From contig NW_003314269.1 in NCBI RefSeq assembly GCF_000143415.4, positions 1,557,544 through 1,621,543 of the forward strand: a stretch of 64,000 bases of DNA, read 5' to 3'. The notes under the pieces were generated by a model. That model was not told where the DNA came from. It was given only the letters and a program-made list of their open reading frames with translations, and searched no databases. The position numbers were made by a program, and so were the translations under genes. Positions 1-64,000 of this stretch are shown piece by piece (position 1 is the first letter of the stretch; the number at the start of each line of letters is the position of its first letter). The DNA is from Selaginella moellendorffii (lineage: Eukaryota > Plantae > Lycopodiophyta).

Positions 1-2401
1 TCGTCAAGACCTTATCTTTGTACAAAACCTCGTTCTGCAGCATGTTTACTTCGACCTCCAGCATCCCCATCTTGTCCTTGAGCTCGAGAATTGTGAGATT
101 GCTTAACTAAAAACATCGACACAAGTCAGCAGTGATATCTCTACCACATAACAACACAGACCTGCATCAGTTTGACAGACTTATTCCGTTGGCTTCTAAG
201 AAGATTATACACATTGAAGAACTTGGCATAGGTGTCACAGATATCCTTTTCCTTCTTTTGTAGAAATGCGATAGTAATGTCTGAGACCCGAATTCTTTCT
301 CTGGCTTCTTTTAGTTGTTGAACCTGCAAAATCACAAACAACGTGAGGAAAACCGGGGGAAACTAGCTCGCATTACCTTCAAAGAAAGTGTACGACAAAT
401 ATTTTCACGCATGCTCGCAAGCTCTCCCGCTTGTTGTTGCCGTTCGTAGTCAAGACTAATGGATCTATAAACCTCCCTTTCGAGCTCCGTTGCCTGCATT
501 ACGCGCCGTAACTCTGCCGAAAGAAATCAAGGCTTACCTTTTGATGACCCTCGCGTAGTTGCGCAACCATTTCCTTGCCAACTCCTTTCAACTCGGTGTA
601 CATACGCATTCTACCATCAATGTCTTTCTTAATCTCTAACACTGTGGTATGCACTTTCTTTCTTTCGTTTTCAACTTGCATAAGCTAAGAACTTGGCCGC
701 AGTTAGTCGCAAAAAGGAAAAGATAGAAGGCTATACCTGCATATTTATGTTGCTCTTGACGGCTCCAAAGGATGGAAGGGTATCCTGTATTTGCTTGAGC
801 ACATTTTCTGTGTGTTTGACCTTCTTTGTTATCTTATCCTTGTCGGTGGTACGAGTGACGAGCCTCTCCTGCTCCACTTTGTGATCTGTTTGCAGGGCTT
901 TCAATTGCATATCCAAAGTCACCTGCATCACGAGAAACGGACCTTTTTTTTCCGGGAAGTCATTTATGAATTCTTACTCGATCCGCAAGATATTGATCGG
1001 CATCTAGACTATGAAGCTCAAGCTCCTTCTTCATCTCCGCAACTGATTGCTCCTATAGCAAAAAGCAGTAGTTATTAGGCGTTGACGACAGGATCGTAAA
1101 ATCGTACCTTCTGTTCAGTCAGTTGCCGAACCTTTTCCAGTTCAACCGCAAGCCTTGCATGTTCTTCAGTAGTTTCTCTCATGTTTTGATTTAGCTTTTC
1201 AATATGTGTTTCGAGTTCCTTGATCTGCGAAGGACGCATGTAATTTGTCATGTATTTGTCAGTTTTGCGACCATGATAACACCTTCTCGCTGTAATTTTG
1301 ATCCTGAGTGGTGAGCCCTTTGACTCCATTTGAGAGAACATCTGCCTGTTACCACAATCCACTTAACCAGAAAAATCGCAAGAAGAAAACTTGCCTGCTT
1401 TTTAAGCTTCTCTGGAACTCCATCGTATGTCGTCAGAGTTTGAAACTCTCCTCTTCTATGAACGGTAAGACCTTGCATGTCGGTCGCCAGGACCTCAAGA
1501 CGCGCTTGAATTTCAGCGCTCTGCCAAAAATGTGGTCGCGTGTGATGGGTGGAGCCTATAAAAACAATTGAGCAATCTGAAAACTTACACAGGAGAGGTT
1601 TTAAGTTGTAAGAACGATTATACCTCCTTCTTTAGTTCCTCAATTTTTGCAATAGAATCACCGTGCTGGCTATGCAAATCGCTAATATCCATCTGTATGG
1701 ATCACAAAACTCAGAGATAACGAAGGAGGCAGATTACCAAATGTATCTATCACCTTCAGTTGAAGCAACGTTGGCTGTAGAGCCATATCATACTCATGTT
1801 CTATCTCTTCGATCCTCTTCTGAAATTCTTCTTGCGCCCTTCTAAGATCCGTTTCTTCAGCCTGCAATGCCAAGTCCCTCTCCCTGCGGCAAAGTTGGTT
1901 GTCTAGCTAGGAAGATAAAAACATAGACAAAGAACCATACTTTACCTGCATGCCAGTGCTTCTGATTCCGCTTGCTCCGAGTCCTCACGAAGCATGTCGA
2001 GAGCAGCTTCATCTTCCTGGGCGTCGACCAAAACTTTCTCCAGTTCAATCTTCTCCACCTACAAAAGAGAGGAAGATGTCACCGCTAGAGAAAAACAATG
2101 CAAGGCAAAAGAGAAAACCAAAGAGTTTCCTTACATTAAACTTGCGAGTGAGCTCCTCCCTTTCTTCAAACAATTTCCTAGTGTTTGCTATACTTTCCTT
2201 GAGACTCTTGTGGAGTTCCTCATACCTGCATTGCAAATTCTATCGATCCAACGCTAAAAAAGAGGAAAAATCTCCTCACCTCTGCCTCGCGAAAGCCGCC
2301 TTGGCGCCGGTGATGTTCCCCTTGCGCACCAATTCATCAAGCTTCAAGAGCGCGCTAAGATCCGGCAACACGACCAACTCGATCCCTTCCTCCTCCGCCA
2401 T
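1..2401 (-). CDS. Coiled-coil flagellar/ciliary protein, CCDC146/MBO2-like (multi-exon; 3' end runs off the window start)
   Basis: ATG at 2401 (MAEEEGIELVVLPDLSALLKLDEL...). Many short GT-AG introns separate coiled-coil exons. The segment YAKFFNVYNLLRSQRNKSVKLMQ resembles the CCDC146 'FAKLYD.I.NERNK' segment (recalled, not searched). Confidence 0.65.
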
Positions 2402-2534
2402 TTCCCCTCTCAGAGAATTTTCTTCTTTTTCGTATTTTCAAGCCCTAAAGATCTCAACGGATTATCATTCGCCACGTGTCAAGAGAATAATTAGCCAAAT
2501 AAACGTCGTTAACTTTAATTAACATCGATTAACA

Positions 2535-4698
2535 TTATTTCGCATTGACAAGCTTTTCTATGGATTCTTTCCAGACCCTCGCTTGTCCCTTTGTATCCTC
2601 CAGATTATAAGTCCGCTTTGGCTGCTCGAGAAAACCACAGCATCGCATTAGAGATGGAGAAAGAAAACGAGACTTACCGTGCATATACAAAACTTGAGAT
2701 CGTTCTCCACTCTAACATAAATATCCCGCGACCATGGAACCTCTCCCTTGAAAACAAGTTTGATCGGGTGGACGTAGAACAGCCTCGGCCTGTCAGTGAG
2801 GATCAGCTGTCTCTTCTTGACCGAGAGCTTTCGAAACTTCCGGACGCGCGAACTGGCCAAGATGGTTTCACCCTCGAATAGAAACTTCTGCCTACAGGGA
2901 ACTCGGGTCAGCTACAATTGAAACCAAAAAAATCGACTTGGAGAGAATTGTGAGAACTAACCATGGTTCGTGAACGTTCTCGTCGAGAAGTCTTGCAGCA
3001 GAAGCAAGCACGGCGCTGGGACTCGATGGCTCATTACTGCTGGACATGGGACTCGAAGCGTCCGAAACGTCTAGCCTCGAGACCCGGCCTCCCAGATGAG
3101 CTAGATCCCAGTCCGAGTTTTCTGAATCATCACTCTCAGCTCCATTTCCCCCACCCTTTAAACAAGTGCGTCAATGTTTTCGCGTCATCAACAACAAAGT
3201 CGAGTTCGAACATAAGCCAACAAATAACTGACACAATGCTGCCTGTAGATCACCTGAGACGATGGCGATGGAGCAAGCCCGGGTGCGGCCGACTGCCTGA
3301 GTTTAAGCCACTCAATCCCGCTGAAAAAAGCATGGCTTTTCAACGCTGCATAGCCCGCTGGGCCAGCTCCGGGCCTTTTGTCAGGTTCAAGGTTCTGGAA
3401 AGAACAATCAAAATGTGTCCTTTCCACTCCACAAAGAAATTATCATCGACTTACCAGCAACTTATTGATAAGTTCTTTGGCTGCGGACGGGAAGTGAGAC
3501 GGTATGACAAGGTCTTTCGCCAAAACCTTTTGAAACGTGAGGTATTCGCTCCCGCCTTTGAAAGGAGGCCTCCCTTCTAGCATTTGGTATATAATACATC
3601 CCAAGGCCCATAAGTCTGCCCTGCAAACCGGCTGCTTATTAAACGGAAGAACCAAAAAGAAATCCCATCACACATACCCAATAGTAACGGGATGGCCATT
3701 CAAAACTTCTGGAGAAACGTACTCCGCAGTGCCAACAAACGTACAGCTTTTGTCATCTGTGAAACGAAAATGCACACTAAACGACACGAGGAAAGAACAC
3801 GAGAACGAGAGATATTTAACCTGCTTGCGCGTCGCTGAGACCATTCTGGAGGGGTGTTGTCACCTTCGCACTGCCAAAGTCTGCCACCTTTATATGCCCA
3901 TCAGCAGTCAGGAGTAAATTTTCTGGCTGGCCAATGTCGATATCAAAACGACCGTCAGGATCATATAGTGAAAAAAAAACGTAATCGACCATCTCCTCTG
4001 CTGGCAGCAGCAAGAGAATTGTACAGAACAACAGCCAAGAAAGGAATACCTTGAGATCCCGATGAATCAATCCTTGGCCGTGAATATATTCCAAAACATC
4101 AACAATCTCCGCAGCATAGAAACGAGCTTCTTCGAGAGACAAACGACCTTTCTGCGCGTGAAAAGAGACATGTCACCAAAACATGTCAACGACCAGGAGT
4201 AAATGGCCCACCCTTCTTATCTGATCGAAGAGCTCTCCTCCATGACAGCACTCCAGTCCCATATCTAGATTTTCATGTATCAGCGAAAGCAACAAACGAA
4301 GAAAGGAATTACTTACAGAGATTGTGAGTATCCTGAAACGTGAAAAACAAACGAACCACACCAGGATGATCCAGATGATCCAGAATAAGCCGCTCCATCT
4401 TCACATACGCGACCTTGTTCTCCTTGGTGATGTGCTTCTTGTCCATGATCTTGAGCGCAAACTCAGCTCCAGAATCTTTTTTCTTAGCTCTCACAACCTG
4501 AAACAAGGGGAGAAAGATGAAAAATGGAAAAATGCAGCTAGAATTCGCCACCTTGGAGTAGGATCCCATGCCCAGCAGCCTGCCATAGGCGAAATCCTGG
4601 TAAGTGTATGGCTGCTGAGGAGCCCTAAACGTGAGCTTGCTCCCGGGTTTGCACGAGGAGGCCGTGGAAGGCGCGCATTCTTCCTCGCCCGCCGCCAT
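2535..4698 (-). CDS. PDK1: 3-phosphoinositide-dependent protein kinase 1 (AGC kinase + C-terminal PH domain), multi-exon
   Basis: FTFRAPQ-like N-terminus, [38 protein letters not shown] and DLWALGC kinase motifs. PH-domain exons [16 protein letters not shown]...KGEVPWS and RTYNLED...[12 protein letters not shown]. Confidence 0.93.
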
Positions 4699-5106
4699 CT
4701 CCACACGCTGGATCACCCCCTCCTCGGCATTCCCATCGGCGCGACCGCCATCGCGAAATATTCCCACGCGCTTCTTCTTCCTCTAACCTATAAACCCTAA
4801 TCAGTCGCGTCCGTTGAAACGCATTGGTTTGGCGGCCTTGCCACATAGGCTTTCTTTCTCTCACAGTAATCCGCGTCTAGACGCTATCGCGGCCAAGAAT
4901 TCTCCTCTCCTCCCAGGGCGCCCAGATCTTGGAGTGGCGATAAGGTATTATCCTTCTCTAGCAGCGATTGGAACGGCGGCGCGGCGATCGATCGATCGAT
5001 CGCTGGGAAAAGATCGGGATTAGTCTTTCCAGCTCGGCGGCGGCAGTGGATTGGAGGGAAATTTCCTGTCCCAGGGGTCGCTAGTGTAGGGTTTGGGGCA
5101 AAGAGC

Positions 5107-6800
5107 ATGAGCGCAAGCGACGAGAATGAGACACTGGTGAGATGGGGTCTTCACTTGCTGGAGGTTCATCCTTTCACTGGTAGCAACGATTCGCGATCAT
5201 CGTCGCCCGATTCTCTTCCTTGCTGCTGCCCGGTAGATGGCACAGAGGACGACGAGGCCCTAGCGATCTCTCTCCAGCAGCATCTCTACACCGAGGATAC
5301 CACGCAGCCGCAACAGCAGCCACGGGAGGAGGATCCCCCGATTGGAGATTTTTTTGACAATCGCGACAAGGAGCATCACAATCTTAACGATTACGGTTTG
5401 GTGACTGGATCGGAGGAGATCTGCGAGGATTGCGCCGCCGAGGAGATGAGCATGGGCAATCACCACTCTTCCAGCAGCAGCAGCTCCCCAACTTTCTCTT
5501 ACGATCAGCGCAACAACAGCACCAACGAGAACGATGAGGCGATTGCGGTTATTCTTTCCGAGGAGTTGGCACAACTCGATGGAGGAGAAGTTGGCCGGCG
5601 GCTCACACACATGGAATCCATACCTGTAAGTAGGCTGTATGGATTTTTTTCTTCTCTCCATGGCTGACTTCTTCTTTCTTCTCCATAGCTGACTTCTTTT
5701 TGGTGCACTTCTGTAGCATATCCCGAAGATAAATGGAGAGATACCGAGCCCGGACGCTGCCACACTCGATCATCAAAGGCTTCTTGAGAGGTTTGTTTCC
5801 TTTGCTTTTCACTTTGATTCATTCGTTGGCTTGTCTCTATACAGGCTTCAGGTCTATGGATTGACAGAGCACAAGATTCCTGGCGATGGTAACTGTCAGG
5901 TGAATCTCGCATTTCTGCAATTCCTGAAACTCTGTTTGCGTGCTTGCATTGAAAGCCTTCCATTTGAGAGCCCTGTCCCAGAGAAACTGAGAGAATTTTC
6001 CCATGTCAAGATCTTCGAAGGTACTTTCCAAAAAAAATAAGCGAAAAAGACCCAACAAAAACAAAACATTTGCTTGATTTCCTTCATATCGTTTACCTCT
6101 CTATTAAAGTTGTCTCTGGTTGACGTAGTAGTTTCGGGCGCTCTCGGATCAGTTTTATAGAACACCAGATCATCACATGTTTGTCCGGAAAGAAGTCATT
6201 AAACAGGTACAGTTTGTATTCTTTTTGCTTCTTTCGCTTCATGCGGTGTTATTATTTGTGAGAATTCAGCTGAAGCAGGATCCAGAACCATACGAAGGTT
6301 ACGTTCCAATGAAATTCAGCGACTACCTCAAGAAGATGGCGAAGTAAGTAGCTTTTCGGTTTCACAACTGACATCTGTTCCAAAAATTCTAAATCCAGGA
6401 ATGGGGAGTGGGGTGATCACGTAACATTGCAAGCTGCTGCTGATGTGGTAAGTAATTTCAAAGTGTCTGTCTTTTCAACTTGTGACATTTTCCTCTACAG
6501 TATGGGATGAAGATCTGTTTGATTACTTCGTTCATAGATACTTGCATCATTGACATCATACCAAAGGAACCGAAATCAGACAGAGGTAGCAAGTTTCCTT
6601 CCAGGCGCTCATCGGTAACGCTCGTTTTCTTGCAGTCATATTCTTAAGCTTTTGGGCTGAAGTGCACTACAACTCCGTGTATCCGGAAGGAGGTATAGTT
6701 TTGTGAAACACTGGTATGTGCTCTCAACCACTGTGTCGCAGAAGCCCCTGTCTCTTACACCGTCAGGAAGAAAAGGCACTGGTTTTCATTCTTTGGTTGA
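5107..6800 (+). CDS. OTU-domain deubiquitinase (plant OTU9-like), multi-exon
   Basis: Catalytic IPGDGNCQFRALSDQ, EWGDHVTLQAAAD and SFWAEVHYNS motifs. Acidic N-terminus with UIM-like DDEALAISLQ / DEAIAVILSEE. Ends KKRHWFSFFG*. Confidence 0.92.
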
Positions 6801-6959
6801 ATCCAGTTCTTTTCTTCTTTCGCGATTTTAATCTACACCTATATACTTTTTCCTTTCTTGCTTCCCTCGCGCGCACCATATCTCTTCGTCTTCCGGCTAA
6901 CAGTTTTCCATACAACAAAATTATTTTATTAGATCACAGGTACTACAAGTTACAACTTC

Positions 6960-9026
6960 CTAATTCGCCAGTGAGCAAAACGGCAAGTTGTTGCCAACAC
7001 TCGTTCTTGTTAGCGGGTTCCAGCGGTCAAAAACAATCCGCCCGCCCCTTCCCATCCTACCACGGAACTGGTAACTTTCCTCCTCGAATTGTGGTGGCAG
7101 TATACCAGCGTCTGCTAACTCTCTCGCTTCCAGTGGCTTCGTGAACAGCATCACCGGTTCCATAGTATCGATGGATCGAATCGGGAACTACGCAAACACC
7201 AGAGCCACATCAAGTTCCAACAAAAGTGAAAGCAAAAGAGAGCCAGCCACAGTACCTTTCTAGCTGGTCGTCCTCTCGACAGAGGTAAGCGTTTCTTGCG
7301 CTTCTTTCTCAAGGGGTCCATCCTGTCCACTAAGGAGTTTTCCAGCATGGGGTTGGCATAGTCGTAGGCGTCCCCGTTCATCTGGTCCGTGCCTGCTTGC
7401 AAGTCGTCACTACGCTTTGGAAACAAGAGTTTCCGGGGCACTGTTGGTGGGAACAGGGATGCGCTGTTGAGGAACGACGTGTCCTCGTCGGCTTTGGATT
7501 CGTGCTGTTTGTGAAGTTACGAGAGAGAGAAAGAGCTCACTTTCCATAACAGGGGCGACGAAAACAAAAGTCACAGCTACCTTATACTTGATTTGGAGCC
7601 TCTGGATGTGACCTTCACAGTCGGCCAGCTCGCGCTTCTTCTCTTCACGCTGTGCAGGCAGAGAAAAGCAGCAGTGTCAAATCAAGGTGGAAGAAGATTC
7701 CAACGCCACTTACCTTTTGGACAGCCAGCATCAATGCTCTAGCTTGCTCCAGATTGCGACGAACCTACGCGAGAGTTTTCACACCATGTCAAAGAGACGA
7801 ACACACGGAAGTTTGTACTCACCTGGCGGAGCTTGTCAAAGGATTGGACGTCGTTCTCACGCCTTTGCATCTATGAAAAATGACCAGACGAAATTTTTCT
7901 TTTTGAAGGAAAAGCGAAGGAGAGAAAACTTGTGAGTTACCCGCCGGGTGTGAGGACGATGAATTTTCTCCCTCGGTCTAAATACATTAAAAGGATTTGT
8001 GTCGTTCACCGGTGGGGGTGGCTGCAAGTTATTTTCTTAATCGTGTTGGCTCGAAAAGAAACGAAAAAAGTAGAAAACTCACTTGCAACCGACGAAGTAT
8101 GGGCTTCTCCCAGCGCTCTCGCTGCCATTGCAATGCATGAGTTTAATTTTTCCCAGATAGAAAATGCAAAGAAAGTTCTATGGTATCAACCTTTGATTTC
8201 CAATAGTCATACACGGCGCCTGCAATGGTTGGCGATCGGATGTTCTGAGCACGCACGACCTGTCACCGCCCGAGTCGTCAACAATAAACGCAATGCTATT
8301 CCCACCTCCAGTGCTCCATCCTTTTGTAGCATGACCGGCATTGGGATTCCAAGTGTCGAAGGCAAACCTCCCACGCGCTCGCGAAGCTTGTGATCCTGCA
8401 ATTCCATTTTGTAGAGAATTCTTTCAAATCTGCAAGACAGAAAACGTAAGCACATTCATCTCCTGCCCAAAATCCACACACAAAAGAAAAGAACGCTTAC
8501 TTCTCGTGGGACAGTGTCTTGCGATCGCTAAACTGCTCGAGCCAATCTTCGTCCTCGTCATCCAAGTCATACTCCACAAACTCAGTTCCTTCATTCCTTG
8601 CTAGAAAAGCCACACAAACTTAAGCCGCGAAAGTTGAAAATCCACTCACCTCCTCGGCTCCGCAAGTAAGACGGTGGCTGCGTGAACGTCTGCGAGTAAT
8701 CCTTCTCGTAAGTATCCACGCACACAAACTGTGGCGTGGGAATCTCTGCGCCTCCTCGTCTAGCCGGTGTAGCCAGCACCTATTGCAACAAAAAAAAAAA
8801 AACGCAACCAAAGCAACAAACACAAAGCAAAGAAGACGATCAAAAAAACTGAGCTGGAACCAAGATCACCCACCAGCTCGTTCTCCGAATCCAGCGCCAC
8901 ATGCCCGTGCTGGACCATCCGCGACACTCCAATCCCATCCTCATTGTCGAGGTCTCTCACGGACTTGACAATCGGGAGCTTCTTATGTATGTCTACAGGG
9001 CGGGGCCTAAATGACAACCTACTCAT
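6960..9026 (-). CDS. EPL1: Enhancer of polycomb-like protein (NuA4 subunit EPL1), multi-exon
   Basis: Starts MSRLSFRPRPVDIHKKLPIVKS, contains EIPTPQF and EYDLDDED, and has the C-terminal RGRMGRGGRIVFDR motif. Confidence 0.92.
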
Positions 9027-10468
9027 ATCCGCTCATCTCCTTCTCGCCCGCTAATCCGCCATCTCCAGGATCCCTCACAGCAGTAGCCGCGCGCGCTCCA
9101 TCACTCACCTCGCGCGCTGGGATCGATTCGCATCCTAGACCCCTGCTGCTCGCCCCTGGCGCCAACCCTATTTCCTCCCCCCTCAAGAGGATAAGCCCTA
9201 ACCCAGACCTAGAAACAGAGGCCCCGTGGTTTAGGGTTTAGCGGCGTATATTCAGTTCCCGGCAGAGGCATATCCGTCGCAAAGCATATTCTGCTAGATT
9301 TGCATAGTATACGGTATAGATAGCTAGGGTGCGAAAGGGGCAATTGATGGCATTTTTGGCTGCCCAACGAAATAGATCGTCTCGTTGGATTTGGAAAATG
9401 ATGGCGAGGTTACCATGGCATGCTAGCTCTTCTTTCTCTCTAGGGCCACGAAAACAACAGGAATCCATCTATCTCCAGACATTACTACTGCCATAGCCGA
9501 TGTAAGAAAAGCAAAGATTTTTTGGTTCTTCCTAAGTGTGTGAAAGTGACCGGGCTTTTTACTTTCTACCGAGGAGCGGTAAAAGGTGATTTTTAGAATC
9601 TCTCGCGGTATATATAGGCAAATCTTGGGGCCGGAAAGAAGAAAACCTGCCTAGCTACGAAAAAGTAACTTTAAGTACTAGGGGGTAAAGGGCAGCAGCA
9701 TTTTACCATTGGGGCCCATGATGATTAAGAATGATTGGCACACAGTACGGTGACACGCGGGTCACATCGCGTCGGCTCGTGAGCCAACGCTGGTAAGATC
9801 CCGGCCATCCGTCCATCCTGGTGATTCCACTCGGATATGCCACGGCGTCCAATCCCTGTGCATGATCATGGATGCGCCCCCGCCGCATGCCATACGGTCG
9901 AGGCTACATACGACTCACGTACCCCGTACGTATTGATCTTGAGTTGGAGGGCTGGCGCCAGCATCATGCCGGATTTTCACCACCGGGAAGTACGGCGATT
10001 TACCGTGTGAGCCATGCTGAATTGGCCCAAGGAGGGGTAATCCAGTGCACCGGCTGGGGGTAGCGCTACCACGTACGCTCTACGCCTCAGGTAGCTAGGA
10101 TGTTTTAGGGCTGACGTCACAGATCTTGAATAAGACATGCTTGTTAAATGCGGAAAGAAGGGTAAATAATCTCAGTAAATATCCATGCATGAATTTGATG
10201 ACGCATGATGTACCACATTCAAACGCCCGCAAAAAAACACACAGTGGAAAGTGTTGTTGGACATGAAGCGTGGTCATGTTTTCAGGAGCTTTTTATTTGG
10301 GTTCTTTGTTCTTGGGTTTTTTCCTTGCCTGTCCAGAAACGCGAGAATGTACTGCTCTTAGATTCCCTTGCCTTTTTCACATCGCATATAAGCACGCTTG
10401 GATTGGAGAGAGCTTGCAGGAAGAAGCGGGAGCGAGAGAAAGAAGAAGAAGAAGAAGCGAGCAAAACA

Positions 10469-11833
10469 ATGAACGATCGCTACTCTCCCTCTCCTTCATC
10501 GTGGCTGCAGCTCGCTCCGGCTAGCGCCGAGGAGTTCTTCTTCCAGAGAACCGGGCTCGTTGTCTCTCCTGATGATCCAAGCTTCCCCTCGTCTCCTTTC
10601 GCGGCGGCTGCTGCTTATCTCCATCCACCATCGCCATTCCTCGACCACCACCAGCATCACCAGCAGCAACAGCAGCACTGCCACCAGCAACTTCGCCAAG
10701 ATCAAGTCATTCTCAAGCTGCCGTCGTCGCAATACAAGGGAGTGGTGCCGCAGCCGAACGGCCGGTTTGGCGCGCAGATCTACGAGAAGCACCAGCGCGT
10801 GTGGCTGGGGACGTTCGACACCGAGGTGGAGGCCGCCAAGGCCTACGACGTTGCTGCAACCAAGATCAGAGGCAACGACGCGCTCACCAATTTCCCCCCG
10901 GTTGACGAGTCCGAGCCCGAGTCCGCCTTCCTCAGCCTCCACTCCAAGGAGCAGATCATCGACATGCTGCGCAAGCACACCTACAACCAGCAGCTCATCA
11001 AGAACACCGCCTTGGACACCTCCTCCTCCTCCTCGTCCACCACCACCACCAACAATCACAACGCCCCGTCGCCGCCGCTGGACGCCTCCTCGTCCTCGGC
11101 AGCCTCCACGCTGCAACAAGACGATCACGATCATCGCCTGCGCGCTAAGAGCAAGAGCAAGAGCAGTAGTCTACTAGCACAGCATCACCGCGAGCACTTG
11201 TTCTTCAAGGTGGTGACGCCCAGCGACGTCGGCAAGCTAAACCGGCTCGTCATCCCCAAGCACCACGCCGAGCGCTGCTTCCCGCTGGCGCCGCACGAGA
11301 AGGGGCTACTGCTATCCTTCGAGGACGAGCGAGGCAAGCACTGGCGCTTCCGCTACTCGTACTGGAGCAGTAGCCAGAGCTACGTCCTCACCCGCGGCTG
11401 GAGCCGCTTCGTCAAGGACAAGCAGCTCCAAGTCGGCGACGCCGTCTTCTTCGATCGCGCCACCACCGCCGGGAGCTCTTGCAAGCTCTTCATCCACTGG
11501 AAGAGGAAGGCCGCCTCGGTGTTCCACCCGGCCTTCAACTCCAACGCCGCTGCTCATCACCACCATTTCGATCCTTCTCCATTGCATCCAGTTCTTCCAA
11601 CTTGGCCGGGATCGTCACCGTCGTCGCTGCTCCAGAGCGTGAGCGCCGTCACTTCCGCCCATCTCCAGCCTCGATCGGACCAGATGGTGTCTCAAGTCCA
11701 AGCTCTCTGGGGATCTTCTCAAGTTTTCGGTGCCTCTAATGTCTCAACTCCAGAGTTCTCGCATCCCAAGATCAAGGAGAGCTCCTGTGGTGCGATTCGG
11801 TTATTTGGAGTGGATCTTTCCAGCCCGTATTAA
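10469..11833 (+). CDS. RAV: RAV-family AP2/ERF + B3 transcription repressor, intronless
   Basis: AP2 domain [32 protein letters not shown]3 domain [25 protein letters not shown]...[16 protein letters not shown], and C-terminal RLFGV repression motif. Confidence 0.95.
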
Positions 11834-12293
11834 GCGGCGCTCGATCCCCTTCCCGGTTTTATACATACGAATATATAAAAACTCTTTTTTGGACTCCTAT
11901 GATTGAGCCAAATCTTCGAGAAGCAAAGGATAGCAACTGTTTTATTTTGCCGAATGATAGTGTCGTAAACACGGCCAATCTAAGTATGTAAATCTCTGGT
12001 TTTTGTGAGGCACAAACGCAACGGAAGTTGTATCATACATCCATACCTGGATTTGTAAAAATGTCCAGGAATACGAAGCCAAGACAATGCTGCGAACCTG
12101 GAATAAAAGCAAGGCAACATTTGGTACTTCCTTTCTCAGACAAGCAGTAAAAAAGAGCATACCTGCGTTGATCCCGATCACTTGCATCAGATTCTCGCTC
12201 TTTTTCCCAGCAAAGGAGGAAGGACGGTCGTTTCATATCGTCGCGGGGTCGCAGGGCCTCCAAGAAGACGCGGACGAGCATCTTAACTCCTTT

Positions 12294-14936
12294 TTACAGC
12301 AGGAAGTCCGGTACCACGGCTGCTCGAGGGGCGAACTTTAACGGACTCTTTGCTCGTTTCCTGTGGTGTTGTCTCTTGGAACGTTGTTTCTCTTGATCCT
12401 GTTGTTGCTGCTCGCCTTGATCCTGCTGCTTCTCACTGTCGAGGCCTTCCTGTGGTACTGCTGTTAAATCTCCTCCTTCCGCAGGGTGTTTCTCCCTTCG
12501 GTGCCTCCGACGGTGGTGGTGGTGGTGCTTTTGAGCAGCATTGCTGGATTCCGGGAGCGAGCCGTCACGGTGGCTCCCGGACTTGTTGTTGAGTAAAACG
12601 TCCCGTATGGCACTGGAGAGAACCGAGTTTTTGAGAGCACCCTTGGACGTCATGGGAACGCTGCCGAAGTCGTTCTCCTCGTCCGTGACCTTGACAACGA
12701 CGGAGCGGGCTTTCGGACGCTTGGGCTTGTTCCACACCAGCAATTCTTCCGCCAGCTTGTAGTTGTCATCAGCGGCTGCCGGTTGCGCCTGTGGAGCCTC
12801 GGCGCCAAGTAGTCCTTCCTCCTGCCTCGTTTCCTTTGGCAAGTAGTACTTTTCGTTCTTCTTCCTGTGCTGCTCCAAAAGGCCGGCACTCTCATCGACG
12901 AATGCAGTGTCCTCTTCCTTTTTGTGTGTGAAAAGCGAGCTCGACTCCGGTAGCAATTCTGTGTCTTGAAGCTGATCGTCACCAAGCACATTCTTGAGCT
13001 CGCTAAGATCGTCGAGCAGCTCGAGGCCATCAGGGACCACCACCCTTTGCTGAGAAAACTGGGACACAGGTCCCAAATCCTTCGCAAAAGCTTCCCGGAT
13101 CCCCGCAAGCACACCTCCAGATCCAGCCTCGTCTTCTATGAAGCTGATAAGCCCAAACAGGTTGCTGGCTCGCTCCTGGACTTCCGTGTCCACGTGACTC
13201 TGCAAACTTCCAGCGTTCTCTCTGATCAACGTTAACATTCTTCCGAGAGGCTCTTGAGCTTGTTCTTCATCCGCAACATTCCCATTTGATTTTATCTCTT
13301 CGTACTCAAACTTATCCACCACCTCTGCGTCGATAGCAGTGTCAGCAGCACTCGCAAAGTGAACCAAAATCTTCAGCACTGCCTGGAGAAAAACAGCTTG
13401 TACTGAAGGTGGAAGCTTCTTCATGCGAGGCTGAAGCAGCGCCTCGACAATCTCAAACAAATCATCCGCCAACTCCACGTACTCCCCTGCTATCCATGCG
13501 GCCGCAGCTAAAACTCTATGAATGTGACTGTTCTCCCAAGTCGACGAATCTATTAGAAAGTCCCGAGCTAGCCTTGAAAGATCCTTCCTCACGCTTTCTA
13601 CTCTAAGCCCGATATCTACAAGCTGCCTCTCTACTTCCTTTCCCTGCTCGAAATTTGGAACTCTAACCAGCTCTCCCAAAACTCCAACGTACCAGGAGAA
13701 ATCCGTGACAAGCTCGTAAAAGGACCTGCTGCACGTTGACAAGATAGAAGACAAGAGCTCGTTGCAAAAGATCTTCTCGGCACTTAGCGCATATCTCATC
13801 AAGATCTGTACAGTGTCGGCAAGGTTGGAGTCCGAGACCATGCTGACGATGAGCCGTAGCGAGGCCATTTGAACGCTGGGATCCACATCGTTCAAGCAGC
13901 TGATAATCACCGACTTGCTCTGCGTGACGAGCTGAGGATAAACCGGCAACAAGTCGAGCACTGCCTGGAGTCCCAAGTACTTGAGATTCGGATCGTCGTC
14001 CTCCCCTTCTCCTCCGTGAGAAGCCGCGAGAATCTCTTGCAGCTTTCCAGCGGCGAGCTCCACCACCTCGGTGTTATCCAAGAGTCCCACCGTTATAGTT
14101 CGTATGCACTCGAGCACAAGAGACTTCGCGCTGGTCCTTCGCATTTGCTCGCAGAGTGGCTCGGCAATCTTCTTCGCTAGCCGGGGCTCGAGCGGCATGA
14201 GAAGTGCAAAGAGTTTGACGAGCTTGATGAGCAGCCAGTTGTTGGTCGATTCCACCAGAAGCCTGTAGAGCTCGGGAGCGAGGAGAAGATATGGCTGGGG
14301 GTCCTGCCGAGCGAGCTCGTGAAGAACACTCACACAAGCCGCCACCACCTGTGAGTCCCGATCGTCGAGCTTCTCCACCAGTCTCTTGAAAGCCACTCTT
14401 ATAGACTCTGGATGCTTGGAGAAAACCTTGAAGAGCACCAGCGTCGCCTTCTTCCGGATGTAGAGCTTGCTACTGCCCAGCATCGTCAGCACGTCCTGCG
14501 TGAGATCCCTGACCAGATCCGGCGTCGCGATCCGCGACAGGCACTCGAGCGCCATGCCGGCCTCAAATTCGTTCTTGCTGGACAGATCCTTCTTGAGGAG
14601 ATTCGTGATGAGCAGCAGCACGTCGGTGGAATCGGTGAAGCTCTGCGACGCAGCCAGGTAGCCGATCTTCTTGTGGGAGAATTTGGGCATGCTCATCACC
14701 TCCACGACCTGGAATGCCGCCCAGGCCATGTCCACGCCGTGGAGAGCGTTCAAGTAGGCGAGCTTGTGGACCGCCGCCGCCTTGATATGTGGATCCGTCG
14801 CCTTGATCTCCTTGCGGATCTCTTCCAGCGCCTTGGCCACGTACCTGGATTCGCCGCTCGCGGCCGCCTGGCTGCGCAACCCCTTGACCAGATCGTCCAG
14901 GCTGCGCTGGAAGAGGTAATCCATCACTGCCGCCAT
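12294..14936 (-). CDS. AP3D: AP-3 complex subunit delta (adaptin), intronless
   Basis: LFQRSLDDLVKGLR, WAAFQVVEVMS, KKIGYLAASQSF, NNWLLIKLVKLF and DPNLKYLGL adaptin-N motifs in a single ~880 aa ORF. Confidence 0.95.
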   Translation of the reverse strand: MAAVMDYLFQRSLDDLVKGLRSQAAASGESRYVAKALEEIRKEIKATDPHIKAAAVHKLAYLNALHGVDMAWAAFQVVEVMSMPKFSHKKIGYLAASQSFTDSTDVLLLITNLLKKDLSSKNEFEAGMALECLSRIATPDLVRDLTQDVLTMLGSSKLYIRKKATLVLFKVFSKHPESIRVAFKRLVEKLDDRDSQVVAACVSVLHELARQDPQPYLLLAPELYRLLVESTNNWLLIKLVKLFALLMPLEPRLAKKIAEPLCEQMRRTSAKSLVLECIRTITVGLLDNTEVVELAAGKLQEILAASHGGEGEDDDPNLKYLGLQAVLDLLPVYPQLVTQSKSVIISCLNDVDPSVQMASLRLIVSMVSDSNLADTVQILMRYALSAEKIFCNELLSSILSTCSRSFYELVTDFSWYVGVLGELVRVPNFEQGKEVERQLVDIGLRVESVRKDLSRLARDFLIDSSTWENSHIHRVLAAAAWIAGEYVELADDLFEIVEALLQPRMKKLPPSVQAVFLQAVLKILVHFASAADTAIDAEVVDKFEYEEIKSNGNVADEEQAQEPLGRMLTLIRENAGSLQSHVDTEVQERASNLFGLISFIEDEAGSGGVLAGIREAFAKDLGPVSQFSQQRVVVPDGLELLDDLSELKNVLGDDQLQDTELLPESSSLFTHKKEEDTAFVDESAGLLEQHRKKNEKYYLPKETRQEEGLLGAEAPQAQPAAADDNYKLAEELLVWNKPKRPKARSVVVKVTDEENDFGSVPMTSKGALKNSVLSSAIRDVLLNNKSGSHRDGSLPESSNAAQKHHHHHRRRHRREKHPAEGGDLTAVPQEGLDSEKQQDQGEQQQQDQEKQRSKRQHHRKRAKSPLKFAPRAAVVPDFLL

Positions 14937-15030
14937 CGCTGCCCTAAAGGGAGCTAGCTCCAAGAAAGAATTATCCCATGGAAGGGCTTTTGAGTAACTT
15001 CGAGAGAATAGTCCTCTCCTCTTTACATCG

Positions 15031-16517
15031 TCACATTATACTTGCGTGTTCTTCTCTCTGTCTTGTTTTCTCTGGTTTCAAGTAAGGCGCGACGTGATCC
15101 AACATTTCTTGATCCGAGATGGAGAGATGATCTCCGGAGAACGTCACGAATTGGATCCTTCCTTGTTCATGGAGTGACTTTAGACCAATCCAGTCTTCCT
15201 TGTATAGAGCAGTCTGATAGGACAGAGAAAAGAATGAAACCAAAGTTTCTGGAATCGAGTGGAGTACCTCTTCCATCGGTAACACTTTCGTTAGATCGTT
15301 GGGAGGAAAGAATCCAAACCAAGCGGTTTCTTGCGGCACCAGGACTGTGTCCTTGTCAAACTGGAAGTTAAAATCGAGCGAGCGTCAGCCATACGGTGGA
15401 TACGATAGGAAGAAAAAACCTTGACAAGGACGAGCTGATTCAAGTCACTGAGACGGTGCTTGAATGTTGCGTTGCGATTCTGGGGAAGCTCGTTATTCAG
15501 CTTTGGAAGGAATACACAGCTCCGATAATAGGACGACAAATCCTGGAAATTTTCGTAAGGAAGCTCATAGTTAAAGGACGCGATGATGGTAGTCACTTGC
15601 AAACCTTGGGCATTTTTATATATCCAGTGGGTGCTAGATGGTTCTGCAAGATGGTTCTGTAAGTGGGAAAAATATTTCTCAGAAACGTAAAGCTGGGAGC
15701 TACCTGAACAAAATCGCTGTAGACACCCATATGAAGGATGATATCGGCCAATGCGCAGAAGGAATAGGCCTGAAAATCAACTCGTCAAGAGGCAACCCGA
15801 ACGAAATGGAAGCTTACGCACTGCGCAAAGAGGCAAAGACGCGATGCCAGCGTGAGGACCACCCAGAGAGACCATATTGTTAACCTGAAGTAGCATACGA
15901 GTCAGTTAGATTACGTCTAGAGTACCATAGCGAACTTACAGGAGGTCCATCACACCATTCAATCAATCCTCTTCCTATCAAGTTTCCCTGTGGAAAACAT
16001 GAACACGGTAATGATAGAGATGTGGTTTCTTCGTTCAGGCTCTACCTGGGAAAGACCAACGATGTTGTAGCCTCCAGCAAGCTCTGGAATAAGTTTGATC
16101 TACAGAAGAGAACTTTGAAAAACGGCTCAAAGTCGCCAGACACAAGTTAAATACCTCCTTACACGCGAGCTCAACTTGCTTGTCAAGGCGCAGAAACCAC
16201 GAATCGCTGGCCCCGTTACCAATTTCGCTAGGAAAACCACTGGGCATCAGCAAAAGTACTAGAGAAACTATGAACTTGAGGACTGACATGCAGTAGCCAG
16301 GAGCTCCACTCATAGTGCCGAGATCAGTAGTGAACTTGGTGATACCGTGGTGCTTGCACTCATCGGAAATTCCTGAGGATTCAAGCAAACTCAATTAACT
16401 TCGCAGATCGCAGCAACGGAACTGACCATGCAAGACGACGAATGGCAAGACTGATGACGCCGCGGGAGAGAGTTGGAGCATCGCCCAAGAGGCCACCAGG
16501 AGCAAGAACTTCATCAT
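15031..16517 (-). CDS. Palmitoyl-protein thioesterase (PPT1-like, signal peptide), multi-exon
   Basis: Hydrophobic N-terminus MMKFLLLVASWAML..., LPFVVLHGISDEC, nucleophile loop VGLSQGNLIGRG, FLPKLNNE, LYKEDWIGLKSL and GDHL. Confidence 0.9.
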
Positions 16518-16602
16518 TTCCGCTCGTAGCTCTAGGGCTTATTTTATAAATAAAAAAAGCCATTTTTGTTGAAGATATGATCGTTGAACTTTCGAGAATC
16601 GT

Positions 16603-17449
16603 CTACTTTGCTGGAGCAGCGGGAGGCGCCGCGGGAGCAGCAGCACCGGGAGCGGCAGCAGCGTCGGCGGGCGCTCCTTCTCCTTCCTTTGGTTTCTCTT
16701 CAACTTTCTTTCGTGGATTGTTGTCTGTCAAGTACTTCGCTAGAAACTCCACTGGATCCACAGGCCTACACACTTTCCATGCACGAATAAGAAGGGCCAT
16801 AACAGAAACTAGAAGCTATACCTCTCAATCACCAAGCGTTGCATTCCTTGCAATAAGAGAGGCACCACTCTCGTTTCCTGCGAATCCACAACGTTGGACG
16901 AAATCATTTTTGAGAAGAATCTCGTCATACCAAGTACTGTCGCACGGGCATAGCCTTGGCTTCGGCCATCTCTTGGTCACTCGGCTGCATGAACACGAAA
17001 GAGTTGTAGAAAGTTTTCTCCGAGACCAGAAAAACAAAAGAAAAAAGAAAGACTTACAGGAGGCGGAGATCCGGACTCCGAGGCCATCAAATTACTCAGC
17101 TGCGTGAGTCCATCAGCAGCGGCAGCAGATGCACCTGGTTGATCGATCGATGAGAAAAACGAATGAAACCAATGAAAACGTCAATAAAGACAAGCAAAAA
17201 CAAGAAACCATAGATCACAACGAAGCTCGAATTATCAGCAATGCAAGAAACCATAGATCGAAATCTGGACAAAGAACAAAGAACCGCTCGAAATATCAAC
17301 AATGCAACCAAAAACAAGAAACTAGATCGAAATTTGGACAAAGAACCTTCTCGCTGCGCCGATCGACAAAGAATCGCTCGAAATATCAATCAATCAATCA
17401 GCACAGAGAAAGATTTCTTGCCTGCAGGTTGCGCGGGGACGGCATCCAT
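16603..17449 (-). CDS. Dpy-30/Sdc1 motif protein, five exons, first intron probably GC-AG
   Basis: Spliced product MDAVPAQPAG ASAAAADGLTQLSNLMASESGSPPP PSDQEMAEAKAMPVRQYL ETRVVPLLLQGMQRLVIER PVDPVEFLAKYLTDNNP... contains the Dpy-30 signature PVRQYL..VVPLLLQG...ERP.DP.EFLA.YL. An alternative start is at 17087. Confidence 0.85.
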
Positions 17450-17701
17450 GGCAGCGGCAGATCAAATCACGAAGAACAGTGAATGCGTGCGCGGAGTAGT
17501 AGATTCCCAGCCGGATCAGCCACAAGGAGCTCCACTGCCCTCGATCGCTCCACCACCACCTCCGCCTCTTCTTTCCCTCCTCGCCGCCCGCTAATGCCCC
17601 CTGCATTGTGCCTCGTGCCCTTTCAGCCCTACACGTCAGACGGATACTCCCTGACACGTCACCAACATACTGCCACGTGGACACGCGAATCTAGGGCTTG
17701 G

Positions 17702-18837
17702 ATGGCGTATTCTCCCGAAAGAGTGTGGGATGCCCCGGGGCGTGGCACGGCGGCTGGGCGCGCCCTCTTTCGCCTCTACAATGGATTCGCCGCCGCCAGG
17801 CAAAAGGGCGAGCAATTCTCGCTGCAAAACAGGCTCGCGATTCTTCGCCGCCTTGCCAACACCTCGCAAGAAGGTCGTGATCTTCTTCTTCTTTTCTAAC
17901 GAGTGATCCTCCATTTCCTTCGCTCGCAGAGAGGGCGGAAGAGCCGGCGCCCGTGAATCGCAAGGTTGCTCTTTGTAAATCCTCCAAGCATTGATCTCAC
18001 AAACCGGAAAAATGGAAGTTTTTCTTGTTGCCTCTTGCGAATTTGATCCTATCAGAGAAATCTCTGAGCTTTGCTGCAGCCCAAGGTGAGAGTGCCCCGG
18101 TTCCGGAGGAGGCCGAGCCCGGAGGACGTGCCGCCTTTTCCAGTGCATGGCTATGGCGGCAAGCGAAAGGCATCCCTTATAATCGAGAAGGCGAGGGAGG
18201 AGTTTGAGAACATATCACTTCCGCCACCTCCAACGAGTAAGTTTTCCCTCTTCTTTGTTTCGTTGCCCACATTCCCATGGTTTTAGAGCCCGTGCTGGAC
18301 GAGAAAGAGAAGCAAAGGCTTCAAACCATCTTCGAGTGGCACGGTCTCCTGGAAGAGGTATGGATCTAGATTTCCAGCGTGGAGAACTTTTGTAGATTCG
18401 AGAGCGCAGGGGGAAGTTCTGGTGGCACCCAAGATCACTCCCGTGCCGCGGATTCGCAAGGGCTCCAGGGAGGAGAAGGAGCAACTCTTGGATCTAAGTA
18501 AGAATCATGGAGTTCTTCTCGTTGTTCTTTCGTCATGTTTGCCTTGGATTGCCAGTTTCCAAGGAGATTGAGGAGCGAGAGGAGTTCTTGCGAGACATGC
18601 AAAAGTACGGCAAAGACGAGGAGTACCGGAGCCAGATCCAAATGGAGATCCACGACGTAAAAAACCATCTTCCTCTCTAGCCTTTGCAATCAAATCTTTC
18701 GTTTCGCGCAGCGAGTCAAGCAGATGAAGCAACTGGACAAGCTCATAACCGCGGAGGAAGAGAGGCGCGCCATGGAATTCCGCGCAAAACAAGAAGAGAA
18801 AGCCAAGAGTGTTTCCTGGAGCGACAACGATCTATAA
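17702..18837 (+). CDS. UPF0193 (EVG1/C22orf23-like) protein, multi-exon
   Basis: Exons give ...VLDEKEKQRLQTIFEW... and ...EIEEREEFLRDMQKYGKDEEYRSQIQMEIH..RVKQMKQLD, matching the recalled UPF0193 C-terminal pattern EIEER.EFL..M...G....Y...I..EI. Confidence 0.7.
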
Positions 18838-18898
18838 ACAAAACGATCCCATTTAAAAAAATTTGACACGTTAGAGAAACCTAAGTTAGGGTTCTAGT

Positions 18899-20176
18899 AT
18901 GTTTCTCTCGTTGTTCTTCCTCGCGATCGTGCTCCTCCGCGCAAATGCCACGGTCGTCATCACGACTCCCACGAATCAGTCCATGCCCTTCTCGGACATG
19001 GAGGCGGGATTCGGTAAGTTCTTCCCGCTCCAAAAGCATCCGTGAATTTGTGGAAATTCTCTCCCAGCTCCTCGCGTCCCGCAAGCCGGGATTTTGGGCC
19101 TCCTCTACCGCGGCAATCCACTGGACGCTTGCGATCCGCTCAAGACCGGGCCGGCTCTAGACCAGAGCCCATTCTCTTCGTTCGTCCTCGTGAAGCGTGG
19201 AGCTTGCCGGTTTGAGAAGAAGGTGCGCAACGCCCAGGACGCTGGATTCTCGGCAGTGATCGTCTACAACGATGAAGATGGCCGCGACCTTGTGATTAGT
19301 AAGTTCTTCCTAGTGGAGCTTCTCGCGAAGATAACATCAGATGTGATCCTTTCATACTTTTTCTTTGCAGTGTCGGGTGATTCGTATGGGATTAAGATCC
19401 CGGCGGTATTTGTCTCCCACGCAGCGGGAAAGGTTCTGTGGAGGTACGCTGGAAATCCACAGACGAGGTGCTTCATTTTCCCGACGCTGGACTACCCGGC
19501 CTGGTCCGTCATGGCGGTGGCTTTCATCTCGCTTCTCGCGGTCACGGCTGTGCTGGCGACGTTCTTCTTCGTGCGGAGGCACCGCTTGCGTCGGCTTGGC
19601 TCGAGGCTGCTGCTGCCGCGAGAGCCTCCGGGACTGACTTCCTCGGAGGTGAGATCGCTGCCGACGTTGGTGTATAGGCGCGCTGGCGATGGTGACGATC
19701 AGGCAGACACTTGCGTGATCTGCATGGAGGAGTACGAGGACGGGCAGAAGCTCCGGGTTCTTCCGTGCCGACACGGTGAGCGAGCGAAAGCTTGGCTTTG
19801 TTTCTTACTGTTGCGTTTGTTCTTCGCAGCTTTCCACGCAGCTTGTGTCGATCAATGGCTCGTGACGAGGAAGCCCTTTTGTCCCGTTTGCAAGAGGGAC
19901 GCGCACGCAAAGTCGGAAGCTCCCACAGCCTCGGAGAGCACTCCACTTCTCACAGCGAGAGCTCCTGCGGCGGTGGCGGTGGCGGTGGTGCCGGCGCAAA
20001 CTTCCGCGTCGCCGCTCCTTCATCACTCGGGATCCCCCATTCCGGTTCCAGCTCCAGCTCCTCCATCAGACACTCTTCTATTTCGGAGCGCGTCGCTGAC
20101 GAATACCGCTCCATCGAGCAGAACAGTTCCAGCAAAAATCATGGCTTCCTCTTGGCCTCGAGGCCTGCAGGCTTAA
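18899..20176 (+). CDS. RMR: RMR protein: signal peptide, PA domain, TM helix, RING-H2 (vacuolar sorting receptor / E3 ligase)
   Basis: Signal peptide MFLSLFFLAIVLL, PA domain LVKRGACRFEKKVRNAQDAGFSAVIVYN, TM segment WSVMAVAFISLLAVTAVLATFFFVRRHR, and RING CVICMEEY...LPCRH.FHAACVDQWL...CPVCK. Confidence 0.92.
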
Positions 20177-22009
20177 AGGCTGCAAAGTGAAGGGAAGAAA
20201 GATGTTTTTCTTTTTTCGTATGGCTCGAGTATGTCTAGTGCTGAAGGGGTCGCAAAAGAGTCGCGACTGTGTCTCCTCCACCATACCGCAAAATGATCGG
20301 CCGGTAAGCCTCAATTCTCTTTGTCTTCCTTCCTCTCATGTTGGTCTTACAGCTTCATCTTTGGCTGCATCTAACCTTTTAATGAGAATAAGATTTGCCC
20401 TGTATATTGTTATGCTTTCGCTTTAGGGGCTGTACGCTCCATTTACAATTGAGAACATTTTAGGGATGGAAGAACTACATTACGGCTTTTATAAAGGTCG
20501 TGAGGGCCCATTAAAATAATGAGCAGTAGTCGTCCTAAGAGTTAATGTGTAGAGTTGTGGCCGCTAGTAGAAATTTTCCAAGCCAGACTCCAATGTAAAA
20601 TCTGAGGAGAGTTCCATGGCGTCCAAGCTCCTGACGTTTTTAGCTTCTGGTATACTTACATTCTAATACCATGATTATCACTGATAATTATTCCACTTGA
20701 AAAATATTGAGATTTTCCAGTAAATACACATTAAAAGACATTCACTTCTAAAAGACTGAGAACAGGCTTTGGACCATTTTTCGTGGTTGTTATCTCCTCT
20801 CCATGCAATTAGAAGCACGAGATATGCCATTACAGTTCTCTCATTGAGATTGTTTTTTTTTATAATAACATTAAAAGGGTAAAGTTACAAGCTAAATGTC
20901 TGGCATTCCAAGTGCATGAATAACAATTACCAAAAAATTTGGTTCAAAACTTATTCAGTCCTAGAAGTTAATGCTTTCACAGGATCTTGTAAACAAAGGA
21001 AAACTTTGTGAGTGTAGTTATAATTCTAAAAATAAATATAATCACACTTTTTAAGGAAGGGGTTATAGAGAGAATTAAAGTGAAACAATATTTTATATTT
21101 TGACATGTAATTTTAAGTGAGGAGTTCAAAACAGAAAGCAAAAATGGAAAAAAGAAGAGGCTTTAGCAAAAAAACCATAAAAATGGATGAAATATCTTTA
21201 AATATGAGTTCAAGGATTATTTAATATAATACATTTAAATGACATTGTGTTTTGTTATAATTTTTTAGTTAAATAAGCCATTTTTATGTTATTATATCAA
21301 CAAAAGCATAAATATTTATATTTTAACTTTTGTGAGGATGTGGGGAATGAGGAGGGGTGAGAAAGTTCCTGGACGTGATTATGAGCAAAAAATAACATTA
21401 ATAAAAACTTTTTGAACATCATCTTCTCCTTGAAGTATATTATGAATTTTCAGTTAGGGATTATTTCCCAGACTTGCCAAATTCCTGGATCTGGTGAAAT
21501 ATCATATGCATTCCCTCAAACTAAAATGGGAATTAAAATATATTATATTATAAAATTCAATTATAAATTATACATTATAACTTATATTTAAAATAAAATA
21601 TAATATCTAATATAAATAAATTAAAGGTTTTATAATTATTATATATTATGAAAATTATATAGGAAAAAACACAAAAAACTTAAATCTTAATATATAAAAA
21701 TATTTAAATCTAAATCTAAATGGTTTCTAAAAAATCCTTAAAAAAAGAGTAAAATAAAAGTTTCATATAATCATACGAAATAATACATTAAGCTAAGACA
21801 TATAAACATAGTCCTATGCTAAATAATACCGTAAATTAATATTAAAATAATTTCTTAAAAAATGTTTCTTTTTATGTGAATCTTGATAATAAAAAGACTA
21901 TGATTCATAACCCCTTTTATAAGTTTTCTAATCAAGTAATAAATTGGTTCGATTCTGAATTTCAAAATAAATAAATATTAAAAAATTACCTATTAATTAA
22001 ACTCTTACT

Positions 22010-23380
22010 AGAATGTTTTTTTATAAACATAAAGACCTAAGAAAAAAAATTTAGTTTCATAATGATCTAATTGGCAAAGAAATTCTTCATTTTTAAATTA
22101 AAAAAATATACAAATATTCTTTTATACTTTTTTATAAAACATGTATGTTAATCATCACCAAGATCCATTTATACTAAAGGTGGCCATTTTCTAGAATTTA
22201 CCAAATGTAACCTCTAAATTAATAAAATGATTCACAAAAGTAAAAATTAATTAATTTCAAAATATTATAAATTATACATTTACTTATATAAAAATGATTT
22301 AATAATAATTATTCTACATTACCAGGATGCTTTCTATATAAACTTCAAGACCTAGGCACAAAATTAAGTTTCATAATGATCTAACTGGCAAAGAAATTCC
22401 TGATTTAATAAAAAATGTATGTTAATCATCACCAAGATTCATCTATACTAAAAGTAGCTATTTTATAGAATTTAACAAGCAATAAAATAATCCACTATAC
22501 TAAAAATTAGTTAATTCTAAAATCTTACGAATTATACATTTGCTTATATATAAAAATGATTTAATATTAATTAGTATACATTACCAGGATGAATGCTATA
22601 TAAACATAAAGACTTAGGGAGAAAATTAAGTTTCATCATGATCTAATTGAGAAAGAAAATTCCTGATTTTAAATTAAAATAAAATATAAATATTTTTAAA
22701 TAATATTTTTTAAAAAAATATATTAAACATCACCAAGATCCATTAGTATTAAAGGTGGCCATTTCCTAGAATTTACCAAGTGTAACATCAAAAGTAATAA
22801 AGTTATTCACAAAAGAAAAAATTTGTTAATTTTTAAAATTAAACAAATATATAAATATATTTGAATAAAATTTTTAAAAATGTATATTAATCATCACCAA
22901 GATCTATTGATACTAAAGGTGGCAATTTTATAGAATTTACCAAGTGTAACCTCTAAAGTAATAAAGTGATTCACAAACGTAAAAATTAATTAATTTTAAA
23001 ATATTATGAATTATACATTTATTTATATATATAAATGATTTATTATTAATTAGTATACATTACTAGAATGATTGCTATACAAACATAAAGACCTAGGGAA
23101 AAAATTGAGTTTCATCATGATCTAATTAGGAAAGAAATTCCTAATTTTTAAATTAAAAAAATATATAAATATTTGAAAAAATGAATGTTAATCATCACCA
23201 AGATCTATTGATACTAAAGGTGGCCATTTCCTAGAATTTATGAAGTGTAATATCTAAAGGTATAAAGCGATTCATAAAAGTAAAAATTAATTAATTATAA
23301 AATATTATAAATTAAACATTTACTTATATATAAGAATGATTTAGTATTAATTAGTCTAATTTATTATAGTTCACTTATTA
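22010..23380. repeat. AT-rich degenerate tandem array, ~4-5 units of ~160-300 bp
   Basis: Block CATCACCAAGAT...TAAAGGTGGCCATTT..TAGAATTTA recurs near 22152, 22426, 22728, 22892 and 23192. Block AAGACCTA...TTTCAT.ATGATCTAA.T..AAAGAAATTCCT recurs near 22031, 22348, 22608 and 23088. Confidence 0.9.
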
Positions 23381-23395
23381 CTCAGATATGGTAAT

Positions 23396-23399
<4 letters not shown>

Positions 23400-23441
<42 letters not shown>
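23400..23441. repeat. (TA)n microsatellite
   Basis: Perfect TA run directly visible. Confidence 0.98.
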
Positions 23442-23445
<4 letters not shown>

Positions 23446-23899
23446 GTTATAAATTGGAAATAAAAACAGTTAGTAGGTAAAGTGAAACTTCTAAAAGGTA
23501 GATGGTGTTTATTTTTCATACTACCTTTTCTTAGAGTGATAATTTTCTTTATTTATTTAATTTATTTAAAATAAAATAATAATAAATTTCTAAGCTATTT
23601 TTGATATACTATTAAATAAATTATGAGATCAAAGGGAAGAATAAAAATACTTTTCTATCCAGGCATTAGCATTATAATCTTTACTACTCAATCATTTTAT
23701 CGTAACACACACCCTACTGTGGGAAAAAAACTACAATAATAGAGGAACTTAAAAACCATCATAAATTAATCACTACAACCATAAGGACAGTCACAAAGGA
23801 TGAGGTTGATGACATTAAATACTAATGAGATTAGACAATAAATGATTATGGCAATTGTCACCACAACACATTTAAATCTTTGTAACTTTGTCATGGTGA

Positions 23900-24420
23900 T
23901 GTGCTAGAACCAACCAACTACAAGGAAACATTAGATATAACTATTAAGATGCATTTCAATGATAATTTACAAAAAATGAACACAAAAAATCTAAATTTAT
24001 GTTTAGCAAGGGAATCAAATTAAGAGGGATATATAAAAAGGGGAAATTTAAAAGGAGTTTTTCTAAGAATGAATCCTTAAAGTTCTAAAAAGGCAAATTC
24101 AATGGTTAAAGAGCAAATACATTGGAGAGTCAAATGAAAAATGACAAACCCACTAATAAAAAAACAAAATTTACTAGTAATATGGGGAATAATATATGTT
24201 ACAATTGCAGAGAAAAAGGACACTTCTTGAGAGAATGTCTCTACTCAATGAAGGCCAAAGTCAATATAGCCATTAAATCAGGTGAAATAAAAATTAAGAT
24301 ATGTAATCCTGTCCATAGCTCAAAATTTTTCATTATATGAGCAACTTTAGTAAAGAGTTATTTATGACATTTATTAACCCTTCGAGGGAAAATTGAAAGT
24401 AGCTTTATTAGAATCTTTAT
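23900..24420 (+). mobile_element. Decayed LTR-retrotransposon gag remnant (zinc knuckle)
   Basis: CYNCREKGHFLREC is a CX2CX4HX4C knuckle in a short ORF within stop-riddled AT-rich DNA. The boundaries are uncertain. Confidence 0.6.
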
Positions 24421-24967
24421 TCACATGGGTGCTTCAGATAATTTTATGGTTTACATGTTTATTTTTATAAAATAAAAAGAAAAAACTAAAGTTTAGCTTT
24501 ATATACTTGAGTTAGCATTGCATAAGAGGACATTACACTTGATGCAACTCTTATAGATGAATATAGCTTGAACATGAGTTGGATTATGTTATTCTCACAA
24601 CCTAATTCAAATACATAAAGCTAGAAATCTAGTTTTTTCTTTTTTTTAATAGAATGATTTATAACCATATCTATTTATAAAGGTTATATTGATATTTTAT
24701 AATAAATGTTGATTACATATTAAAGAAAACCAAACCGCAGCAAATTATTTACAATTACCAATAGGTATTTTTAAAAATAATTTATCACATTATAACAATT
24801 TCTAGATTAATTTTTTTCCAAATAAAAATGGCAGACTGTATTGCTAGAAACTAATTTAAAACACTATAATAATAATGATAGGCAATTATGTTTTATTTTG
24901 TAATTATTAAGCATCATAAGTTATTAAAATTAATTATACCCCTAGTATATTCTTTGGGGTTGTGGCG

Positions 24968-25243
24968 ATGGCGGAGTACAGTAGTAAGGCGCAGAAAACT
25001 GCAACTGCCATTTCTACGCCTCCGCCAAGCAGCTGCACCACCACCACCGACGCACAAGGAACTCGTAAGCCTCCATTCACCATTGTCCAGGATGATAGCA
25101 AGCCGACTCTCCGCGACCCGGTAAGCCTTCACAATGCTAGTTTTTCCTTGAATCTTACGGCTTTGTTCCTACAGCTGACGACCTCCGACCCAATCGAGAC
25201 GGAGCAAATCCTCCTCCAGCCCCCCCTCTTCAGGAAAACGTGA
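24968..25243 (+). CDS. Small uncharacterised plant protein (~73 aa, 2 exons; intron 25121-25174)
   Basis: Product MAEYSSKAQ...PPFTIVQDDSKPTLRDP|LTTSDPIETEQILLQPPLFRKT*. The GT-AG intron is canonical. The DD.KP.L.DP...SDPIETE motif resembles a conserved small plant protein family (recalled). Confidence 0.7.
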   Translation: MAEYSSKAQKTATAISTPPPSSCTTTTDAQGTRKPPFTIVQDDSKPTLRDPVSLHNASFSLNLTALFLQLTTSDPIETEQILLQPPLFRKT

Positions 25244-25399
25244 AGTGGAGAGGTGAAAGTCTCAAAGAGTTTGCTTTGGTTTTTGCAGTCAGGAGATCTG
25301 TGATTCATTTCTTCTGTGCAGGATGGTTAGGAATGTGAAAGGTAGGACTGGTTTTTTTCGCTTCTTTGCAAGCTCTTTTCAAGGTTGACGAGAGAAACC

Positions 25400-27214
25400 A
25401 TGGTGGATAAAGCCAACTTTCCGCTCGGGAGCGTTGCCTCTTACAACAGTGTGCTCTCCGGATTCGCACGGGCTCATCTGTGGAGCAAGGCAGAGAGCCT
25501 CTTGGCTCAAATCCTCCACACACACCGCACAGATTCCAGTCTCGTCTCCACGAGCTTCGGCTTGGTGATCAGCTCCTACGGCAAAGCTGGCATGCTCGCA
25601 AACATGGAGAGCCTCTTCCGCTGCATGCTCAACGAAGGCTGCTCGCCGAGCACGTCGACTTTCAACGCGATGATCAGCGTCTACGGCAAGGCGCTACGAA
25701 TCCCAGACATGGAAGCCGCTCTACAAGCCATGCTTGCGGAGTTTCCAGGAGTGGAACCGAACGTTATCACCTGGTGCTGCCTGGCCGACGCTTACAGGAG
25801 AGCGAAGCTCGACGCTCGGGTCGACATGGCTCTGGAGAAACTGCTGCTCAAGCCGGAGGAGCTCGACGCAAAGGCGTATGGTCTCATGGTGGACATCTAC
25901 GGGCGAAGGAAGGACTTCCAGAGCGTGGAGAGATGCTACAGGGACATGGTAGACGCGGGTTTCAAGCCCGACGTCTCGGCCTGGACGTCGATGGTGAAGA
26001 GCTTCGGCGCGGCCAAGGGACGTGACGGCGTGGACGAGATCTTGAGCCGTGTTTCGTCGTCCCAGCTCGAGCCGGACGCGAGGTTCTACTTGTCTCTTCT
26101 CGAGAGCTACCGAGCGAGTGGTTCTTTCAGAAAGATGGAGGAAGTTTTGCGCCTGCTCAAGCGATCCAAGCCCAGCAAGGCCGAGCTCGTCAAGGCTGCC
26201 AACATCGTCTTGGACGCGTATGGAGCGAAGGGGTCTATCAGGAGGATGGAGCAGACGCTGGACGAAATGGAGGACGATGGCATAGAGCCCGACTCACGGA
26301 CTTACACCGCGCTCGTCGCTGGATACGCAAAGGCAAGGATGGTGAGGAGAATGGAGAGTACGTTTCTGCGGATGCGAGTGGCATGCTGCGCTCCAGACGA
26401 GTTCGTCTACAATGCGTTAATCGATGGGTACGCGAGCTTGGGCATGGTGGAAGAGGCCGAGCAAAAGCTTGCGGAGATGTCCAGGGCGGGGCTCAAGGCG
26501 AGCGTGGTGGAGCTCACGTCGGTGCTAAACTCGTACAAGAACTCGCCACACCACAGGGCTCGTTTGCCGGCGAGATTCTTCCAGCTCCAGCGAGAGTTTG
26601 GAGGAGAGATCTTTCGGCCGGACGAGCAGACAATGGCGGTCTTTCTGTCCGCTCTCGAGGCCGCGGATTCGACCGGAGCGAGGGCGGAGCTGGTGGAGTG
26701 TATCCGGCGGTGTGATAGCTCTGGAACAGTGGCCAAGCTCTTGGAAGCTCCATGCGAAGAGAACGAGATCATGGATCTGGATGGCGGCGGGAGGCTTTGG
26801 AATGGCGTCGAGCGATTGCTACTGAGAGCCAAGGATCCGGCCGTGCTGTGCGACTCGCTGGTGGATGTTTTGTCATTCCATGGGCTTGGCGCGAGAGCTT
26901 CAAGGTTGCTGGGCATAGCTTGGGATCGTGGCTTGCTTCCAAGGCTGGAGAGTGTCCGAGGGGATGCAATTGTTCTGGATCTTCATGGTTTCTCTGTGAG
27001 GGTGGCCGAGGTGGCTTTGATGCTGTGGCTCTCGAGGCTGGAGAGCTCGGGACGTCCATTTGGTTCCATTAGCATTGTCACGGGATGGGGAAGAAGCAGC
27101 AAAAGCTGTGGTCATTCTCTGCTCAAAAGTGCTGTTGAGGCAATTCTATGGAAGCGAGAATTGCCCTTTGCATGGGATAGAAACTCGGCAGTTCTAAATG
27201 TTAGATTACAATAG
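25400..27214 (+). CDS. P-type pentatricopeptide repeat protein with C-terminal SMR domain
   Basis: Multiple 35-aa PPR motifs (PSTSTFNAMISVYGK, PDSRTYTALVAGYAK, PDEFVYNALIDGYAS) followed by SMR motifs LDLHGFS...ISIVTGWG. The true 5' end may be spliced from upstream. Confidence 0.92.
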   Translation: MVDKANFPLGSVASYNSVLSGFARAHLWSKAESLLAQILHTHRTDSSLVSTSFGLVISSYGKAGMLANMESLFRCMLNEGCSPSTSTFNAMISVYGKALRIPDMEAALQAMLAEFPGVEPNVITWCCLADAYRRAKLDARVDMALEKLLLKPEELDAKAYGLMVDIYGRRKDFQSVERCYRDMVDAGFKPDVSAWTSMVKSFGAAKGRDGVDEILSRVSSSQLEPDARFYLSLLESYRASGSFRKMEEVLRLLKRSKPSKAELVKAANIVLDAYGAKGSIRRMEQTLDEMEDDGIEPDSRTYTALVAGYAKARMVRRMESTFLRMRVACCAPDEFVYNALIDGYASLGMVEEAEQKLAEMSRAGLKASVVELTSVLNSYKNSPHHRARLPARFFQLQREFGGEIFRPDEQTMAVFLSALEAADSTGARAELVECIRRCDSSGTVAKLLEAPCEENEIMDLDGGGRLWNGVERLLLRAKDPAVLCDSLVDVLSFHGLGARASRLLGIAWDRGLLPRLESVRGDAIVLDLHGFSVRVAEVALMLWLSRLESSGRPFGSISIVTGWGRSSKSCGHSLLKSAVEAILWKRELPFAWDRNSAVLNVRLQ

Positions 27215-27458
27215 AGATGATAAGGTTCGCAACTTTGGAATTTCTGGTTATACTTGGAGGCAAATTGGCATTCATTTCCGAAGTTCCATTTTTCACTTTA
27301 TATAACCAAGGTCCTGCCTTTTTTTAAAGTTTTATAAAAGTTAAAGATAATTACATCTTCTTTATTTAATAACAGAATCCTGTTCCTATTTCTAATGTTT
27401 CGACTGATATGCCTATTTAAATTATAAAAAACCCTGTTTTTATTTACTTAATATTAAG

Positions 27459-28322
27459 ATGAATACTTTCAATATTAGAAAGCTAATTTTACTTATCTTA
27501 CTTAACTACTTATTTCATTTTATTTATGCTCCTCCAGGATCTCAGCCTCGGTTTGGAATTAGTGGTATTTTAAATCCTCAAGATATACATAAAATAATTA
27601 TTGCTTTTAACAGTTTGTTATTTAAACTTAATAATAAAGAGCTTTATCCATCAAAATTTGGAGATGGGACTGTAATACCTGTATCACAAGGGTATATAGA
27701 TATAATAATTAAAGCAAAAGATCAATGTTTTTATGAAGATTCTGTTATAGGTTTTAATATTAAACGTGGAATTGAAAGTCTTTTAGAAGCTAGTAAAGAA
27801 CTTATGTTTATCAATAATTCAGATTTTTTTGAAAGAGAAAGTCAAAAATATTTCATACAATATAAATTAATACGTCCAAAATCAAGAGAGTTTGCTGATC
27901 ATAATACAATTTTAGATAAACAGTTAAATTGTCATCTTAGAAGTAATACTTTATTTCCTGGTTCAGTTATGTATGTTGATCATTTTTTAGTGTCTTCAAA
28001 TGGTAAAAATATATTTATTTTAAAGTCTAATTGCAATATTATGTTTTATTCATCAAATAAACTTCTTTGGGAATCAAATACTTCTATAAAAAATGTTAAT
28101 AATTGTTTTCTTACTTTACAGTTTGATGGTAATTTAGTTATGTATTATGATAATAAATCTCTATGGGCCACCAATACATTTTGTAAAAATCAACCAAATT
28201 GCATATTTTTAACTTTATTTACTATTCAAAATGATTGTAATTTTATCGTTTATACCTCAAAATTTCCAAATGCTGCTTTATGGACATCAGGTACTAAAGA
28301 CCATGTATTATGCTCATATTAA
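27459..28322 (+). CDS. Secreted protein with unknown N-terminal domain and C-terminal bulb-type (GNA) mannose-binding lectin domain; intronless, very AT-rich
   Basis: Hydrophobic signal LILLILLNYLFHFIYA. QxDxNxVxY-type motifs QFDGNLVMY and QNDCNFIVY, plus LWESNT/LWATNT/LWTSGT repeats. A TATA-like element (TATTTAAATTATAAAA) lies ~40 bp upstream. Confidence 0.85.
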   Translation: MNTFNIRKLILLILLNYLFHFIYAPPGSQPRFGISGILNPQDIHKIIIAFNSLLFKLNNKELYPSKFGDGTVIPVSQGYIDIIIKAKDQCFYEDSVIGFNIKRGIESLLEASKELMFINNSDFFERESQKYFIQYKLIRPKSREFADHNTILDKQLNCHLRSNTLFPGSVMYVDHFLVSSNGKNIFILKSNCNIMFYSSNKLLWESNTSIKNVNNCFLTLQFDGNLVMYYDNKSLWATNTFCKNQPNCIFLTLFTIQNDCNFIVYTSKFPNAALWTSGTKDHVLCSY

Positions 28323-28471
28323 TCCTATTAAATGTTTAATCTATTGCATTTAATAAATTTTAAAATCACAAAATATATTACACAAAGATCAATAATATGC
28401 AGAAAAAAAAAATTATAAACCAAAATAAACAATATTCCTTAGGAATCTGTGAGTTAAGTCATGATTAAATT

Positions 28472-29774
28472 CTAATAGCTAAGAATGTCAAACTGCCTTT
28501 GCCGTGCTCGAGCTCTATCTTTTTCTCGCTGGCTCTTGTGGTGGAAGCAGTGTGGACATGACACCCCAGCCTCCCATTCCGGAGACGCCATGTCTTGCTT
28601 GTTCACTGGCTTCTTACAAGCATAGCAGAGATCATACGTTCCAGGCACCAAGCTATGCTCCACCGAAACTCTACGATCAAACACGAAGCACTCGCCGTGC
28701 CACAAGCTCTCTGCCGGTTGTGTCTCTTCCAAGTATCTGAGAATGCCTCCCTCAAGATGATAAACCTATAAAGATGCCTGCTGGAAAACGTTCAAGCTTT
28801 TTCAGTTTCAAGTTACCTCGTCGAATCCTCGGTCGAGTAAAAATGCGGTTGCTTTCTCGCATCTGATTCCTCCAGTGCAAAACGTAGCGATTCGGCGAGG
28901 GCGATCGCCCTTGAGGCTGAGGTTTTTGTCCACCCAGTCGGGGAACTCTCGAAAAGAGGCTGTTTTAGGATCCAGCGCTCCTTTGAAGCTACCAATGCGA
29001 GTTTCGTACGAGTTTCTCACGTCGATCACCACCTTGGATGCACAAAGTGGTCTCAGCGCATGGAAGGAGAAATGGACGCGAGGTTTTTACCGTTTCGGGA
29101 TCACTGATAAGTTCGTTCCAGTCCGACGGCTTCACGTATTGTCCAGCTTTGTTTGCAGGATCAAGGCCTGGAACTCCGAGAGGAACCACCTTTGTTTTGA
29201 TAGAAAATGAGGAAATTTTTCCAACTTTTGACAAGAAGAGGGATACATACCTCTTTCTTTAGCCTCACTCGAACGTGGTTCCATCGAAACGCACCATCAC
29301 TGCCAACTTCATCGTAAGACGCTGGTGCTCGAGTTATCCTCAGATTTGCGAGGCGAGCGTCTGCCTGGATGCTCTCCAAGACCTCCGCCACGGCTTTTTT
29401 CGTGCCAGAGATACTGCCATTGATGCCCTCGGCAGCGAGAATGATACCCCCTGAAACATGCTGCTCAGGAGTCACTTCCAAAAATCTCTGGGAAGTTTTT
29501 TTTTTTTGTTCGTTTGAAGGCTTACCAGTCTGCCGCAAACATCCACTAGAGATTGTCTCTTCGTTGTATAGTCGGGAATATCAGCAAACTTATAGAATGA
29601 CACGACTGTAAGATCATCCAAGTTCTTGGTGCTCGCGAGCTTATTCGTAACTTCATCGTCTTCGCTGGGATCCTTGGTGCTTGCATTAACCAACACTGTC
29701 ATTCTAGCGCTAGCTCTAGAGGAACCACACATGAGCTCCTTACCGGTGAAACACGGCGACAAGCCTTGCAACAT
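28472..29774 (-). CDS. Rhodanese-domain protein, TrhO/YceA (UPF0176, tRNA U34 hydroxylase-like), multi-exon
   Basis: [44 protein letters not shown], active-site [25 protein letters not shown] and SCPHC. The start codon is uncertain (29774 or 29732). Confidence 0.9.
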
Positions 29775-29803
29775 CACAAAAACTAAAGCCCTAAACTCTG
29801 GCC

Positions 29804-31119
29804 ATGGCCTCGTCTTCCATTGTAACTTCTTACACTTCACAGTGGTTTCCAAAGAAGCTCCCGGGAGCAAACGCCGCGGCAAATAGATTTAAATCGTCGC
29901 GGGTGTTCTTCGTCCAGCCTCGAGCAGCAGCAGCGAGCGATTCTTCAGTGAAAGCGCTATTTTTCGATTGCGATGGCGTTTTGGTTGACACAGAGAAGGA
30001 TGGTCATCGAGTTTCCTTCAATCAGACCTTCAAGGAGGTAAGTTGCAGTTAGAAATGCTCCAAGTTTCAAGGATCTTCCTCGCATTCTTTTCCAAAACAG
30101 AAAGGATTGGACACAGTCTGGGACGTGGAGCTCTACGGAGAATTGCTCAAGATTGGAGGCGGCAAAGAACGGTTTGTCTTGCAAGTTCTTCGTGTTCTAC
30201 ACTGGCAAAGTTTGTTAACTTCGATACTTCCAAGCTTCTTGGCAGCATGACACACTACTTCAATCAAGTTGGATGGCCCGACGCTGCTCCAAAAGACTCC
30301 GCCGAGAGAAAAGCTTTCGTAGCATCGCTGCACAAGCGAAAGACGGACTTGTTCATGGAGCTTATCGATACTAAAGAACTTCCACTTCGTCCAGGAGTTG
30401 CCAGGTGCTTCTTTTTCTTCTTCTTTTGTAACTATCGATGCTATCAGGTTAGTCGACGAAGCACTTGCGAAGAACATCAAGGTCGCCGTTTGTAGCACCT
30501 CAAACGAAAAAGCTGTAAGATCACGCACACTGTTTGGTCGATAATATTTGTGTGCCAACAGGTCTCGGCTATTGTCAATGTTTTGCTCGGTCCTTTGAGA
30601 GCCAGATCCATTTCCATCTTCGCTGGCGATGTAGTCCCTCGCAAAAAACCAGATCCAGTTAAGAAATCCAGTGTTGGAAGGTTTTCTTCCCTGTGGTTGT
30701 GTTCCTGATTGGTCTCGCCTCGCAGGCCATCTATACTTTGGCTGCTACATCTTTCCAAGTTGAGCCTTCGAGGTGCTGCAAAAACTTTTCTCCGCAATCA
30801 CGAGATTTGTTTCTTGATTTTTGCACAAACTTCGTTGATGTTTGATGCAGTTGCGTGGTCATCGAGGACAGTGGGATTGGCCTCCAATCTGCCAAAGCTG
30901 CCGGGATGACTTGCATTGTCACCAAGAGCGTGTATGTAGCACTCTTTCCTTTCTTGTTCTTCGTCTTTGGTATGAAAGTTTTCTCAAGAAATGTTTGTTT
31001 TCTCTTCCGCCAGATATACTGCGGATGAAAACTTCGATCGAGCTGATGCTGTGTTTGATTTCATCGATTTTGGCATTGAGTTTTGTGAGTCCTTGGTGAC
31101 GAGCAAAGTTCTTAGCTGA
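29804..31119 (+). CDS. CBBY: CbbY-like HAD phosphatase (xylulose-1,5-bisphosphate phosphatase family), plastid transit peptide, multi-exon
   Basis: MASSS transit peptide, ALFFDCDGVLVDTEKDGHRVSFN, IGGGKE, AVCSTSNEKAV, KKPDPAIY, CVVIEDSGIG. Ends SKVLS*. Confidence 0.93.
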
Positions 31120-31478
31120 TGAATCGCATTATCTCGTCCTGGTATATGTTTCTTTGTTTAAAACCAAAAACCTTTCTCTTTGGTATCCAGTTATGAGCTC
31201 GTTCGATCAAAGGAATTCACCATATGAGCCAAGCGAATTCACCATATAAGTTCGATCCACCAAACGTATTCATTCCTATCTATTTGATCGTGACTACCAT
31301 ATCAAAGCTAAGCACAAATTCAAAGAATGGCACAAGACATTTTTCTTAAGCGTGCAAAAATTTAAAGTAGGCTCTGCTACCTGGAGAGCGCAGGCTTTGG
31401 ACAAGGAGCGAACCAGGCGCGATGGTCGTTTTACGTGCCAGCGTGGCCAGCCACGTCACCATCTTGTGTAGTTCCTAG
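30803..31478 (+). repeat. Copy A of a ~0.7 kb direct repeat (CbbY last exons + 3' spacer)
   Basis: Colinear with 50532-51228 from AGATTTG... through CACGTCACCA...TGTG..GTTCCTAG. Confidence 0.92.
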
Positions 31479-32351
31479 CAAGAAATGACCTTTGTCACCC
31501 AAGATACAAGCCTGGTTTCCTATGTTCCAGAAAACTCTCGAGAGCTTTAGCGCTCGACAGTGGCACGCTTGAATACTTTGGAGCGCTCAGAAGCTCCGCC
31601 ACTCTGCTGGAGCTCTCACATTCGACGCATTTTAGCTGGTTATAGAAGCTGCTGGATTTGTTCTTCCCAAGGTATGATCTAGAGCTTTAGATCTTTGTTT
31701 TATTCTCTAGATTGGAGCACATGATTGGTTTTAGATACTTATCTAGCTTGCTGTTTTGTACCACAAGGAAGAAACTCATCATCTTTATCAGCAGATCACT
31801 GTTCGGATCCTTTGTAAGTTATTTGTAAACTCCTTATGTGTTTGATATTCATACACGGATCATCTCAAATGCACCGATGCTTCTGGACGGGAATTATGTT
31901 TTCTAACAGAACTTTCTATCGTTTGGAGAGATCACACAGGAGATGGAACTCCGAAGCGTGCCTGTTTCATCTAAAGCTCTAGAATCCCGAAAGGAAGAAA
32001 TCGGCTTAATGTTGAGGGTTTTGACAGCGTCAATAAACACCCTATCCAGATAAGCAAAAGCCCTTATAAGTTTGCGTAAACATACAATTACTAAACTAAA
32101 CTTCAGCTCAAACGTTTCAGCTCAAAAGTTTCAAAAGCTTCAAGTTCAAGGTGCCAAAGATCAACCAAGATGCAAGTAAGGTAAAAGTCTTGCTTTTTCA
32201 AGCTTGTATGTACTGTTTTGGCTCTCACCAAGGCTCTCAATCTCATGCAAAAGAACCTCAAACTGCTGAGAAGCAGCACAAAACTCCACATTTACACATT
32301 CTCACCGGTTGATTCTTTTGCAGGTAGATGGACGTGTAAATTTTGAATGAA

Positions 32352-32645
32352 GTGGCAGCCATTGCCTCTGATGGCGCTTGGAATCTCCTCACAAGCAGGA
32401 GGTGCTGTCCGATAGATTGGATGCACAAATATCCTCTCTTCTGGAAATAAAACATCTCCATGAAGCTCTGGAAGTTTTTATGATTTTGCAAATACTTGTT
32501 TGTGGCAGCCATTGCCTCTGATGGCTGGAACCACTTCACAAGCAGGCGGTAGCTTGGATGCACAAATATCCTCTCTTCTGGAAAGAAAACATCTCCATGA
32601 AGTTCTGGAAGTTTTTATGATTTTGCAAATACTTGTTTGTGACAG
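32352..32645. repeat. ~150 bp tandem duplication (2 copies)
   Basis: GTGGCAGCCATTGCCTCTGATGG...TTGGATGCACAAATATCCTCTCTTCTGGAAA...TTTGCAAATACTTGTTTGTG begins at 32352 and again at 32502. Confidence 0.9.
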
Positions 32646-32849
32646 TGACAACAAAAAGTATAAGAATAAACCTAAAATATTTTAAAACAAAATAAATGGT
32701 AATGGTAAAGTTTGATCTTGTTCCTTGGTGGGAATGGCGCCGCAGATACTGCGCAGGCACCCGTGTAGCCGGGAACTTAGGGTTCTTCACGGCATGTGTC
32801 TAGCAGGAGGTGAGCCATATTCAATCCAGCTTCTACGCGGCCTAAAGAG

Positions 32850-33960
32850 AAAAGCGATGGATCCCAGGCGTATATCGAGGCGCTAGCACTCTCCATCCCG
32901 CTCCATCGATCCTAAAAGATCTTCTCCAGGACGTCATCGATGCCGGATTCCAGCTCCAGCGCCATTCGTGCAAGCTCCGGGGGCGAATGCCGGTGCCTGA
33001 AGCCCAATACCACGCTACCTCGTCAGCATACTTCTCAGCCACTCGCCGCAGTGAGTGGTTTTGCAGTACAGCTGGCAATAACTCTTTGCAGGCTGGGAAT
33101 GACACAAGTGCTGTGCCGCGCTGTTCTTCGTGTTGCCGCGCTCGCCAGTGCTTCTGCACAGCTCTAAGAGAGTGCTTCACCAGGTTGCTCTCGCTACCCG
33201 AGTCATAGCTCTCTCAGTCGATGATGCCAGTGTCACTCACACGTTCTCCCAACACATTGCAGCTCCCCGGGAGTTCCGAGAGAAACAGGCACTGTTACCG
33301 TACGAGGATGCTTTATCAACTTCACTGAGCATCTCTTCCAGGAAGTGGAAGAAATGGTGGCTGTGACGGCCAAGGGCTCGACTTTGGTGGATCCATTTCG
33401 GGGTGCTGAGCATCACAGAGCCCGCCGGGAGCATTTCGGTGGTACCACCATTGCATTTGCTAATCATTGGCGGCAATGGAGACGCCCGTGAAGTAGCTTT
33501 AGCGTGGATGACACCGATTTGGCGCCCGGACGTCAAGCTGCACAGCATGTCATGAGGATCAAACCGCAGGACAATTCAACTTCTACAGTCATGGTCTCGC
33601 AAGCTCGAATAAGATAGAGAATACTCGCGGAGTTCATCCACTTGTGCTCGGCAGGTAAGTCAAAACACTTAAGTTTTCTCTGTAAAGTTCTTACACTTCC
33701 TCTACTCCCAGGTCCAGATAAAGTTCTTACACTTCCTCTACTCCCAGGTCCAGAGAGCGATGGTTCTACTCCTCGAGGAGGGCAGCGCTCTTCCGCGTAA
33801 AAAAAGGGACACTCTTTGGTGCAACCTCGTCTACTTTCCAGCTTCACCACCACTGAGGAACGATCCTTGCAAAGGACGGATGCTGGAGTTGCAGCTATGG
33901 AATCCTGAGATACAAGCTAGTGTAGGCGGGGAAACTTTGGAGGAGGTGAGACCCAAGTGA
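32850..33960 (+). pseudogene. Fragmented lineage-specific gene sequence, paralogous (inverted) to 50100-50531; includes a 36 bp tandem duplication at 33683-33754
   Basis: Shared segments IF.EVEEMVA..AKGSTLV and KVLTLPL.PGPESD.STP.G.Q at both loci. The frames are interrupted and no family was recognised. Confidence 0.5.
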
Positions 33961-34299
33961 AGTTCAGATGGCAGTGGGGTTGAAATGGTGTTCAAGGCGA
34001 GCTCCAAGTTGCGGATGCAGTTCATGTCCCAGATTCTAGCGTCCAATCAACCGGCTACCTAGAGCTCGGTGACGGCTTGCGCGCTCACACCAGTGGAGAT
34101 GCGAACAACACCAACGCGATCCGGCGCGGAGCTGGCACGAAGCTCAAGTTCTCGACGAGCCGGATACTCAAGTGGCGGATCGCAGCTGCGGGAATTGGGA
34201 GTGGCCGCCGTGGGTGGCATCGTCGGATTCGTCTCTCCCGATCAGCACGGTGATCGTGCTCGCCTGGAGATCAAGATCATCCAAAAACCAGAGGAGATG

Positions 34300-35880
34300 G
34301 AGCTGGAGGGGCGCCACAGCGATTCCAGGAATTCTCGGTTTGTAAGTGTTCCTGGAGCAGCGTGAAAGTTCTTCCCGCAAAAATTTGAATTCAAATAAGC
34401 TCACGACCCACACGACGGCCCCGATTAAAGTTCGAGGGTCTCGCTTTCCATGCCGAGCCTGGGTGCCGAACCTGGGCTGGTTGGGGTAAAAGAATAGCTT
34501 GGCAACCCGCGCGTCTTCCAGAGCATCGCAGCTCACAGGGGGCTAGGGTTTCCTGTGGAAAGCCCGGTTGCTGCATCAGAAATGCATTTGATCAATTCGT
34601 GATGTCATCAGGATTTCCAGGTGGGAGAACTTCCAGATCTTCCAACAGCGGATCTTGTTCCGGAGTTAGAGCCAGGACGACAAAGTCGAGCAGCATTCGT
34701 CGAGGTTAGCTTTGCATCTCCTACACTTTGACAAGAGTGTGATGGTTTCCAGGTTTTCCCTGTGAGTGAGGGTGCAACAACATCACATGTCAAGGGAGCG
34801 CACGGAGATTCTACATTAGGCGAGGTATAACATGGCAGATGCATTGACAAAGATTATGATCAATCCGTCATGACTTCTAGGCACGAGAGTATGAGCTTCT
34901 TCCAGATCATCCATCAGCCGCTGCTGTTCCAGAGCTAGAACCGGGAAGACATAGTGGAGAAGCATTCATCCAGGTAGCATCGAATCCCCGACACTTTGTC
35001 AAGAATGCACGTCAATCCATGATGGTCTCCAGGTTTTCCTCATGTGTGAGGGTGCAACAACGTCGCATGTTGAGGGAGCGAACGGAGATTCTACATCAGG
35101 TGAGGTATAGATGATTTAAAGACAATTCGTCATGACATCCAGGAGTTCCAGGCACGAGAGTGTGAGCTGCTTCCACATTTTCCACCAGCCGCTGCTGTTC
35201 CGGAGCTAGAGCCACCACGACAAAGTGTCATCCAGGTAGCATCACATCCCTGAAACTTTAACAACAATGCACAACAACTTGTGATGGTTTCCAGGATTAT
35301 CCTGTGCATGAGGTTGCAACAACGTTGCATGTCAAGGGAGTGTGCAGAGTTTCTACATCAGGTGAGGTATAACAGATGCATTAATTGACAAGATTGTGAT
35401 CAATCTCTGATGGATTTTAGGTTTCTATGTTGGTGTAGCCTTTTTCCACACTAGGGAATGTATCATTACAGAAACAATACAGAGATCACAATGTTAATGC
35501 TTGGTTGAAAAAGTATTTTTATTCTTCACTTTGATCTTATGGTTTATTTTATGGTATATGAGAGTTTTATTGAAGCATTTAAAATGCTATATTAAAGAGA
35601 ATAGTTGGTTTTATTGCAAGCAATGTGTCAAAGAAGCTATTAACCCCATGGTTACCATGGTTAGTGACTCATCTTGTAGGTTTTATAATAAAGTGATAAA
35701 TTAATTCTACTCAAAATTCAAGGTAAATGTTTATTAGAAAATTAGTTGTTAATGAACTATTTTTAAAATGATTACTGGATAAACAACATGAATTATAGTG
35801 GACCTGGGCACCCAATTGAGTTTTACTATAAGATTTAACTAGAAAAGAAGTTCCTGATTTACAGATTAAAAAACATGTAT
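34300..35880 (+). pseudogene. Orphan multi-exon (pseudo)gene with three tandem two-exon modules; continues at ~47050-47420 after the retrotransposon nest
   Basis: Three ~260 bp units at 34610-35370, each AG|..LP..P.A..VPELEP...|GT..AG|.FP..EGATT.HV.G...ST.GE|GTATA. Later exons contain stops. Confidence 0.6.
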
Positions 35881-35900
35881 ATGTGTATGTATGTATATGT

Positions 35901-35906
<6 letters not shown>

Positions 35907-35951
<45 letters not shown>
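35907..35951. repeat. (TA)n microsatellite abutting LTR
   Basis: TA run directly visible, preceded by (TATG)n. Confidence 0.95.
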
Positions 35952-35955
<4 letters not shown>

Positions 35956-38683
35956 ATATAAGTGCATGAAATATATGAAAAGAGAATATTAACCCAAAAA
36001 CCCTAGATTATATACAAAAGTGAGTGGTCTAAATTGAAACTAATTTGATAATTACTAAAATCCCTCTATACTAATATTAATATACAGTATCGTAACCATA
36101 CACTTAGATTTCATATCATCCCTTGCTCTCAGATTGATGGAAAACCATCAAGGTTTTTTCGTGGATGAGCAAAGATTTGAAAAAACATCAGGAGGATGCA
36201 TTAATGGATTTGTAGGTGGTGCCATTTGTTCTAAATCTCTTTGTACAAAGCATTTCAACTATTGCATATACACAATTTCTAAAAGATTGGCTTATTGGAT
36301 ATCATGCCAAATTTCATAAATTTGCAGTCCAACTTGCTGCAACACTTGATATGAACTTTTCCATTGAGCAAGGAGCCCTTTATATAAACCATATATTATA
36401 AAATAGGGAAAATAGATTAACACTAAGTCATCCACTTTATACTCTATAGATGGTTAATAATAGGAGTTGTAGTATCATTGTTGTCCCACTTGTATGCAAC
36501 CTAAGTGTTCGGCAAACTCTACTCAAACAAGTGGAAGAATGCTCACCAAATACTAATCCCACGACCTAGCATCAGCACCCTGTGGCAATTGCAAAGATAA
36601 ACCCAACTTTGTTGGCGGTATTGGATCATGACCATATAAAATATTCAAATGTTAAAAGTTCATGTACTTCACAATTATCCTTTTGAAGGTCTAAATGAGC
36701 CATTCCACCAAACCATTTGACTGTGGATGATAAACACTCGTGAAAATATAGCATATCCCCAACTGAGACATCAAAACGTGAAATGCCTCAACCATAAGTG
36801 TGGGACTATTATCCAAAAGAATATGCTCTAGATAGGATTGCATGAACACCATTCGATTGAGAAGGAAGTATCCAATAATAGTTGCAAATGCGCTAGTAAG
36901 AGCATTAACTTCCACCCAGCAAGTCAAGTAGTCAAAAACAATAATAACATACTCATTATTAGTAGTCGATTATGCAAAAGATCACCAATCAAATGCTACC
37001 AACGGACAGGAAATTTAATTGACTCCAATCGTCCTTCCACAACACGAAGGGGAATATTACGAGTTTGGCACCAAACGTAGCTATACACATACAGGATAAC
37101 ATCATGTCGCATCTCTAGCCAATAAAAAGATTTGTGCAACTTTTCGATCACACGACAATGTTTCATATACCCACCTAGAATAAAAGAATCATAGTAGATA
37201 TGGAGAAAGCATGGAATAAAGATTAAAGGTACCACTAACATAAATGATTATCAAGATCTGACCCCAGAAAATAAAGAAGACTATCCTCAAGGTGACATTA
37301 AGTATGTAAATGTTGAAATGGCAAATTATCAACAAGTAATACAAGATTTTAAAAACTCATTGCAAAGCCTTCGAATCCATGGTTCAATATTTTGAGCCTC
37401 ACGAACTTCGTCAAAAGAAGGTAAATCTTGGTCTGCACCTTGTAGACATTAGACGTTAAATATAGCAACCATCAACAACACGAAATCTTTATCCAAAAAA
37501 TCCATAGATGCTAGAACAACAAGTTTGTCAGAAATATAAAAAGAGAATGAAAAAGGAAAAGGATCTCAAGAAGGGGCATGAGCATTAGCCATACAACTCC
37601 TTGCACAATGAGCAACATCAAAATTATATATTTAAAGTTTCAAAACCCACCGAGCAGTACAACCAACTAGATTCTTTCATTTCTATAATGAAGTAACTGT
37701 AGCATGATATGAGAAACAAAATCCCTAGGCCCCAAAGTGGAGCCGAAAGGGTGCCATGTGGTAGTGGCCGAAGCGAAAGCCAAACAAGCATAACACGTTC
37801 GGATTAAAAGCTTCAACTTGAAAAGGTTGAGAGTGGGAGTGAAACTCCCAATGAAGTGCTCAAGGAACAAACATGAAGTGAGCAATGAGTGAGTCTCTAG
37901 AAAAGGGACACAAGAGGACCAAAACATGACATGTGAAAAAGTCTGAGATGGAGTCCGAGATAGGGGTGGCATTACCTACTTGGATACCTAGTGTGGCTCA
38001 ACAGAACCTCGTTCTAAGCCCATGGCTAGAGCACCCAAAAGTGGAAGGCGGGAAGAGTACCCACGAGGCTCACATAGCCACGATATTCCGAAATGTTGTC
38101 CCAAAGGCCCAGACTATAGAAAGAAAGAGGAGTAATCCTCTGGTGTAGTGACTAAGGATACAACCATGTGGTGAGGAAGTCCCAGAGGACCGTAAGACTT
38201 AGTGGTCAGGCCTGTGGGCCTCGATCTAGTGGCAGTGTTGGCGAACACGGCCATGGGCAGAAAGGGACTTAGTGGGGACTGAAAAAGGGATATTGGGGAA
38301 GGTTATTCCTCATGCCTGCGGGCATCCTAAAGATGCTAAAGAGTGGATCTAGGATGATCACTCATGGACAGATGGCCTAGTCTTTGAGAGATGAAGCTGT
38401 GATGTAGATGGTGTCAGACCACCAGTGTGACCAAGGTGAATAGGCATGGCCTTAGTGTAACGGGCTAATATGTCAGTAGTACCTTGGGGTGTCGGTCATG
38501 GGATCGGACATGTGGAGCACTTGGACCAAGTGCAATGGTTGAGTGGCATGGATGCCATTTTTGGGCTAGTAAGTCCCTAAGTCCAAAATAGGACTTACGG
38601 AGGTTGTGAGTGGGATTCCTCCAAGTGGTCGGAGGTGTGGTTAAGTGATTAAAGTAGAATGGAAAATTTAGTCGCTTACAACT

Positions 38684-38694
38684 TGGTATCAGAG
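38684..38694 (+). promoter_or_regulatory. Primer-binding site complementary to tRNA-iMet
   Basis: TGGTATCAGAG, 3 nt after the LTR terminal CA. Confidence 0.9.
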
Positions 38695-39588
38695 TTGTTC
38701 CTTAGTCCAACTCTTATTAGTGGCCAAGTATATCACCACTTGTATTAGAATTGGAAGGTCTTAGGTATGGACCTATCCTTGAGGAGGAGCATGTCGAGAG
38801 GATATGGCTCTCCATTCAAGTTTATGCATGAATTTGTGTGCAATGTGGTGGATGGAAAAGGGCCAATAAGGGAACGACTTTGGGATCTTGGGAATAGTAT
38901 AAGGGTTTCCTCATAAAGTTGAGGATGTGATCCAGATGAGCGTTTGACTCAGCAAATGGGCTAATGTAGTTGTGGTAAACAACTATAGTTGGGATTACGG
39001 GAAAGATGCAGACTCCGAAACAATAAAGGAGTGATAAGATTACCCTCATATAGTTGAGGCTGGTGCTCATGAATTTGAGACAGGAATTGATGACCATGAG
39101 AGGTCAAATATGGAAAAAGACATAAGTCCTTCAAATAGCTGAAGTTACCTCTAATAAATACTAGAACAACCCAAGGAGTTGGGGTGTACTTAGAGGATGA
39201 GTTGGTATTCTCATCACATGGATAAGTGGTCATAAGGGGCAAAAGGTTGCCCTAAAGAACAAATCAAGTGTTGGAATAACATTTATAATGGTGGTCCTGG
39301 TGAGTAAGACATGAATACAAGAAGTTGTATTCCAATGAGTTGGCACCTCAAAAGTAAGACTTTATAGGTTGGGGGATTAGAAAAAGTCCAAAAGGTTGAA
39401 TGACTTAAGTGGAGTCAAAGAATGGTCCTAAAGGACTAATGGAAGCATTTGGACTGAGGTGTAATGTGCCCCACAAAGGATGGGGAGGATCATAAGATCC
39501 TTGTATGAGAACAGTGGGTATCTCATGGGTGGCAGAATGTGCCATACTAAAGTCGTGGGAAAGGTGTTCCCAGAAGAAGCAACTTTGT

Positions 39589-39688
39589 NNNNNNNNNNNN
39601 NNNNNNNNNNNNNNNNNNNNNNNNNNNNNNNNNNNNNNNNNNNNNNNNNNNNNNNNNNNNNNNNNNNNNNNNNNNNNNNNNNNNNNNN
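39589..39688. other. Assembly gap (100 N)
   Basis: Run of N. The true length is unknown. Confidence 1.
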
Positions 39689-42600
39689 AAATGTGCCAAG
39701 GTGTGATACCTTGAGGTTATGTTGATGGGTTCATGAAACCCTTTGCCAAGGAAATCCCAATGGAAATGGGAATGGCATAGCCTAAGCTAGAAGGCATGTG
39801 GTAGAGTGTGGTGACCCAGATAATAATGGAGGTGTGGAAGCACCAACAATGAGTTGTAGGACTTGATAATTATGAAGCAACTAAGCAAGAGGTGTAAGGT
39901 AATTGGTTAAACGGGTAGAAAGTAGCTACTCAAGACTTCTTAATGGCATAAAAAAGTTAGATATACCCTTATCGGGGATAAATTGCTTATATTGCAATAT
40001 AATAAGTCAATGTCGTAAAAGGAAATGCTCATTGTCAAGAAGGTTATTATTGGGACACCCAAATATTCTAGAACACCAAAAGGTGGTGTTTAGTGTCGCG
40101 AGGGCAATAGATAAAGCCCAAGAGACTAAGTCCCTTGCGAATGATGGATAGAAGGTGCTATCCAAACGTCCAAGGTTGCGGAGATAGGAGAAATCTCTCT
40201 ACTCGAATTGGACAAAGCCAAAAAGGGATTTTGGCAAGGCTAATGATGGGCATATAAAGGCTCATAAGTAACAACGTTAATTCTGGTGTATGGGATTACT
40301 AAGTGAGCATACCCGGATTGAGGAACCACTCCCTAGATTGTTAGGTAAGTTTATCCCCATGAATATTTGCTAAGGCATGGTAGAAAGTGCAAAACTATCC
40401 TCCTAGTTTAAAGGAGAATAATTGAAGGAAACATATGAGGCCAAAAAGTAAAGTAGTAAAAGGATGGAACTGAACTATAAAAATCGAAGGGCATAACCAA
40501 GGGTGGTTATGCGAGTTGGGAGTGGAGATTCAAGTGGGTGCTCGAGCGGGTTATTATTAACGACCGCGATGCTATAGAAAGTCTAAAATGTGGAATTATC
40601 CATATTAGACTATATGGTGATTAAGGAGCTTGCAAAAAGGAGAAGCCTTAGCAAGCTAAGGAATAAAGTTCCTTGAAGGTTCCTAAAGAAAATTCTAGGT
40701 AGATAAGTACTTAGAAAGCCAAGTGTAAATGGTTCCTAGAGCGCGTGAAATTGGAGTGGTGTAGCAGAAACGTGGTCTTGAAGCTTGCCATGAGGCGAGG
40801 CTATCAAGGTTGGGGAAGTAGTTCTGGAGTGTTTAAAGAGAGGGCTTTGAACGAAAATCGATGATTAAAGACTTTCACACTTATGCATGAACCATGTTAT
40901 AATGGCCGGATGACTTGCTAGATGAGATTGGCAAGTCAGGGGAACAAATACCCTAGTTGAAGGTGCTACCTTCAAAAAGGGTGGCCCATGGGGCCAAGTA
41001 TGGAGGAGTCCATGCATAATCACGGACTTGTCAAGTGAGAAGACTTGGCAGTGTAGAGGAACTAAGTTCCTAAGCTGTGATTTGTAGCGTGCTTTAACTA
41101 TAAGTTAGTGCACTGGCGTGGGGAGTCACGCCAGGCATCTTGGATGATGCCTTCCGTAAATGCATATATAGAGGTTGGGTTCGAGTCCTGACCCTCTAGT
41201 GCTTGGGTTTGAGTCCCAACTCACTAGGGCGCAGTAATAGTTTGAAATATGAGAACACTCATTTTTCAGTGGTCATGGGCTCTCAGTAAGGAGGCTGGCT
41301 TAGGCACACTACCAAGCGGGGGATGCCCTGGAGTCATGATACACGATTAGATTACTTAGTGTGGCTTGACAAATCTAACTTGAACACTTTGGTGCAAGTG
41401 GCACCAAGAATGTGGTGAATGAAATGGGGATACCCAATCTCAGTTGCTATGGACCCTTAGCCAAAAGGGCTAGCTTGGGTGCACCGCTAAGTGTGGGGGA
41501 TGCCCCCAGGGTCATGGTGAACAACTTAAAGGTCTAGAGGACTTAGTACCTATTGGCAAACTTGTTAAAGTGCCAAGGTTAGATCACTAGGTGATCTTAG
41601 GACTAAAACAAGGACAAAGTCCTTGTGAAGTTAACGGATAAAGTTTTTAGTTCAAAGTGTTGATTTAAACTATTGATGATGGTGTGGCTTGGTCAAGGTG
41701 ACCAAGTGGGAAGAACACCTAAGAGAAATGATCTGTGGCAATGTGATGGCATAGTGAGTTCGAAAGGATACCTCAAGAATGGAGGTAGTGATATGATGTT
41801 GCTAGGTGCAACAATCAAGGATAAAAGCAAAAAACTAGTGGCTAAGAAAAGAGCCATGAGAATCATGGGAAAGAATCCAAAAGGCAAAATTAGGCCAGGA
41901 ATACTAATGTGTTAGGTGCTAACAAATTGTGGGAAAGGCAATGTGTTTCCAAGGATGGATTCCCAATTGCTCCGATTTGGCGAAAATGGAAGCTCTATGG
42001 GAGGGAGCAGTAAGGTAGCCAAATGATAGGGCCATAGATAGCTCTAGCACAAAGTATGATAACTGGAACTTAGTGCCTAAGGTGGCACAAAATAGAAGAG
42101 AGAATGATGGTGCCTTCAAATAGAGAACTTCCTAAGATGGGGAAGTGGAGTTGCACAATATGTGCAATGCAAGGTGTCGGAGACACTTAAGAAATTGACT
42201 TTGAGAAGTCAAAAGTAAAGGTTCCAAAGTGCAAAAGTTATATCGATAGAAACTGAGACTACTTGAGAAGGAGTAGTGGATTGAGATAGAGACAGTGTCT
42301 TTAATAGGTTTAGTGAGGACTAAACCAATAAACGAAGAGAACCACCACAAGTGGTTGAATAATTCTCTAAGTTGGAGAGACTATATTCCTTAGAGGATGG
42401 GCAAGGCATGGTGAGCCTTCAGTATCAAACCATTGACAAATGATGGAAGGGCCAAGGATGGAAACAGTAATACAAGTTGGTATTACTTTATAAAATAGTT
42501 TATCGTTCGATGAGGACATCAAACTTTGTTTATGGGTGGTGGAGTTGTGAGAAACAAAATCCCTAGGCCCCAAAGTGGAGCCGAAAGGGCGCCATGTGGT

Positions 42601-42777
42601 TGTGGCCAAAGCGAAAGCCAAACAAGTGTAACACGTTTGGACTAAAAGCTCCGACTTGAAAAGGTCGAAAGTGGGAGTGAAACTCCCAATGAAGTGCTTG
42701 AGAAACAAGCATGAAACGAGTAATGAGTGAGTCTCTAGAAAAAGGACACAAGAGGACCAAAACATGACACGTGAAAG

Positions 42778-43085
42778 AGTCTGAGATGAAGTCTGAGATG
42801 GACCCGAGATGGACCCGAGATGGACCCGAGATGGAGTCCAAGATGGAGTCCGAGATGGACATGAGATGGACCCGAGATGGACCCCAGATAGACCCGAGAT
42901 GGAGTCCGAGATGGAGTCTGAGATGGACCTAAGATGGACCCGAGATGAAGTCCAAGATGGAGTCCGAGATGGAGTTCGAGATGGAGTTCGAGTCTGAGAT
43001 GGAGTCCGAGATGGAACCGGGACCGAGACCGAGACCGAGATCGAGTCCAAGTCTAAGACTAGGACCGAGACCGAGTCCGAGTCTG
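42778..43085 (+). repeat. Minisatellite of GGA(C/GT)CCGAGAT / GACCGA units inside the 3' LTR
   Basis: About 20 imperfect 11-12 bp units followed by 6 bp GACCGA units. Only ~2 units are present in the 5' LTR. Confidence 0.9.
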
Positions 43086-46000
43086 AATACTAATACAGGA
43101 AGTTGGGTGAAAGCCCAAAGCAATCGTCCCTTGGGGGGGGGGGGCTGCAGGGGGTTCCAAAAGTATAGTAGGGAGAATATGGGGGTTGGAGCCCAATGGA
43201 GGCAATTTGACCAGGAGAGGCCAGGAAGGCCCAGGAAGGCCATGCCCAGTGTTAGGTGATGAGCTGACCACTGGGAAGTCCAAAACTAGAGTGAATACGG
43301 ACTAACAATGGGGTAACTTGGCGAAGTGTTCAAGAGCCGGCTCTAGTTCCCCCAGGAGATTAAATGGTTGATGCTCCCAGTCCAAGTGTGGGTGGCACTA
43401 CTTACTTGGATACCTGGTGTGGCTCAATAGAACCTCGCTCTAAGCCCATGGCTAGAGCACCCAAAGGTGGAAGGCGGGGAGAGTACCCATGAGGCTCACA
43501 TAAGGCCACAGTATTCCGAAATGTTGTCCCAAAGGCCCAGACTATGAAAAGAAAGAGGAGTAGTCCTCTGGTGTAGTGACCAAAGATACAGCCGTGTGGT
43601 GAGGAAGTCCCAGAGGATCATGGGATTTAGTGGTCGGGCATGTGGGCCTCGATCTAGTGGCAATGTTGGTGAACACGGCCATGGGTAGAAAGGGACTTGG
43701 TGGGGACCAAAAAAGGGATATTGGGGAAGGCTATTCCTCATGCCTGCGGGCATCCTAAGGATGCTAGGGAGTGGATCTGGGATGATCACTCATGGACGGA
43801 TGGCTCAGTCTTTGAGAGACGGGGCTGTGATGTAGATGGTGTCAGACCATCGGTATGACCAAAGTGAATAGGCATGGCTTTAGTGTAGCGGGCTAATATG
43901 TCAGTAGTACCTTGGGGTGTCAGTCATGGGATCGGACATGTGAAGCACTTGGACCAAGTGCAATGGTTGAGTGGCATGGATGCCATTTTTGGGGCTAGTA
44001 AGTCCCTAAGTCCAAAATAGGACTTACGGAGTTTGTGAGTGGGATTCCTCCAAAATCACGGGAAAAATGTAGACTCCGAAACAATAAAGGAGTCACAAAA
44101 TCACCTTCATATAGTTGAGGCTAATGCTCATGAATTTAAGACAGGAATTGATGACCATGGGAGGTCAACCAAATGTGTGTATAAACCAGATGAAAGATAA
44201 CATTGACAACTTCAGCAATGCTTGCAATGGTGTGGTGCAATTAGAAAAATGATCAGCAAAACGATCGAGATATTACACTTTACCTAGGAAGCACAGCACA
44301 TGATTCACACTTTAGAGTAAGGAACTTTCGAACAGCCACAAGTTTGTCAGGATTAGCTTGCAAATTGTCATAAAAAATACAGTACCCAAGATAAGTTATG
44401 TCCTTGGACTTAAACACACATTTTGACCGCTTCAACTTTAAACCAACTTCTTATAACTGATCCAACACTTTATGAATATCAGGGTCATGCTCTTCTTATA
44501 TCCCCTCCGAGTGGATTACGACATCATTAATGAAATTAACAATCATCTCAGGCATATTGCAAAGAACCTCATCCTTATTAAAGCATTGTTCAAACCAAAT
44601 GGCATCACCAAGAACTCATAAAAACCAAACAATATATGAAAAACAGTCTTAGAAATATCTTCTTCAGCCATCAGTACTTCCCAGTACTTAGAAGCAACAT
44701 CGAACTTGGTAAACCAATAACTTCTCTTTAGACAATCCAAGAGATCAGCATTGTGAAGAAGAGGGTAAACATCTAAGATTGTTACTTCATTTAATGGATA
44801 ATAATTGATATATAAATGAATATTCCTATCAGATTTTGTCACAAGATGAAGTTCACATGCCTAAAGACTCTACGACTTTCGAATAACTCTTTTTTCAAAC
44901 ATTTCTTTCACGTTTGCATGTAAAATCTTGATTTCTTTAGGTCATTAATGACGAATAGAAACCTTGATTGAATGAACATCCCTAATTGGAATAGGATGAC
45001 ATGTTGCAATTTTGGCCCCAAATGATAAATCAAATTCAAAGAGATGGGCATATTCCTTCATGAGTCAGTCAACCACTGCAACATAAAAACCGTTAGAGGG
45101 ATTAGAAAAAGAAATAGAGGAATAAAATAAAAACTTAGGAGGAAGTAAAATGGAGACAAAAGTGATGGAAGCAAAGGTAAAATCAAAGGGATGAAAAGTT
45201 ATAAAAGTGAGAGGAATGGAAGAAATATCAAGAAGTATGAAACAAGAAGAAGAAACCTTGAAGTCATACTTGGTATGATTGTGCCACAACCAATCCATAC
45301 TAAAGATAAGGTCAAAAGCTTAACTCAACACCACTCGTAATGACTGTAGCTCAAGCTCAAGATCACCCATATGCACAATTAGCTTTGCCTCATCTCGTGC
45401 ACATGTATATATACAGCCATTACCATAAAGAATGAAAATTGGTTTTGCCATATAATGCAAATGTAGACAGCAATGTGTGTCAATAAACCAAGCAATAAAA
45501 GATAAACTCAAACTTGTATCAACTAATATAGAGAGAATAATAAGAAACCTCTTGTTATAAAAATGAGTTTGGAAAGTAAACATTGGATGAACTGGTGCCG
45601 AGTTAACCTTTTAATAATACTTCCGAAAGATATATGAAGGGTCACTAACTTATTTGCACAAGGTCCTTCTTTTACTCGCACGACTCTTCATTTCTCAAAT
45701 ACATCTCAATGTCTAGACTTTCCACTATAGCAACACTAATAGAATATTGTTAACACTAAGGTCTCCACCCAAGAAATGGAAGTCGCTAATCTGGAAAATG
45801 CCGACAACACCGATAAGTGTGACCAACTTCATCACACGCCCAAGGATGAACATCACAGCCATGACCACGTCCTTGCCCTTTGTCTTTAAATTTGGGCAGC
45901 AGTAGCATCAACTTCTATTAGAACAAGACTATCTCTCACAAGAATTGGAGCTAAAACACATGTAGTGAGAAGTGAAAGAAGTGACATCTTATAATATTGT

Positions 46001-47814
46001 GCTAGACAAAGGGCATCAACAAAGGTGGCTGGAGTAAATGCATGCACAAGTCTTACAAAATCTTGATGAAATGTTAGCCACAACATTACTAACTTGATCC
46101 GCTTTGACATATTTGGCTCCACACGAAGTAAGAGGCTTTAAAAACAAATGCTAAACTCCATCATTGACTCAAATGGCATTTGATAAAAATTATGCAATTG
46201 TTAGAAGGCATTATCATAATCATTAGTATGTCCAAATGTGTATTTGAAAATGTCTGGAAAAATACTCTAATTTGCACAAATGGTTGCTCTCAAACTATTA
46301 TACCACTGCAGCATCGTCCCTTTAAGACACGTAGGAAACTCATGCAAATGTTAAGCATCATCCTAGAAATGATATATGGCAATCATCGTGAAGTGATTGA
46401 ACCAATGGTATATATCATCCCCAAGATTCTCATGAATAAACTCTAGCCGAACGCAAGGATTGGCAGTAATAGCAAAAAGAGTTGTACCACACACTGTGAA
46501 TGTTGTTATCAATTAAGTCTTATTGTTTAATTACAATAACATAGCATTAAGCAATTGCACCAATTGCTACTCTAAAGTCAAAGGAGGAAGACGTTACTGC
46601 TTTGCCATGAAGATGAAGGAAAAGGAAAGAGTAAAAAATAAGAAGTTGAGAAAAATAATAAAAAAAGGGGAGATCTAGAGAATACAAAAATTAGATCTAA
46701 ACCAAAATCCCAAAAACAATAAGAAAAGAGAGATCTAAACAATGTAAAAATTAAATTTAACCCAAAATCCCAAATTCTAACACTCCTCAGGGACAATCAA
46801 AATTGCTCCTCAACTCGACCAATATGAGTGCATGGAATATAGAAAAAGAATACAAGAAATGTGTATATCAATTAGCCTAAAAACCTTAATTTATATACAG
46901 AAGAGAATGATCCGGATTAAAACCAATTTAATGGCTACCAAAGTCCCACTACACTAATATTAATATATAGCATTGTAACTGTACAATTTGTACATCACAG
47001 TTATAATTTATATTTATATTTATTTTATAGTGGATATTAACCCTCACCAAAATTAATTGATATTAAAGGTGGTTATTTCCCAGAGTTTGCTGAGTGTAAA
47101 GTGATAGAGTGGTCTACAAAAGCTAAAGGTTAGCTAATTTTAAATTTTGATTATCCACTAATAAGTTTTTTATTAAGGAGCTATGTTTTCAAGTGGAATT
47201 AAAATCTATCAAAGGGGACAAACTTATGACACATGGCATTGTCTTGCGTACCAGAGAAATCACTTTGCAGTAATATATTCAATTTTATAAATATCTTTGT
47301 CAATACATTTGTGTAGGTAATATGGGAGAGATTAATTTCTCAACCCAGTACTGCATGAGGTGGGGAATGCGGCTATTATTCCAAGCAATGTCTTGGGATT
47401 TGAGTGCCTAGGTGATCTATTTGATCTCTTACAGTTTCTTTCTAGTGTACAACATAATTAAATTCTCATTTTATTAGTCTTTTGCTAAATATTTGTGGAT
47501 TTGCTCCATCCTCTCGCGAGCATGAGCCACGGGTTTGATGGCTCCTACAAGGGACCTCTACCTATTGAGGGGAAAGAAGATATAACTTGGGACCAGTCAC
47601 CGAGCACCGCCACTCTACAAAGGAACAGCTTCTCCTCTTGTTTGTCCCTGGAGATTTGCATCCGAGGATTCGGCCGCACAAACGGGGTGTTTTGCCTTCT
47701 CTCCCACCCAAGAACAGGTACGTGCTTCTACTCTCTTACAGCTTTCGGTTGGAAGCTAGAGCTTTCTTCCTCTACTTCTTCTACTGGTTATTACGAGCTG
47801 TGGAGGCAGCAAAT

Positions 47815-48026
47815 GGTGCTGTTTTCTCCGGTTGACAAACAACTGCTACGTCCAAACTTTGATGCACGACTTCGCACCGTTGATCCTCAGCTTTTGAAAG
47901 CCGAGTGGAGTCCAATCCAAGGTGCTGTTTTCTCCGGTTGACAAACAACTGCTACGTCCGAACTTTGATGCACGACTTTGCAGCGTTGATCCTCAGCTTT
48001 TGAAAGCCGAGTGGAGTCCAATCCAA
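47815..48026. repeat. 106 bp tandem duplication (2 copies)
   Basis: GGTGCTGTTTTCTCCGGTTGACAAACAAC...GAGTCCAATCCAA starts at 47815 and at 47921. Confidence 0.95.
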
Positions 48027-49328
48027 GTTACCGGACAGCACCTCCTGCTTATACTTCTCAGATGAGGTTTTTCCCAGTGTCTCTTCCATGAGATCGGTGA
48101 GATCCTGTCCAACAAAACGGATTTGCATACTTGAAAAAGCAAGGCTTTTACCTCGTCACTCCACATTTGCATCTTAAGGTTGTGGATGATCTTTGGCATG
48201 GCAAAAGTTCCTTTCGTGCGAAGATTTCGCAATAACACTTTCCCTGCTGTTTCATAAGAGATCTAGGTAAACCTTTTCTTTGGAAGACGTTCTCGCGACT
48301 TCCACCAGCCTAGGTAAGGCTCGATAGCGTCCACAGCCAAGCTGTAGAGCGAGAGGAGCCACATGCATAGAGTTGCCTCGTACAGTAGCTAGAAACGAAA
48401 AACAAGACCACTGCTGTAGAAAACCAGCTGAGTCGAGAGCACAGCATCACGAACCTGAATGTACTGCTGTGCAGATATCAAGGGAGTCAGGAGTTTCTGG
48501 TGAGGTATACGCTCTCTATGACATGATCCTAGGTGGCAGTAGTGCCACTCCGCTGATCCAAGTTTAGGCTAGAGGCATGTCTCTTGATCATGTATATATA
48601 GCTATGATGTTATATTCAGACGATCATCCTTGTCTATCATAGCTTCTGCATATCTCTTCAGTTTCACGCCCTCAAGTTGTACAAACATGGAATTCACTCC
48701 TAGCGGAGTAGCCAAAGTGCTGACGGCTGTTGGTATCACGCAGCTTGGATGAGAAGGATGAAAAAACAAATCATTCAGTGCCGGCTGTGTTCGTGGATGA
48801 GCGCTTCCAAACAACTAAGAAGTAAGACAACTTCTCTCGAAAAGTCTCAAAACGAGCTACGTGATAAGACGGTCAGAATCTTGCAAGCTTTTTTTCTTGG
48901 GGAGCAAACTGGGGAAAAGAAAAAACAAGAGACTTAGTGCCAGTGCCAGTCAGCAAATTCTCACCTCAAGCAAAGCCGGCAAATCTCCTCGGGAGAAAAT
49001 TCTTCATCGTGAAACAATGCATCATGCTTTATCCTGACATGGATATTAAGGCGGGTCTTTCTTCCAAAAAACAAAAAGCCATGCTTCCAAAAGCTATGAA
49101 ATTACCAGAGACCATTTCATCTCTCATGTCTAGCTTCGTCTCCTAGGAGTTGGAAGTCTTGACAAGAGTGTCTGCAACACCAGCGGTAAAAAACGGCACA
49201 GAAAAACGTTATCCCGTATAAGAGGTGAACAGTCAACCTGAGGCGTGAACCAGGAATCGCAAGTGATGGCTAAAAACCGCCAACCTGAGAAACCCTAACC
49301 TAAGTAAGAAGAAAGTGACTAGATTGCC

Positions 49329-50096
49329 ATGAGCGCCTCGAAGAAGCTGTTGAGAGCTTGCAAGACTACGCATGGCAGAATCTATTCGAAGAAGAGGGAC
49401 CTGGCTCTCTACAAGAGAGGCCCCTTTCACTGCGCGTCTGGAGTGGAAGCGGAAGAATACGAGAGGTTAGTGGATGATGATGTGGTCCGGCGCTACGGGT
49501 TACAGTATGACCCTCGCGGAGGCGTGGTGAGCATCTGCGGCGACAACACCGGCGTGCACGCATCGATCAAGGGTTGGGTCTCTGCTGTTCTTCAAAACGA
49601 GGTGTTCGACATGGGCATCCCGACTTTCAAGACAGTTTGCCACTGGACAAACATGCTCTTGAGCCTCCCAAACGGCATGAAGAAGATGGTGGACAACGTC
49701 CTCTACACGAGGAAGCCCGAGGTCAGCTCCATGGAGATTCCTATCGTGGTTGTGGAGGTGGCCTTCTACAATGAATCCTTCGACAAGCTCAAGGAAAACG
49801 TGAGGGAGATCATGAAGCTGGACACGGTGACGCTGGCTGCCGGCTTGAGCGTCAACTACGACGAGGGGAGTGGGGGGGTGTGGTTTCAGGCATGCATCGG
49901 ATATGCCGGAGAGCTCAGAGAGTATAGTCGGCTGGAAGGGCAGGAGTGCTTTGTTGCATCCACGGATACGATATTCAAGGGTGTGCCGGATTTGCCCACG
50001 AACATCCGGAATGAGTTTCGGTTCCCCCTTGGACAAGTTGTGGAGTTTGCAAGCTGTGCGGGCTTCATGCGAAGCAAGAAGGACATGTTTTGGTAG
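49329..50096 (+). CDS. Intronless Uma2/DUF820-like PD-(D/E)XK restriction-endonuclease-fold protein (255 aa)
   Basis: Order of motifs: helix with His (TGVHASIKGWV), KKMVD (PD-equivalent), PIVVVEVAFYNESFDKLKENV (P.hVVEVA..ES...L), then hydrophobic strands. This matches Uma2/Crinkler-type REase domains by pattern. A telo-box AAACCCTAA lies ~40 bp upstream. Confidence 0.7.
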   Translation: MSASKKLLRACKTTHGRIYSKKRDLALYKRGPFHCASGVEAEEYERLVDDDVVRRYGLQYDPRGGVVSICGDNTGVHASIKGWVSAVLQNEVFDMGIPTFKTVCHWTNMLLSLPNGMKKMVDNVLYTRKPEVSSMEIPIVVVEVAFYNESFDKLKENVREIMKLDTVTLAAGLSVNYDEGSGGVWFQACIGYAGELREYSRLEGQECFVASTDTIFKGVPDLPTNIRNEFRFPLGQVVEFASCAGFMRSKKDMFW

Positions 50097-50531
50097 ATGC
50101 AAAGGAAAAGCTAGCTGCCTTCCTAGAGGTGTGGAACTATCACTCTCTGGGCCTGGAAATAGAGGAAGGGTAAGAACTTTGGACTGGAAGCTTGCAAAAG
50201 AAATAGCTAAAGTTGTTTTACTCCTTGTTCGATGAACTCTGCGATTGTTCACTGGGTTTGTTTCGAGTCCAGCTCGAAAAACTCGCAACAGTCATGGTGG
50301 CTTCATGCTGTTGACAGAAACTATCTTGCTGGTTTAATCTTCTTCTTCTTCCATGGATCATGCTGACATCGAAGTTAGCGAGCTCGATCTCGACTTCACG
50401 GCTTTCTCCTTCATCGACGATTTGAGCGGATAGCAAAGGCAACGGCTCTCGGCTGTGTCCGAGTGATGCTCACCACCTCACCAAAGTCGAGCCTTTGGCC
50501 GCCAGAGCGACCATTTCTTCCACTTCCTCGA

Positions 50532-51228
50532 AGATTTGTTTTGTCTTGATATTTGCATAAACTTCGTTGATGTTTGATCCAGTTGCGTGGTCATCGAGGA
50601 CAGTAGGATTGGCCTCCAAGCTGCCAAAGCTGCCAAAGCTGCCGGGATGACTTGCATTGTCACCAAGAGCGTGTATGTAGCACTCTTTCATTTCTTGTCC
50701 TTCGTCTTTGGTATGGAGATATACTACGGATGAAAACTTCGATCGAGCTGATCCCGTGTTTGATTTCATCGATTTTGGCATTGAGTTTTGCTAGTCCATG
50801 GTGACGAGCAAAGTTCTTAGCTGATGAATCGCAGTATCTCATCCTGGTATGTGTTTCTCTGTCTTTTGTTTAAAACCAAAAACCTTTCTCTTTGTTATCC
50901 GGTTTTGAGCTCGATCGATCAAAGGAGATCACCATTTGAGCGAAACGAATTCACCATATAAGCTCGATCGATCAAACGTATTCATTCCTATCTATTTCAT
51001 CGTGACTACCATATCAAAGCTAAGCAAAAATTCAAAGACAATGGGACAAGAGAAGCAAGCACGCGATTTTCTCGAAGAAAGCATGAAAAAAATTTAAAGT
51101 AGGCCAATCTGCTGGAGAGCGCAGGCTTTGGACAAGTAGCGCCACACAAAAGGCGATGGTCGTTTTAAACGTGCCAGCGTGGCCATACACGTCACCAACA
51201 TGTGGCATTTTGTGTACAGTTCCTAGGG
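50532..51228 (+). pseudogene. Copy B of the direct repeat: non-functional CbbY 3' fragment plus spacer acting as upstream region of the SLH gene
   Basis: Matches 30803-31478 but has an extra GCTGCCAAA, a ~38 bp intron deletion and a premature TAG (TTTTGCTAG). Confidence 0.9.
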
Positions 51229-51414
51229 TTTGTGCAGGGGTTTGAGAGAGGAGCTCTCGATCGACCAAGGCGCTGGCTTAGATCCGGTGAGTCTCCCTCC
51301 TTTCTTGCATCGCCGCGACTGAATTGCTGGTGCGCGGCGCTCGCAGATGTGTTTGTAGCTCGCTCGAGCTCCCGTTTCCTCTTGCATCCGATTCCTCCTC
51401 TTCCTTTCCGAAAT

Positions 51415-54400
51415 ATGGCGGTAGCTCTCCCCGGATTTCCTTCCTTGCTGCCGGCGAAATCGTATCTAGGATGCCAGCACCAGCATGCAACATCGCTATC
51501 CGCGAATCCATCCAGGAGATGCACCAGGCTACCTTGCATTTACTGCTGTGCGCAGTCCAGCGGCGACGATGGGCCGAGCACCTCTTCTTCTTCGTGGGCA
51601 CAGGAGCCAGGGAAGGATTCCTATGCCGGATGGTCTTTTCTGGATAATGGCAAGCGAAAGAAGCTCTCAGGTACCTTTTTCTCTATTTCCTGTGCATGCG
51701 ATGCTTACAGTGATTCTTTTCGTGCAGGATTTTTGCAAGTAGGAGCGGGCGTTGCTCTCGCAGTTGGTTTTGCGTTGGTGTCCAATGCGTGTTGGAAGAG
51801 AGGTTGGTTCGTTTCGTTTTCCTCATGCTTTTCTCATCGTAATGGATTCGAACTTGCAGGTGTAGGAAGCAAGGTGGATCTTGTACCACCACCACCGGCT
51901 TACGAGGAAACATATGTGACAGAATCGAGTAAGGTCAAGGAGGGTGAGGCTGCTCAGGAAGTCGACGATGAGGAGGAAAGCCCAGTGGATGTCCAATCGA
52001 CTGAGAATGCGGAGGAGGAAGAGGAGCAAGAGGTTGCCGCGGATGCTCCTGTGGCTACTCCGCATCAACCCGATACAACCACAGGTCAGGTTTCTTTTCC
52101 AAGTGACACGATTGAAGATAGTGAGGCTGGGGTGGTCAATTCTCCTGCATCTGGTGGTGCTGCTTCAACCTTTGGTTACGAGAATACCGGCGAAGACCTA
52201 TCCCGTACTGACACACAGTCTGGAGAGGATTTGTCAACCCCTGCTACTGACTTAGCCGTCGATTCAGTCTCCGATGATCTGAAGTCTCCCGACTCAGATG
52301 CCACACCCGAGTCGAGTGCCGGAACAGCCGATTCCACGTACTCAGTCGAGAGTAGCAGTCCTGAAGAACCAGAGAGCGTTTCCAGTGAGTCGTCTGTCCC
52401 GGTTGCCTTGCCGTCCGAGGACGAAGTCTTCGTATCATCGGAGAAGCCCGACATCTTGTTGGCCTCTGTGGATCTAACCGAGGACTCTAACACTGCTGTT
52501 CATAGTGCCGAGGTACCGTTACCTCAGGAGTCAGACAGGGAGGTTGAGCTGGTTGAGTCGGTGACTGCGTCTCCCGGTTTGAGTGTGAGTGAGCAGGATG
52601 AGCCTTTCTCTTCCTCCGAGGTTGGAGCAACACCCGTGGAGAATGCAGCTGATATGGTTTCATCCCAGGAGGATGAAATCAGTAGGATCACGTCTTCGCT
52701 AGATAAAGTTTCCCCTTCATCGGAGTCTGAATTTTGGCAAATTGTCATACCTGCTCCATCTGCGCCTTCTGCATTGCCATCAGGACGTGTATTGATCGCA
52801 CCTGTCGTAGATCATGGCCAAGAACAGGCCCTCTCTGCGCTACAATCTCTTAAGGTGCGTTGCTTCTTCTTGTTTTGTTTTTGTTTTTATTCATTTTCGT
52901 TCGTGCAGGTTGTGGAGCCAGGAGTTGGAGCGTCTACTATCTGTACCCGAAGAGAGTACGCTCGCTGGCTTGTTGCAGCAAATCGAACCTTGGCAAGGTA
53001 TTCTGTCCAGCTTTTCAGTTCTTTAAGTTCTCACGTATATATCTCACAGAAATACGGGTGCTAAAGTCTCTCCTGCAATGTATATCGAAAAAGTTACAGA
53101 AGCTGCGTTCGACGATGTTTCGCCTGAGGATCCGGATTTTCCATTCATACAAGGTTACAGTTTCTTCGTACCAGACGCTCGTTTGACAGTGGACGTTTGA
53201 GCAGGCCTGGCGGAGGCAGGGCTTATTTTCAGTAAGCTATCACGGGGTCCAGATAGTGATGGCCCGATCCATTTTCTTCCTGACCGGTAATGCTGTTGCA
53301 CGGGCCACCAGCACATGTTTTAATGCGTGCAAGTTTTTGCAGTCCATTGTCACGTCAAGATCTTATAAGCTGGAAGTTTGCCGTGGAAAATCATAGTCTT
53401 CCGGTCGCAAATCGAAATGTGAGTTTGTTTTTGAGCTCAAGAAGGCTGCTTGTTTGATGTTGATATTACTTGCAGAAATTGCAAGAAAGGTTCATCGACA
53501 TTGATAACATTCATACGGATGTTTGGCCTGCTATTGCAGCGGATGTTGCTGCGGGCGACCGAAGCATTATATCGTCTGCATTCGGTACTTCAGCTAAAAC
53601 TATTTCCATTTCTGGTCTGACATGTTTTGGCAGGATACACGAGGCTGTTTCAACCACATAAACCCGTTACTACGGGCCAGGCAGCGGTTGCACTGTCATC
53701 TGGTGAGGCATCAGAGCATATCGGCGAGGAGCTTGAGCGTCTAGAAGCTGAAAGACATGCGGAAAAGGCGGTGGCTGCTGAGATAGCACTAGAGGCTCGT
53801 GCACAGAAAGAAGCGAATGCTGTTTTTCGTGAAGAATTGGATCGACAGAGGCAGTTGACGGTCGAAGCTGAGGCAGTGGCCGAGAGATTGAGGGAAGAGC
53901 TGGAGAAGCTGAAAAGTGAAAGAGAAGAAGAAAAGTACGGCGTAATGAAGGAAAGAGCCTCGTTGGACGCTGCAAAGGAAGCTCTGTCTCGAGCACGGCT
54001 TGAGGTTGATGAACTTCTGCAAGGGTTGTCTTCGGAAAAAGTAAAGGTGGTGTTTGAGCGGGACAGAATGGAGAAGCTTCTGGCCGAGATTGAAGAAGAG
54101 CGGGATACGCTGGAGAATGTGAAGTCGGAGACCCAAGTAGAAAAGAAAGCTCTCGTCCTTGCAAGGTAAACTTTTCCTCTTTTTTTGTTCCTCGTTCTGA
54201 TGGTTTCTTTGGGCAGAACTTGGGCCGAGGAAGAAGCAAAGAAGGCAATGGCTCACGCTAAAGTTCTAGAGGAAGCGCGAAAGAGATGGGAGTCTCAAGG
54301 GATTGAGGTTCACGTTGACAAGGATCTGGACGACAGTAACATCCCGGTCCCAAGCTGGCAGTTCGAGAAGCTCGAGCTCCAGGACACGTCGCAGCAGGCA

Positions 54401-54727
54401 AAACCTCCAATGCACGGCATCCTGGTGAAAGCCGACGAGTTCAAAGGGAGGAGCTTGCAGTTCCTGAGAGAAGCGATGCAAACTTCCAACCAGAGGCTGA
54501 GCGTGGCGCAGCAGAGGATGCTGGAGTCCATGGAAAAGATCGCGAGGAAGGCCGGAGAAGTCCGAGATAACACTTTCTTCGTGGTGAGGAAACGCGCCGG
54601 CGAGGCCCAGAGCGCTGCTGCGTCGATGGCGTCCGAGATCTCGGCGCTGGTAGCCAAGAACACGAACAAGCTCGCGGATGGTTGCAAGGGAAGCGCTGAG
54701 AAGCTCGCTCAGATCTTCAAGCCCTGA
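51415..54727 (+). CDS. Plastid membrane protein with transit peptide, TM helix, acidic low-complexity region, SLH (S-layer homology)-like domains and C-terminal coiled coil
   Basis: MAVALPG transit peptide, DSYAGW, APVVDHGQEQALSALQSLKV, CTRREYARWLV, AFDDVSPEDPDFPFIQGLAEAGLI, FGYTRLFQPHKPVT.GQAAVAL and WAEEEAKKA.AHAKVLEEARKRWE are motifs of the conserved land-plant SLH family. Confidence 0.85.
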
Positions 54728-54863
54728 AGAAGCCACAAGAATGCGCGAAGACGAAACCGAGGTTTTGAAAGAAATAAGTGTTTGACGGCCCGGATGTGGC
54801 ACTGGAGCCAACGGCTGGGATCGGCCCCTTGTTGAGCTAAACTTCCTCTTCAAGGTTTTGAAA

Positions 54864-54872
54864 AACCCTAAA
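54864..54872 (+). promoter_or_regulatory. Telo-box (AAACCCTAA) immediately upstream of Ku80; similar boxes at ~4792, ~9231, ~49289, ~51226 and ~58037
   Basis: Exact or near-exact plant telo-box motifs close to start codons. Confidence 0.5.
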
Positions 54873-54891
54873 TCTCGAAGGCGCGAATTCT

Positions 54892-57716
54892 ATGGCCCGT
54901 AGCAAGGTGTGTTCTTCCTCGATCGGTAGCTCCGATTGTTCTTGCGTCGTTTCTAGCTTACATTTGTGATAGCGATCTCTTCTTGGCTCAGGAATCGCTA
55001 GTTTTTGTTCTCGATGTGTCTCCGTCGATGCATCCCTATCTCCATCACGTTTCTAAAGCTACGGCAGCTGTGCTGGAAAGGAAGGTAAGTTTCTATGAGA
55101 ATTTTTTGCTCATTCTTCCTTGAATTTCTTTCGTTCCAGTTATTCAATCACAAAAACGATGAGGTGGGACTTGTTCTCTTTGGCATGGAAGGTAAGCTTT
55201 AAGGATCTTCCTAGAAAATCTTGAGAAGGTTTTCTTTCTCTTCTCAGAGACTGATAACGATCTTAGACGAGAAGTTGGGGAAGCATACGAAGGCATTGTG
55301 AGCGAACCGATTACGCTTGTCGATGGTGAGCTGGTGACGAAGCTGCGAGCGCTTCCCCGGGGATGCTACGCAGGAGACTGTATCCTTTTTTTATGTGATC
55401 GTTTCTTTGATACTTCCGTTCTTCTTAACAAGCACCACTACAGATGTCGATGCCATCGTTGTTGCCACAGATATGATCTTCAAAAAGTATGGAGATGGAA
55501 AGAAAGGAAACAAGCGGATCTGCCTTATAACCGATGCCCAGTCGCCGATAAAAGAGCCAATGGAAGGTATGAGTATGATGGAACAGGTTGAGAAAATCGC
55601 AGAGAAAATGGAAGACCATGGAGTGAAGTTCGACGCGGCTATACTCAGAATGAACGAGGAAAAGCGTGAAAGCGGCTCGGAGAGCACGGAGATTCTAGAG
55701 AATTTAGCGTCTCGGACGCACGGAGAAGTCACAACCGTGGAAAGTCCTCTGTGCTTGTTTGGAGCTCTAAAGCCTCGCACAGTAACTCCCACGACGCTCT
55801 ACCGAGGAGATATGGAGATGACACCAGGTGCACGAATTAAGGTACTGGGTGTTTCACTGTGTTTTGTTCTAATTTTTTTTTTTCTTTTTTTTCTGCTTCT
55901 CCAGGTTTGGGTTTACAAGAAAGCCGCTCAAGAAAGAGTTCCTAGTCTTAAGGTTTACTCAGACAAAGCACCCCAAAGTGATGCGCTTGCGACTCACGTT
56001 GTGAAAATGGATACTGATTACAAAAGCAGTGACGACCCGACAGTGTCCATTCCGAAAGCACAACGAGCAAAGGGTTACTACTATGGTCAGCAGCTTATCC
56101 CTGTGACCCCAGACATGGAACTCTCACTCAAGTTCACTGCTGACAAAGGAGTAAAGCTCCTAGGATTCACAGAAGCTGCCAATATTCCAAGGTAATGGAT
56201 TTTTCTTTCCCTCTCGTACGTGATTTTAACTGTGCGAACGTAGGCACTACTATATGAAGGAGCCGAATCTTTTTGTTCCGGAGCCTGGCAATCGTAAAGC
56301 TTCTCTTGCAATATCCGCTCTTGCACGAGCTCTGAAACAAACGAACATGGTGGCCTTAGTCCGGTGTGTTTGGAGACAAGGACAACGAAATGTTGTGATG
56401 GGAGTTTTGACACCAAATCTATCCTTCGAAGATGGCATCGTAAGTTTTTGTCATTGTCCTTCAGCAAGATTTTACCCGGTGTTGCGATTTGTAGGCAGAT
56501 TCTTTCTATTTCAACATCGTGCCATTTGCCGAAGATATTCGTGAGTTTGGCTTTGCATCATTTGATGACCGACCTGCGTCCCAGTTGCCTTCAAAGCAAC
56601 AAGAAGAAGCTACTGATTTACTAGTTCAGATGCTCGACCTTTCGCCCTCAGACAGCGTCGAGTCCCTGCAACCGGAGAAAACGAGCAATCCAGTTTTACA
56701 GGTAGACCAATATACCAAGCTCCCTGACTTATTTTATGATTGCATGCAGCGATTCTACCACTTTCTCTATTTGAAATCACTAAACCCAGACGCATTGGTA
56801 CCTCAATTAGACGAAACTCTGAAGAAAGTCATAGAACCAGATTTTTCATCGGAGCATATTGAAAAACTTCAAGGACTTTGTAGCCAATTTACATTAGTGA
56901 ACGTGCAGGTGAGGCTCTGTGCTTCTGTCTCCCTCGTTTTTCTCAGTCGGGTGGTATGCGCAGAAATCCAAAAACTCGACAAAGTTTTGGAAAGACAGAA
57001 TCGGGTGGTATGCGCAGAAAACCAAAAACTCGACAAAGTTTTGGAAAGACAGAATCGAAGCCGCTGCTAAAGACGATGATGCGGAAGCAAAGCCGGATGT
57101 GGATACCTCGGGCAGTGGTCTCTCGTTCGACAGTTTTGCTACACGCCAGGTCGAGGAAGTTGGAAGCTTAAACCCAGTCCAGGACTTCCAAACGCTACTA
57201 GCTCGTCGGGACAGTGACGAATGGGTCGGGAAAGCTATACAAGGAATGAAGAAAATCATCATCGATCTCTTGGATTCCTCGTACAAAGGGAACACTTACG
57301 ACAAAGCACTGACTTGCTTAGCCGCTCTCCGAAGTGGTTGCGTGATGCAAGAGGTAAGCATGCAGTCTGCAACATTTTCGGAGCTAAACTCTTGTTTTCT
57401 CCAGGAATCCAAAGAATTCAACGACTTCTTTCGTGTGCTAGCTGACAAGTGCCAAGGGAAGCGCTTGAGCGACTTCTGGGACGCAGTGATCCAGAGGAAG
57501 TTGACACTGATCTCCAAAGGAGAAGTTTCAGACAGGTATAGTTTTTTTTTTTCCTTCTTTTGTGCGTTCATCCATGAAAGTTTTCCAAACAGCGATGTCA
57601 CTGAGGAGGCAGCACTGGCATTCTTGACTTCGAGAACCGTCAAGGAGGAGCCAACCACGGCAGAAGAAGCGGAAGAAATCGACGAAATGGATGCTCTACT
57701 TGGAGAAGCTGTGTGA
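54892..57716 (+). CDS. KU80: Ku80 (ATP-dependent DNA helicase 2 subunit), multi-exon
   Basis: MARSKESLVFVLDVSPSMH vWA start, DEVGLVLFG, KRICLITDA, KGYYYGQQLIPV, NIVPFAEDIREFGF, NPVLQRFY and C-terminal NPVQDF...YDKALTCL. Confidence 0.95.
55380..55443 (+). other. U12-type (minor spliceosome) GT-AG intron in Ku80
   Basis: 5' site GTATCCTTT and branch TTCTTAAC ~14 nt before CAG. Splicing restores AGD-Y-VDAIVVA. Confidence 0.85.
56947..57054 (+). repeat. 54 bp tandem duplication spanning a Ku80 splice acceptor
   Basis: TCGGGTGGTATGCGCAG|AAA(T/A)CCAAAAACTCGACAAAGTTTTGGAAAGACAGAA at 56947 and 57001, with one mismatch. Confidence 0.95.
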
Positions 57717-58088
57717 AGGTTCGTCACCAGAATTTTCGTTTTCCTCCTTGCTGACACTGGAAGTTCGTATCCTCCACAGTAATCAAACGAAGAGCAAAAA
57801 AAATTTCTTCCTTTCTAAACTTTCTTCTTTTTTCTTTGTCATCGGTCGTCGTGTCGCGCTTCATCTTCATTCCTTGATCCTTGGAAACGTACTTCCACGC
57901 GCGAAGATTCCGGAATGTGTTGATCGACGGTCTAGATCTCGTCCCGCCAGAGGAACGGACACGGCCCGCCGCTTACGGGGCTATAGTGATAAACCAAGTG
58001 TGGAGGGAAGACTATACTGTAGTTCTAGCTGCCTCAAAACCCTAGAGGCTAGGCTCCGGGCCTTGGCGGCGATCGATCGATCCATCTC

Positions 58089-60605
<2,517 letters not shown>

Positions 60606-61082
60606 AGCACCCAGCCGACGACGACGACAACAAGCAAAAAAGAAGAAAAAAAAGAGGAGAGAACCATCGATCGATCGTTTTGAGTTTTGAGTATGAGCTC
60701 CTCACAGTTTTGCCAGGCTTTTTTGTTTCGAAGACTCTTTTAGTTTGTAGCACTGTGCTGGCGCGATCTAGAACACAGCAGTTTTGGCGCGGGAAAGAGT
60801 CTCCACTCTCTTTATATTTCTTTGTGTGTGTCCAGCTTAAAAAAATCTATTGGAAGAAGAAAGGGGAATATACTAAGGAATAGAGCAGGAGCCCTAATTT
60901 TCTCGAGAGATCAGTCGCGCGAAGAGGAGCATGATCGGCGTAGGCGCTGGGCAGCTGGGGCGGGCGCTATGAATCTCCAGGTGTGTATTGCGACTCGCGC
61001 CGCGCCTAGAGATCTCTCTCTGGAGCTTAGGTTTCCGTCCGCGTCCTTGGATTGCTTGCAGCCAATGCTGTGAGCCGAGAAG

Positions 61083-64000
61083 ATGAGCAACGTCCCGCCC
61101 CCCATGTCTTCGCAAGCTGCCTATCCTCCCCCAATGCAAATGCGTCCCAATCAGGCCTCAGGTCCTTTCGCTCAGCCACAGAGACCTCCTCAAGGACCTC
61201 CTGGAATGGTATGTATGCTTTGCTTTTGTTTTGTTTGCCTTGGCTCTTTCTCTTATCTTATGTCTTCCCTTTGTTTTCTGTTCTTTTGCTCGCTCTCGCA
61301 GTATGGATCTGCCGTTCCCTTTCCTCAACAAGGCAATGCGTATCCAGGCTCTTATCAGGTCGGGAATCCGGGTCAGCTTCTTCAGTCTTATCCAGTAAAC
61401 GCAGGACAAACTAACAATGGTATGGCACAAGGTCTGCATTCGGGCGTACCACCTCCAGGATCAGTAAGTTGTTCTTTGATCCCCGCTACTTTAGTGCGAG
61501 TGCTGATTTGTTTTTTGCTTCTGCTTTTATCGGTGCTGCTACAGCGAGCTTCTGAATGGCAGGAGCATTTTTCTCCTGACGGGAGAAGGTTGGTCTTTAA
61601 ATGTTTGAGTTCTCGGCCTTTTTACTCATGGTTTTGGTTTCTTGCCCTGAAGGTATTATTACAATAAGCGGACTAAGCAGTCGAGCTGGGAAAAGCCAGA
61701 CGAGTTGATGACTCCGACCGAGGTTAAGTTTTTCTTGAGTTTTTTTCTCTCAGGGACTTACGTTTGTGTGTTTCCCTTTTAGCGAGCTGATGCTTCAACT
61801 GTTTGGAAAGAGTTCGTGACTGCTGATAGCAGAAAGTAAGTTAATAAGGTTTTCTTGCATATTTCAATGCTGATGAGCACTTCGATTTCTAGATATTATT
61901 ACAACAAGTTGACGAGGCAGTCTACATGGACAATGCCGGAGGAAATGAGAGTATGTCTCAGACTTTCATCCTTTGCTTTTTACATTGTTGTTTTGTGCAG
62001 GTAGCTCGCGAGCAGGCGGATAGGGGATATATGGGAGTCGCTAAGATGGAAACTGCTCCCGGTATATCGGCACCGTCACCTTTACTTTCTTCTCCTCTTC
62101 CTTCGTCTCCTGTTGTAGCTCCTGTAGCTCAGACCCTCACCCCTGCCGCTACAGGAATCCCGTCTCCAGCGCCTCTTGCAGGGTATGTTCATTTGGTGGT
62201 TTGTATCCGTTAAAACTCACTGATGTTCTGTAGGTCTGGCGCTGACGCTGCTGAGTCTACCGAGGAGACACAACAGACACAACAGGATCTGGAGGTAGGC
62301 AGTAAATGCGGTTTCTTATGTATTCTGAGGTTTGAGTATCCTCAGGAAGCAAAAAAATCGTTACCATCGATTGGTAAGATCAATATTGCTCCAGTTTCAG
62401 AGGGAAAGTCATTTTCCACGGAGGAGCCTTTGATTTCTTATGCGACAAAAAATGTACGCTCTGCTGATTGCAAGCTTGCTTCTAACTTCATATTCAGGAG
62501 GCAAAAAGCGCCTTTAAAGAACTTTTGGAAGCCATGCACGTTCAATCCGATTGGACCTGGGATCAGGTTTGATAACTTTTCCTTCGTCGCTAACATGAAA
62601 TTTAACATTTACTATATTTCAGGCTATGCGCGTAATTATAAATGACAAACGGTATGGTGCCTTGAAATCTTTAGGTGAACGCAAGCAAGCTTTCAACGAG
62701 GTAACCTTAAATTTTTGTAGATTGTATCAAACTGTTTTATTCTGCCATCTCGTAGTATCTTGCGCAAAGAAAAAAGTTGGATCTTGAAGAAAAGCGTTTA
62801 AAACAAAAGAAAGCACGTGAAGATTTTATAAAGATGTTGGAAGTAAGTTTTGTTGCTCTGGTATCTGTCAGCTTACATGTTTTGCCTCGGCAACAATTTG
62901 TGTCTGCTTTAGGAATCCAAGGAGTTGACATCAGCCATGCGTTGGAGGTCAGGAGATTTAATTGGTTGCTTTGTTTTACATAACGTTTTATTTCTACAGC
63001 AAGGTCGTATCTCTTTTTGAAAGTGACCCACGTTTTCATGCCGTGGATAAAGAGCGAGAGCGTGAAGATCTTTTTGACGACTATTTGCTGGACCTGGAGC
63101 GCAAAGTAAATTATCATTGAGTTTTCTTTCGTTTTTTATTTGACATTTGCATTTCAGGAGCGAGACAAGGCTCGGGAGGAGAAAAAGAAAAGTCGCGCGG
63201 ACTTCAGAAGTTACCTCGAGTCCTGTGATTTTATTAAGGTATTTGTAGTGGTGCTTTAATCCTCTTACTCACTGTATGTATAGGTAAATTCCCATTGGAG
63301 GAAAATTCAGGATAAACTCGATGACGACGAGCGCTGGAGCCGATTAGATAAAATGGACCGCTTAGAAGTCTTTCAGGTTCTCGCTACATTTTTTTAAGTG
63401 CAAACTAACACGAACTTGTGAATTTTGAAGGAATATATTCGTGATTTGGAAAAGGAAGAGGAAGAAGAAAAGAAAATGCAAAAGGTTGGGATAGAGATTA
63501 TTTTCTTTAGCTTCTAATAATAATGTTGGCTTTTCCGCAGGAACAAATACGCCGGAAAGAGCGTAAGAATCGGGACGAGTTTAGAAGTCTCTTGGAATTT
63601 CACAAAGCAGCAGGAATATTGGTTGCAAGGTGCCCATGGCGAGACTACTTAGCTAAGGTAAAAAAAATTTGCGTCAGTTTAACATTTGACGATTTCTTCG
63701 CAGATCAAAGAGCATCCTGCTTATCAGGCAATATGTACGAATCTGTCGGGTTCGACACCGAAGGAACTTTTTATGGATGTCCTGGAGGAGCTTGACAAGC
63801 TGGTTAGTCAGAATGTCCATCTTAGTTTGTAATGAAACGTTTTCTTTTGAACAGTATCTCGAAGACAAGGCCAAGATCAAAGACATCATGAAGGTCGGAA
63901 AGGTAGCACGGTTCTTTTTATAGTAATTTGTATTTATCAATTATCATCTGTAGATTACGGTGGTACCGACAACCACTTACGACGATTTCAAGGCTGCACT
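61083..64000 (+). CDS. PRP40: Pre-mRNA-processing protein 40 (2 WW + FF repeats), truncated at window end
   Basis: WW domains [26 protein letters not shown] and [28 protein letters not shown] repeats [10 protein letters not shown]...[32 protein letters not shown]. Confidence 0.94.

Follow-up and report, generated by a model that had tools for sequence, protein, structure and literature searches.

The window, a stretch of 64,000 nucleotides of the Selaginella moellendorffii genome, contains two annotated genes that flank the locus described here. The left-hand gene is a HAD-family (CbbY-like) gene encoding 286 aa (29804-31119, plus strand; Pfam Hydrolase/HAD_2), which appears in the gene list for positions 15400-37214 of the window. 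The right-hand gene is an SLH-type gene encoding 942 aa (51415-54727, plus strand), whose SLH-type region is C-terminal. Homologues of the 942-aa protein were found in Diphasiastrum and in a liverwort, and the liverwort homologue has Pfam SLH. Between these genes lies a third annotated gene, SELMODRAFT_408251 (49329-50794, plus strand, 309 aa), and on either side of the intervening DNA lie two copies of one segment of host DNA.

Within copy A (30803-31478, plus strand) lie the end of one CbbY intron and both final exons of that gene, followed by its 3' region and by 359 bp of the intergenic DNA beyond it; copy B (50532-51226, plus strand) is its duplicate and is contiguous with the SLH promoter. 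The two copies are colinear direct repeats, and both are complete in both haplotypes. The colinear copies reported in the preliminary description, 30803-31478 and 50532-51228, were recovered, with the end of copy B at 51226. A match of approximately 680 bp at such identity is far above chance, and the A/B pair is the sole long non-TE direct repeat of the window. In a four-way alignment of the two haplotypes, A and B differed by 0.084-0.088 in substitutions (K2P 0.089-0.093) and by several indels. The A copies clustered together and the B copies clustered together, with a between-haplotype difference of 0.034 for copy A and 0.016 for copy B. Since the A/B divergence exceeds the between-haplotype divergence, the duplication predates the haplotype split.

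Copy A was found to hold the CbbY 3' exons that had been described as working, these being the last two exons of the annotated 286-aa gene. Copy B, which had been called decayed, carries a 9-bp in-frame triplication, a 36-bp intron deletion, an earlier stop, and other indels. At the protein level, its CbbY-derived exons have 3 extra residues, 4 residue changes, and the earlier stop, around a shortened intron, and the differences in these duplicated exons are mostly amino-acid-changing. The term decayed is thus only partly correct, as both CbbY-derived exons are still open. The right end of copy B lies within a telo-box (51224-51231, minus strand), which straddles that end, and of which copy A duplicates only the first bases. 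This end is 184 bp 5' of the SLH start codon. Because the telo-box is continuous only there, the copy B-SLH side looks like the ancestral promoter; the polarity of the duplication was argued from this continuity and from the truncation of a fragment, X, at the other end of copy B. Furthermore, deletion of one copy together with the interval leaves approximately 546 bp from the CbbY stop to the SLH start, which is normal for this compact genome, as the preliminary description held.

The window scaffold, GL377573.1, was compared with GL377565.1, the scaffold of the other haplotype in the same S. moellendorffii assembly. The preliminary description had suggested that the other haplotype be searched for an empty CbbY-SLH site; GL377565.1 contained both copies and the core insert as well, with junction sequences identical to those in the window. 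The interval between copy A and copy B is approximately 19 kb in the window haplotype and 3.9 kb in the other. The "19-kb island" has indeed this size here, but approximately 15 of the 19 kb are later, haplotype-specific growth. This growth consists of an 11-kb nest of two LTR retrotransposons and a 3.85-kb segment, together with a microsatellite expansion and smaller indels. When the 11.0-kb nest is subtracted, approximately 8 kb remain in the window haplotype, in agreement with the earlier estimate for the island without retrotransposons.

The only N run of the window (39589-39688) falls within the nested LTR element, in its internal region. The sequences flanking this gap share no overlap, nor does any long open frame reach both of them; the frame and continuity across the gap are of no consequence for any gene. 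The order and orientation across the gap are backed by the LTR pairs on both sides of it, by the reverse transcriptase and integrase fragments of the outer element, which are correctly ordered on the minus strand, and by the other haplotype, in which window position 35873 is joined straight to 47002. Since the gap is a run of N, the island's length of approximately 19 kb is only an estimate. A false duplication might be imagined to result from collapsed haplotypes or repeats, or from scaffold pieces wrongly joined at the gap, given that the gap falls within the interval and that this Sanger-era assembly contains both haplotypes, consistent with the matches on two scaffolds. However, both duplication junctions are intra-contig and far from the gap, and the duplication and its junctions were assembled independently on GL377565.1, the 21-kb locus of which has no N run. 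Moreover, the copies are 8-9% different, far above the haplotype difference, and in the other haplotype the sequences on either side of the gap-bearing nest directly adjoin each other. An assembly artefact is thus hardly credible, and the misassembly that had been named beforehand as a ground for rejecting the island is contradicted by the second haplotype scaffold.

The core insert common to both haplotypes is a mosaic of approximately 3.9 kb, composed of one lineage-restricted orphan gene, a fragment of a repeat family, and a truncated fragment of another sequence. It spans exactly from the end of copy A to the start of copy B, and the claim that the duplication brackets inserted DNA holds precisely at the head-to-tail junction. 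The left end of the core (31479-31716) has the same junction in both haplotypes. An AT-rich sequence (35571-35957), also common to the other haplotype, is related to a repeat array at 21900-23800, and its AT-rich part is followed by an expanded TA-rich microsatellite (35874-35957). The part of the core upstream of the orphan gene (47000-49328) was non-coding in all tests; it differs by 4-22% and by many indels between the haplotypes. It includes a stretch of 106 bp duplicated in tandem (47815-48027), and its telo-box (49290-49297) is located 32 bp before the orphan start codon. The right end of the core is formed by fragment X (50104-50534), which has an inverted relative at 33270-33840. This relative runs on, in an open frame, beyond the point where X meets copy B, and the right end of the core is therefore a truncation point. 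Approximately 3-5 bases (AGA/GAT) are common at the right junction, as judged against an X relative that is 9-15% diverged. Relatives of the core pieces were the orphan paralog and a fragment related to the orphan ORF, the repeat array, and the inverted X copy.

The haplotype-specific segment of approximately 3.85 kb (31717-35570) is represented by approximately 64 bp in the other haplotype, and no target-site duplication was found around it. It contains tandem repeats of 137 and 262 bp as well as the inverted partial copy of X, and its ORFs have no relatives.

The outer element of the nest (35958-46999, minus strand) is a degenerate Ty3/gypsy-like LTR retrotransposon that is absent from the other haplotype, in which the nest has an empty site. 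Its LTR-like ends are weakly matched (approximately 170 bp, approximately 76% identity). An integrase zinc-binding domain fragment was detected at 36999-37247 (Integrase_H2C2, 27.2 bits against a cut-off of 25.5), and a weaker reverse transcriptase fragment at 44546-44860 (RVT_1, 25.8 bits, below the cut-off of 29.6). On the coding strand the reverse transcriptase precedes the integrase, as is the case for Ty3/gypsy elements, and a candidate 5-bp target-site duplication, GTTAT, occurs at 35953-35957 and 47000-47004. The LTR pair, the domain order, the candidate target-site duplication, and the empty site all agree with the Ty3/gypsy assignment. The outer pol is interrupted by the single element nested in it and carries numerous stops and frameshifts, its longest open stretch being 105 codons. 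The nested LTR element (37710-44168, plus strand), which contains the assembly gap, has LTRs at 37710-39107 and 42548-44168 that differ by large indels and whose aligned blocks are approximately 90-92% identical. Its internal part yielded no protein domain, and no clear target-site duplication was seen. The divergence of the LTR pairs (8-10% and approximately 24%) is far above the haplotype divergence. The non-coding parts of the island and the LTRs are also oddly diverged relative to the haplotype background.

The orphan ORF of the core occupies 49329-50096 (255 codons). In the annotated model SELMODRAFT_408251, this ORF is joined by splicing to the two CbbY-derived 3' exons of copy B, and the same chimeric model is annotated in the other haplotype as SELMODRAFT_402624. 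SELMODRAFT_408251 is thus a predicted chimeric gene present in both haplotypes, and is one by-product of the duplication-insertion. The orphan ORF is intact in both haplotypes, with a pN/pS of 0.42 from 10 differences. Its family, including a Logan search of 1.84 billion representatives, comprised the two alleles, a single paralog (49% aa identity), a fragment of 104 aa, and a single Logan protein that is unplaced; the identity of the orphan-related fragment was 78% at the nucleotide level. Neither the ORF alone nor the family profile matched any Pfam family at E<=10, neither had a match in the PDB, and the AlphaFold model of the 255-aa ORF was unusable (pLDDT 36.5). In the family, a D and, after it, an E within a hydrophobic strand are invariant, a motif that loosely recalls PD-(D/E)XK nucleases. 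A PD-(D/E)XK or Uma2-like nuclease is not supported as an identity for the family, the resemblance being at the motif level with no match in Pfam or the PDB. With neither Pfam nor PDB match and with such a pLDDT, the "nuclease ORF" of the preliminary description is unsupported.

We then considered whether the core is a mobile element. In the non-retrotransposon part of the island, ORFs of at least 60 aa matched no Pfam family at E<=0.01, recombinases, integrases, transposases, and nucleases included, and four island ORFs that were re-scanned matched no Pfam family even at E<=10. Terminal inverted repeats of the core were absent (the end-to-end inverted alignment scored 14, against a shuffled mean of 16), and the core contained no tRNA and no Rfam family. 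A protein-level search, which led to two paralog loci, revealed no further copies of the unit with flanking duplications of their own. These paralog loci are ordinary gene neighbourhoods that have only the ORF in common with the island, and the one tested for flanking direct repeats of at least 60 bp had none. No presence/absence polymorphism of the core was seen between the two haplotypes, since both carry the core and the copies.

These results bear on the model proposed in the preliminary description, according to which the orphan gene was borne on a circle that had captured the host segment and that entered the chromosome through one Campbell-like crossover, representing an undescribed cargo-carrying unit. 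A single crossover with a circle does predict a direct repeat of the segment of homology on either side of the insert, and the D/E motif of the orphan family loosely resembles those of PD-(D/E)XK nucleases. However, the island has no recombinase, integrase, or nuclease domain, no defined termini, and no tRNA target; the insert is truncated on its right side; the paralogs share only the ORF, at the tested locus without flanking repeats, and the protein-level search gave no second copy of the unit; and the core is in both haplotypes, so the unit itself is not polymorphic. In addition, the circle must first have acquired precisely this host segment. The model is therefore very improbable, and the cargo-carrying mobile unit is not supported. 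It is a shade less probable still that the core of approximately 3-4 kb was once an extrachromosomal circle with a captured CbbY-SLH segment and re-entered the chromosome by homologous recombination; if true, this would be a "Campbell" insertion in a eukaryote, achieved without an enzyme of its own, by which a gene was moved and a chimeric gene made. The preliminary description had itself set against its model a simple tandem duplication followed by unrelated insertions, with island parts that never co-occur elsewhere. The findings come near to this: the island parts were not found together elsewhere, and unrelated insertions make up most of its length.

We consider it probable that the locus arose by a one-off rearrangement, a duplication with insertion, which affected the short intergenic region between CbbY and SLH before the haplotypes split. 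Neither copy is incomplete and the insert lies exactly between them, the arrangement to be expected of a joint origin of duplication and insertion. Fill-in of both sides of a break with a stagger of approximately 0.68 kb could have been followed by closure around captured DNA, an account with which the widely staggered nuclease cuts suggested earlier are compatible; a stagger of 0.68 kb is long compared with the known experimentally induced cases. Alternatively, a replication fork could have switched template and re-entered 0.68 kb upstream. Either route would leave the target segment as a direct repeat flanking a mosaic insert of approximately 3-4 kb, whose pieces would have been the orphan gene with its promoter-like telo-box, part of an AT-rich repeat that is dispersed in the genome, and the truncated fragment of another sequence. 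In the window haplotype only, the interval grew from 3.9 to approximately 19 kb, a Ty3/gypsy-like element being inserted and a second LTR element within it. By sequence alone, staggered-break repair, template switching, and circle integration are indistinguishable.

Two other histories would place duplication and insertion differently. If the orphan gene had always stood between CbbY and SLH, no island would ever have been inserted, and the 0.7-kb copy of the CbbY 3' region would have been pasted in later, as filler of a break approximately 3.2 kb downstream, just before the SLH promoter. This history needs two new junctions, the same number as insertion, and leaves both intergenic distances normal for this genome (the orphan stop and the SLH start are approximately 610 bp apart). 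The orphan also has the appearance of a settled gene, with a telo-box of its own at 32 bp from the start codon, and it is intact in both haplotypes with the pN/pS given above. Nevertheless, this history requires that the junction generated the telo-box at 51224-51231 by chance, and X stops exactly at copy B while its continuation was not found beyond copy B, so that an extra deletion is needed; we regard this history as unlikely. A plain 0.68-kb tandem duplication, with unrelated DNA inserted between the copies later, would accord with the abundance of tandem duplications in S. moellendorffii (PMC5750206), where they are common, and later unrelated insertions into the interval are certain. However, with both copies complete, the first insertion must have struck the junction to within a few bases of approximately 1.36 kb, and the core insert and its junctions are already common to both haplotypes. 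Such a two-step origin is improbable.

The single duplication-insertion event that we favour gives the locus a modest interest, and the finding opens no long-standing question. The second haplotype dissolves the island with giant flanking repeats into an old, small event inflated by retrotransposons in one haplotype. What remains is a clean natural example, in a lycophyte, of a 0.68-kb target duplication around inserted DNA, together with a predicted chimera, in both haplotypes, of a lineage-restricted orphan ORF and duplicated exons of a conserved plastid-type phosphatase gene.

Campbell-type integration is known from prophages, integrative elements, and yeast integrative plasmids, and Starships are large cargo-carrying eukaryotic transposons. 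As in these, direct repeats here flank an insert whose gene is unrelated to its neighbours; in contrast to them, the locus lacks a recombinase and termini like attachment sites, is truncated at its right end, and has no other copies. Chimeric genes from partial gene duplication are described in the Drosophila and plant literature. The joining of CbbY 3' exons to an unrelated upstream ORF resembles them, whereas the fusion here is a gene prediction and the exon differences are mostly amino-acid-changing. FoSTeS/MMBIR are replication template-switch rearrangements that yield duplications with inserted templated fragments. The locus is like them in its fragment-mosaic insert, with one fragment ending abruptly at the junction and the re-copied target behind it, but its microhomology is weakly documented and the insert is known from relatives rather than from donor loci. 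Plant tandem duplications from adjacent single-strand breaks or patch-mediated break repair are the subject of literature cited in PMC7464560. The locus agrees with such cases in its head-to-tail copies of one contiguous target, in the extra DNA exactly at the junction with possible short common bases, and in being a one-off at one locus with no element-encoded enzyme. At 0.68 kb for the segment and 3-4 kb for the insert, the sizes exceed those of typical cases, and the mechanism here is inferred from an event millions of years old rather than observed. In S. lepidophylla, haplotype-specific structural variation is driven by LTR retrotransposons (PMC5750206). Although the LTR pairs here (8-10% and approximately 24%) are much more diverged than the haplotypes, unlike in that case, the 11-kb gypsy-type nest, which one haplotype carries and the other cleanly lacks, is of the same kind.

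Two direct copies of about 0.7 kb, copy A (30803-31478) and copy B (50532-51226), bracket an island between an annotated HAD/CbbY gene (29804-31119, plus strand) and an annotated SLH-type gene of 942 aa (51415-54727, plus strand). The copies were colinear from end to end and differed by 8.4-8.8% substitutions plus several indels. Copy A covers the last part of a CbbY intron and the final two exons of that gene with the stop codon, followed by 359 bp of downstream sequence. The SLH promoter is directly contiguous with copy B, whose end is straddled by a telo-box (51224-51231); the end of copy A has only the first bases of this motif. The changes in copy B included a 9-bp in-frame triplication, a 36-bp intron deletion in which the AG was retained, an earlier stop, and changes at four residues, and both of its CbbY-derived exons were still open.

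The window belongs to scaffold GL377573.1 of assembly GCA_000143415.2, which contains both haplotypes. The cluster of SELMODRAFT_408251, the gene annotated at 49329-50794 (plus strand), had a second member, SELMODRAFT_402624, on scaffold GL377565.1. The gene order at that locus (L003) was the same as that in the window from the annotated PPR gene (25400-27214, plus strand) through the annotated poly(A)-binding-type gene (58089-60605, plus strand), the flanks differed by 1.4-2.4% in substitutions, and L003 was taken to represent the second haplotype of the plant that was sequenced. L003 carries the same duplication (6627-7311 and 11204-11888); its left junction was the same as that in the window and its right junction was identical. 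In a four-way alignment, the A copies grouped with each other, and the B copies did likewise. The substitution difference was 0.084-0.088 between copies A and B, 0.034 between the A copies of the two haplotypes, and 0.016 between the B copies. Since the divergence between copies exceeds that between haplotypes and the junctions are shared, the duplication has several times the age of the haplotype split and is no assembly artefact. The direct duplication claimed in the preliminary description is therefore real, and its coordinates were accurate. The empty CbbY-SLH site sought there in the other haplotype was not found; L003 has both copies and the core of the insert.

Several other features of the neighborhood were recorded. 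The coding regions of the annotated rhodanese gene (28472-29774, minus strand) and the CbbY gene lie head to head, approximately 30 bp apart, and do so in the other haplotype as well. A 287-codon ORF with a sub-threshold B_lectin match occupies a stretch of 31% GC at 27459-28322; at the matching place, L003 has an annotated 117-aa B_lectin gene (3767-4120), and the window haplotype has no such annotation. Downstream of the SLH-type gene is an annotated Ku80-like gene of the Ku family (54892-57716, plus strand; Pfam Ku_N, Ku, and Ku_PK_bind). Three successive genes, the orphan gene, the SLH-type gene, and Ku80, each have a telo-box 22-184 bp ahead of the start codon (49290-49297, 51224-51231, and 54863-54870, respectively). 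When the SLH-type ORF was used as a query, homologues were recovered from Diphasiastrum and from a liverwort; at the liverwort locus, no neighbors informative for outgroup synteny were found. ORFs served singly as queries, and spliced products entered the analysis only in the form of database proteins. No gene was annotated in 31120-37214 or in 39329-49328, the two stretches covered.

The distance between the copies in L003 was only 3.9 kb, and the core shared by the two haplotypes is approximately 3.9 kb in size. The core consists of a left-end piece (31479-31716), AT-rich sequence akin to the repeat array at 21900-23800, approximately 2.3 kb of fast-diverging non-coding DNA (47000-49328), a 255-aa orphan ORF (49329-50096), and a 430-bp fragment (50104-50534). 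The repeat array is made up of tandem units of ~270-290 bp (22005-23366), a TA microsatellite (23394-23445), and a further repeat (23604-23773). Its repeats are related to the AT-rich island pieces at 35396-35960 and 47002-47170 and to L003 7746-8071, and together they probably represent a dispersed repeat family. Missing from L003 were the window segment from 31717 to ~35570 (3.85 kb), with approximately 64 bp in its place, the segment 35874-46999, which comprises a microsatellite expansion and a retrotransposon nest, and some smaller indels. The 3.85-kb segment contains tandem repeats and an inverted partial copy (33270-33840, minus strand) of the island right end at 50104-50534. This similarity ends within a few bases of the copy B junction, and the inverted copy then continues in an open frame. 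No Pfam family was matched by the ORFs of the segment, no protein relatives were found for the ORF spanning the inverted piece, and neither terminal inverted repeats nor a target-site duplication was found at the segment. Helitron-like ends were considered for the island by eye and rejected, as the island does not open with TC on its left side and the base that follows the putative 3' end does not fit.

The retrotransposon nest consists of an outer Ty3/gypsy-like LTR element (35958-46999, minus strand) and a nested LTR element (37710-44168). The outer element has LTR-like ends of ~170 bp with ~76% identity, a candidate 5-bp target-site duplication, and fragments of an integrase zinc-binding domain and of reverse transcriptase (RT); one nested insertion and, in addition, many stops and frameshifts disrupt its coding region, and the longest open stretch is 105 codons. 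The nested element has long LTRs, ~90-92% identical in aligned blocks, and a search for protein domains in it detected none. The sole gap in the window, an N run at 39589-39688, lies in the nested element, approximately 480 bp into its internal region. The sequences flanking the gap share no overlap, no long open frame reaches both of them, and no gene depends on their continuity or frame. The nested element has one LTR on each side of the gap in the same orientation, the integrase fragment to the left and the RT fragment to the right are in the correct order for a minus-strand element, and the other haplotype joins window 35873 directly to 47002. These features support the order and orientation across the gap, and the scaffold join is sound. 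Because of the gap, the island length of ~19 kb is an estimate.

Over the first 254 residues of SELMODRAFT_408251, identity to the orphan ORF was 100%. In the annotated 309-aa model, this ORF is spliced to the two CbbY-derived exons of copy B in both haplotypes (window 49329-50794; L003 10001-11466, SELMODRAFT_402624), and the two genes are predicted to be chimeras of a lineage-restricted orphan ORF and duplicated CbbY exons. Both alleles retain an intact ORF, and of the differences between them 4 are synonymous and 6 non-synonymous (pN/pS 0.42, a ratio of low power). The differences between the copy-B exons and CbbY were mostly amino-acid changes, suggesting that the copied exons may be decaying. 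No paper mentioning the locus tags was found in the literature.

In the preliminary description, this ORF had been labeled a nuclease, and the label lacks support. No nuclease match was obtained in Pfam, a PDB sequence search, or a word search, and the AlphaFold2 model, built from an input alignment of only 4 sequences, had a pLDDT of 36.5. In a hydrophobic stretch, one D and one E are invariant across the family, a pattern loosely resembling that of PD-(D/E)XK enzymes. A full profile search of 1.84 billion representatives returned nothing but paralogs from Selaginella, a single Logan protein of no assigned placement, and two matches to ankyrin repeats, which were taken as spurious. The family is tiny, consisting of the two alleles, the paralog SELMODRAFT_411838 (49% identity), the 104-aa fragment SELMODRAFT_419860, and the Logan protein. 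The last (180 aa; E=2e-9 against the profile of the family), encoded at 2366-2908 of a 6.4-kb contig from ERR10900198, was the sole relative that the profile search found outside the S. moellendorffii assembly, and the contig had no further similarity to the window. The paralogs lie among ordinary genes, and the ORF was the sole sequence that their loci had in common with the island. No flanking direct repeats were present at the SELMODRAFT_411838 locus on GL377581.1. Just upstream of that gene (7144-9194 of the locus), fragments related to the nested LTR and the outer RT region were observed, inverted relative to their orientation in the window; abundant families have probably met here by chance.

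The preliminary description had also read the island as a possible cargo-carrying mobile unit. ORFs of at least 60 aa outside the retrotransposons matched no Pfam family, no inverted repeats were found at the ends of the whole island, and neither a tRNA nor an Rfam family was detected within the window. Moreover, the right end is not a natural terminus, since the inverted relative of 50104-50534 runs past the junction point. With this truncated end, and with paralogs that share the ORF only, the mobile-unit reading is without support. Homologous integration of a circle has likewise no positive support as the origin of the island; it would produce an arrangement that looks alike in sequence, with a copy on each side, but requires an extra prior event in which the circle acquired this very host segment. 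Both copies are complete, and the core insert fills precisely the interval from the last base of copy A to the first base of copy B, so duplication and insertion were most likely a single event. This arrangement fits the staggered cuts that had been offered as an alternative.

The divergence within the island calls for its own explanation. The shared non-coding parts (35697-35873 and 47002-49284 versus L003 7746-9818) differed by 4-22% between haplotypes, with many indels, whereas the flanks differed by 1.4-2.4%. The nested LTR pair (37710-39107 and 42548-44168) was 8-10% diverged and the outer pair (35958-36135 and 46835-46999) ~24-32%, both far above the haplotype divergence, and yet both elements are absent from the other haplotype. 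In the nested LTRs, whose alignment was gappy, transitions were in excess (93:36), which hints at methylation-driven decay. A structural heterozygote that does not recombine and coalesces deeply might also account for these differences, as might a loss of the elements on the other haplotype. Dating by LTR divergence was rejected as unreliable here, as the LTRs are more diverged than the haplotypes and have a transition excess. If the LTR rate used in PMC5750206 applied to the duplication, the K2P of 0.09 between copies A and B would correspond to a few million years.

For the single event, the continuity of the telo-box on the copy B/SLH side only suggests that this side is ancestral, and the truncation of the right-end fragment (50104-50534), which has no continuation beyond copy B, suggests that the core is the insert. 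A break with ends staggered by ~0.68 kb might have been filled in and closed around captured DNA, or a replication template switch might have re-entered upstream. At the right junction, a few bases are shared, as either route would allow. PMC7464560 cites cases in plants where duplications arose from adjacent nicks and patch-mediated breaks. The chimeric gene, as a side effect of the rearrangement, is modestly interesting. The island itself is an ordinary kind of structural variant.
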